From Chrysomallon squamiferum (lineage: Eukaryota; Animalia; Mollusca): a DNA stretch of 64,000 bases. How positions within the stretch are numbered: position 1 is the stretch's first letter; every line of letters begins with the position of its first letter. Made by a program: the position numbers and the translations under genes. The notes beneath the pieces are model-generated. The model ran no database searches and was not told the DNA's origin. It saw only the letters and a program-made list of their open reading frames with translations. The stretch lies in NCBI GenBank assembly GCA_012295275.1, contig CM022670.1:25916001-25980000 (forward strand). The letters run 5' to 3'. Below, piece after piece: positions 1 to 64,000 of this stretch.

Positions 1-664
1 GTTTGTAATCTACATTTAATCACCACGTACTAAAACAACTTTACACCCTATCCTGTACCTCAACAAACCTTTTATTGCATTCTTTAGTCTTCATTAAACA
101 AGGAAATGAAAACACAAACAAGACAGCGACCCAGTGAATTATATTCCTTAACGGTTTAATATACGTCCAACACAACACAATAACTAAATTCTTTCATCAA
201 AATTCTTTCCTATTTATACTCTCCTTATAAAATGATTAACACCTTTAACAAGTTATTGCAGATGATACAAAACAGCAGGTGTGTATACAAGATGAGTCAG
301 TGGCTGGCTGGATGCAGTACATAGATGTGTGTTATACAATAACTTTAGAGTTCCATGCAGGTTTATGGCCAATATTACCTGTGTTTAAAACAGATCAACA
401 CAGTACGCTAACAAATATTTCTTTTCATGTTAAATTATTGTCAAGATCACCTGCTAGTTGTACGCAGTTTTTAATTATGTGAAAAATAATTGTTTAAATT
501 CCAGCATTTGTGATGTAAATAAAAATAATTTTTGTTTAAACTCTGGCACTTTTTCAGATGTTAGTTATTTTTGGTTTTAGTGGGAATGGGTTTGTTTTTA
601 CATAAAAAATTTGAAACAGAATTTGCCTGCACATTACAGAAACCTTTTTTTAGTAATAACAATG

Positions 665-696
<32 letters not shown>

Positions 697-1480
697 GATG
701 AGGATGAAGTTGATGATAATGATAGTGATGATGATCATGATAACAATAATAATAAAGAATATTTCATCAATGTAGCCCATTAATATTACCCCAGTTGAAA
801 AAAAAGAAACCCCAAAACAAACAACCCTGTTAACATTTCCTTTCTGTAGTAACTTAGAAAAAATATATATATTTGCATTTCAAACACAGAGCGCCTTTTA
901 GTCTGAGAATAATTTATCACTTAATACGACTTGAATTCATTTAGCAAGTTTTAATGCGCTGTTATGGAAATTGATGTAGCTGCAAAACCAAAAGCAAGAT
1001 TCAAGGGAATTACATCTACATTGTATATGACCCTGAGGAGCAACCCAGAAAAAGCAGCAGTGTTTGTACATGATCCAACACTCACACAACAACATGTTTT
1101 TACTTTTTCTGGCAGACATATACCATAATGTTCTCTGTTTAGTGTCTCCAGAAGAAATGTTCAACAAACGTTCATAGAACACAGGAAAACAAAACAGTTA
1201 TCATTTTTGTTTCCTGAATGTTTGTAATACAGTACTTCATAATGATTAAAGATTTAAAGTCCAAAGTTGTTTTGCTTTTTTTTCGTTTTTATATAAAACA
1301 TAATTTGGATTTTGTTTCTGTCTTTTTTACAAGAATTTTTATTAATAAAGTAATGAATATTTATTAATTTTAAAATGCCTCAGCACCTAAAATTAATTTA
1401 TTAGATGTCATTATGTTTTCTGGTATAATGAAATTAAAAAAGAAGAATCCCATCACACTCTTTGAGCTACTTTTAATGAT

Positions 1481-1548
1481 TAGCAACACAATATCTTTTA
1501 TACACACCTTCTCATACACAGGAAAACAAATTTCATGGCCATTGTTAA
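1481..1548. mobile_element. MetaSINE-like relic
   Basis: TCTTTTATACACACCTTCTCATACACAGGAAAACA..CATGGCC, similar to the 6253 copy. Confidence 0.5.
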
Positions 1549-2559
1549 AATAATCAGAATGGGAGGAAGCTTGAATAATGCACTGAGAAGATATGTTTAA
1601 CCAATGAAATATAAATCAATCTACAGAATATGCCTTCCAGTAGACAAGAAAGCACATTTCACGGTCAAAGTTAAAATAATCATGGCAATTGTCTGGAATA
1701 GGAAAAAGACTAAATAATGCAGTGTGAAGAAATGGTCTTATATTTAACCAGTGAACTACAGGCCAATCTGCAGAATGTAGCAAAACATTTTCTCAGTTTG
1801 GAATAACAACAGAGAGACAGGAAAGCACGTCAGAAGCAGTGAGGAATTCTCCTGAGACCAGACTGAATTCTATTACAATTTGTACATTTCACACACAACA
1901 ATTAGACAGGATTCTGCGTGTGAAGTGGTGGCTGACAGGATCAATTCCCAACAGTGCTAGATCAGTTTCCCTTGCATGCAACACGAGCTGAATAATTTAT
2001 ACATTTTTGTTAAGTTCAACGTGCAGAAAAACAAAGTAAGTTTTAATGAAGAGAACTAAATGTCTCTGTGTTAAATGATTCTGTACTGAAAAGAATTATA
2101 TATACCAAAACCAGATAGGGCATAACATCTACTACTAATCCAAACTTTTTAATATATTTCATTTTTTTAATAACCTTTAAGAATTTAAATGCAAAAATGC
2201 CTTAAAATTAAAATCAAAAACAACAATAGTTATAATAAATAGTAAGTAAAAATATTATGTACAAAATATACAGTTTTTAATATTCCTTAAAATTAAAGAA
2301 ATGATGTGAAAAATAAATGAAGCTCAGTCTGTTTTGACCAAATTTCTGAGTCATACACACACACATAAATTTTTGAAGAGCAAAATACAAACTGCTAAAT
2401 TTTTGTGATGCATTACAATAAAAACTTGTCAAAATGTGTCACTGGGTCACTGGTGTTAAAAGTTCAACATTCATTCCAGAAGCATGTCAAAGATCTCAAA
2501 AAGAAGACTTGAGATTTCAGCGATGGACATAATTTTCAATATGACATGACTTTCATTAT

Positions 2560-2560
2560 A

Positions 2561-2601
<41 letters not shown>

Positions 2602-2606
2602 TGATG

Positions 2607-2638
<32 letters not shown>

Positions 2639-2810
2639 GAAGAAGAAGAGAAGGAGAAAGGTATATTAATTAATTATGATAATGATTATGATGATTATGA
2701 TGATATATTAATAATGATGATGAAATGATGATGATGATATGAAGAAGAAGAAGATGAAGAGGAATGATAATGATAATTATGATAATAATATTAATAATAA
2801 TAATAATAAA
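2560..2810. repeat. (AAT)n/(GAT)n/(GAA)n tract
   Basis: Seen directly. Confidence 0.9.
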
Positions 2811-5149
2811 TGAAAACACCCCCAAAATAATTGGAATGTATGGCAGATGATGCCCTTTCTCAAGATTTGAAATATGTGCAGATGCAAGGGTCATACGTTT
2901 GCTTCTTAGCATATTAATTGGTTCAATATCTGATGGAATTTCAGTGAAGTGTCAATCTAGTGAAAGTCAAATCTTGTTCCCTTCAACAAACCAAGTCGCT
3001 GTAATAAGATGAGCACTTTGTCATCGTGTCGATGCAATCACTTTGGATAAAAGCAATTAAAAACCTTCATTAACAGGCTCTGTATCTTTATGACAGTCAA
3101 TCACAGTGTTATTAATCATTCTCGTAACGAGAAAGACAAATTAATCATGGCCAAGATGAATTCTGTCACCGTGACAACAGAGCAGATGCTGTTGTTAGAT
3201 GCTGCTAAGATCATTTTCTTCTTTTCTTCTTCAAATTTAAGTGGATTTTTTTTCTTTTCTTTTTCTTTTTTTATTATTATTATGATTTTTTTTTTAATGT
3301 TTCTGAGACTTAATGTTAAATAAATTTCAAAATTTTCTTTATAAATGGTAAATTACTGTGGAATAGTTTAGCAAAAAAAAAGAAAAAATGTTTATTTTTA
3401 ATTCTAGCTATTATTAATAAAGTTTTGTAAAAATGGCCAAAATGCATGAAAGGATGTTGTAAGGATTTGTGTCTAAAACTCTAAAAAAACTAAACTTTTT
3501 AAATAAATAATGAAATAATGAAATCAGATCTAATGGGCCATGGACATGTAATTTTAAGAAAAATTACATTTATGATTTTTGACTTGTAGAAACTTTAATT
3601 TTTGAAAATGAACTGATGCTCTACATGTCTCCTTATACTATGGAGGAAAAAAACTTTTCTGTTAAATAAAGACTACACCTACCTCATCAGTCAACTTTTC
3701 ATATTTGAATACTTCAATCAATTTTCGCACTCATATGTTAAAGCTTAGCTACATTTTCATCATAACATGTTCTGTAAGAAATGTTGAAAATTTTGGCTAC
3801 TAAAACAAATCTCACCTTTAAAACAGCCAGTAAAAAAAAAATAATCCTTCTGGTAAATCTCAGTACAACCGCATGTAAGTTCACCACAGCCAGGTATTCA
3901 GACCCAGTCCTAGCCTGTCCTGCCTCAGACACTGATGGTCACATCCTAATCCATACAATAAACAAAAATATCAAGTGTTAATCTTCAGACATTATTCACC
4001 ACCCTCTTTGTACTCGGAGAAGGTAGCCACAGCCCTGGGCCCTGCTATTCAATGGTAACCCCACAGACACACGCTGGCAGAAAAAGACAGTTAACAGTAT
4101 TTTATCACTGAGAGCACTTACATGTTTCCACACCCTGTAGTCAAGTATTTGAAAAGAACAGCCATAAGTCTTAAGGGAATGTCCCCACAGCTAGAAAAAC
4201 AACACCTACAATTGGAAATGGTTCTGCTGTGAATGTCCCCCACAAATGTAGCCAGAATGTTTAATAGCTGGTTTTGCATTGAGACAAGGATTTAATCATG
4301 CTCGTAATAAACAGGTAGCTCTAGAGAGAAAGTTTTTTTTATTTTCTTCTTCTTCTTCTCTTTCTCTTTCTGTTCTCTCGAGGGTTTAACATTTTACAGA
4401 TGTTTGTACATTGATGGATCAACTTAATTCTTTCCAGACCCAGAAAAACAGCCAAATGTATTCAGCTGCCTTTTAAGAAAACATTACCAGAAAATAGCAG
4501 ATGCATTTGGAAAGGAAAAAACATGACAGTAATGGTTTAACAGATGAATACAATTGCACAGAATTTGTTCTTGCGTCCTGAAGAATTAGATTTAAACTTG
4601 CAGATAATGTGTTTTCATGCATATTCACCCACTGTTATGCTTGATGGGAAAAACATATCTAAAGCCTTGTCTATCACTTTCAGTTAAAATCTGAATTTTA
4701 CTGAAATGGTTAAAAAATGTATATGAACATGGAATTTACAAACACACACACACACATGCACACATATGAAATTTGTATAAATAATTTACAAACATTTTAC
4801 ATACTTAAATATACCTATAGCATACACACTCAGTTACTCACACACAAGAACACACACACACATTTGTTTAAAAGCAAGTGAACAGATGGATGCACAGATG
4901 AATGGACAGATGGATGGATTAGATGGTGACTGGCTGGATTCACCAGGAGGAATTTACACATAAATAATTTTTCAGAACATGAAGATAACAGCCACATCTC
5001 AGGATAAAAATCAGCATTTCAAAACTTATGTAATCATTTCACATAAATCACTGGTTTTAAAAAACAATCATAAATATATTTATAAATATCAGTAAAATAT
5101 CTTTACCAAAAGATGTCACTGGAAATTAATTTTATTAAGCAATTTACAT

Positions 5150-5680
5150 TAACTGTAAAACATGGCAGAAGACGACATTACTTGGATTAATAAGTGTCAT
5201 TTCTACCATGTAACTTTAGTAGAAACTACATTTACATAACCAAATGACAGACCACATATATAAAGTGTCACAGTTATGTGTGTAAAACATGGCCAAACAT
5301 TAAATTGCTAATGTATTTACTACCAAAAGATTTTAGTGAAAAGTAAACTGACATAATCAAAATTTCAGATGACATGTGTAAAGTGTGACAGTCATACATG
5401 TAAAATGTGGCCAAACAGTCAATCAGTTTCCTTTACAATCAAAAGATTTTAGTAGAAACTAAATGTACCTAATCAGTTGACAAACTATCAATATAAAGTG
5501 TCATAGTTGCATATGTAAGCATCTGTATTAGTAAGTGTCTGTACTATCAAAAGATTTCAGTTAAAATTACATTTATATAATCAACTGACAGACCATTTAC
5601 CTTGGTAATATCTTTACTGCCAAAAGATTTGAAAGAAAAGTAAACAGTTATGAGTTTAAAACATGGCAGCTGTTAACATA
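5150..5680. repeat. Degenerate ~120-bp tandem repeat
   Basis: Recurring AAAAGATTTTAGT, TAAAGTGTCACAGT and AAAACATGGC blocks. Confidence 0.6.
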
Positions 5681-6252
5681 CATACTGGATGAATAAATCC
5701 TAAAAAGACGATCATTGATAACCCTGTTAAAGTTCACTAACAAATCTTTATATTTACCAATGATTAGTAAATGTATTAAAACAATTACAGTCTTTATAAA
5801 CTTGATTAAAACTTGATTAATTAATTACAGGTTATTTTAGTGTCATCATGAAAATAATGTAATTGAAAATCTGGAAGACAGGGATTTGTAGGTAAAACAA
5901 TATGTTATATTTTAACATTTTACAATATTTTCATTTGATATCAACAGTATTTCAGATTCTGCAGTTGAAAAGGCATAAAACTGATTGTTCTTAATAAAAT
6001 AGTTATCTAAAAAAATAAAGAAAACTGAATATAGTTCATAATAAATCATATTATGCCAAATTGGACAATTTCTAATTCCAGTCAAGGCTGTACAAATGGA
6101 ATATAAAAGGCTGAGGAATGTATTTATTTAATGATTCCTGAATACGGTTAGAAAATTTTTTAAATTAACTTTTACTTATTTTCAGTCAGTGTGTTTTTCT
6201 GTACTGTTAAAGAAGTAGCTCTGTGTTGCTATGCCTTGGTCTTTTCATTTGT

Positions 6253-6323
6253 TAGCAGTAAATATTCTTTTATATGCACCTTCTCACAGACAGGAAAGCA
6301 CTTAGCATGGCTATTGATAAACC
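6253..6323. mobile_element. MetaSINE-like relic
   Basis: TCTTTTATATGCACCTTCTCACAGACAGGAAAGCAC..CATGGC resembles the recalled Meta domain of mollusc SINEs. Confidence 0.6.
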
Positions 6324-7244
6324 ACAAGACCTTGGGTAAACCACTGAAGGATTGAATCTGCATCACATTCTTTTTTAGATGAACATTCCAACAACTGAAC
6401 TGCAGTATCATCCTTTTTCTTTATAATCTTATTAAAAAAAACTGAATCTTTTTTTTCTTAAAATAGGATTCACTTCTGATTTCTTTATCAACATTCAATC
6501 CAAATTCTTTACACAATCGTCTTTCCCATCTCTCTGATTTTTCTCTTTTTATTTATTTTTTTTTAATTTCATCTTTAAAAAAAAAAAAAAAAAAGAAGGG
6601 TTTTATTCATTTCATCAAAATTATCAAAGAACAGCCAAGTTACCAAAGTGCTGCAAAGTCAAAACTTTTGATCGATGCGAAACTAATTCCATCATCCGTC
6701 CATCCATCTTGTTTTATTTTTACCTGTGCACAAAAGGCTACTGTTGACAAAGTTAAGTCAACGAGTTCACACCAAGCACCAGTTCCATTTTCACAAGAGA
6801 TGCAGGTGACACATAGATCATGATTAAGGGGCATTTCTTCTGACATGTAATAAAGTCAGTGCGGTAAAAGCGAAACGCTATAATTACAACAGGGACCCAT
6901 TCTCAGACTCCCAGTCTACCAAGAATAAATCTTTGTCTTTACTGCACTCCTGGTGCTAAGACGCGAAATGAATTTTTGTAAATTTACTTTTCTGATATGT
7001 CTGCGGAGAAAAAACAAGTTCGATGGGCCAGTGGAGCGACGGTAAATAAAAAAGCGACTTTCTGATGCGCTAAATCAAATGTTAACTGTGTCTTATTAAA
7101 CTGACAAAGACAGTTATTAATCTACAAATTATGCCGAACAGATTATTATGTTGTTCTGTATATAAACACTTCCAGAAAAGCCAAAGCAGGATGGGATAGT
7201 TTTAGTGTTATCATCATTATTATTGTTGTTGTTGTTGTTATTAA

Positions 7245-7290
<46 letters not shown>

Positions 7291-8815
7291 GCTTTTGTGG
7301 TTGTTGTTATTAATAATATTATTGTGAATATTATTAGTGTTATTCTTATTTTTATTATTATTAGTATTATTGGCGTTGCTGCTGTTGTTATTGTTTTTCC
7401 TGTTTTTCTTAAAAATAATCAAGCTCTAAATTAAAACAATTAATGTTTACAAAGTACAAATTAAAAAGCTATATATTCAAAAGAAATTATCTAACTTAGT
7501 TGTTATATTTGTTACCCCCTATAACAGGTTGGATAATAATTTGGGAAGTACAAATAGAAGTTACTTTACTGTTATACGTTTAAAAATGGCAACAGAAGGT
7601 TACCACCATTAATATCTAAAATAAACCATGTGTATTTGTCCTCTAATAAACTTGTATACAAATAATGTCTTTAAATATAAAAAAAAATGACATTTAAATA
7701 TCCATAAATAGTGATGTAAAATGCATAACTTTTACTAAACTTGATAAATTCCTGGAAACATAATGTTTTGTTCTTTAACTGGAATGGTTATTTTTCCCAT
7801 GATCTGATAAAACAGTTTGCTTGTTAATCATTGTGTAAACCATGAACGACACAAAACGCCCCAGGTATAGGAATAATTTTTGGTGTATGAACGTTAATTC
7901 AATGACCTTTTGCCTCCGGCTACAAGTTAACATAAAAGCTACAGGAGTCAACCATTTACACAGATATTCACACATTTGTATTTCAGTTTGTATGCTTTGA
8001 TAAATTTGTAGGCAAATATAATTAAATTATAAGGGCCAGTGATCTTACAAAAACAAATATTTCTTTCTTTTTCTTTTTTTTTTTTTTTTTTTCAATTTAC
8101 ATTATGTAAGAAACTGGTAAGTATTTATGATAAAAATACACAGACAATGGTTTTATCAAAGCAGATAATTAAAAAAATATTTTGTTGTTTTTTTATTTCA
8201 GTTTATATAATCTAATACATTTTTATGCAGATAAATAATATTATTAACATTCAAAACCAAAGAACTTAACAAACTAATGGAAGTCTAATTTTATTATTGT
8301 TAAAGCTTACAATCTAAGAATTAAATTGTTTTGAATTACTGTAAACAAATTTTTAGTGAAAGTATATAAAAAAAAAAATTAACACTGAAGTTATTTATAC
8401 TACTTGTAATATAGTCTGACTGCAAAAACAAGATGGCTGCAAAAAAGGACACATGATTACAAATCTAAAATTTCCATCAAGTGATTTCAGACACTCCAGA
8501 CATCAAACAAACTAAAAGTCTGTATTGGATCTGTTCACCAAATTGGTACTCAAATGATAAATATAGTGATTTGGCTTGTGGACTAAAAAGTAAATACCTA
8601 AGAGCTTCCTGGATAATTATAGTTTAGTCATTACATTATCAGTCTGGACAGTAATAAAGTTACATTATCTAAACCTTAATGATAATTTCAGTAATTCACA
8701 GAATCTTTAAACAGACTCTATTTTAAAAGAAAGGTAATTATTTTAAATAATAAAAATGTATGTTCATCATTATACATATATTAATGGTACAGATACATAT
8801 ATGTGTGTTTGTGTG

Positions 8816-8865
<50 letters not shown>

Positions 8866-9366
8866 TATATATATATATATTAGAAGATTTAATATTTAAA
8901 TTTGTTTCTTATTGTTTATCTAATTTAATTAAATGTTTGATATAAAGTATACCATAAGGGATAGTGAGATGGCCAAATTCTCATGTAACAGAATTATTTT
9001 CAAAAACTGTACACTGAAACGAAGCAAGGAGATCTGCTACAACAGACAATGGTGTCAGTTTAAAGCAATAATGTCTTCAGGAGTTGTGTGTGTTAGTTGC
9101 TATTATGCTATTTGTGAATATCATGGGACATATCTTTATATACTGGCTCAGACCTGCCAGGAATAATTTTCTCTCACATCTTTTGTTTGCTCGCTGTGAA
9201 AGAGAAAGGTGAATGCACACTGGACAATCTGGGGAAATTGAATGGAAAATGGTAACTGTGTTAATGCAGGCTTTCATCCTAGTGTGAAACAACAGACCCT
9301 TTAATTAACAATGTAACCTGGCTGCTTCCCAGATTTCTAAATAATGTGTGATTTCTCATTTTGCAG

Positions 9367-9370
<4 letters not shown>

Positions 9371-9452
<82 letters not shown>

Positions 9453-9544
9453 CTCTCTCTCTTTGCTCTCTCTTTCTCTCTCTTTATTTTCCATCCCTTT
9501 TTTCTCTTTTTCTGTCTTTCTCCTTCCTCTCCTTTATTCATCAC

Positions 9545-9597
<53 letters not shown>
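9371..9597. repeat. (CT)n microsatellites
   Basis: Seen directly; explains the spurious SL/ER ORFs. Confidence 0.95.
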
Positions 9598-9602
<5 letters not shown>

Positions 9603-10322
9603 TACTAACTCTTTTTCTCTGACTCTCTCTTCTTTCTCATCCATCCCATCCCCTAATTCTGATATATTCATACACCACACTCAATAACAAACACACACAC
9701 AAACAAAATAATCACAGACATCTCTGTCCACATCTCAGTGACTCAGGGGTTTCAAGAATCTTTTCAGCCCAGTCAGTGTCAAATATTAAACTGACAAAGT
9801 AAAGCTTACAGACAAGGCATACAATAAAATAATTAATTACTCTGTAGATATAACATTATATTGCACCTATTAGTCACCTTATGTACATAACATTATATCA
9901 AACAATAGTGATAATAATAAATATGTGGTAGTTCTGACAGTCCTAGGTACAATTGATAACCAGATTTCTGTTACTTATTCGTGTCATTCATTTGCTGTGT
10001 TCATGCATGACTTGCGTGGTTCATGTGTCATGAAGGAATGTTATGTCAAATGTTACAACAGACTGGGTGATGTCACGTAGCATTAGAGACAAGTTTTGAA
10101 TAAATCGCCGAGTTATGCATAATGCAGTGCAGAATGTGAGTTTTGATGATTCAGACCTCATTACATACATATCTAGAATCATTTAAGTACACTGAGACAT
10201 GTACCAGTATGTGCACAGACAGAAAACCACTCACATGATTAGAAACATATACACAAATACAGATATTCACACACAGTTCATATATATATATATATGTGTG
10301 TGTGTGTGTATGTCTGTCTGTC

Positions 10323-10391
<69 letters not shown>

Positions 10392-12272
10392 ATATTTACT
10401 TGCTACATAATATAAAAATTATTCTGAAATATCTTACATCAAGAAAAATTGTATTTTGAACGTTACATAATTTATGGTAGGAAATTTCATTTTTTTCCTA
10501 GCAGTTTACTAAATTAATCTGAGACTTTTTTCTCTCTCTTTTCACTATGACTATATGATATATTTCCACTTTTATTATTTTTTTTTATTCTGTTGTTGTT
10601 GATTATTTTATTTTATTTTATTTTATTTTATTTTATTTATTTATTTTAATTTTTTTTTTTTTTTTTTTTTTTTTGCATCATAATATTTGAATATCACAAT
10701 AACTGGATATTTCTAGAATTATTAAAGAGAACCTTTCTGACTTCTCAGTGTTTCTGACTTGCCTTCATCTCAAGGAAGGAAAAAAAAAACATAATTTTTT
10801 ACATCTAACTGTGAACATGAGATAAGAAAATTAATTTCACCCAGCTGTCAGAGAACCAATATGAGAAGTTGAATTATTGTATTTTACTCAGCCAATAACA
10901 TTGTCATATATCACAGCACATTGAATGTTTTTAATATCACAAGTTTAAAAATATTTTCTTATCAACTGAAGTGAATAAAACTAGTGAAAAAAAAAGATAT
11001 TTACATTCAGTGTTTGAAGTAGTTTTGCCTTTTTTTCTTTTTGTGTGTTTGTGAGTGCATGAATGTGGTTTTGTGTTTGTTTATGTGTTTAGTATGTTTT
11101 TATGTATGTGTGACTTTGTGCCTATGTTTGTGAAGTGTATGTATGTGTGTCTGTGTGTGATTGTGTGCATGTTTGCATTTGTGTATGTAAGTTTTTATGA
11201 GTACTTGTATGTGTGTATGTGTCATTAAAATTTCATCTTTCTCTTTTGTTGTTTGAAATAAAAAGAGCATGTATGTCATTCTGTAAAAACATTCTCTACT
11301 AAAAATCCAATTAACAAACAACGATTTTAAAGAGGAGAATAATCAGCTCCATGAACAATAAACTTCAAACCAAACAGCAGTAAAGACAAGAGAACAACAT
11401 CTACTTACAAGCGACTTCGTGTCCTTTAAAGCTAATACGTTTTCTGTGAAAACAATTCCTGTTTTCTCTCAGACAGCTACTTAGAGGTTTCATATCTCTC
11501 CAGCAGATGTCATTTTTGTTTTTAATCTACACTGGCTTGATGAATTCTTTTTTCTTCTCTCTAACCAAGAAGAGACATAAAGAGTTGAAAAGCAATCAAT
11601 AACAGAAAAGTGTGAAGCCATCAACGATGCTGCTCCGACAATAAACTTGTGCGTTTGCATCTTCTGCAGTTCTGCATAATTACATGCATCTTTTACAAAG
11701 GCCATTAACACCAGAGGTGATGGTGGAAAAAAAAAAAAAAAACGAACTTCTCTTCTTCTTTTTTTAATATCTTTCTCTTTATTTTCAATGCTCGAGTTTT
11801 AATCTAAAAATGTAAATTAATATTGATTATGTAATCAGTATTCAGTTTTGTCTCGTAATAAAATTAATGAGTTTTCAGGGGAGGTGTGTGAATGTTTCTG
11901 TATGTCATTGAATGGATGTGTTTGTGTTGTGTGTGTGTGTGTGTATGTTTGTGTGTATGTGTTTATGGTGTATGTATGTGTTTGTGTGTGTTTGAGTTTG
12001 TGTGTCATTATGTGTTGATATTACTATGTATATCAATATCTGTATTCATGAATGTTTTTTTTTTTTTTTTGTATGTGTAATCCAGTCTGTTTATATACTC
12101 TTATGTGTGTTTATGTGTGCATGCATGACTTATTGTGACTGTCAGTCAGTCTGTTTATCTGTTTACATGCATACTGTTAAGCAGGAAACTACAAGAATAA
12201 ATAAGTGAATGAAATTAAATAAATAAATGAATATTTAATGAGAATAATTAGAGGGAATGCAATTTGCTTTCA

Positions 12273-12307
<35 letters not shown>

Positions 12308-13098
12308 ATTTTAATAACATAAGAACGAAATATTCAAGCAAGACATTATATATATGAATTTTCTTACAGACAAAACTTGTATATATACACCACGGCCATA
12401 GATACATGAATCACTAAGATCTGTTTGGAATATGAAACTATAAAAAAAAAAACGTTCACCAAGAAAGAAAAAAACGTACGACAACAACAAAAAAAACAAA
12501 AAAAAAACTCTAGAACAAAATGATTAACTGAAATGATACAGAAAATTACATATTATTATCTGTCTTTTTAATTTTTTTATTTATTTTTTATTTTCCGAAA
12601 GATATGATCTATTTTGCAGGCAGTGAATCATTACGCGAGCATAGAATCTCTGATTTGCTCAGCACACGTACAGTTTATTGCTCAGCACATGCAGGATGAC
12701 TAGCCGAGCATGTCCTGTAATCGTGTTCAAAGGCAATCATCTGCATGTATATAACTACTGGGGGAATTCAATCAATGCGCAAACCTGTGTTTTCTTTCAC
12801 ACGTTACTGGATCATTACGCTCGTGATATATCAGGACTGAGCGGTTCTCTACAAAACGTTTATTTCATGCTCGGCGAATGACTCAGCAGCATATTGCATA
12901 TCTTCCGTGGTTTTTTGTTATATCTGATTTTAATATGTGGTTGTTTGGTGTGGGTTTTTTTAAATGTTAAATATTTTTATTTTTCTTGATTTTTCATAGA
13001 TAATTAACTTATTTTTTTTTATGTCTTAATAGCATCTGAGTTATTTCGTTTTTATGAGCTGTTTTTTTTTTTTTTTTTAATTTTATTTTATTTTATTT

Positions 13099-13135
<37 letters not shown>

Positions 13136-16100
13136 GGATTTTGTTTTTCTTTTCTTTTCTTCTGTTTTTATTTGTATTTGTTTGGAGGATGGTTTTATCT
13201 TTTATACCAATGAAGGGTTTTACTTTCAATTTTAAATACTTTAATTTTTGTTAATATCTATACCTTTTTTTGTTTTTGTTTTTAATTTTTTTAAATATTT
13301 TTTGTTAATTGATATAAATACTGCTGTTAATTAATACCATATTTTTCAGTCTTTCATATCTATCAGTTCTATCAAGATTCTTTGCCATCCTGTTTATGTC
13401 AGTATTTATATATATGTGTACATGCATGACATTTTATGACTGTCAATTAGCTGAAACATTAGCTTTCTACTCCTGATAACTATAATGTTAGCATTAGAAA
13501 ATAAATCAATAAAATATCATTACACAATACATTTGTTTCACATGTATTTGATTTACTTTAACATTAATTTTTTTTTTTTTAATTATCATTTATTTTTTTT
13601 AAATTTGTTATAACCTTACAAGCTTATTCTAAGAATGAAAAATCAAATCAGATGTGCACAGAGCTTGTTGGTATATTTCTGAATTACGAATATCCCTGGT
13701 CAAGAATCTATTTTCAGTCCTAACCTCATCTTCCTACTTCAAAGTCTTGACCGAGGTGCACATTTAACACTTTTCTGATTTTATTCTCTCAGCGCCATTT
13801 TCTAATCAGAATTGGAAAATGAAAGTTCCGTGAGTCGGAAATTCCTCAAGACGTGTGAGGCTAAAAACCTTCCGAGCCAATCATTCAATAAAGCCTGGCA
13901 TAAATAAATCACTTTGCCTTTGTCACAGATCTATAGAAATCAATACTTTCAAGTTGTTAATTTTGCCAAGAATGGAGAAAGGGCCACGAGTTCGAAGACG
14001 GAGAGGCACCGACTGTAATTCAAAGGAATCAAATTAATTGAGCCGTGACATTTCTTTCTACGGGACAACAGTGGGCACAGGCTATCTGTTATTGCAGGTC
14101 CTGCATCAAGATTAACAAGGATAAATAAAGTTTACTGTGTCTGTTTGTACACGATACTTACCATAACAAAGCTGTATGATACTGGTTCAACAAATCAAAA
14201 TATTGTTGGTTGTCTGTTTTGTTACTGAAATCGACATTTCAGAGATTTTGAAAACTAGAAATTCTTTATGTAGAATCGTGAAAGTAGTAGTAGTAGAAGT
14301 TACATAGCACTAGTAATAGTAGGTATAGAAAGAAGTAGTAGAAGTGATATTAATAATAGTAGGTTATGGTGTTGGAAGTAGTAGTTGCAGAGGTTTTGGT
14401 GGTGGTAGTAGTAGTTGTAAAGGTTTTGGTAGTGGTAGTAGTAGTTGTAGAGGTTTTGGTAAATAGCAACACTGAAAAATTATTTATTTTAAAAATATTA
14501 TCATCTTAATTTAAAAAAAATATATTTATTAAGAATTCAGACATTACTACTACTATTAATAACAATAATGACAATGATAATGATATGATGAGGGTGATAA
14601 TAATAACAATAATGACAATGATAATAATGATAATTATGATGATGATGATGATAGTAATGATCATAAAATGATCTTCTTCTTCTTTTTCTTCTTTTTTTTT
14701 TTGAAAAATAATGGTAATGCTAAGGACACAAGAACAGAAATTACAGAGGCAGATGGAGCATTCCTGTAATAACTCAATAAGCGAACATTTGTACTGAAAT
14801 AACCCATTACGAGAATTACCAAGCGACCATGCAACGATGGATTCTAACAGGTCATAAAAATAATGTGTTCAGCATCACCCTCACATCAGATTCCTCTTGG
14901 CGTATCCTGAAGTGACGTCCATCAAAACGTTACGATTAGTCGTTGAACACAGGAGGAGAGGTTAACCTTTCGTATTGCGTTTATGTGCCAGAATCACACA
15001 AAAAATGGCCTGATTAATGTTTTCATGCTCTGCATGTGAAACGGATTGAATTATTTTTGTCCAAACTGTTAGTGAATTTTTTTCTTTCCATTTTTTTTTT
15101 TTTTTTTGGCAGAAAGGGTAGTGGGGAAAATACTGGTTTTCCGATAAATTGAAAGCTTAATGAATTTATCAGTAAGAAAGAAGAAGAAACGATGAATAAT
15201 GAAAGCAACAACATCAGAAAATTCAAATATATACATCACAGCTAGTTTAAATATGTTAATGAATTTACAGACAGTTTAAATGATAAAATTGTCATATATT
15301 GTTGATAAAATAATGTTGAAAACGCTAACTTGCCTTTATTAGTGATTATTTATTTATCATTAGGATGATCATCACTGATTAAGATTAATACTCATTACAG
15401 TCACAGTAGTTGTAGCAGCAGTGAGGAGATGGTTTTAGCAGCAGTTGTAGTTATTTTAGCACTAGCAGTACCAGCAAAAGTAGGCATTTCGTGATTGTAG
15501 TAAAAAAAGCAGAAGAAGAAGAAATAGTAGCAGTAATAACTGTAGTAGATGTAGTAGTAGTAATATAGTAAAACGTGGTAGAAGTAGTTATAGTTATAAA
15601 AAGAGTATTACTGTTAGTACAGAAATAAGCAGTAACAATTGAAAAAACAATATTACTACTAATAGCAATAAACGAAGGCATACTTTATGACTGGTACCTT
15701 AATGTCAGCATTTCAGAGATTACACTAAATCAACAAGAGTGTTTATTATTCAAACTTCTGCAATACCACTATAATTAGTTTTCCATGGCATCGACAAAAA
15801 CGTGTCAATACTCAGTTTGAAAGGATTATTGATGTGCTGGCGCTAATTGATTCTGTGAAATACTCCAGGAAAACCAAACAGTCCAAATCAATCATTCACT
15901 TATTGCTTTTATCAATTACCACGATCTCACCTTCAGCCTATAAACTAAACCCAGTGGTAGAAGAAGTGACAGAAAACGCGTCAACTTGCGTTAACTTCGG
16001 AGAGATGTTTTGTTTTGATAATAAACCAAAAAAGTAATAGTTTAGCGAGAAAAGAAGACTTGTCATGGTCTTGCACATTCCAAATTACCTCTAGGTTGGT

Positions 16101-16229
16101 GTCAATTGTAAGTATAGGAGGGGCTCATTGAAAATAATTTAGTGTAGAGAAACAAAACACTTTATATATTTTCACAGTTAGGAGCTGCTTCAGAGGTGTG
16201 TAACCTGAACCTACTTGTCATAATGCTTC

Positions 16230-16870
16230 ACGGAGATTAACCATGGAGATAGTAACTATCACACATTATGGAGAATTTAACAACTGCATTGTGGAAATTG
16301 AAACTGTTGCATCACTCAGGTTGTAACTACTACATCATGGAGGTTGTAACTACTGCAACATGAATGTTGTAATTAAGTCATCATAGAGATTGCAACTATC
16401 TCATCAGGCAGTATTTCAACAACTGCATCACAGAGATTGAAACTATCACATTATGGAGGATGAAACTATTGCACTGCAGAGGTTGTAACTACTGCATCAT
16501 GGAGGTTAACGGATTTTGTAACTATTGATCATTAGAGGTTGTAACTACCACAACATGATTATTGTAACTACTCCATCATGCAGGTTGAAACTATTGCATC
16601 ACAGAAATTGTAACTAATGCATCATGGAGGATGTAAGTATTGCGATTCAGAGGTTGTAACTACTGTATAGAGAGATTGTAACTATACATCACCTGGGCTC
16701 TAACTTAACTGTATCACTGAGACTCTAACCAATGTATCACCGTGGCTGTAACTACTACATCAGTAAGGATACAGCTACTGCTGTGACTATTAAATCACAG
16801 ACTCTGTACCTCCAACGAGGCTGTAGCTATCACAGTACTTAAGCCGTGTCAGCTGCATCACTGAGACTGG
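16230..16870. repeat. Minisatellite, ~23-bp unit (TTGTAACTACTGCATCATGGAGG)
   Basis: Many diverged tandem copies. Confidence 0.8.
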
Positions 16871-18636
16871 TAATATTAATCTGCTGCGGAGACTGTGAAG
16901 TAATAATTCTTGTGGACTATTAATTTCTGGTACCTTGGAGTGTTATTCACTTCAGTGAAGCTGTCAGGATATGACTGCAGCTATTAATCTTGGTTTGTGT
17001 GAGCAAAATATTATATGATGATATTAACTAGGCTTCTGAATCCACACACAATATATGTATAGAAATATTTTTAAAACGCTTAAAAAGTTCAGACTGAAGA
17101 TAATGTTATGGTAATTTAATTTTTGAACTGGTATAAGATTTCCTTTTATTGATTATTATGGCATATAAAATTATTGTTGTTGTTGTTTTTGTTATTAATA
17201 TAGTTGTTGATATAAATATCAATGGTGTTTTTGTTGTTGTTGTTCTTATTTGTACTGTTTTAATTATTAATGTTTTTAAATTGCTATTATTGTTTTTGTT
17301 GTTGTTATTATTTTTATCATCAAGATCATGATCATTATTATTATTTTTTATAATTTTTTTTTTTTTTTAAATTTACCAAAGCATTAACACTGTTCTTTTT
17401 CATCTTTCATGTAATGAAATCCCTTTTCATCATTTAAAATTAAAATTATATTTTTTTATAAACTAGTATCATTACTCTTAACACATAACAGTAACATAAC
17501 AAACAATTTAATTTTTGAGAAAATCACAACAAAACTAAACAGAAATATCTAAAAAAAAAAAAAAAAAATTTAAAAAAAAACAACAACAACTAAAAAATGA
17601 AAAAAAAAAAATATAAATTCCTACCTTCATAAATTCATCAACAACAGCAATGACAAGGAACAACAGTGCTGGAATTCTTCCACTACTACAACAACGTCAG
17701 ACAGATGGTTGAATCTGGAGACCTGCGGAGATTCTCTCACATGAAAATAGTCAAACCATTGTTGTGTGAGCGAGCACATCTGCCCCGAAGTCGCAAGCAT
17801 CACACTTCTCTACTGCTCACAGTGGCATTGATCCAGTGGAAATAATGAAAACTGAATAACCAGCCTGTCAGGTCAGTCACTCACACAGCGACAGACCGAC
17901 CCACTGGACTCGCCCAGATGACACAACGTCGGTATTAAAGTCTGATGACAGTGCTGTCACTTGCATGCATCGTTGTTATTATTATTATTATTAACAGCAG
18001 CAGCAGCAGCAGCAGCAGCATGCTTTGTTGGCTATTGTCATGTGCAGATTTGAGATGGCTAGAATGTGAATTGTTTTATGGTGGGGTGAAAGCTCTGGTT
18101 TAACCTACTTTGATGTTTATGGAGGGAAAAAGCTGCAGTTTAATGTTTTGCAATATAAAAGGGGGTAAATCTGCTGTTTAATGAATTGTGATATGGATGG
18201 GGAAAAAACTGTATTTTTATCAATTTTAATAAGGTGGGGAAATGCTGCAGTTTAAGAAATTCTGATATGGAGAGGAAAGCTGCAGTTTAATGATCAGCAC
18301 ACATCATTGGCCTGATCTGTCCTTCCTAGCTTTTATTACTGATGCATTGGCAAATCAATAAGCAGAATCCATAGGAATTTCCAGTTCAAATAATCACATT
18401 GAGAACTCATTGTACAAAGCGGTTTTTCATTGCTAATGAGTTTCAGCTCTGAGATTTTTCTCTTTTTCAAAATATTTGTTGAAGTTAAGATGACTGGCAG
18501 CTAACAGCCAATGGTTGTGAGTGTGTTATGTTTGTGTGATAAAAAAATAATAATAAAAAAGAAAAAGAAAAAATTAAGACTAAAGGTAGTGATTGTGAAT
18601 TTCTGTGTGTGTGTGTCTGTGTGTGTGTGTGTGTGT

Positions 18637-18699
<63 letters not shown>

Positions 18700-19062
18700 T
18701 GTGTCTGTGTGTGTGTGTGTGCATTTGTTAAAAACCAAACCCATATATATATATGAAATATTTTGATATTAAAGTTTCAATAATACTGATGAGAGCGTGA
18801 AACAAATACCAAGCCTGTAAGGCCCACCTTCCATCAATACACACCATGGCTTTTCACTAACTAGTTATGGAGCACTGTCAAGAATGGGAAATATCTCAGT
18901 GGCATCATTCAACAGTTATATCAGTCTGAACCATCAAATGCTTCAGTGACCAACCTACAACAACATCTGACTGAGCAAAAATGATTAAACTGCCAATGAG
19001 AAAATTTGAAACCTTTACAGAATCTCTGTCCTATATCAGTATTGCAGGGTTAATTTTAATCC

Positions 19063-19252
19063 CACAGTAACGTCATGTATTTTTTGTTACAAAGTGAAAT
19101 GAATGTTCCAACACACACACACACACACAGTAACGTCATGTATTTTTTGTTACAAAGTGAAATGAATGTTCCAACACACACACACACACACACAGTAACG
19201 TCATGTATTTTTTGTTACAAAGTGAAATGAATGTTCCAGCACACACACACAC
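19063..19252. repeat. Three tandem ~64-bp copies ending in (CA)n
   Basis: CACAGTAACGTCATGTATTTTTTGTTACAAAGTGAAATGAATGTTCCA x3. Confidence 0.9.
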
Positions 19253-19540
19253 GTGTGTGACATTTTGATAACTAGAGTGTTAGGGCAGTCACAGGCAGAC
19301 AGGAGTTAAAAGTCCAGGAAATGTGTGATTACCATTACATGGATATAGTCACATGACAGAGAGAGAGAGACAGACGAGGAAAATGTCATGTAAAAATGTG
19401 ACCAGTTTCATTGTTTTGTACACAAAGAAAGTTCAAGCTAGAAAACAGTATAAAGTATAAAATGAGTTTAATTTCATACAATAGTTTTATTATTATTATT
19501 ATAATCTTTTTTTTTTTTTTTTATTATTTTTTTTTTATTT

Positions 19541-19572
<32 letters not shown>

Positions 19573-21026
19573 TTTATTTATTTATTTATTTATTTGTTTG
19601 TTTATTTATTTTTAAAATTTACATATTTGCTTTTGGGTGAAAAGAAAAGATTTATGTAAAAGGAATAATAAGTTAAAAACTACACTAATAAAACCTTATA
19701 TGTGTTTATTAAACTCTCCTATATGTAAATGCAAATAAAAATTCGATCCGGAAAAAGAATGACGTTATGAATAAAATAATAAATGTAAATAATACTAATA
19801 ATAAAAAGCAGAAAAACAAAAACAAACCAAAAATAAAAAAATAAAATAATAAAATATCAATACAAGCTCATTATCAACTTAAACAATTTTGTATCTGCAG
19901 AGAGTGAGACAAAGAATAAAAACCAAGAAATGTTTTTTTTTTTTATATTACAAGATTTCATAATTATATAATATTATATTATAATATTTAATATAAAACT
20001 GGTTGAAGATATTAAAATCATCTGTAATGTACTCATCATTAAACGAAACCAACACATCTTTGCGAAGGTGCAGATAAGAAATCACTTACTGCTAAGAAAA
20101 AATAATAAATGCAGGTGTCTTCTCTGACATTATCATTATAAAACAACTCATATTTGACTCTTGTTAACTCTTAAGGACAACTAGGTTTTGAAGTTTTCTC
20201 CTCATTAATTATTATTATTATTATTATTTTTTTTTTTTTGGATTAAATGCCATTAAACGTACATTAATTCATTATGGAATGTTTTTCATTTTATTGTTAT
20301 TATTATCATTATTATTATTATTTTATTATAATTTTTTTGTTGTTGTTGCTGCTTTTGGGGCTTTACCAAATCCTTCATGACCAGAATGTTAGAAATTATT
20401 CTACATTCCTTATTAACATAGTATGAATGTTTCACATTACAACAAATGGAGTTATTTCCCTTCAGTGATTTTCAACAAAGACAAATTTTTATTATTTATT
20501 TTACATACATTATACAAAGTTCTCACAAATACTACATGCATCAACACACATTCACAAGCACATGCCCACCTGTTTGTGCACACATGCACACACCCACACA
20601 CATGAAACCTGTACACAGTACATACGTAAACTCACACTAATATACATACTGAATATGATGATTATCACTTTTATTACATTTTTTTATTATTATTATTATT
20701 ATTATTTTTTTTTTTTTTTTTTTTTTTTTATTATTATAGATCATTCTTAAAGCAAAATAACACTAGCGTGACACAACCCTTAGAAATGAATTACACTAAA
20801 ATATTACACTGAACCGTGACTTGTTGTTTTCCTGAGATAATCAAGCTGGGTCTTGATCCTAAGCACAAATGTCAGTCAGTGTCATATTACCGGACAGACC
20901 AAAATTATTAATAAACATTGCTGTTTTTCTCACAGGTAGCAAGCAAGGTAAGACTTAGGTACCACAAAAAATATTTTATTTGAAAAATAAAACAGTAATT
21001 GTTAAATTAACAAATTAACAAATTAA

Positions 21027-21060
<34 letters not shown>

Positions 21061-22784
21061 TGATATCTATACCATGACTTTTAAATCTTGCTTACTTTGT
21101 ACATTTTAAACCATAGTTGTTGTTGAAATATTTTATTTCATAAAAGTCATAGGATCATATCTTCTTAGTGTAGCTGTTGAGTCTTGCCATCCAGTTTTTA
21201 TAGTTTTATGTGTGTGTTTATGTATATATGTGTGTGTGTGTATATATATATGTTAACTTACAGAAAGAGGTGATTAAATACATTTAATGTTTTCTTAATG
21301 TACATTGTTTATGTTAACTTATACAGTGTATATTATGTCAGTTTACATAAAATATAATAATCTAATTATTCTTAATTCATATAAACTGTATTAATTATGT
21401 TTACTATTAACATATTAATTGCTTTTAATGTTATCTTAATTATAAATTATATTTATATTATTTCATATAAAGTATCTTAGTTGTATTTAATGTTAACATA
21501 TAAAGAAATGTATTATTTATGTTTATTAATTTAGTTTGTTAGTTTATATAGACTTTATTAATCACTTGATGCTAAGTTATATGCAATGTTTAATGTTGTA
21601 TACATTGTATTACTTATATACATTGTATTAATTAACTTTATGTTAACTGATATACATTGTATTAATCTTCTTCTTTTTTTTAACTTATATATATTTCTCT
21701 TAGTCACATGTAATGTTAACTTATATTAATCTTGTTTAATGTTAAATTACATACAGATTACATTATGTATAAATATATATATATATATGCAGTGATATGA
21801 AAAAGAAAAAAGAAAAGAAAAAGAAATGAAACAATTTTCACTACTGACTTGAAGACAGATTCAGTAATAAATATTTCTTTGAGTGAAGTAGACATATACT
21901 GATATACTGTAAAAACAGAGCAAGTGTAATTACTTTTAATCTTTAATTTTCTGTAACCAGAAATACCACTTAAGTGTTATTTTATAAAGCTTTTAACAGT
22001 AATCAAATAACTAGTCCAGTACCATTAAAGAAAATGTTAATTATTTTTGCTTCTATTTTCTGATTTCTTAAACTGTTTTGAACAGAATAGCATGGTGATG
22101 TTAAATTGGTTATGTCCACAACAAGCATACTTGACCCATTCTCTGACTGAAACAGAATTAAGGTTATCCAAACCTATATTTACCTATTTTACTTAGTACA
22201 GGTTTTTTTTAAAACAAATTCTTGTTGTATAATGCGTACTCAGAACATTCTGTTTTGGACTGTACTCTTTTTCACAAGGTCAGAAGGATGGTCCTGGACT
22301 GGCGTACTTGGTCATTTCTTTGATGGGAAGATTGCCAGAAATTAACCCACAAACATGTACTCAGTGCACTTTGTTTTGAAACAGTTTAAAATGAGAACAA
22401 TATTGATTACACTTCCATCGAACCATCTAAGACCTTTACGTAAATTATAATAGCAAATATCTGATCTGTCTACAGCAGTGGAAATGATTGTTAGGCCGAC
22501 ACAACACAGCTAAGAACAAACAGCCAGTTGGGCTCAGCATTTCAATAATAACAGAATAATAACATTATTCAGTATTGACTTACAATAATGTTAATAGCGT
22601 CACAAGAGATAATACTGTATGAAATGAAACTATAGGTGATATACAATAAACTAAAAAGAAATAACAGGTAAAACATTTTCAAAAAAGTAAATAGTGTTAA
22701 TTTATCATGTTTATATATATTATATTAACACATATAGTGGCATATCCACATATATAAAAAGTGGTACTTTGACTTACGAGTTTA

Positions 22785-22816
<32 letters not shown>

Positions 22817-23288
22817 ACACATATACACACACACATATATATGTATATTTAGAAATATTTATATATACACACACCACAAACACATATGTATACATATACA
22901 TATACACATACACACACACATGCACAGACACACGCACACACACATACAATAGCAAGCATCAAATTATATGCATTTTTCATTTTCTATGAAAACACATTGT
23001 CATACATCATACATACATATTGTCGAATATATATATATATATATGTATACACATATATATACATACATACACACATATGCACTGTAATAGATCATAAACA
23101 TACACTGTCACAATATCACATACATACACTGTCACTGTAATGAACAACTATACTCATAAACACACATGTCACACACATAAATATACACATACAATCATTG
23201 TCATGCACAGATACAAACATATTCACACAACACACACAGGCAAATTTGCATACACACCCTATACATATGTATTTCTCTCTCTCTTTAT

Positions 23289-23372
<84 letters not shown>

Positions 23373-23911
23373 ATGTGTAGTCTGTGTGTGTATGCAATTT
23401 TGCAAGTGTGTGTTTGGGTATACAAACATTTACGGACACACACACACACACATAGATATGTGCAAGCATATACACACACAACATGTATATATTAGTCACA
23501 CATGATTTTTCCTATTTACAGTACAGTTTTGTCTATAGACTTTTATCTCCATCACGAAGGACACACAAGTCTTAACTTGAAGTGCAGATACAGTTATATT
23601 TTTATTTTTGTCATTACTTTGTCTTCTGTTTCAATTATAGTTTCACAAAAGCAAAAAAAAAAAAACAACAATAATAATAATAATAATAATAATAAATATA
23701 TATATATAAAGCAGTGATAAGTGATCTTCATTATTATTTCCAGAATAATTATTAAAAAAAAAAAAAAATACAATAGATGTTTAAGTGTGTAATTATTAGG
23801 AATTATCTTTTAAGCTGATTTCTATTCATGGTACATCATGCTTAAAACTTGCTGAGCTGAACAAAAAACCACAACAGCAAAAACAAAATACTTGTCTGTT
23901 GAAATGAAATC

Positions 23912-23992
23912 ATTGGCTAGAAACTGTGAATAAATAAAATATTTCTAGGGTATTTCTCGGAAATATAACTGAATTGTTTTACTAATGTCAGT
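23912..23992 (+). promoter_or_regulatory. Candidate receptor A promoter: inverted CCAAT, GAS site, TATA-like, Inr
   Basis: ATTGG 23912-23916; TTCTCGGAA 23954-23962; TATAA 23964-23968; TCAGT 23988-23992; in-frame mini-exon follows. Confidence 0.45.
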
Positions 23993-24003
23993 GAAACAGA
24001 AAG

Positions 24004-24028
24004 ATGAATAGCTTTATGCTATCACAAG
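24004..24028 (+). CDS. Receptor A candidate first coding mini-exon (MNSFMLSQ)
   Basis: ATG at 24004, donor AAG|GTATGT (phase 1); joins in frame to the acceptor at 24421-24422; follows TATA/Inr-like motifs. Confidence 0.45.
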
Positions 24029-24532
24029 GTATGTTTTATCAATAACTGAGTTTTTACAAATAAAATACAGTGATATGCCATACTCTTCTTTAATAGCATA
24101 TGATCTGATATGGTATGATCTGCTACATGTTAAGCTATGCTATGAGGTATGCTAAGCAATGACATATAATGCGATATGTAATGTTATGATATGTGCTATG
24201 TGCTATGTGCTATGATATGCTCTATGCTAAGCAATAACATAAGATGTGACATATGATATGCTATGTGCTGTACTCTATATGTGATAATATTATGATCTGT
24301 GAAGTGACATGATGTAATATGATTCATTACATGAAAGTATATAATAAAATGTAATCCTGTATTATATAATAGCATGTGACATACTGCACTACTGAGTGTA
24401 ATGCATTACAGTGTAATTTCAGATATTTATGAAATGATTGAAGTGCAGAGCTTTATCTGGCTCATCATATTTAGTGTTTCACTGCAACTTACTCAGGCTG
24501 GAAATTTCCCTGACAAATATGGAGGTAAGACA

Positions 24533-24598
<66 letters not shown>

Positions 24599-25997
24599 AA
24601 CACACACATACAAACACACAATACACATACACACACACACGCACGCACACAACACACACACACATGCACACTCACTCAAATACATCCATTCAATCACATG
24701 CAGATGCACACAACCTGTGTAAAATATTTTTAATTCTCTAAACAGAGAAATACACACAACTTTTTCTCTGCTCACCCATTTTTCACACTGATGTTTACTA
24801 ACATAAACATTATTGCTTGCATAATTTCTATAGCCCATTAGTTTATATGTCTTTTCTTATTTGTCTCAAACTTCATTGCAGCTGTTTCACCAGCAGATCC
24901 ATTCATTTACATTGGAGAGAATCTGACTCTGCTGTGCAATATGACAGCGAGAAACACCCATGCGTCATCAAATCAGATGATGTTCAAAAAAGACCGTGAG
25001 CTACTGGATACAACTTACATCACAAGACTGAGTCCACGTGTTATCCTGCTTCAGTTTCCTATCACTTCTCTACAAGATGAAGGAGAATACTGGTGTTATT
25101 TCATCAACGAAACTTCTGAACTTTTCATTGGATTTCAGAAAGTTCGAGTTGAATGTAAGGCTTATATATATATATATATTTAAATGTTATTATATGTTCA
25201 TGATATCCCACGTTTTATGAATTTGCACACTTTTCTGGTACATTCTTTTAAATTTATTTACTTTTTTCGGAATTCTATTTTGTTTTCACTTTTATGAATA
25301 TCAGCCAAAAACAGATAATAATATAAGCACATATAATTAATTAACAGAAATTTTCTTTATTCTTTTTTTTAAAATTAAATATATGCATGGGTGTGTCTGT
25401 ATGTGTCTATATATACCGAGATATAGATATATTTTGACACATACCTCTAGATCCTTTGGAGCCTATCAGATCTGTAGAGTGCAGATATGCTGGTGAAGAA
25501 ACTTTGTTTTGTAACTGGACAGCTGTTCAGTACAATCACAGTGACATCATTAACACTTCTCTTCAGTACAGAATTGTCTATGACCCAAGGTAAATAAATA
25601 CACAGTTCACACTAGGATACTCTATATCATCACACAAATACACAATCATAACTTGGATTCTTTATCTCACAAACACAGATGCACATAAATACAAAATACG
25701 CACTTGGATACTTTATCTGATACAAACAAATACACATAAACTACACAATTCACACTTGTATGCTTTGTCTCATACACACAAATACACATCACATTTGGAT
25801 ACTTTATCTCATACACACAAACATCCATAAATACACAATTCACACTTGGATACATTCTCTGATATACGCAAATCACTTAAATACTAATTAAACATACAGA
25901 AACACATATACAAATATTCAAATACATTCTCTTATATACACTTTCATACAAATTAAACACTACAGGTATAATACACAAGACCACAAGCACACCCACC

Positions 25998-26059
<62 letters not shown>

Positions 26060-27363
26060 GAGGCATACTAACATTTGATATCACAGTGGTCATGAATGTT
26101 AAAACAAAATCTTTGTTATCACATAAATGTAGGTTTATGTTTTTGTTCAGTTTTGGACAGGGGAATTGGATGGCATGCAAGACCAGTTCTGTGAACTCGT
26201 GTTTCTGGCAGCAACAAGACTTACTCCCCTTCAATGACATCAACATGGTTATCACAACCAGGAACACATTTACTGGTGAATTTGTGAAATCTCAGCAGTT
26301 TAACATCACACTGAAAGATCACAGTAAGTGATGCTTGCTTTATATTTCATTTTATTAATAATTTTTGTCTCATAATTCTTATGTATATATTTTTTTTTTC
26401 TTACTCATAATTTATTGAATTTCATTGACTATTTATACATACATACCTATATACACATACATACATGTGTACATACATACATCTACACATGTGTATATAC
26501 ATCCATACATATGCATACATATGTGAATCTGTGTGTGTTTGTATACATGTGTGTATGTAAGTGAGTAAGTGTGTATGTTTGTGTGTGTGTGTAATTAATA
26601 ACTAACATATTTTGATGTTTCAGTTCAGCCCTATTCTGTGATGCTGTTGAGAGTGACACAAGTTGACAGCAGGTGTCTAACTCTGAACTGGAGTGTAGTC
26701 CCTGATGAAAACACATACCTGTACAAAGTACAGATCACATCTAACTGGGATGATGATGTACAGGTATAACGACCAGCGTGAAGTAAATTATCACATATAC
26801 AGAAAATGTGTCAGTACAGTAAATAATCAAACTTGATGATTTCTTTATTAAAAACATAACACGCACACTCACACACACACAGAGAGATACCAACACACAG
26901 ACAGACAGGCAGACAGACAGACAGACATACACACACACACTCACACACACATACACATATAAACGCTAATAAACCTTTCTGTTTTATCATTCAAATATCC
27001 ATAGTTTGGTTATTTCATTTCAAAATCAGTGATCTCAGTTAGATCATTTCAAAATGTGCATAAATTTAATTAGAGAGGAAGAAGAGATATTTTACAGTGT
27101 TTTTAATGTGTATGTGTATATGTGTGTGTATGTGTAGGTGTGCTTTTGTATGTGTATGTGTACGTGGATGTGTGAGTATGCACATCTGAGTGTTTTAAAC
27201 AATACACGATTAAAATCAATTAATAGCAAAATAATATAAATAAAATAAAATAAAATAATAATTATTACATTTATTTCGTAACAAATAAAATTCTTATTTC
27301 ATAAAATTGATAAATAAACTTTCTTTCACTTTTTTATTTTTTATTTATTTATTTTTTTTTTTT

Positions 27364-27423
<60 letters not shown>

Positions 27424-30298
27424 AAAAGGAATTTAAAACCGAAAACAAATATTTCAACACATGTGAGCTGATTCCATACACTAAATATGAGATACGTGTC
27501 AGACGCATAGTGCAGAAATCAGGGCACTCGATAGGATGGTGGAGTGACCCAGCCATCACCAGTGTCACTTCCAACCAGTCAGGTATGTATCCCAAACAGT
27601 CCCGAACAGTTCGTTTGTTCACAAACTGCACGCAGTGATTAATACAATCCTCTAAAATGAAACGTTATCAGGCATCTGCAGATTCGATAGGAATCTGTGG
27701 ATATGAAACCTGACTGGTTTTGGTTAGAAACACAAAAATAAGGATTGAGCTTAGAACTTAACATGTTGGAAAATAATATTATTAATTTTATCCTAATATT
27801 TGCGTGTATATTTGAGTGTGTGAGCATGAGTCAAATGTTTTCATTGGATAGTTGAGGGGTTGTGAATGTGTGAGAGTTTTTGTATTGAAGATTCTGTATG
27901 TAAATATATATGTATGTTCATGTGTATATGTGTGTGTTGGATATGTGTGTATATGCAAGTGGTGAATCTGTGTGTGTGTTTGTTCAGTAACAAGTTCGGT
28001 ATTATCTCCTTTTTCATACTTAGCACTTTTTTTAATTTTTTTTATAAAGTTCTATATGTCTGGCATTTGGCATTATTTGATACCTACATGTATATATATA
28101 AAAATAATAATAATAATAATAAAAAGAAAATAACCACATCTGACCTCTTTATTACTGATCAAAGTTGTTCAAATAGCAGTCTCTTTAGACACATTGTAAG
28201 TAACTTATTTCTGTTTTTAACAGCTCCTGTTAAAACTCCACATTCTTGTCATGGTTGTTTTACATTCACTGATGATGGCCAAGTCAAAGTTTATTTTCAG
28301 GTAATCTTTTAAACATAATATAATAGACTAAATAAATCATTAATCAGCACGAGTCATAAAGCATGAATATTAGAAATAGTTAAAGATCGATAAACTGCAC
28401 TGACCAAACATAGCATATTTGAGTTCTACATTTCGAGGATTTAAAATAATATATAAATGTTTTAGATTAATGCAAAAAAACAACAACATCAAACTTGTAA
28501 GAGAATTAAATGATCTCTTTCTGCTGATATAGTCTGATAATTCATTGAAAAAAAAAGAAAGGAAAACTATATTTATATATATTTATAATTTAGATATTGT
28601 TAAGCTTTTTGCTTGTTTAAATTAAGGTTTTAATAACTACTTATGAAAGAATAAAATAAACAATTTTTATTATTTGCAAAAAAAAAAATTAATCCGAAAC
28701 ATGTTTTTATTTTTAGAAAGGGGGAGGTTTGTTGTCACCTCCAGAAGCAGAAGCAAGGTGAAGGTCAGGCCACAGCAATTTAATAAAAAAAATTAAAAAA
28801 AGCAGCTAACTTATGAAAATATATAATAAACTTTGTGTATTTTCAGAGATTAAGAAAACAAGACTGGTACGGCCCAGAACTAAGGTACGTTGTTAACATA
28901 ACTGACACCGGGAAGAGAGAAACATACACGTATGTCCTTTCTGCTTCCTCGGACACACTGACCACTCACAGAACTGACCATTCTCTTTCTGTGGACATTT
29001 ACACCCTCAACACAGTGGGAGTATCTGAGAAATCAACAAGTTTGTTCATTCCTGGAAAAGACAGAGGTAAAAATACTTAGAAACTTGAAATGTTTTTATT
29101 TTCTAGCTTTTAATTTTAACTACTGGGTAAAATAAAATAAAAAAATAAAATAAAAAAACAAAATATTTCAACAGAAAAGATGTGAAATAATTGCATTTTT
29201 TTTTTTCAAAAGATATTTAGTTTTAATTTTAAATTTTAAACAGAATCACCTCTGAAGTATTTCTCTTTTTAAATTCTAAGTTCTATTTATCCAAAGGTAA
29301 TTTAAAGAATTTTTATTCATGAACAAAACAGATGTGAAATGTCATATTTGTTCTCATGTAAACTTTAGTGGACAAAGGTACAGTAATAAAAATCATGATA
29401 ACAACAGTAGTAATAATAATAATACAAATAATAATACAATAATAATAATAATAAATAATAATAAAATTAATAACAATAACAATATAATAATAATGATAAT
29501 AATAATAATAATAATAAATAACAACAACAAGAACAAATAAATAAATAAATAACAGTAACTTCTGTTTATTCCAAGCACTGACACCACCAGACCACATTGT
29601 AGTGGAGCTGGTGAGGAGAACAGAAAATGAAAACATTTATCACTTGACTTGGAAAGCAAAACATTCACTGGACAACCTCAGCTACACCGTCTTCTGGTGT
29701 CAGCATGAACAGCACCAAACCCAGTGTTCAGTATGTCTTACCACTACTGCTACTGCTACTACTACTGCTTCTACTACTACATCTACTGCTACTACTACTG
29801 CTTCTACTACTACTGCTACTACTCCTGCTACTACTACCACTGCTACTGCTACTACTGCTACTACCACTATTATCACTGCTACGACTGCTACTACTACTAT
29901 CACTGCTACTGTTACTACTACTACTGCTACTACAACTTTTATTACTCAAATACTATTACTACTACTTCTGCTTTTTCTACCACTACTAAAACTTCTACTT
30001 CTACTACTACTACTATTACTACTACTGCTACCATTAATACTTCTATTATGACTACTGCTATTTTTATTACCACTACTACTTCTACTACTTCTATTACTAC
30101 TAATACTACTCTTACTACTAATACTCTGTGGGTGTGTGTGGGTGTGTTGGTGTGTGTGTGTGTGTGTGTGTGTGTGTTGGTGTGTGGGTGTGTGGGTGTG
30201 TTGGTGTGTCTATATTTTTATGTGTGAATGTAGTACTGAATGTAGGAAAATGTGTGTACAGAATCTTTTCTATGACATGGTTCTCTATTTGTATATGC

Positions 30299-30346
<48 letters not shown>

Positions 30347-32896
30347 ATACAAAGGTGATTCTTGGGCATTTCCCCCCTGGATATTTCCCCCAGTCAATCC
30401 CCCCTATCATTTTCCCCCTGGTCATTTTCCCCTAGGTCATTCCTCCTGTGACAGTTCCCCACTGCCTACCATGCCAAGGTTAATTGATCCCTTGTACGGA
30501 TTAACTGGATATAAAAAGATAATTGTATATAATATAAATTGTTTATTTGAACATTACATATTGCATGCAGTTACATACTCCTTTGGACACATTTTACATC
30601 TGGAGATTGCGAGCAACACCACGGAGGAAGTCCTGGTGATCTCTGTTGCCATTGTCTGTGACCAGAGCCTGAAGCCCCTGGGTGATAAACAAACAAAACC
30701 AAGAATAATTTATCCGTTTTCATTATTCCCAAATTTAAGCAATGTTTGGCCCCTTCAAAATCCTTATTCATGACTCAGACTATAAGCCAGGATAGTTGAC
30801 AGTTAAAACAGGTAGGCAGGGGGAATTGTCATGGGGGAAATATCTGGAGGGAAGATGCCCTGACACCATGTAGATAGATAGATAGATAGATATAAAACTT
30901 GGACAGAAAGATATATAAATATAGATATATACATCACATATATAAACAAACAATTATGTATTTAAACAGGACACACTACACTGGAAAGAGTTTATCTTTA
31001 AGAAATATGAAGAATACATCCAAGTAAAGAACATCAATTTTCAAATGATTCTTTTTGGAATGTCTGTTGAGAGGAGGGACAATACAGGTCAAATTGTCAG
31101 CAGTGGTATCCAATGGCAACCATGTGTGTACGATGCCACCAGAGGTAAGAGTTTGCAGTGAGATCATTTTCACTTATCATTTTGGGTAGAAGTGAGCTAG
31201 AAAAAGACAAAGAAAATTATTGTAGAATCTTTTTTATTATTTACAATTTTTCATTATTTATAAAAGGTAAACATGTTTTCAAGTTAACATATCCCAAATT
31301 GTAGTATATTTTATTTTATTTTTATTTTATTTTTATATTTGGTCATTTAATTTATTTATTTAATCATTCATTCATTCATTCATTCATTCATTCATTCAAA
31401 CTGCAGATCCACTGCCTCCAAAGAAAGTCCACTTTGTTGACCAATGGTCAGCCAACAGTCTTATTTTGGCCTGGACAAAGCCTTTCTGTGCTGAAACATC
31501 CGCCATCCTGTACTTCATCCTCACCTACTGCAAGGCTGATGGCGTTGATGCTGATGTGCAGTGCTCTGAACCAGCCAGGGTGAGAAATATCTCCAGTGAT
31601 GTCACCATCTACAGCATTGGCAACTTGGAAGATGGTTTTGTTTATAAAGCACACCTGCAGTCAGCATCCAAACACAGTGTCAGTGTGCAAAGTAACTCTG
31701 TCTCAAAAAGGGTGACAAGTAAGTATTCACCGTGTCACTAATGTTTAGAAAATGTATAAGCGAAACAATAGTGACAAATAAGTATTCATTGTGTCACTAA
31801 TGTTTAGAAAGTTTAACTGAAATAATAGTGACAAGTAAGTTTACACTCTACCCAATGTTTAGAAAATGTATAACTGAAAAAATAGAGACAAATATGTACT
31901 GTGTCACCAATGTTTAGAATGTGTCACTGATGTTTAGAATATGTCACTAATATTTATAAAGTGTAGTACTGAAATAATAGTGACAAATATTTATAGTGTC
32001 ACTAATGTTTGTAAAATGTATAACAGAAATAAGAGTGACAAGTAAGAATACACAGTGTCACTAATGTTATAATATGTATAAAATATATAGCTGAAATAAG
32101 AGTGACCAGTATTTATAGTGTCACTAATGTTTAAAAAATTGTTAAACCAAAATAATAGTCACAAATAAGTATACACAGTGTCACTAATGTTATAAAATGT
32201 ATAACTGAAATAAGAGTGACAAGTAAGTATATACAGTGTCACTAATGCTATAAAATGTATAGCAGAAATAATAGGACATATAAATATACAGAATGTTACT
32301 AATTTATAAAATGTATAACTGAAATGATAGTGACAAGTATGTATAAACAGTGTCACTAATGTCAATAATGTTATAAAATGCATTAATGAAATAATAGTGA
32401 CCAGTAAATAAGTACATAGCATTAATAATGTTTGTAATATGTTTTAGAATAACATATGTGAAGAAAAAGAAAAGCTTTGTTTATAATATATAACTTATTT
32501 CCTGAGGTAAATTACATACATATATATATATGTTGTAGTGGCATTATATGTAATATTATGCATAAAATGAGCTAGTTAAACATTTACTAGTTAAAAAGAT
32601 TATTTTGGAAATAAACAAAAAAGGTAGTGATATAAATATGCTTTAATTTTATTTATTTATTTATTGACTTATTTTTCTATAAGTATTATCATTTCTTTCA
32701 AAACTGTTCTTTAACTTCATCATTATCATTATGATAGGTATTAATAATATTGAAGTCATTATCATTTTTATTACTGTCTGATTGTTATCACTACTGCTAT
32801 CATTGTTGTTGTTGTTATTATTAAAAAGGCCCACTCTGTTCTTTGTTGCATGCAGTGTAAACCTATTTCTGTTATGATGACGACCATCATCACCAC

Positions 32897-32933
<37 letters not shown>

Positions 32934-35900
32934 GTTATATCATTATTATTATCATCATCTTCTTCATTATTAAATTATTGTTGTTGTTGTTGTTGTTGTT
33001 GAGAAGGGCAATTTACAGTCACCATACTGTTTGTAGCAGTCAGCAAAATTGTATTTCTGTCAATAATTGTTTTCAGATTCCAGTAATTCCAAAGTAAAAA
33101 TTTATATATACTTCATTCTACTTCTGATCATTCCATTGTTACTGATTATCATTTATCTGTGGTGAGTTTTTTGTTTTTTCTAAATCTGCCTCCAAACAGG
33201 TTTATTTCCCAGAAAGTACTGTCTGAAAATTAAAAATAACATGTTACATAGTAAAAATTTAAAACAGTAACAGTAATAACAAAATAAAGAATTCATAACA
33301 CCAATCTGTAGCAAAATAAACAAAAATTAATAATATAAATTTATTGAAAAAATAAAAGAGTCATAAGTATATACATATGTAATAATAACAATGAAAGTAA
33401 TAAACTGCAATAAAAAATAATAAAGTACATGTATTATAAAACAAAAATAAAAAGTAAAAAAAATCAAATGAAAGGAGGCAGATATTTTAGATGTGGATTT
33501 TCTTTAATGATTAAATTTTCTGCGTACTAATGCTAACATCATGGGTTGAATAAATGCCTTTACTTTAATATCTTATTCTCCTACTGGGCTGTACAGTATT
33601 ACTTGCATAATTACACAGATGTCATGTTTTTACTGTTTTCTTCCATACGGTACAAACCCTGCACATCATTTATGGTCTAAATATTTTGGTTAACATGTCA
33701 CATCACAAATTTTGTCTACAGTTTTTTATTGTTTCATTTACTGATAATAACTTCAGACCTAAACATTTTGGATAACATGTCACATCACAAATTTTTCTAC
33801 AGTTTTTTATTGTTTCATTTACTAATAATAACTTCAGACCATTTACTGTCTAACTATTTCAGTTAACATATTACAGAACACATGTTGTCTGTATATTTTT
33901 ACTGATAAATCCTGCAGGTCTAAAGATTTTTGTTAACATCTTACAACATAGATTCGTATGTATGTTTTTAACAAGTAGTTTATATAGTAATAATTCATGC
34001 AGACTATGTTTTTAAAGATTTGAGTTATCATGCTACAACATTTATTTTGTATATATAATGTTTTACTGACTGTTTTACTTAATAATAAACTTTTTATATT
34101 CTCTTTCTAAATATTTTTTTTAACATATTACATTTATTTTGTATATATATATATATATATACATTTTTGCCGAGTGTTTCACTTACTGATAATAACTTCA
34201 GTCTGCTTGTATTCTATTTCTAAATATTTTTTAACATTATACAACATTTATTTGTCAATGGATTTTTATTTCAGTGTTTCTTACTGACAACCTCTGCAGA
34301 TTTTATAAATATTTCGGTTGAAGTGTACCCATGGTGATATAAATAAACAGTCAAATAAAATTCTTTATACTTCCATGTTATTATTTTATGATACTGGCTG
34401 ACCAACCTTGCCTCAAAACAAAAGTGTGACAGTAAAATAACAGTCACAAAGTGTCTGAAGTGTACTGCTTCATCACTGGGAGTCATTAGGTCATCCAGCT
34501 GTATTTCTTTTCCAAACACTAGATGAAACTTTAGAGCTGTTGGTCTGCTTATATGTAATGATTTCATGTTTGCAGAATTTTGTTTTTGTTACACTGATGT
34601 TTTAGACCTTTAATATGACACTGTTTTTAGTTTTTGTTAATGCTGGAGGGCAAAGAAAAAAAAGTAAAAGTAAATAAAAGACAAAAACCAACAAGAAAAA
34701 AACAAGAAGAAAAACCAAGCAAAACAACTTGGAAGTATGCAGAATGTATTTTGACTGTTTCTTCATATCCCAATTAGTACAGTTTATAGGATATTAAACT
34801 CTCTCTGTCACACATTAATACTGATTACTTTGAATTATTAGATTACTGTCAAGTAAAATTAAACATCTTAATTTATCTAAATAATTTTAAAGTCTCATTA
34901 ATGATTTAAAATATTGTCATTTATTACTGTTTTATCCATTTATAAACTTTATTTTACTTTTGTTTTAAATTTTAACTTGACTTATTTCTAAATATATACT
35001 GTTTTATTTATTCTATTATTTCTGTGTTTCTGTTTATACATTATTACTTTTTCATGTTCTATTTCACAGATTGATTGGTTTATTTACTTTAATTTTGTTT
35101 TCCAGCAAAAGATATAAATTATGTGAGAAATTTCAAATAAAATATCCTGATCGAAAACAGGTAAACATAATATATTAAAATGTATCTACCTACAATTTAC
35201 TAGTTAAATCAAGTCATGTAATTACTAAACACCTGGACTGCGTGGTTTGTGAATATGAAAATGAATTGTGTTAAATACATGCCATCATTTAGCTTCTTCA
35301 GTTGTGTTAATCAATAAACAGTAATTCCTTTCCTGCATACAAACATATTACAGTTAAAGTAATAAGATACAGTTAAATAAGAAAGAAAATAAATACTGTT
35401 ATTAAATTATGAAGTCTCCAATTGGTCAGTAAATGTTCGTATGCTTTTAACTTCGCTAAGCACGTTTTGAAATTAAATACACTGTGCTGAATTAACATTA
35501 CTGAGTCATTATTTAAATTGAAATAACAGCAAAGCCTTAAATTTTAATTTAATCCAGTATGGAGATCTGCTCTTTAATGCTCATAATAATAGCAGAACAA
35601 ATTAAAAATGTTATTTTCTTCTTTTTTCTTCTTTTTTTTCTTTTTATCACTGTGTATTAATACTCCAGCCATGTTGAACTAATTAATATATTCTGTTTAA
35701 TTCCACAGCACAACAGAAAGACGGTCACTCTAAATCAGGAACATGTGAAACTTTACGAAAGCAACAGAGATACTGAAACAACAGATACAACCTGCAAGGA
35801 TGAAGAAGTGGGGCTGCTGGAAGGTGCAGCTGAAAAACCAGAGAAGGAATGCACCATGTCTGTAGCACAAGCTGAACCTGGCACAAGACAGAACAGTCAA

Positions 35901-36161
35901 GTCTGGAAATCTGACCAGAATCCAAGTGAAGTTTTGAATGGAAAAGAAGCGGTAACTGGTTCTGACATTAGGGAAAAACAAGCAGTTGAAGGTGAAGACA
36001 GGTGTAATTGTGATATGAAAGACATTGAAATAGGTGACACAGCTAACAATGGCGATGCTGACATGTCACTAAAGATGATAAAATGCGAGAACTTGAACAA
36101 TCGCACTAAATATTCTATAAACAGTTTGTCTGTGTGTGACTACGTTACAGTTGGCATGTAA
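24004..36161 (+). CDS. Receptor A: gp130/Domeless-like class I cytokine receptor (SP-Ig-CBM-3xFN3-TM-tail), multi-exon
   Basis: GT-AG exons join in frame: (24004-24028), 24423/24434-24524, 24882-25154, 25451-25589, 26151-26323, 26624-26763, 27429-27582, 28224-28300, 28847-29066, 29576-29730, 30970-31144, 31407-31718, 33077-33161, 35106-35160, 35709-36161. From ATG 24434 the sum is 2502 nt (833 aa). Motifs: C-x9-C-x-W (CRYAGEETLFCNW), second Cys pair, WSxWS-like GWWSDP, Dome-like SSGIQWQPC, TM, terminal DYVTVGM. Confidence 0.88.
24434..24524 (+). CDS. Receptor A signal-peptide exon
   Basis: MIEVQSFIWLIIFSVSLQLTQAG, hydrophobic core; donor G|GTAAGA, phase 1. Confidence 0.8.
24882..25154 (+). 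CDS. Receptor A Ig-like domain exon
   Basis: VSPADPFIYIGENLTLLC...QDEGEYWC; Ig Cys pair and DxGxYxC motif; phase 1-1. Confidence 0.88.
25451..25589 (+). CDS. Receptor A CBM exon with C-x9-C-x-W
   Basis: YPLEPIRSVECRYAGEETLFCNW; phase 1-2. Confidence 0.85.
25595..25950. repeat. Degenerate ~35-bp intronic minisatellite
   Basis: Recurring AAATACACAATTCACACTTGGATACTTTATCT. Confidence 0.65.
26151..26323 (+). CDS. Receptor A CBM exon with second Cys pair
   Basis: WMACKTSSVNSCFW...; phase 2-1. Confidence 0.85.
26624..26763 (+). CDS. Receptor A CBM FN3-2, first half
   Basis: IQPYSV...CLTLNWSV...YKVQI; phase 1-0. Confidence 0.85.
27429..27582 (+). CDS. Receptor A CBM FN3-2, second half (WSxWS-like)
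   Basis: CELIPYTKYEIRVR...IGWWSDP; 154 nt; phase 0-1. Confidence 0.85.
28224..28300 (+). CDS. Receptor A FN3 exon
   Basis: APVKTPHSCHGCF...VKVYFQ; phase 1-0. Confidence 0.8.
28847..29066 (+). CDS. Receptor A FN3 exon
   Basis: WYGPELRYVV...LNTVGVS...IPGKDR; phase 0-1. Confidence 0.85.
29576..29730 (+). CDS. Receptor A FN3 exon
   Basis: YHLTWK...SYTVFWC...QC; phase 1-0. Confidence 0.85.
29740..30123. repeat. (ACT/GCT)n trinucleotide tract
   Basis: Seen directly. Confidence 0.9.
30354..30867. mobile_element. Degenerate MITE with C-rich/G-rich subterminal repeats in a receptor A intron
   Basis: GGTG..GGGCATTTCCCCCCTGGATATTTCCCCC at left is mirrored by GGGGGAAATATCTGGAGGGAAGATGCCC..CACC at right; TSD not clear. 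Confidence 0.65.
30970..31144 (+). CDS. Receptor A FN3 exon
   Basis: LHWK...FGMSVE...SSGIQWQPC; phase 0-1. Confidence 0.85.
31407..31718 (+). CDS. Receptor A membrane-proximal FN3 exon
   Basis: SLILAWTKP...YSIGNLEDGFVY; phase 1-1. Confidence 0.85.
31712..32430. repeat. Minisatellite, ~55-60-bp unit, starting at the receptor A donor at 31718
   Basis: Repeated GTGACAAGTAAGTA..GTGTCACTAATGTT..AAATGTATAACTGAAATAATA. Confidence 0.85.
33077..33161 (+). CDS. Receptor A transmembrane exon
   Basis: IYIYFILLLIIPLLLIIIYL; TTTCAG acceptor, TG|GTGAGT donor (phase 2). Confidence 0.85.
33660..34310. repeat. Degenerate ~90-120-bp intronic tandem repeat
   Basis: Recurring TAACATGTCACATCACAAATTT and TTACTGATAATAACTTCAG. 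Confidence 0.6.
35106..35160 (+). CDS. Receptor A juxtamembrane Box1-like exon
   Basis: KRYKLCEKFQIKYPDRKQ; phase 2-0. Confidence 0.75.
35709..36161 (+). CDS. Receptor A terminal cytoplasmic exon
   Basis: Acidic tail ending CDYVTVGM*; AATAAA follows closely. Confidence 0.82.
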   Translation, partial: HNRKTVTLNQEHVKLYESNRDTETTDTTCKDEEVGLLEGAAEKPEKECTMSVAQAEPGTRQNSQVWKSDQNPSEVLNGKEAVTGSDIREKQAVEGEDRCNCDMKDIEIGDTANNGDADMSLKMIKCENLNNRTKYSINSLSVCDYVTVGM

Positions 36162-37049
36162 CAAATAAAAATTACAATTTGTCTGTGACATCATTTTTCT
36201 GACATCAGCATCTAAGACATTTGGTTTATCTAACACTGTTGTACCAACTATGAAAGAAATAAGCTTCTGTTTTTCTACTTTAAAAATATGCATCTACCAT
36301 GACGTTTCAACATTACCAGATTAGTGAGATGGTGGATTATACAGACTAACATTGTGAACAACAGAAACAACAGAAAAAATCCCAGAAGATTCATTTTTAT
36401 TTTGAAACATATTGCACCATATCCATAAAACAGAAATCAAAAATAAATGCTTCAAAATTAAATTGAAATATCAATATTGATATGAAATGCTAAAGTAAAC
36501 AAGATCTGCATTATCATAAATACATTTTTAAAACAAAAACAAAAATTGGGATACATTTTGTTATATAAAATTATACATCAAAATAAACAAGGTAAATACA
36601 AATTTATACTATTAAATATACATTAAACATTTAGGATTTCTGAACAGAAGTATTCTACAACATTTCCCCAGCAGCACAGATATGATAGAAACTGAATTCG
36701 TATATTGGTATTATTTTTACATCAATTGTAATCAATGAGTCTAATTGTATTCTGTTTAATCAATATTCAAGTTGCAAAAAACTCTATCTCTCTCTGAAAA
36801 AAAAAATTAAAAAATCTTATATAAAATAACCAGTAAAATGCTAAATATAAAATAATAAAATAAAATAAATATAAAAAAATAAAATAAATAACTAAACAGA
36901 TGTCTTGTACATGCATGTACAATATACACACAAAAAATAAATGTTAAAGGAATGCTATCAGTATTTTACGGAGTTCTGAATCAGTTAATATATATTTCAT
37001 CAAAGCAAATAGAATATAGGTTGTCCTGATTTTCAGTAATTTCAGGCAT

Positions 37050-37187
37050 TTTATTATTAATATTACTGTTAAATTGTATATATATCTGTGTGTGTGTGTG
37101 TGTGTGTGTCTAAATGAATAAAACAATTAATTCCAGCTTATCTTGCAATTTTATTACTATTAATATTACTGTTAAATTGTATATATA

Positions 37188-37226
<39 letters not shown>

Positions 37227-37502
37227 CTAAATGAATAAAACAATTAATTCCAGCTTATCTTGCAATTTTATTACTATTAATATTACTGTTAAATTGTATA
37301 TATATATGTGTGTGTATGTGTGGTTTTTTAATTCCAGGCATTATTATTACTGTTAAATTGTAAATAAAAGCAATTTAATATATATGTATGTGTGTGTGTG
37401 TGTTGGTATGTGTCTAAATTAATAAAACAATTAATTCCAACTTATCTTGCAATTTTATTACTATTAATATTACTGTTAAATTGTAAATAAAAGCAATTTT
37501 AT

Positions 37503-37535
<33 letters not shown>

Positions 37536-37577
37536 TAAATTAATAAAACAATTAATTTCAACTTATCTTGCAATTTT
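37050..37577. repeat. Tandem ~115-125-bp repeat containing (GT)n
   Basis: TATTACTGTTAAATTGTA..(GT)n..TCTAAAT.AATAAAACAATTAATTCCA.CTTATCTTGCAATTTT, about 4-5 copies. Confidence 0.85.
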
Positions 37578-37941
37578 GTAATTTTGCTCTTTTGTTTTCA
37601 TAATAATAGATTTCAAATAATAGAAGAATTTAGAAGGTATGAAGAACAAACAACATGTCAGATGAAAACAGAATTAGTGTTTCATAAGTTCAAACTTCAA
37701 CAGTTGAAATACTGTAAATGAACACTTAGCAAACGTAGCTGAGTTCACAAAAACCAGCTTTTTCACTTCATTTCTTTTTTTAAGTACTTGTTAACAACAA
37801 CTAAAAAGTACAATAAAACAAAACAACAAAGAAACAAGAATTGAAACATCAAGAAAAAAAAAAAAAAATCCAAAACAAATTAATTATAATAGAATAGCCG
37901 ATTTAATTAAAAACGTAAAAAAAATAATAAAATATATATAT

Positions 37942-40803
37942 GGGTCATTCCGTGTCAAATCACCCCAAAAAAAAAAAAAAATTTAAACCCGACCGTCTCA
38001 GATTTTTATAAAACTTGGTATACTTGTTGACTGGGATCCCACAGCACCAAATCTGAAATGTTAGCCCAATCAGACCAGTGGTGTGGGAGATATGGCCCAC
38101 CGAATTTTGAGATTTTTGCCAAAAATGGGTGTGACCACCAACCTTAGAACCCTCATATCTCAGCAACTACTGGACCAATCCTCATAAAATTGGTATTGTT
38201 AGAAAGGCAAAATGACAAGGATTCCAAACCTGCCATTTTTGTTTAGTTTGGAAAATATTGGAGTATGTTGACCTTTTGACCTTTGCTATGACCTTGATAT
38301 TGACCGTGTGGATCACGTGATCTTGAGATGACCTTTAAAGAAATTTAATCTCCCACATGTTAACTAAAACATATAAAAGTTTCCTGGGTGTAAAATTTTT
38401 TGTTTAGCCACAATATAGATTTAAAAAATGCACATACATGAAAATAACACCTTTTCAGCCATTAACATCTGATTAACTAAAACCTGAATGATCAATTCTG
38501 GATGCTAGGAATCACCATCTTTCTTGATCATCGAGTAAGACATTGTAGGCCTACATGTATACATAAAGTTCACATAAATTTGAGAGAACTAGGTGTTTCT
38601 GATGCTTAACCTTCTCACCATGTTTGTTTCAAATGCTCACTGTATCCTTCATTCCCAGGAACATTCTACTGTTCTCATCACTTTCATAAAATTGGATTAT
38701 TTCCTCCTTCAATTCATTGTCCATTCAATGGTAACGGGTGACAAAATTAAGATTTGCACACGCTCTGGGAAGGATTCAGACATTAAGATGTCATTTTAAT
38801 GTTACTGTAGCTGATGCTAGTTTTTTTTCTGTCCTTTCATTCATTTACTGGAACGTGCTAGTGAATGGAGTTTGACAGGAGTTTCGCCTAAACTCGACAG
38901 AATAGAATTCAAATCAAAGTCCTTTTCTGGGGAAACAACAACCAGCGGTTTGTCTGGCAAGTTATCACCAAATTCTCCCATTGTAATACCACCTATACTA
39001 AAGCCATCCTCTGCAGGACATTTGATTTCTGAAGGGTAATCAGACAGTCACAGCACAACTTGTCTCCTGGCACTTGTGTCTTTGGAGGATTTACTAAGCA
39101 TTTGTAAGTGCCCATGCTAACAATTCTTAAAGATTTAGTGCGTGCTTGCTCAGGGTGGCAATTAAGGGGATCACAACAGTTTTTCTGCAATGTTGAAAAT
39201 TTGATTAAAAGTTCTTGTTCATGATGTGAACAGATACTCTTGATGTCCCTTGTTTTGATCCCACTTCAAAGAGTGAGGAGTTCGACTTCCTCAGTTTTCC
39301 ATACACTTCGCAACAACTCCTTTTTTATATAATGGTGTTGATAACACACATTTTCAGGAGAGTTAAAACTGCAGTTAGCCCTGGAAGAAATAAGGATTTT
39401 CAGTATTGGCCTGCACCTTCAATTCAATAGAACAAAGTCAATGCTTTCCTAAATATTAAATCAAATCCTGAAACCCTTTCAGTAAAGTTAAGCAGGTCAT
39501 AAAATGGCAGCAGAGTACATGTGTTATTGCCAAAGGCTCACAAGTCTTAGGCATTTATGTCAATCTTCTCAAGTATAAATCACAGTTTATTAAGGTGAAG
39601 GTAGACCTTGTTCATACTCTGTGCCGAAGACTGGGTGTACAAATACATTAGGCAGTACCTCACTTGATGACGTTTGATATCAGACTGGGTTGAACTGTTG
39701 TTGACTGAAACCTTGTTCAAAGCCAGTGGCAAGGCCACATGACATGATAAAATGACTTAATAGGTTTTATGAAGAAAACAATGCTTACTTATCAACATCT
39801 GACATTGTGTCCAACTTAAAAAGCTTCAGATTGTCAAAGAAATGCAGATGAAGAAACTTCTTTGTCTTAAACTTCTAATTGCCATGTGCTCAATGGGGAT
39901 TGCACCAGGGGATCTAAAGGAGTTCCTGACCTGCCTGAAGCATCACTTCCTGTTAACCCTTTGAGCCTGATTGTGTAGAACATGTCATGCCATTGGCATC
40001 TTTTCATATCCTTCAGGCATTCCTTCAGACATGTCAGGCGGGTTTTAACTCCAAAGATGAGTTTTTAGTCTCAGAGAAAATGTACATTCTAATGCATTGT
40101 ATCAATCATTCATGCAGGTATGCCTTTTTTAAATCTCTGTTATGGCTAAGCAAAAAATATTATACCCAGGAAACTTTTATATTGAACTTTATGCATACAT
40201 GTAGGCCTACAATGTCTTACTCAATGATCAAGAGAGATGGTGATTCCTAGCATCCAGAATTGATCATTCAGGTTTTAGTTAATCAGATGTTAATGGCTGA
40301 AAAGGTGTTATTTTCATGTATGTGCATTTTTTAAATCTATATTGTGGCTAAACAAAAAATATTACACCCAGGAAACTTTTATATGTTTTAGTTAACATGT
40401 GGGAGATAAAATTTCATTAAAGGTCATCTCAAGATCACGTGATCCACACAGTCAATTTCAAGGTCATAGCAAAGGTCAAAAGGTCAAGGTACTCCAGTAT
40501 TTTCCAAACTAAACAAAAAATGGCAGATTTGGAATCCTTGTCATTTTGCCTTTCTAACAATACCAATTTTATGAAGATTGGCCCAGTAGTTGCTGAGATA
40601 TGAGGGTTCTAAGGTTGGTGGTCACACCCATTTTTGGCAAAAATCTCAAAATTCGGTGGGCCGTATCTCCCACACCACTGGTCTGATTGGGCTAAAATTT
40701 CAGATTTGGTGCTGTGGGATCCCAGTCAACAAGTTTACCAAGTTTCATAAAAATCTGAGACGGTCGGGTTTAAACCATTGGGTGAAATGACACGGAATGA
40801 CCC
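37942..40803. mobile_element. Internally deleted Sola2-like DNA transposon with long TIRs
   Basis: Termini GGGTCATTCCGTGTCA...TGACACGGAATGACCC; TIRs ~37942-38572 and ~40183-40803, nearly identical; ATAT on both flanks (possible 4-bp TSD within (AT)n); transposase relic inside. Confidence 0.88.
38563..39380 (-). pseudogene. Decayed, truncated Sola2-type transposase (N-terminal part)
   Basis: Across stops and frameshifts: ICSHH..QKNCCDPLNCH..PGDKLCCDC; LNSILSSLGETPVKLH; FYESDENSRMFLGMKDTVS..QKHLVLSNLCELY. No catalytic domain seen. Confidence 0.8.
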
Positions 40804-42866
40804 ATATATATATATATATATAAAAAAAACTAATTAGCTGGAATGTTAAATATTTATATATATATCTTTGGGTTTTTTTTCTTAATTGTTGTAGTCTGTA
40901 AACCTGAATCACAAAATACATAAATTTTAGATCATGATTACATACACACACACACATAAATACATACATACTCTCACATAAATACACACTCGCATACACA
41001 CAAATGCACAAACACAGTATACTGCACTACTCTCAATACTTCACTAATGTGTGTTTCATAATCTAATCTAATAAAACTTTCGAAACGTTCTTGAATTAGA
41101 TACAAGCAAATCATTACAAACCATAAGTTAATAATGCCACATACAGGATTTGTCAAATATACGTTGAGCACTAAGTCAGAGAATGCATGCAGTTGAGAAA
41201 TACTGACCATGATTTTGCTAAAGAATAATACTTCCTTTTTTTTAGTATATTTGTTGTTATACCATATTCTTTAAAAAGATAAAAGATCAGGATGGTTTGA
41301 GAAAAAAAATAAAATTCTATTTTACATATTACTGTAATGTATCTTAACTATTTACTTACGTACAACTATCAAAAATACATTTATTTATTTATTTATTTAT
41401 GGGATGGAGGAATTTTCATTGAATATAAGCAGTTAAAACAAATATTATAAAACTTTAACAATTACTTTTTCTAAATTTGTCTTGCAGAACTCTTTGGCTC
41501 ATTATTTGGGTACAGTGACTTTATGTGTATAATTATTCACATCCTGCAATCTGTACACAACATCTGGAAATGAGACTGGATCTGGAAATGTCGAAAAATG
41601 ATGAAAATCACACTACAAAATGGAATGACAAATAAGGGCACTATAAACTAAATTCAGAAGCTTAAAGCTAAATACAAAAAATTATATATATATATATATA
41701 TACTGAATGAGATGTAAAATTTTATATATATATATGTACTGAATGGTATGTAAATTTTGAACACAATAAAAAGTAAAAACCTATAAGGACTAGAAAATGG
41801 TAAACAATGGTCATATAACTCCAGGGTGCATGGGAATCAACTGCTCTCCGAAAACCAGCATGGAAAATTTGAAAAAGCAAATTCTTGATATTTTATCTAG
41901 GAGAAATTCTGAGCAAATCAGTCACTCCCCCCTCCTCAATCAAACAGTCCCCATGCATCCATGTGATAAGCAAAGTGAATCACCTTGCTGAATGGAACAT
42001 AAAATACTGTTACGAGAAATATATATATATTTTTTTAAATACATTTGTATGCTTGTTACCAAGACTGGTGCTTTAATTTGCTAATAAGTGTAAAATTTCT
42101 AAGTATATAAGTACTGTTCTAGGTTTCTAAAAAATATAAAACAACGAGCTTTGTCTGTTGTAAATTGACTAGAAAACTGGAAAAGTTGCGTTTTTTCAGT
42201 GTAAGAATCACATTAATGTAATACACAGAAGAAACACAACTTCTGATGTCAAAATCTGAACACACACACATAACTGTACCTAACAACAAGATGTGTGTTT
42301 TTTATTTAAAGGCATACATACAATAATTTTTATTTAAATATTTTGTTCAAACGTCCACTTAACTAAAGAAAATTGTTATTTTTAGACACTGTTTTTCTAT
42401 TACAGTAGTATTGCGGATGAAAATAATGCTTAGTTAATAACAACACTGTGTAATAACAGTAACAATAATAATAATAATTTGCAAATGAACAGATTAAAAT
42501 GATAGGAACATGAGATGTAACAAAAGAACAACAACAGTAATAAAAACTGTAGGTCTATCTAAACTGATAACATGTTGTTTTTGTAGATTACACTTCACCT
42601 ACAGAAATTTAATAAAACTAAACAAAATAACAAAATGTGTTATTGCACATTTTCATTACCGGGATGTATCATCTGTTTTGTTTTACTGTGACAACTTTAA
42701 TCTGTTGATCTGCGTTAATCATTTAATGTCATAATTTGAGATGCACATGTTGTCAAAAAAGTCTATGAAATTACCGTTGATAACTGAAATAATTCAAACA
42801 ATAATGCATGCTTGACTAAATATCATAAATTTAAAATTTTCATGATTATAATCTCCTGCTGCCATC

Positions 42867-42905
<39 letters not shown>

Positions 42906-43195
42906 CCTGTAAACAAATGTGAAAATTGTTATTATTTTTTTTTTTTTTTGATCTACATTTAATGATTCAAAAAAAAAATCATAAACTTAAAAACTTTAAG
43001 TTTTCAGCTGCCATGGCATAACCGGTGAAAAATATTAAACAGCCTTTCTGATGATTTTTGATCTCTCAAGCAACTGATTTCAGAATCATTCTCCTCTGGT
43101 TTTAGATTAAATTTCATTAGCTGTTATGGTCTACTTTCGTTGTGAATATGACATTCAACTGAACAAGATGGCTGTGTCTATGTTAGACGTACAGT

Positions 43196-43633
43196 TTACT
43201 GGATGATGCTGGTCACAGAAACGTAAGGACCAATGGGTGAAATCGTTACATCATCGCAATGACTCGCCTCTGACGCTGGAAGAATCACATCTTGTTGAGG
43301 ACTACTTTCTGAAACTTTATCACCATCATCGTCATGAGGGGAGGCAACTGATGTAGAATTAGCCTGATTCTGCGCAGCATCGACACAACCAGAATGTTTC
43401 ACTTCAACATTTCTGACATCTTCATCAGTTACTGAGTTTCCTGATGTATTTCCTAGGTCTTGCATTGTTATATATTGTGATACTGGCTGATCAGAATTCT
43501 GAAAAGGACAATGAACAGTGACAACCTTCCTGCTGAGGTCAACACACAGCTCTTCTTCGTCTTCCTTGGTGCAGCAGTTACCATTAGTCAACTGTGAAGA
43601 GAGAAAATCAGCACTACCTCTTCCTGGAACATC
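43196..43633 (-). CDS. Receptor B terminal cytoplasmic exon
   Basis: Acidic tail with SQYITMQ and terminal GPYVSVTSIIQ*. Confidence 0.82.
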   Translation of the reverse strand, partial: DVPGRGSADFLSSQLTNGNCCTKEDEEELCVDLSRKVVTVHCPFQNSDQPVSQYITMQDLGNTSGNSVTDEDVRNVEVKHSGCVDAAQNQANSTSVASPHDDDGDKVSESSPQQDVILPASEASHCDDVTISPIGPYVSVTSIIQ

Positions 43634-44185
43634 CTGCTCTCCGAAACAACAAATCAAAAAGGTTCTATTAATAAAGCAAAATATGACATTCAGAGATATC
43701 TTAATATAACTAAAACTATGCATAAACACACACACACACACACATACACATTCCAACATACATATATACATACATTCATACACACATATAAACATAAATA
43801 CACACACAGACACTCATGCACACGCTCTCACATACACACACACTGAGAAACACTCTTACTCACTTCAATGGCAGTAACCTGTGTTGTTCTGCTGGTGTCA
43901 TTGGCAGTCTCAGATCTGTAACTGAGGAGATGTGCTGGACTGCCTGGCTCACTGTCATCTATGTTAACATGTCCATTTATACGTGTCTGAAATGTGACAT
44001 TTTTATCAGCTCTTAGATCTGTCAGCTCTTACAATACTGTGCAAGTATCTGTCTGTCTATCTACCTATCTGTCCATCTATATATATTTCTATCTACATCT
44101 AAATATATATATATTTATAATATATATAATCTCTCACTCTCTCTCTCACATATGCATGTGTATATATATGCGTGCTTATATATAT

Positions 44186-44234
<49 letters not shown>

Positions 44235-47200
44235 CCTACATTCAGAGAGACATACATACATATATATTAAAACTACACAAATAATAATTTTAAAAAGAGA
44301 TGCTAAAAAACAACTTCTATTTGTAGTTTACATATTACATTTTATTAGTATGACTTTCAAATTCAGGTGTTAGTCAAGCTGTTTAAGCAATCAAAAAAGT
44401 AACTAGCATTTATCAGAAAGTAAGTCAGCAAAAGAATTTCTTTTAAATAAAAATATTTCAAAACTCTTCTGTCTAAAAGACACAAATTTTTTTATTTCAG
44501 ATAAAACAATATTAATCCTTATGGTTCATTTCTCAGAATTTTTCTACATGCATTTGTTTGTTAAATTAGATTCAATAGATATCAAATGAAGGGATACAAC
44601 TCTTCTCTGAAATGTCAGCATGTTTTGACTGGCTAACAGTTTACAGTTAGCTACTGTGAGAAATTGGTTGTTAACCATTTTTCTTATATAAAACAAAACA
44701 TCTCAAAGCCTCACAGTATAATTAAATTTCATGCCACAAGTTCATGTCAACAACCTTATATAATTGATATTTAAATTAAAAAAATTAACAATTAACAATT
44801 CTTTAAATTACCTCATTTCTTTTTGTATGATTAGGATAATTAAAATGCATTTTAGCACGGCATTTTTTCTTTCGACATCTACAAAATGTAAAACAGTATG
44901 TTAAAAATGCAGATAATAAAAAGCAACAGAGGACTGATCTTTGAAAACTGTAATTAATAGTGCTGGCAGTTCAAGGTTTGTGGTCTGTCTCAATTCTAAA
45001 CAGGTCAGTGGACATGGCAAGGTAACAATGAAATGTCAGAATGAGCAAACACAAATGGTATTAATTTCTTGAATACTATTCATATTGTCAAATTATAATT
45101 TACAATTTTAACTTTCAAAAGATATAAATTTTGGAGTCTCTTATTTGTAAAGAATTTTTGTCTTTGAAAATCAGCTGTAAGGTGAGTGTAAGTCTGCAAG
45201 TATTTTGTTTTATTTTATATCTGTATCTGTCTGTCCAAATATTGTTTATATATTTATATGTATTTCTATTTACAAAATACTTAACAATTTTTCTAAAATT
45301 ATGTCTTTGTTTAATTATTATAATATTTTGAAATGTTCTTGAATGAGATACAAGCAAATCATTACAACCATAAGTTAATAATGCCACAAATAAAATTTTA
45401 AAAAAATAATATCTTTGTCAAATATACGTTGAGCATTAAGTCAGAGAATGCATGCAGCTGAGAAACACTGACAGGTTTCATCAAGTAAGTAAGCAAGGGT
45501 AAGAAATAAATACCTATTTTTATCATTTTCACGTACAATCAGACACCAGAAGAAATGTATTTCTTTATTTTATTTTAGCAAATTCAATAATTTGTGCTCT
45601 ACATTATTCACTTTAAATGATATATTGCTGTTGAAGATTTCAGAATGACATCAAAAGTTACAATTTAATATTATAATCTGGGAATAACATTTCTGTTTAC
45701 TTATGTTGCAGAGATCAAGACAGTTGGACATTAGCTCAGTGAAACAACTAGTCAGGGATAAAAAGCCATCAGTTTACACGGTTAAATAAAGCATATTAAT
45801 TGATTAGCAGGACAATTTCTTAGTTTATTATTAATAAAAGAAATGGTGAAGAAACTATCAATGAATATTATTTATGAAATAATAAATGGTTAAATAAAGA
45901 ACTGATGTTCAATTATAAATATATATACTTACAAGATTATGATCAAAATCGAGACAGGAACACAAAATGCAGATATTCCTATTAACCGTAATTCTTTCCA
46001 ATCAAAATGACTAACTGGAACTAAAAGAAACAGAGAGAAATTGTAAGATATATTATAAGATTATGAGATTTATTCTTGCTTTTTACTTTTTTCTTTCATA
46101 TTATTATTAATTTTGCTCTTTCTCACTTCTGACTCTTTGGCTGCATTCTCTCTCTCCTTCTCATTCCTTTCTCTCTCTGTCTCTAAATCCATGTCATAAC
46201 AGTTTACATCTCTCCAGATATACATTTCTATTGATATTAAAGTGATATTTACACTACATACACTGCTAATGATATTTACATCTTTATACACTGCTGATGA
46301 TATTTACAACTACATACACTACTGATGATATTTACATTACACACACTGCTGATAATATTTACATCTTTATACACTGCTAATGATATTTACATCTTTATAC
46401 ACTGCTGATGATATTTACATCTATATACACTGCTGATGATATTTATATCTTTATACACTGCTGATGATATTTACACCTACATACACTACTGATGATATTT
46501 ATATCTTTATACACTGCTGATGATATTTACATTACACACACTGCTGATGATATTTACACCTACATACACTGCTGATGATATTTACACCTACATACACTAC
46601 TGATGATATTTACAACTACATACACTACTGATGATATTTACATCTATATACACTGCTGATGATATTTACATTACATACACTGCTGATGATATTTACATTA
46701 CACACACTGCTGATGATATTTACATTACACACACTACTGATGATATTTACACCTACATACACTGCTGATGATATTTACACCTACATACACTACTGATATT
46801 TACACCAACATACACTGCTGATAATATTTACATCTTTATACACTACTGATGATATTTACACCTACATATACTGCTGATGATATTTACACCTACATACACT
46901 GCTGATGATATTTATTCTTACCTAATTTCCCAGTCAATCTATTACTCCTTGGACCAGCGCCTGCAGCTGCAACTGCCTCAAGCTGAAACCTGTATTGTGT
47001 ACCAACTGTTAGATTTGTAAATGTGTATGATTGTTTCTCAGAGCTCACCTCCACTTTCTTTTCTGTGAATATACATACATTTACATTTGATTTATTTTCT
47101 TTTTTCAGAAAATATTGTCATGAAAATATCTCAAGCTTACATATAGATATACTAAATTAATGATTATGTAAGATAGAGATCTTTTCATGACAATATTTTC

Positions 47201-48404
47201 TGAAAAAAGAAAATAAATCAAATATAAAAGTGAACAAAATATCTATTTAACGTTTTTAATCAGTAATTTTATCTTCAGTATGAACAGTAATGAGAATTGA
47301 ACCCTGCTTATATGTGACAATCTATCCTTTTTTCAACTAGTGAGAATAGATCTTTTTATGATGAAACTTCATTTTCAAAAATATTTCTGTTTATAATATT
47401 GGTGGAAAAAACGATTCAGAGATTATTGCAAAAACAAAATAATAAAAAATACAATATTGTCATTTATTTATCTTTCTTGAATTATTAAGAATAGAAAAGA
47501 TGAAAAATGAAAATAAAAACCTTATACATTGCTTTTAAAACATATACTGAATATTTAAATAAATAACTAAAATAAAATAATATGAATAACAATAATGAAA
47601 CAAAAATAAAAATAACTAAAATAAAAATAACTAAATAAAAAAATACCTGAAGGTAAACATAAAACTAAAATATTGCTTACACTGAATAGAAACCAATTAT
47701 ATTCAACAAACACATTAATATTAAAAAACAAACAAACAAACAAACAAATAAATAATAAAAATAAAATTAAAATCATAACAATAATAACAGATACTAGCAC
47801 CCACAATTTCATCGTGGAACAGTAAAAGTCATTTTTTCTCCAATGACAGAGATCGTTTTACCCCAGAAAGCCACACAAAAATATGCTTCTTTCTTTATTC
47901 CAGCAAAAGTTGCGACTGATAATGTTCTCCAATTTTTCATCAAAAACATTGTTTTGAGAAAATGCTGATTTTGGCAGCTCATGCATTGAAAATACACAGA
48001 TTACAAGCATTTATCAGATAAATAAAGATTTCCAGATTCATCAGTTCAAAAACCTTTTTTTTTTTTTTTTTTTTTTTTTTTGGGAAACAGCTACAACAAT
48101 AAAGAAATCAAAAATAAGTAAATAAAAATGCACTGAAAGGTGAATATACCTAAGCACTGTGAATCCTTGCAGTAATAAATGATGTATTTCTGTATGAAAA
48201 CTTTCTCATCTGACAAGCACCAGTTACTTGACCACCTAACAATGAACTCTGATCCATTTTCAATTACTGTTACACCTTTTGGAGGTGACTGTGGTTCTGC
48301 AGTTAACAAAATAAATCAGCATTAAAATAAACAACATCTAAATTTATACACCATTCTTTATAAATAACTAAAAAACAAAGTAAAATAAATAAATAAATAA
48401 ATAA

Positions 48405-48457
<53 letters not shown>

Positions 48458-49026
48458 GTAATAGTAATAGTAATAGTAATAGTAATAGTAATAATAATAA
48501 TAATAATAATAATCAGAAGGGGAATGCATTAAGCTGTATAAATCAATTTATCATCTGTTGTCATTATTTTTATACTTTTCGTAATTCCTCTAGAAAAATA
48601 CAAGTTCCCCCATTTGCCAAAAAACTCGACCCCCTCTTGAATAATCTAAAATGATGTCTGCTTTCTTAATTTAAATATAAATTTTACATGTTGATTAAAA
48701 ATGTTATTATCCGATGTTTAGGAAGTATTATAAATAAATAAAACAGTTTTATGAAAAGGTAGATAACTCTTCCCTGGTAGACTTTAACTATAAATCTCTG
48801 ACGTACTTTTGTTTTTGATGGTGACACAAGATTTCCAAATTACACCACTGCTGACACTGCCAGCCTCGGTTGACAGGCCGAACTTGTACTGCTCTACAGA
48901 GTTCACCGTTACAGGTAACAACGTTCTGTTCACACTCCCCACCAGTTTCCATTTTATTTGTATCTGTAGGTAAATGATTACATTTCTGAAGGGTCAAAAA
49001 ATGGCTGCCAAGTCTCTATGGCTACC

Positions 49027-49106
<80 letters not shown>

Positions 49107-52100
49107 CCATCCAGAAAAGTAAAATCATATTATTCCAAAATCTTTTCAAATTAAAACAAGGACAAAACAAAATTCAAGATCATGGTGTGTTGTAAGCCCT
49201 GTACATAAAATGCTTTCAGTTAAACTGATGAGAAGATGTTGTAAATACCTGACAAGGTAGTTCCAGTCCTCGACACCAGTATACAGTGTATGAGAAAACT
49301 GAAGGTGAATGTGTGGTCCACAGAGCAAAGACTTTGGCTTCATCTTTATCAATCTCAATCCAAAATCGTTTGGGGGCATTAGGTTCTAAAATAGCAGCCA
49401 AAACACATGTGTAGATACACATACACACATATAAAACAACCTTAAAATTTATTAATTAAAGATTTGTTAAATTTTCTGATAATTCTGATATGTTGTTCTT
49501 CAGTCAAGGATGGTTAAAAAAAAAAAAAAAATGTATGTAGCCATAGATGTATTTTTTGAAATTAAAATCTGAAATCTTCATTCCATAATTATAAAAAAAT
49601 TCTTATTTGTCTTTGACATTTCATTTAAAGTTTAAAAGCAACAGCTTAAACTGCTGTATATTTTTTTTTTTTTAAATCATCCAACATTTACAATTTACTT
49701 TTCTTCATTTTTTTATTTTCTATTTTTTTTTTTAAATGTTCTGTAACAATCATTTTGTAATAATACATTGACATTCTGACATTATACATGGGACATTTTG
49801 CTCGAAGGTCTGAAATCACATTACAGAGGTATAACCAATTTGTAAAATTATTCTGTATTTTAACTTGCCTTTGCCTTTTTCAGGAATAATGATTTCAGAG
49901 TAATCTGTTGACATTCCTACAGACGTCTGTGCAAATATTCTGACCTGATGAGATATGTTACACATTAACAACGGAAGTGTGCATGATGTTGTATCTCCAC
50001 TGACATTCCTCGTCTGATTATCATATTCAATCCTGTACCCGGTTATTATTCCATTTTTCACGAAATCATCCTGACAAATAAAAGAAGATTTTTAAAACAA
50101 ATAATATGTGAAATATTTTTAAAAAAAAATATTTGCTTAAACCTTACACTGTGCAACAACTAATTAATAATAACACAACATTTGTTATTATTATTATTGT
50201 TATTATATTATTATTATTACTATTATTATTATTATCATTGTTATTGTTATTATAATTATTATTATTATCTTTAAATGTGAGTGTGTATGCATGTGGGTGT
50301 CTGTGTGTATGATGTGTGTGATAAATAACATTTCAAAGAAAGGACTGTGGTCATTTCAGAATATATTGTCACCATATTTAAGCATATAGATCATATTTAA
50401 TTTTCTTTCATGAAATATATAGTGAACTTAACAATGATTAATAATTATAAATACATTCTTACACTGTTTATATTCCTATTTATATAAATAAATATGTCTG
50501 CTCTCATGACGTTTTAAAAAAAAGCAAGCATCTGTTTTCATTATCCATTGCAACATAAATTAAAACTTCAAGCATGTTTGTTCTCAGTATCCATGGTAAC
50601 ATAAACACTAAGACTTCAAGCAAGTGTCTACTGATGGTATCTATGGCAACATACCTGCCAAAAGACAGTTACATTCTGAAGGCCTGGCCGCTGGTCACAG
50701 TACCCTTGTTGTGTGAAACCACCCACAGACACAAGTGGGCCACTGCCTGGAACTACATCAGACAATTAATTAATTAGCTGTTTGAAATATTCTTCTTCGT
50801 CTTCTTTTTCTTCTTTTTTGTCAAATATTATCTCATTTTAAATATAAAAATAAATAGCCTTAAAAAAAAAAAAAAAACTGATGTGGTAGACAAGAGCAAA
50901 ATAATACAATATTGCCATGTTTACAAGGACAATTTTAATTTTTATACGTCTTCGTACACAAACAACATCTTTGGCATACTAACCCAGAACGTGAATTAAC
51001 AGCATGTTGGTTTGTTAGCAGGTTAGTGAGAAAGAAGAGAGGATGGCTGGATGACTAATGTTTATCAATACATAATCAGAATCCTGGAACAACACAATAC
51101 ACCATTTTCATTCACTTTTATTTTTTAACTTCTCTTGCTGGAGTTCACTCCCTTTTGGTCTCACACCAAACAGAAGTCTTAGATAATAACAAATAAAAAA
51201 CATTACAAACATTACATTTAACTTTAGGTAACTGCTGATATTCAAGTGCAATTGTAAGATAAACAGGTCAAGTACAAGTATTTACCAAACTCAAAAACTG
51301 ACCATTAAACAGTTTTTAAGGTGGCTATTTAAATAACTCTTGTATCATTCAAACTTAAACCTAATCATTTAAGTTACTCCTGGTAATATATGTCATTCCT
51401 TTATTTGCCACATTTAAAGCCAATGATTTATGCTATTTCTGTATTTGGCAAACTTAAAGCTTATTATTTAAAACATTCCAGTATTTACTAATCTTAAAGC
51501 TGAAGAATTAATCAATTCCTGTACCTACCAGACTTTCATCTGTCGCTTTTCAATGTACACCTCTTAGCCTTTTATCAACCTGTCTAATCTATACTTGTAC
51601 AAGTATTTCTCCAAAAGTCAAATACATAAATCAATCCCTGTTAATTTTTCAACCCTCAGATCAATGCTCATTAACCATAAGGAAGACTTCTTATATAAAT
51701 AAAACCAGCATTAACTGGCCTTAAAGGTGATGATTTCAGTAATTCCAGCACTGAAAATTTGTATTATTTAGCAGACAAAATTCATCTTATAAAATATGGA
51801 AATGATGAAACCAAATTACCATGATCAATATTTGCAATTTAAAATTTCGCACTTAAACCATTCTTACCATCTTCTGCTGTAGAAACATCAATGTAGGTTG
51901 CGTTGCTCCAAAAGCCCTTCACTGTAGGCTTGCAGTCAACTGACAGTGTGTAGTGGGTAAAGGGCAGCAGGTTACATACTGTGAATTTTGGATTCTCTTT
52001 TGGCAGTTTATCCAGCAAGCACCTAGCAAAAACAAAAACAAAGACAACTAAAATGATAAATATATATAAACATTTTTTTTTTTTTTTTTTTTTTTTTTTG

Positions 52101-53786
52101 AATTTTATAAACATTACTATAATATTTCTATTATGGGACCAACCTTCCATTTTTCACCTGAAGACAACTTCAGTCTGACACGGAAAATAATACCTCTACT
52201 CTCAATTCTGGAATGTGTCCACGATATCTGAACACATGTACTATTTTTATCAATTTCCTTAACCTCAGAAACACTTTCAGGCTGCACTGAAATAATAAAT
52301 AAAAATATATTACAGTGTACACACACACACAGAAATAAGTATATAGATGTACTGTTGCAAAATAAATTTCATTTCAGAAATTAAAAAATAAAATGGCAGA
52401 ACTATATTGACTTGTTCATGAACTAATTACCTTTAAAATATATTTTAGAAAGTTTTATTTTTTCCTGTGTCAAATAGTAGGTGTATTTACTGTAAAAATA
52501 CATCACCTGTCTTTAAAATTAATACATTATTTTTATTTATTATTTATAAAAAATACTAAAGTGAATTAGTAGTTAAGAATATACAGAAAAAAAAAAAAAA
52601 AAAAAAAAAGAAACCCTGCCACCAAAATGATAAGTTACTCTTTATTTTTATTTTTTATTTTTAGCAGGATGTAATACTTCTTCTGTAACTTCCCCCACAC
52701 AAGGAATCACACTTCCCAGGTTTTGATACATTAGTCAGGGACACTGACTGGAATGGGGTATTGGCAGTCCTACAACCTACTGAGAAGAGATCTGAGCCTG
52801 TAAGCTACAATTTACACCCAAACAACAAATTTGCAAAACATTATAGATGTTTGTGTATGAAAAAAGAAAAATATCTGACAATTTGATTTTAAAAAAAATT
52901 TAGAAATCAGATTTATATTTAGTGAAAGCTTTGAATAATGATTAAATGTTTATCAACACACCATAAAATAACATGGCTGTACTGAGGTTATTAAATGAAT
53001 TGGTTGATTAATAAATCTGTTCAGTCTTTAAAAAAGTTATGCATAAATAGTCAAACAGATAAATAAAATATTTCAAATAAAAACATTTGATGAATACTTC
53101 GACATATAAGATATTTCAAAACTTTTTACTAAAAACCTGTTTCCTTTAAAAACAAAAAAAAAACTAAAAATTTAAATCAGTCATTGGTGGAATCTGAACA
53201 GATCCATCAAACTAGTTTTATTTAAAATATATTCTCCATGATGACTGCAGTCTACCACAGAGCTTTGTTTTTATCAATACACATCAGCTGGTTTACACTG
53301 AGGTGGTGGGTCCCTTTGTGAACCAAATATAACAACTGTTAATGCAAGCCTGACTCAACTTCATTCTTCCTTGCAAGGGGTGTTTGGACTTACCATTGTC
53401 CTTTATTATTACTGTATAAATTTGACTTAAGGATGATGAATTAGTTTTCAGATTTGTTACTGTGATGTTCAAAAGATAAGCAAATTCAGCACGAAAGTTG
53501 TCTTTATTCCAGTAGCAATAATCTTTTCCAGCATCAGGACACAAGCCACTTTAACAAAACAGAAAAGAAAAGCAGTTATTATAATTATTTATTTTTTCAT
53601 TTATTTATCCTGCAATCTCTGTACACAATGATAATGGTAAGATATTTTTGTTCAAAGTTACTTCTTATGTTGCTGATTCAGATCTTAAAAGACTATTTCA
53701 AAATAAACTGTTATCTAACAAACATTTTGTTTTGATGTGTAGTGACAATGAAATCAATAAGCATAAATCTACTACCATCCAGGACA

Positions 53787-53885
<99 letters not shown>

Positions 53886-56517
53886 TGTGTGTTTGTGATT
53901 AGAAAAATAATATTATGATTTTAACATTACAAATGAATTTGCATTAAAAGGCTTTTTACCAATTCTGATAGCTGAATTCTGATATCATTTTCTCCAAGAT
54001 GATTAAATGTGGGTAAATAGTTTATCAGATCAGTTGTTTTAACCTCTTTTTAACAAAAAAATGATGTACATAATTGTTATTATTACCTTCGTTGTGTGTA
54101 TGTAAGATAGGAAACATCAATTTTAACATCATCTTCATGAACATAGTGGCCAATATCCCAGCTGCACCACATTCCTTCATCCCAATTGAAAACCACACAG
54201 CTGATGTTCTTCACAGAATGGGGTGCATCTGAAAACAAAACCCTCAAACGGTGAGATTCAGTCTACAATCAGTTTTCTACAACTTACCCCTTTATTTTGA
54301 GCTATGCCCCTAATCATTATGATAATGCATTCTTAAACATTTTGTAGACAAGCAAATACGGAGACATGTACGCAAACAATAATGTGTTTTAAAAGAGCTC
54401 GTCTTCTAAAAATCCTTTATTACCCACTGAAACAAGTACTTACATTCCACACGAACATCCTGGACACCGACATACTTGTCAGAATCATCATCATCACTGA
54501 CAAAACAGGTGTATGGCCCAGCATCGGTAACTGCTACATTAGTCTTCTTCAGCTGTATGGTTTTAACGTCAACCTTGGTCACATGGTCCGTTATTTTGTG
54601 GTTTTTAAATTCAAAGAACATCATTGATGAGTTGTACTGGTGTTTGCTGTGGTCCTGGAGTGTGCAGTTTAAGGTCAGAGTCTCATTAACAAATATGTAC
54701 GGCTGTGATGGATAAACATCTGCATATGGAAGACGAGAACAGAAATCATTTTCTTTTTTTTTCATTCGTTATAAGTTCTACAGTTTTCACAAATGTTAAT
54801 AGTAACAGATTTCAGAGGTACGTATGCAAAAGATCTAACTTAGGTTTTTATTTATAAACTTCTTGTTCCTGTCCTAAAGTCAGATGCATAAAACATCTTA
54901 ACTAACACTGATAAAGTGTCAGGAAGTCATAATTTTATTTTGAAATATTGAAATAAAATTTTTATAATTACTTATTTTAAAAAAATCAAAAAAAAAAATC
55001 AAAAAAAAATCAAGAAACAAGTCAAACATGTATGCTCTGAATAACTTTTCTGAACTTGTGAAATTATTCCTGACTTAGTTATGATTACCAGGTTTCAGCA
55101 AAGCACACGTCTTTCAAATAACACAAGCTATGGACGTGGTCTCAAACTGAGAATATTACTTATTCCACAAATGGATCTGCAGAATTGCTTTTGAAATAAT
55201 CACAATTTTATAACAACATGTATGGAAAATAAAACAAATAGTAATGGATTATTTTACTCTGCATATCATTAAAAAAAACCTGATAAATTGGTATTTAAGG
55301 TATATTCCCTGAACTATCTGATGTTATAAACTGAATTTTTTTTTTAAATTAAAAGCCACAAATTAGATTGTGAGAGTTATTCTACACATTATCTAAGAAG
55401 TGAGATTTTAACCTCTTCTACTACCATGTTGTCATTTAAAGTGTTTAACTATGGTAGAAATATGTGCTACACATCCTGGATGGATTAGAATTTACTGACA
55501 TGATTCACTGGAAATGTAATGTGATTGCTAAGCTATTCACTATAATGGCAAATGAAATTGTGATCCTTATAGCAGTCACTAAAAGGTTAACTTAGCTTGC
55601 CTTGTACTCCAGCAGCCAGTATAATTTAATGACTTACAGAAACATTAAAATATAAACTGTGATACCAAAGTATATCTTTGATGGCAGAAAGAAAAAGATT
55701 TTAAATAAATTTTGTTTGCTATAAAGTTATTATTTTATTTCTCTTTGCTAGTATTAAAATAGGACGCAGAAATAACAATCTTGAGAGAATGAAATGAGAC
55801 CGACACTTTTTATTTAACCATGACTACATTTTATGTAAAAAAAAAAGAAAGTCATATATTACCTACTTCCAAACACCGTTGATTCGAAATACCCAACAAA
55901 CTCAAAATAACTTCAGAATTAATGGATTAAACTTAAATGGTATTTAATAAAGTTTAAATAAAAATGTAATTAATTGTTTTGTTAAAGTATCTACTCAAAA
56001 CTCTGAATGAAGCTACGACAGAAACAGAAGTCTTTCCTTTTTATGGATATCCATCTTTTGTGGATTGTTACATAATTATTATAACACATCAGAAAGAAAA
56101 ACAAAGCACACAAATCTTGAGGGTTTTTTTTAGTCACCTTTCTCCTGATCTCTCTTATCCTGTGGACTAACACAAATGTACCTATGAAACAGCCAGTTAG
56201 CTTTGATGGCATCATGGCTAGTTCTGTCATTACTAAAAAGTTGTGGTTTTTAAGTCAACACCTACTAAATGTTCCTGCAAAGTGATCCTAAAAGCCAAGC
56301 ACCCATTGTAAGCAATACAGTGCTCACTAGTAGGTGCTAAAGCCAAGACCGCTGACCACTGTCTTAGAGTTTTAGATGTATTTAACGAGTAGTTAGCATA
56401 TTTCTTTCTACTGACAAATGATATTGTTTTTATATACATACTTCCTAATCCTTCAAATGAATAGCCACCATCAGATCCAAGGCATGTTAACAATACACAC
56501 AAGATGAGCTGTATCAT
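43196..56517 (-). CDS. Receptor B: second gp130/Domeless-like class I cytokine receptor (apparent 1-bp frameshift in exon 6)
   Basis: Exons (-): 56517-56442, 54719-54444, 54228-54087, 53548-53394, 52286-52144, 52022-51868, 50752-50655, 50070-49869, 49385-49249, 48963-48807, 48296-48150, 47062-46922, 46020-45933, 44878-44812, 43986-43864, 43633-43196. Sum is 2545 nt (3n+1). Motifs: CVVFNWDEGMWCSW, GFWSNA, SSGVIWKSC, TM, YITM and YVSV. Confidence 0.85.
43864..43986 (-). CDS. Receptor B cytoplasmic exon
   Basis: 123 nt open frame between TTTCAG acceptor and GTGAGT donor; phase 0-0. Confidence 0.7.
44812..44878 (-). CDS. Receptor B juxtamembrane Box1-like exon
   Basis: CRKKKCRAKMHFNYPNHTKRNE; phase 2-0. 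Confidence 0.78.
45933..46020 (-). CDS. Receptor B transmembrane exon
   Basis: LIGISAFCVPVSILIII; phase 1-2. Confidence 0.83.
46243..46913. repeat. Minisatellite, 27-28-bp unit (ACTGCTGATGATATTTACACCTACATAC)
   Basis: More than 20 tandem copies beside the receptor B donor at 46920-46921. Confidence 0.92.
46922..47062 (-). CDS. Receptor B last FN3, second half
   Basis: YTFTNLTVGTQYRFQLEAVAAAGAGPRS; classic FN3 C-terminal half. Confidence 0.87.
47085..47223. repeat. Inverted repeat / hairpin with ~48-bp arms
   Basis: ATTTGATTTATTTTCTTTTTTCAGAAAATATTGTCATGAAAA pairs with TTTTCATGACAATATTTTCTGAAAAAAGAAAATAAATCAAAT. Confidence 0.85.
48150..48296 (-). CDS. Receptor B last FN3, first half
   Basis: PQSPPKGV...IVRW...YIIYYC; phase 1-1. 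Confidence 0.85.
48807..48963 (-). CDS. Receptor B FN3 exon
   Basis: IKWK...YKFGLS...SSGVIWKSC; phase 0-1. Confidence 0.85.
49249..49385 (-). CDS. Receptor B FN3 exon
   Basis: ...SYTVYWC...PCQ; phase 1-0. Confidence 0.85.
49869..50070 (-). CDS. Receptor B FN3 exon (GC donor)
   Basis: KNGIITGYRIEY...AQTSVGMS; ends AAG|GCAAGT. Confidence 0.82.
50655..50752 (-). CDS. Receptor B FN3 exon
   Basis: VPGSGP...NVTVFWQ; phase 1-0. Confidence 0.82.
51868..52022 (-). CDS. Receptor B CBM FN3-2, second half (WSxWS-like), with apparent extra base
   Basis: CNLLPFTHYTLSVDC...GFWSNA; 155 nt versus 154 nt in paralog A. Confidence 0.78.
52144..52286 (-). CDS. Receptor B CBM FN3-2, first half
   Basis: VQPESV...CVQISW...FRVR; phase 1-0. 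Confidence 0.8.
52692..52800. mobile_element. Degenerate MetaSINE-like relic in a receptor B intron
   Basis: CCCACACAAGGAATCACAC..TTTGATAC..AGTC..CACTGACTGGAA pattern. Confidence 0.4.
53394..53548 (-). CDS. Receptor B CBM exon with second Cys pair
   Basis: LCPDAGKDYCYW; phase 2-1. Confidence 0.85.
54087..54228 (-). CDS. Receptor B CBM exon with C-x10-C-x-W
   Basis: VKNISCVVFNWDEGMWCSW; phase 1-2. Confidence 0.87.
54444..54719 (-). CDS. Receptor B Ig-like exon
   Basis: VYPSQPYIFVNETLTLNC...TDAGPYTC...QDVRVE; aligns with the receptor A Ig exon. Confidence 0.88.
56442..56517 (-). CDS. Receptor B signal-peptide exon
   Basis: MIQLILCVLLTCLGSDGG; acceptor 56560-56561 upstream; donor A|GTATGT, phase 1. 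Confidence 0.8.
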
Positions 56518-57102
56518 TTCTAATGCCAGTATCTTCTACCTTTCTACCTAAATTCTGTCCTGAACAAAAATAAACAAAATACATTAATTATTAATAATCT
56601 GTATGGAGAAAAAGATAAACAGACACAGTACTTACAAATTAATATATATCCTGTAAGAAATGGTACAGAACAAAGTAATGAGCTAATAATTACAAATTTT
56701 GGCCATTAATTGTCGAAACTGTGACCACAACAATGTAAAAACAGCAAATTTGTCAAAAAATGCCCCATTAAAACAACAATGTTCAAAGGTTTATTGATCA
56801 TGTGGTTTATACAGTTACTAAATTCAATTTGTAATCAATGAATCAACTTTAATTATTAATCTTTGTATTCTGTAGTTATCTGACTGTCACCATTGCATAT
56901 TGTTTTTGTTTTTTTCATATCACACTGTGCTGTATTGAAAGATCCTAGGTCACAGCAAATGTTCATAGATAAGAACTTGCTTTCTTAGAGTGTTCAGCAC
57001 TGGTTATGATGAGTTAAAAACTAAAATGGCACAAATATATAACTGATATTACTTTCTATTCAGATGAAGTATTTTAATGAAAATTAATTCGGTCAGTATA
57101 TA

Positions 57103-57794
57103 CTGTATATACTTGTGTACAAGGCGACCTTATGTATAAGTCGATGTGTATTTTAAGACCAAAAATTGCGTCATTTTAGGTATTACTTGTGTATAAGTCG
57201 ACTGTAGATTCCAGGCACCGTCACTATTTTTAGACCAGTGTGACAGTGCCATGAAGGCCAACATTGTACGCCTACTGTAACATAACTTGCACGAGCTGTA
57301 ACTTGCACGAACATACCATAATAACATAAATGCATGTATTACACGAGCTATAGCCTAAATGTATCATAAATAGTATCTCTTTAATGTAATCGGTCTAACA
57401 TGGAGACCTAACTTACCGTTATATTTAGCCGTTCTATGATTTACAAAATTTGTCGGTAGTGGATAGTAATGACGACTGCAATACTATTTCACCAAATTCT
57501 TTACAATTAAACAAGTGAGTTTTGTTTATGAAATTAGGACCGATATTTAGCGCAATTTGGCAGAGAAGTCTGCATTCCTAGATCATTGCAAGACGCCGTA
57601 CTGACAGTTTTCTCGCTTTAAAATGTATTTTTATGTCATTAAACGGAAGAATATCATGTTTTACATTCATATTTAGTCAAAATGGCGACTCTTCAGCAAC
57701 AGCTACAAAAGCATTACCTATGTATAAGTCGACCCCCAAAATATTATTTTAATATAGTCTCCCAAAAATTTGACTTATACACAAGTATATACGG
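57103..57794. mobile_element. Tc1/mariner (Tc2/pogo-like) MITE
   Basis: TA|CTGTATATACTTGTGTACAAG ... CTTATACACAAGTATATACGG|TA; TA TSD; internal TGTATAAGTCGA repeats. Confidence 0.75.
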
Positions 57795-58444
57795 TAAATA
57801 TTATGGTATGTGTGAAATTAAAACACTAACAAAAATACAAAAAAAAAAAAAAATCCAACAAAAAGACAGATGCCTGCAACACTTGCAAAAAATTAAATAA
57901 AATAAAAATAAATAAAAATTCAGAAGTAAAATGCAACCTTATTAAACAGGAGGTAGGAAATAGAAATCAGAATTAGATGATCATAGAATCTTTAGCTCTA
58001 AATTTAACAGTTAGTCACTCAGAAGACTATCCTGTTTGTGTGTGCACTTTGTTCCTCTTTATCTGTGCGTCTAAAATAATGGTTGCTTTTTTGTTAGTTA
58101 AAATAAATGAATAGTGGTTTCTACGTTTTGTTCATTAAAACATATTAACAGTGGTTTCTATTTTTAATTATTTATTTATTGATTTATTGATTTATTTACT
58201 TCTCTCGTCTTTCTTTTTTTCTCCAACCTGCCATTTCTAAGTTAATTTACCTGTGATACACAACTGTTTTGCTATGTTTGTTTTACTGACAATAGGTAGG
58301 TGCATATAAATAAAATCTTGGTTGCTGTCATTCAGTAAAATTACCACTTATAAGTGGTATAAGTTTATTTCTTTCCCCATTATCGTTAGCTGGTTCGTTG
58401 TCAAGAGCAACAATTATGGCTTCTGTGAATAATATATAATTTTA

Positions 58445-58477
<33 letters not shown>

Positions 58478-59810
58478 TAATCCACATATACACATTCATA
58501 ACAGTTGTAAGACATATCAGAGTTTTTATTATGTGTGTGTGTTTCTGTCTGTGTGTAATTCTGCATGTGTTTGATGCTGTGTCTATGTGCTTTCAAACGG
58601 AAATGCACTGTTACAATTATATGTCAATCTAATAATTACCGTATGTAACAGATGGTAATCCTTTTTTTCCAATGACCCAGATGTGAATAACATCAAATAA
58701 CATGAAAACAAAAAATGTCACTACAACGATTTTGTCACAGTCGCATCCATTTCGACAAATCTTTCTATATTAGACATGTGATCAAAAATTTATGTCTGAA
58801 ATAATTAAACACAAGGCTGAGAAACAGTCAGTGTGTGCGTGACATTCATTATCCCGTTTCAGTCTTGCACTGTTTACAAGTTTCATGGATACAGCATGTG
58901 CAAAACACCACAGACAATCAATACCTGCACTGTTTCTGCTTTTAATTCACATGTAAAATAAACACTTGGATGCATGCAACAACAACAACAATAAATAAAT
59001 AAATAAATAATAAAAAGTATAAATATAAAAAATAAATAAATAAATAAATAAATAAATAAATGAGTAAGTTCTAATTTATGATAAATTTATAAGTCATGGA
59101 GAACTAGCTTTGATGTGTGAAAAGTAATCAATTATTAAGAAGTAGAACTGTGATGGATTTACCATTTGTTTTGTTATCCATTGCAACTAGCAATATTAAT
59201 TTCAAAAGAATTTATTCTTTCTTTTTTACTTTTTTTTTTGATATTAATTTCTATTATTTATATATAATTATAAAAAATTAAATGCTTTGTTAAACTGAAA
59301 GCAATAAAGGCTACAAAAACAAAAACAACAATAATAATGATAATTATAATGATGATGATGATAAATACATAAATAAATAAATAAATAATTAAATAATTTA
59401 CATAATCCTAGGACTCAGCTGTATTAATAACTTAATACCTAGTATCATTTTGTTGTCTGTGGAGTGTAGGTCTTTTGAAAAAGAACTTATACCAAGTAAT
59501 AACATTGTGAAAAACAATCATTTTTGTGGAGTAATTGTACCAGTTTTATATTTTATATTCGTTTTCGTGGCGTCACTTGAAACCGGTCTATCAATATAGT
59601 ATATACCAAGATCAGTACGATCAAATCGATAATATCATTAGGACAAAATGACAGTTGCTGTTTTACATTTATAAATGTTCATATTACTTACCAGAATTGG
59701 TGTCATTTCATTCAGATACCTCATAAGTCTTTCGTAGTTCACAAAATAATCGTAGCATATAATAAAGTGAAATATTTAAACACCAAATTTATTCGGTAAC
59801 GAATGTGTTT

Positions 59811-60354
59811 GGGGAAATCCCGTATGACGAAACTGGTAACTCCGTATTTTCGTGTTTTATCATTCAAAAAAAAAAAAAAAAAAAAACCCCAAACATGAAG
59901 TTGAAAATGTTCTCATTTCACGATTTTCATACATTTGATATTTAAATTATGCTTTCACTTTTGCATAATGACTCTCTGTAATAAAATAAAATATAAAAAT
60001 GATTGCAGCTTTTTCTATTTTTAGATATAAAGACGGAATTCCTAGTGAGATCATTCAACTTTATTTCATACCTGGGGAATTTTATTATTTTCAATTTCAC
60101 ATTCATTTTCAAAATGTTCTGTTTCTTATCCAATTCATAATTAAGTCTATTACAAGTTTATTTATTTATTTATTATTTAAAAGGAAGATTGTATAAGTTT
60201 TGTATCATATATAAATAGGTGCAGACAATCAAAATTTCTTCTTGCAACAATACTACGGGTTTTTGTTGTTGTTTTTGTTCTGTGTTATAGATGTAAGCCA
60301 CCAAAATATTTGAAATTGCTCTTTTCAAAAAAATATTCTTCATCGGGGATTTTC
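59811..60354. promoter_or_regulatory. kappaB-like sites upstream of receptor B
   Basis: GGGAAATCCC 59812-59821, GGGGAATTTT 60074-60083, GGGGATTTTC 60345-60354. Confidence 0.4.
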
Positions 60355-60417
60355 TCACAAAAAAATACCGAACTGTTGGATGAAATTTTTATTTTTTTTA
60401 TTTTTATTTTATTTATT

Positions 60418-60459
<42 letters not shown>

Positions 60460-60876
60460 TATTTATTTATTTGTTTTGAAGTTCCGAAACCAAACATTTT
60501 GTTCGATTTAAAAAAGAAAAGCATCGTTTTGAAGAAAAATCCGTGCTCTTTCAGATGATGCTATTTTTTGCCTTCTTGTTCGAATGAGGAATATGCAAGA
60601 CGGCAGAAACTAAATTTAAAAAAAATCCAATCAAACATTTGATATCAAAGAACAACATAATATAACATAGTGTGGCAGCAATAGCAGGTTTCCACTGTTC
60701 CTCTTTTTTTATCAGTATGTTTCTTAATCATATGTGTCACATCGCATAACTAATAATCACAAGATCATCAAAAATTTATTTTCTGACGTTTCTTAATACT
60801 TTATTATTTGAAATCATGTTGGCATCTCTTACTCAAGTTTTAAAGTTTTATTCCGTTATTCGAACACTTCTTCACT

Positions 60877-60918
<42 letters not shown>

Positions 60919-61280
60919 ACACAAGCCTCGTTATTTTTCTTGTAGAAATTTTTTCTTCTAAAAAAGGTGAATATTAAACCAAGTAATATTCAAGTAATTA
61001 TAACCAGTAGAAATTAAATTTGTGTTGTCTTTAATTTACTGACATTACTTTCACAAGCAGTGCAATGAAAATTTAGTTTTTATCATTTTTATTGTTAGCA
61101 GTGCAGCTAATTTCCACTGACAAATAATTTCTACGCAGTTGACATAATATATTTTAAAAGGAATTACTCTTAATTAGCATTAAGATAAAATAAATATTTG
61201 ATATAAATTGAAATGGTTTCATATGAAACAAAGGATGGATGATGATGTTATAATAATAAAAATAATTTACAAAGATATTT

Positions 61281-61335
<55 letters not shown>

Positions 61336-61410
61336 TATTCATTTAATTTTTTTTTTTCCTTAACTTTTGCTTTGAGTTTTATCATTTAGAAATTTAAATT
61401 ATAAAAAGAA

Positions 61411-61490
61411 ATTGGTGCGCAGAGAAAAAAGAACGAAATAGCAAACGAAACAAAAATCTAAGAAAAATCTCGATTACCGCCGCCAAAAAT
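61411..61490 (+). promoter_or_regulatory. Candidate SMARCA5 promoter
   Basis: Inverted CCAAT at 61411 and CCGCCGCCAAAA (E2F/YY1-like) about 70-150 bp before the ATG. Confidence 0.35.
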
Positions 61491-61558
61491 CGGATGATTG
61501 ATAAAATTTAACAAAGACATTCGTTTTGTTTGGTTTTTTCAATAATTTATTATTTGAA

Positions 61559-63655
61559 ATGTCTTCATCTGACGAAGAAAGTGTTCTGGATGAGCCAATG
61601 GACCAGTCTGTAAGATATTTAGATTAATATTCTATTTGGTGTATTCAGTCTTAGATTTGAAAGTAATAACAAGAGAGGAAATCTTGGACATGAAGTTGAA
61701 AAACATCTTCAACATGGTCACAATGAGGCTCATAGTGAAGCTGATGAGCACTGACTGAGCGACCAATTTAATTAATAAAAACAGAATCATTATTAACATG
61801 TGAATTTTCATTAGGTGTAAATAAATAACGTTTCAGTATTCCATGTGTTTTGTAGTTAGATTAAATGCACTGCAACGGTCATTTTATTTTATAAAGGGGA
61901 GGCAACCCATTTCAACATGGAAACCATACACATTTTACATTGTCATTAATTACTTTAGATATATGTTGACTTTTGTTCAAATACAGTGATTGTTAAAGTT
62001 GTTGACTTAATTACTGGAATCTGTGCCCTTCCCCATAAAGAGTTATATTAGTTAATTTAGTGAAAATAAATTAATATGAACATTTTATTGTTTTTCTATA
62101 ACATTAACAGTTACCATTGTGACGATTGTCAGTTGGAAATCTTAATAAATTAATCCCTATACTAGCATACATACTAGCATCAATAATGATGGTCCAGCAT
62201 TTTTGGTTTCATTTTATTTTACATATAAAAGTAACTAAGTGACAAAATAAAAAACCACATTTACTTTAATGTGTATTTGGCTTAAAAATGTTTGTATAAC
62301 ACCTGCACAAATTTTACTCTTTATTCTAATGATTAATGTAGACTTGTTAATTATGAAATGTGCAACAATACTATTGATATCTCAGTAGATGTGTCATTTT
62401 GTTTACAGCCTGTACCTGGACCATCAGTCTTACTTAAAGCACCACCCAGAGCTGCTTCAGAAGCTCCCCAAGAAGAAGGCAGCTATGAAGAGAAACTGGT
62501 AAGTTCTGTTAGCATAAAATAACTTATTGGTGGTAATTAATTAGACATGTGTCACAGTGTTTACATAAAGTAGGTTTCCATCAGAATTTTTGGTACTATC
62601 TTATTTTATTTTATTCAATGTCTTGGGATGAATCGTAATACTGATGTCAATGTATTTAATAAAATGAAAATTCTAACTTTGTGGAAATTTGGAAGATGCT
62701 TAAGTGCTGTTGCAAGAAAATAAATATGTGGTTTCTCAGTTCAATCATTATTTAATTAAACCAACTGCCCGTATATCAGTTTCAATTGGAAATATATTTC
62801 AGTTGATAACCGAATACATCCAGTTCTGGGTTTTATTACATTTTAGCAAAATGTGAATTTATTTTACAAAAAATATTCAATGGTTTCATATTATCCCTTT
62901 TGTGGTGATTTTTTTCCCCCATGACAGTTTTGGGCTACATTACAAGATTGTTTTTAGACTTTAAAGGAAATTCATAATAAAACCATAAAAATATTGAAGA
63001 AAATGGATTATATACAAACTTTATGAAATGATGATTTTTATTTTTTTAGGAAGCAGACAGATCAAACCGGTTTGATTTTTTGTTACAACAGACAGAGTTG
63101 TTTGCTCATTTCATGCAGACAGGTGGAGCTACTAAAGGTAATGTTCCAACAAGTCCACTGAAAATGAAGCCAGGAAGACCCAAGATAGGCAAGAAGCTGA
63201 ATGAAAAGGAAAAACTAGTAGCTGCTGGGGAGTAAGATATTTACATACCATTTCTATATTAATATTTATACATAAAGATTGTTGCAGAATAACACAGAAA
63301 AACAAATCTGCACTGGTACTTAATTATAGATTAAGTTAAAATAAAACTGGATATAACTGAAAAAAGACATCACACTTAGAATAGTGGAAAGCACGTAACT
63401 ATAACACTGAAGATATAAAATATTTCAAAACTATTTTTATTATTAGCATGAACTGGGCACCAGTGATTTTAGCTTTTAATATGTAATAATAAGTAAAAGA
63501 TTTGAAATATTTGGCACTGTTTTTATTTGTATTTCTTTATCATTTTTGCTGAAGCCATCGACATCGTCGCACTGAACAGGAGGAGGATGAGGAGCTGTTG
63601 ACAGAAGCCAGAAAGTCAACAAGCATCCTAACAAGATTTGAAGAATCTCCATCAT
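61559..63655 (+). CDS. SMARCA5: ISWI/SNF2H chromatin-remodelling ATPase, first four coding exons (gene continues beyond the window)
   Basis: Exons 61559-61609, 62409-62498, 63050-63231, 63555-63655 give ...[19 protein letters not shown]...[12 protein letters not shown]...[17 protein letters not shown]...TRFEESPS, matching the recalled SMARCA5/ISWI N-terminus. Confidence 0.93.
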
Positions 63656-64000
63656 GTAATACAGCTAATTCCAATTTCTTCTGGTCTTAATATTAGTGTA
63701 TTTAAGTATATATGTTTTAGGAAAATCAACACCAGCTAATGAACTAACACTATATACTTTTTTCTTTCTTTTTTGTGTTTTCAAAATAAAAGAATGGCTG
63801 AGCTTGAAAAAATACACCAAATAATTATTTGTTTATTAGGAAAGCCATTAAATGTAAAAAATAAATCTCGGAGCTGTTGTTTGTATGAATTCAAATGTAT
63901 TCAGCCTTTCTTCCTTATTTTCCATTGCTTTGCTTTATTACAAATAATTTATATAAATAATAAAAATAAAATTAAAATAAACACCTGTAATTGTTTTATC

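What the first reader, a model, noticed from the sequence alone, without database searches (positions are those of the whole stretch)
24004..56517. Tail-to-tail pair of divergent gp130-type class I cytokine receptors in an invertebrate
Seen: two multi-exon genes with the same Ig-CBM-3xFN3-TM-tail layout and four CBM cysteines. Both have degenerate WSxWS motifs (GWWSDP / GFWSNA) and a Dome-like SSGxxWxxC, but resemble each other only at motif level. Known: this is the gp130/G-CSFR architecture. Insects have Domeless plus the adjacent antagonist latran/eye transformer, and vertebrate IL6ST and IL31RA are neighbours. Inference: an old local duplication may have produced a two-chain JAK/STAT receptor system (heterodimer or receptor/modulator). 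Its helical-cytokine ligand is not known to me in lophotrochozoans.
Basis: partly seen in the sequence, partly recalled or inferred. Interest (0 to 1): 0.85.

Follow-up and report, generated by a model that had tools for sequence, protein, structure and literature searches.

The report
Two gp130-type cytokine receptors in snail
Two neighbouring snail genes encode distantly related receptors of the gp130/Domeless type that likely signal through JAK/STAT; this receptor type is already known in molluscs, and whether the two work together is untested.

Summary
Gene A (+, 24004/24434-36161, about 845 aa) and gene B (-, 56517-43196, about 847 aa) converge, and each encodes signal-Ig-CBM-3xFN3-TM-tail. 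Exon profiles, a family profile, a folded orthologue and the Atlas all point to gp130-type class I cytokine receptors, not adhesion molecules. RNA contigs splice three predicted introns of B; A was not tested with RNA. Corrections: the genes align over the whole ectodomain (25%, E 1e-54) with matching introns, not only at motifs. The host is a gastropod close to Gigantopelta aegis, which has one orthologue of each gene plus a third, more conserved paralogue on the same contig. Both tails are long, with one juxtamembrane proline and Y-V/I motifs but no YxxQ, so neither resembles Latran. The tree does not resolve A and B as sisters, and nothing tests heterodimerisation. B carries an unresolved extra base at exon 5/6. 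Molluscan gp130/Domeless-like receptors are already annotated and published, and second copies occur in scallop and Elysia. Verdict: new members of a known kind; the two-chain system remains an open guess.

The parts
24004..24028 (+). Gene A exon 1 (possible start, 8 codons; unverified)
   Evidence: ATG and GT donor in frame; the orthologue does not need it, alternative ATG at 24434
24423..24524 (+). Gene A exon 2, signal peptide
   Evidence: hydrophobic stretch; aligns to the P0066 N-terminus
24882..25154 (+). Gene A exon 3, Ig domain D1
   Evidence: Pfam ig E 4e-4, Lep_receptor_Ig E 0.043; 52% to P0066
25451..25589 (+). Gene A exon 4, CBM first half, C-x9-CxW
   Evidence: 65% to P0066
26151..26323 (+). 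Gene A exon 5, CBM second cysteine pair
26624..26763 (+). Gene A exon 6, CBM second FN3, first half
27429..27582 (+). Gene A exon 7, GWWSDP (degenerate WSxWS)
   Evidence: profile with B exon 6 hits gp130 first
28224..28300 (+). Gene A exon 8, FN3 D4 first part
   Evidence: 61% to P0066
28847..29066 (+). Gene A exon 9, FN3 D4 second part
29576..29730 (+). Gene A exon 10, FN3 D5 first part
30970..31144 (+). Gene A exon 11, FN3 D5 second part, SSGxxWxxC
31407..31718 (+). Gene A exon 12, FN3 D6
   Evidence: Pfam fn3 E 1.8e-7
33077..33161 (+). Gene A exon 13, transmembrane helix
   Evidence: hydropathy 3.1 over 19 aa; phase matches the B TM exon
35106..35160 (+). Gene A exon 14, basic juxtamembrane stretch with YP (candidate JAK site)
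35709..36161 (+). Gene A exon 15, tail ending in DYVTV; stop 36159-36161
   Evidence: weak likeness to the orthologue's tail; no RNA test
56442..56517 (-). Gene B exon 1, ATG and signal peptide
   Evidence: aligns to P0058 from residue 2
54444..54719 (-). Gene B exon 2, Ig domain D1
   Evidence: Pfam ig E 8e-5, Lep_receptor_Ig E 0.003; 51% to P0058
54087..54228 (-). Gene B exon 3, CBM first half, C-x10-CxW
53394..53548 (-). Gene B exon 4, CBM second cysteine pair
   Evidence: 68% to P0058
52144..52286 (-). Gene B exon 5, CBM second FN3, first half
   Evidence: aligns to P0058 up to the donor at 52144
51868..52022 (-). Gene B exon 6, GFWSNA; one base too many at its start relative to the orthologue
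   Evidence: in-frame alternative 52158/52047 scored; not tested with reads
50655..50752 (-). Gene B exon 7, FN3 D4 first part
   Evidence: spliced to exon 8 in RNA run X3
49869..50070 (-). Gene B exon 8, FN3 D4 second part, GC donor
   Evidence: Pfam fn3 E 5e-7; spliced to exon 9 in X2
49249..49385 (-). Gene B exon 9, FN3 D5 first part
   Evidence: spliced to exon 10 in X2 and X3
48807..48963 (-). Gene B exon 10, FN3 D5 second part, SSGxxWxxC
48150..48296 (-). Gene B exon 11, FN3 D6 first half
46922..47062 (-). Gene B exon 12, FN3 D6 second half
   Evidence: Pfam fn3 E 6e-8
45933..46020 (-). Gene B exon 13, transmembrane helix
   Evidence: hydropathy 2.8
44812..44878 (-). Gene B exon 14, basic juxtamembrane stretch with YP
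43864..43986 (-). Gene B exon 15, tail (acceptor 43986 fits the orthologue best; 44025 is also in frame)
   Evidence: 49% to P0058 685-720, E 6e-4; not among the RNA pieces listed
43196..43633 (-). Gene B exon 16, tail with YITM and YVSV; stop 43196-43198
   Evidence: covered in part by RNA contigs of X1, X2, X3; no gap in X5
37941..40804 (.). 2,864-base element with about 630-base terminal inverted repeats between the two genes (likely a DNA transposon)
   Evidence: 94.5% over 633 columns; no Pfam hit in its frames
61559..63655 (+). Start of the neighbouring SMARCA5 gene (head-to-head with B; runs off the window)
   Evidence: exon 63050-63229 is 95% identical to XP_041358454.1; first coding exon at 61559

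Best explanation
Genes A and B are two anciently duplicated gp130/Domeless-type class I cytokine receptor chains, each likely a signalling receptor in its own right that would bind a secreted ligand and fire JAK/STAT, rather than two halves of one receptor. Shown: the architecture, the family, paralogy, one orthologue of each in G. aegis, and splicing of B. Inferred from the family: ligand binds the CBM (with help from the Ig domain), dimerises the chains, a JAK held at the juxtamembrane Y-P motif phosphorylates tail tyrosines, and SH2 proteins (a STAT5/6-type STAT, SHP2 or SOCS) dock at the Y-V/I motifs. Inferred from the comparisons: A and B are fast-evolving extra copies beside a more conserved third receptor, and probably differ in ligand or in where they are expressed.
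For: Family: the WSxWS-exon profile ranks gp130 first, and 18 of its first 20 PDB rows are gp130, G-CSFR or IL-31RA; all 8 of 8 rows for the first CBM-exon profile are cytokine receptors, though at E 0.17-2. The B orthologue P0058 hits gp130 over residues 32-659, E 4e-16. The 29-sequence family profile hits gp130 at E 2e-55, ahead of the best non-cytokine receptor at E 9e-26. The AlphaFold model of the A orthologue (pLDDT mostly 80-95 over the ectodomain) has cytokine receptors at ranks 1-12 in Foldseek. All 10 Atlas rows shown are tall class I receptors at 0.98. Signalling: a proline at tail position 14 in both, kept in both orthologues; Domeless needs only one proline for its JAK (PMC4751595, section read). 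Across 13 molluscan tails [D/G]-Y-[V/I] occurs 16 times against 1.6 in shuffles and Y-[V/I] 35 times against 14.5 (0 of 1000 shuffles each), while YxxQ is not enriched (9 against 6.1); A has one DYV, B has two Y-[V/I]. Invertebrate STATs group with STAT5/6 (PMC13203501, passage). Separate roles: A and B are 25% alike, no closer than either is to Mytilus (27%, 30%), whereas the third G. aegis receptor is 34-36% like mussel, scallop and abalone receptors.
Against: No YxxQ or YxxL and no PxP Box 1 in either tail. The tails are 168 and about 207 aa against 303 and 348 in the orthologues, and B has cysteine at two places where its orthologue has tyrosine, which could mean weakened signalling. The A orthologue alone finds no cytokine receptor by sequence, only a PTP-delta FN3 stretch at E 6e-4. 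The tyrosine patterns were chosen after seeing the sequences (5 tried). The fold is of an orthologue, and its TM-scores are modest (0.32-0.41 by query for ranks 1-11). A has no RNA test. B's exon 5/6 junction is unresolved. Nothing here excludes pairing of A with B or with the third chain. No JAK, STAT or ligand of this organism was examined.
Confidence: 0.55

Rival explanations
1. Combinatorial receptor: A and B pair with each other, or each pairs with the conserved short-tailed third chain, as gp130 pairs with LIFR or OSMR.
For: The linkage is old: orthologues of A and B, the third receptor and SMARCA5 all lie on one 102,884,749-base contig in G. aegis. The third chain has the most conserved ectodomain but a 98-aa tail with no Y-[V/I] motif, while the A and B orthologues have 2 and 4. 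Vertebrate members of this group form heteromers (PMC2914635, passage).
Against: Adjacency is what a local duplication gives whether or not the products meet. The genes are convergent, so they share no promoter. The third chain's model ends in a run of asparagines and may be truncated. Co-expression was not shown. Gene order in G. aegis could not be read.
Confidence: 0.2
2. One chain is a decoy or dominant-negative modulator, as Latran/Eye transformer is for Domeless.
For: No YxxQ; shortened tails and lost tyrosines. A has two YxxN motifs, a feature noted for Et/Lat (PMC4751595). A is the longest branch. Short-tailed receptors do exist in molluscs (scallop XP_021374516.1, 16-aa tail).
Against: Both keep three FN3 domains, which Latran lacks (PMC2914635), all four CBM cysteines, and terminal Y-V-x-V motifs. 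The YxxN motifs are absent from the A orthologue (sequence). YxxQ is not a family feature in molluscs.
Confidence: 0.15
3. Gene B is broken in this genome: a one-base frameshift in the CBM would give a short secreted product or none.
For: The sites that match the orthologue (donor 52144, acceptor 52022) are out of frame by one base. The in-frame alternative with fair splice scores (52158/52047) replaces a conserved tryptophan with a hydrophobic, intron-like stretch.
Against: All other exons are open and 38-68% identical to the orthologue; downstream exons are spliced in RNA; the extra base sits in a two-G run, which fits an assembly slip.
Confidence: 0.07
4. Generic Ig/FN3 adhesion molecules or phosphatase-like ectodomains.
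For: The Ig exon alone hits titin, contactin and IgLON proteins; the A orthologue alone hits PTP-delta.
Against: CBM-specific hits, the family profile, the fold and the Atlas all favour cytokine receptors. No catalytic domain appears in the tails.
Confidence: 0.02

Closest known systems
Gigantopelta aegis LOC121375475 (XP_041358879.1) and LOC121375965 (XP_041359644.1), 'uncharacterized protein'
   Different: Tails are longer (303, 348 aa) with more tyrosines; no function is annotated; gene order not checked.
Molluscan Domeless / IL6ST-like / LIFR-like / OSMR-like receptors (Mytilus 'DOME', Haliotis asinina XP_067679086.1, scallop, Biomphalaria, Elysia, G. aegis XP_041359437.1)
   Same: Same six-domain ectodomain, degenerate WSxWS, SSGxxW motif, juxtamembrane proline, Y-V/I tail motifs; reported as molluscan 'IL6R' in PMC13203501.
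   Different: A and B are only 24-30% identical to them, lack the conserved C-terminal FY...TEL motif seen in the bivalve and some pulmonate receptors, and have Y-P where the bivalve and abalone receptors have L-P or M-P.
Vertebrate gp130 (IL6ST) and group 2 chains G-CSFR, IL-31RA, IL-12Rb2, OSMR, LIFR
   Same: Ig-CBM-3xFN3-TM layout; best PDB matches by sequence and fold; CBM introns in phases 1-2-1-0-1.
   Different: No full WSxWS, last CBM cysteine spacing of 7, no PxP Box 1, no YxxQ; ligand unknown.
Drosophila Domeless and Latran/Eye transformer
   Same: Adjacent duplicated class I receptors in a protostome; single-proline JAK site (PMC4751595).
   Different: dome and lat are in tandem, same orientation; Latran lacks FN3 repeats and a STAT site (PMC2914635). 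Here the genes converge and both are full length. No Domeless sequence was compared directly.

Membership tests
Class I cytokine receptor, gp130/Domeless (tall) type | Signal peptide, Ig, CBM, three FN3, one TM helix, non-catalytic tail | tested here: met
   all-beta six-domain model plus TM helix for the A orthologue
Class I cytokine receptor, gp130/Domeless (tall) type | C-x(9-10)-CxW-x(26-32)-C in the first CBM fold (PMC1963337) | tested here: met
   A 9 and 32, B 10 and 26
Class I cytokine receptor, gp130/Domeless (tall) type | 10-15 residues between the third and fourth cysteine (PMC1963337) | tested here: not met
   7 in both
Class I cytokine receptor, gp130/Domeless (tall) type | WSxWS at the end of the second CBM fold | tested here: inconclusive
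   only G-x-W-S is kept; it aligns with the same site of gp130; none of the 24 homologues with letters in that column has the full motif, so degeneracy is family-wide in molluscs
Class I cytokine receptor, gp130/Domeless (tall) type | Best sequence and fold matches are class I receptors | tested here: met
   the exception is the lone A orthologue
Class I cytokine receptor, gp130/Domeless (tall) type | CBM introns in phases 1-2-1-0-1 (recalled for class I; seen in print for class II in PMC8863823) | tested here: met
   A meets it; B meets it if its exon 5/6 intron is read as the orthologue suggests
Class I cytokine receptor, gp130/Domeless (tall) type | Box 1 JAK-binding motif | tested here: inconclusive
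   no PxP near the membrane; a single conserved proline at tail position 14, like the single proline of Domeless
Class I cytokine receptor, gp130/Domeless (tall) type | STAT docking tyrosine of the YxxQ type | tested here: not met
   0 in both tails; YxxV and Y-V/I motifs present; YxxQ not enriched in 13 molluscan tails
Class I cytokine receptor, gp130/Domeless (tall) type | Binds a cytokine and activates JAK/STAT | not testable with these tools
   needs cell assays
Latran/Eye transformer-type short antagonist | No FN3 repeats after the CBM; short tail | tested here: not met
   both have three FN3 domains and tails of 168 and about 207 aa
Heteromeric two-chain receptor (gp130/LIFR type) | The two chains are co-expressed and assemble on one ligand | not tested
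   no RNA test for A; no binding test

The most novel reading that the evidence does not exclude
A snail lineage independently built a combinatorial gp130-like system on one chromosome: a conserved short-tailed common chain binds ligand and JAK, while two fast-evolving long-tailed chains (A and B) pair with it or with each other and supply [D/G]-Y-[V/I] docking sites for a STAT5-type STAT. This would parallel the vertebrate IL-6 family and give three baits for catching the unknown molluscan ligands.
Probability: 0.15. Interest if true: 0.7.

Novelty: new member of a known kind. Interest (0 to 1): 0.36.

Why it matters
The papers read here describe one signalling class I receptor of this type in flies and sea squirts, with multi-chain use in vertebrates (PMC1963337, PMC12284397; passages). 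Three full ectodomain paralogues in G. aegis, two in a scallop and two in Elysia show that molluscs expanded the family, which implies several ligands or chain combinations still to be found. The enrichment of [D/G]-Y-[V/I] rather than YxxQ in molluscan tails is a concrete, testable lead on how their STAT docks. The locus itself is an ordinary paralogue pair until pairing or a ligand is shown.

Tried and rejected
Word-index searches with the Ig-exon and D5-exon profiles found nothing (0 of 273 and 0 of 14 candidates); the HMMER search then found the family, so these blanks reflect divergence. Profiles of the two D5 exons gave no informative PDB hit. A fold of one exon without an alignment was worthless (pLDDT 36). 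A metagenome scan for B exon 6 gave 221 pattern matches and no relative. My first guess of a cephalopod host, from base composition, was dropped. In one search, B exons 11-15 had no listed RNA piece; contigs were thin (depth 2-5), so this says nothing. Run X4 and the small word shares were not used as evidence. A short-tail reading of B (acceptor 44036, early stop) was rejected because the acceptor scores low and exon 15 matches the orthologue in the long frame. Low-scoring in-frame donors 52169 and 52166 were rejected; the 852-aa B model used for BLAST and trees uses 52169 and so lacks about 8 residues there. No third receptor lies in the window: tblastn of six relatives hit only A, B and SMARCA5 exons, apart from one weak stretch at E 0.018, and 114 other frames gave no relevant Pfam hit. 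No complex prediction was run, because these chains usually need ligand to meet and only orthologues were available. No earlier scan findings were found. No whole genome was held, so the rest of this species' receptor set is unseen.
Full report
Check of the observation. I built both gene models by hand from the sequence. Gene A runs on the + strand through 15 GT-AG exons to a stop at 36161 and gives 845 aa without an internal stop. Gene B runs on the - strand from 56517 through 16 exons to 43196 and gives about 847 aa. The stops are 7,034 bases apart, with a 2,864-base element bearing long inverted repeats between them. Each protein has a signal peptide, an Ig domain, a cytokine-binding module with four cysteines, three more FN3 domains, one transmembrane helix and a non-catalytic tail. 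The named motifs are there. All 13 introns of A from exon 2 on have a same-phase partner in B within 4 columns, one of them by my reading; B has 2 more. The tails are unrelated.

Expression. One search found 5 runs holding B's last exon. Laid on 43000-50800 (4 of the 5 runs), RNA contigs join exons 7-8 (X3), 8-9 across the GC-AG intron (X2) and 9-10 (X2, X3) at the predicted sites; run X5, which covers introns, shows none of these joints. Parts of the last exon are covered in X1, X2 and X3. All three RNA runs come from one study and their depth is 2-5. Gene A and B exons 1-6 have no RNA test.

One flaw in B. The donor at 52144 and the acceptor at 52022 match the orthologue residue for residue but leave one base too many. 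An in-frame alternative with fair scores exists (52158/52047) but gives an unlikely stretch. An assembly slip is the simplest reading; it is unproven.

Host and relatives. A SMARCA5 exon beside B is 95% identical to XP_041358454.1, then 81% to XP_046560346.1; most named hits near the top are gastropods and bivalves. A HMMER search with the two Ig exons gave 269 hits, 150 listed; 37 and 36 of the 150 match the assembled A and B at E below 1e-5. I looked up 20 of them: 17 carry names, all molluscs. The best are Gigantopelta aegis XP_041358879.1 for A (46.6%) and XP_041359644.1 for B (44.8%). That G. aegis is a peltospirid vent snail is recalled. The window is thus a related but different snail. 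In Solemya and in two abalones (species assigned by accession range) the sampled receptor and SMARCA5 lie on contigs of different length, so that linkage was not seen outside this lineage; the sample is incomplete.

Family. Two-sequence exon profiles already pick gp130, G-CSFR, IL-31RA and IL-23R, gp130, IL-12Rb2, IL-13Ra2 (weak E-values). The B orthologue hits gp130 along the whole ectodomain (E 4e-16), and all 10 Atlas rows shown are tall class I receptors. The A orthologue alone finds only a PTP-delta FN3 stretch, but its model has class I receptors at Foldseek ranks 1-12, with contactin-2 first appearing at rank 14 with a lower TM-score. The 29-sequence profile gives gp130 E 2e-55, OSMR 1e-31, LIFR 3e-30 and PTPRF 9e-26. 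Deviations from the vertebrate definition (PMC1963337, passages): last cysteine spacing of 7, partial WSxWS shared by the molluscan set, no PxP, no YxxQ.

History. In a 22-row tree and a 14-row tree (8 rows dropped: five partial, one long-branch scallop paralogue, one near-copy, one of odd composition) A and B each join their G. aegis orthologue at 100/100, and deeper branches are open. Forcing A and B together is not rejected (AU p 0.38) and not shown. The trees have no Domeless or vertebrate row, hence no root. The third G. aegis receptor is 34-36% identical to mussel, scallop and abalone receptors, A 26-27% and B 28-30%. So the duplication predates the split from G. aegis, and A and B look like fast-evolving extra copies. 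Scallop has a second receptor with a 16-aa tail and Elysia marginata has two.

Mechanism. Shown: architecture, family, paralogy, splicing of B. Inferred from the family: ligand binding at the CBM, dimerisation, JAK activation, tyrosine docking. Both tails place Y-P at position 13-14 after a basic stretch, kept in both orthologues; Domeless binds its JAK through one proline (PMC4751595, section 7 read). A ends in DYVTV and B has YITM and YVSV. In 13 molluscan tails [D/G]-Y-[V/I] occurs 16 times against 1.6 in shuffles and Y-[V/I] 35 against 14.5 (0 of 1000 each), while YxxQ, YxxV and Yxx[VILM] are not significantly enriched (five patterns, chosen after inspection). YxxV is the SHP-2/SOCS3 type in gp130 (PMC1963337), and invertebrate STATs group with STAT5/6 (PMC13203501). 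I therefore think each chain can signal (0.55). Rivals: combinatorial pairing (0.2), a modulator (0.15), a broken B (0.07), an adhesion molecule (0.02). Against my reading: the tails are much shorter than in G. aegis, and B has lost two tyrosines.

What is known. PMC13203501 (passages, section 3.1, supplement passages; its figures were not visible) traces IL6R/gp130-like receptors to molluscs and clusters them with Domeless. PMC11250055 (passages) reports an IL6ST-like transcript induced by Vibrio in abalone haemocytes. PMC2914635 (passages) and PMC4751595 define the Domeless/Latran pair. PMC9334734 (passages) finds one JAK and one STAT in Aplysia. PMC8863823 (passages) gives the 1-2-1-0-1-0 phases for class II receptors; the class I rule is recalled. 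PMC12162339, PMC12284397 and PMC13081863 were seen as passages only. Nine searches listed no paper on a paired or three-member receptor set in a mollusc, or on a molluscan four-helix ligand. Most subscription journals are missing from the library, so this is weak.

Verdict. The feature is real and correctly identified as to family. These are new members of a known kind, with orthologues in RefSeq as uncharacterised proteins. The heterodimer or modulator idea has no direct support, and the Latran version is disfavoured. Interest 0.36; the combinatorial three-chain reading has probability 0.15 and would merit 0.7.

Noticed in passing
window 37941-40804: 2,864-base element with about 630-base terminal inverted repeats (94.5% alike), flanked by TA runs; its internal frames are broken and have no Pfam hit. 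Likely a DNA transposon; family not determined.
   Followed up: partly
window 57416-57720: A strong donor on the - strand near 57416 and an AAAATGGCG motif on the + strand near 57680 suggest a non-coding first exon of gene B and a head-to-head neighbour. Coding-looking frames at 58586-58946 and 59556-59912 (-) have no Pfam hit, so a small gene may lie between B and SMARCA5.
   Followed up: partly
window 49385-49869: GC-AG intron in gene B, confirmed by an RNA contig.
   Followed up: yes
P0207 / P0123 (G. aegis XP_041359437.1, XP_041359439.1): Third receptor with the most conserved ectodomain and the nearest to a full WSxWS, but a 98-aa tail without Y-V/I motifs; its counterpart is not in the window.
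   Followed up: partly
P0234 (Mizuhopecten XP_021374516.1): Second scallop receptor with a full ectodomain and a 16-residue tail: a better candidate for a non-signalling modulator than either gene here.
   Followed up: partly
tails of P0096, P0140, P0145, P0205, P0219, P0236: Bivalve and some pulmonate receptors end in a conserved P-x-x-F/Y-Y motif followed by TEL, absent from A, B, their orthologues and the abalone receptor.
   Followed up: no
window 46250-46900: Minisatellite of about 25-base units in gene B intron 12; a similar degenerate repeat lies at about 31720-32420 in gene A intron 12.
   Followed up: no
window 45943-45944, 48825-48962: Run X5 and RNA contigs differ from the window at several exonic places of gene B, so the gene is polymorphic.
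   Followed up: no
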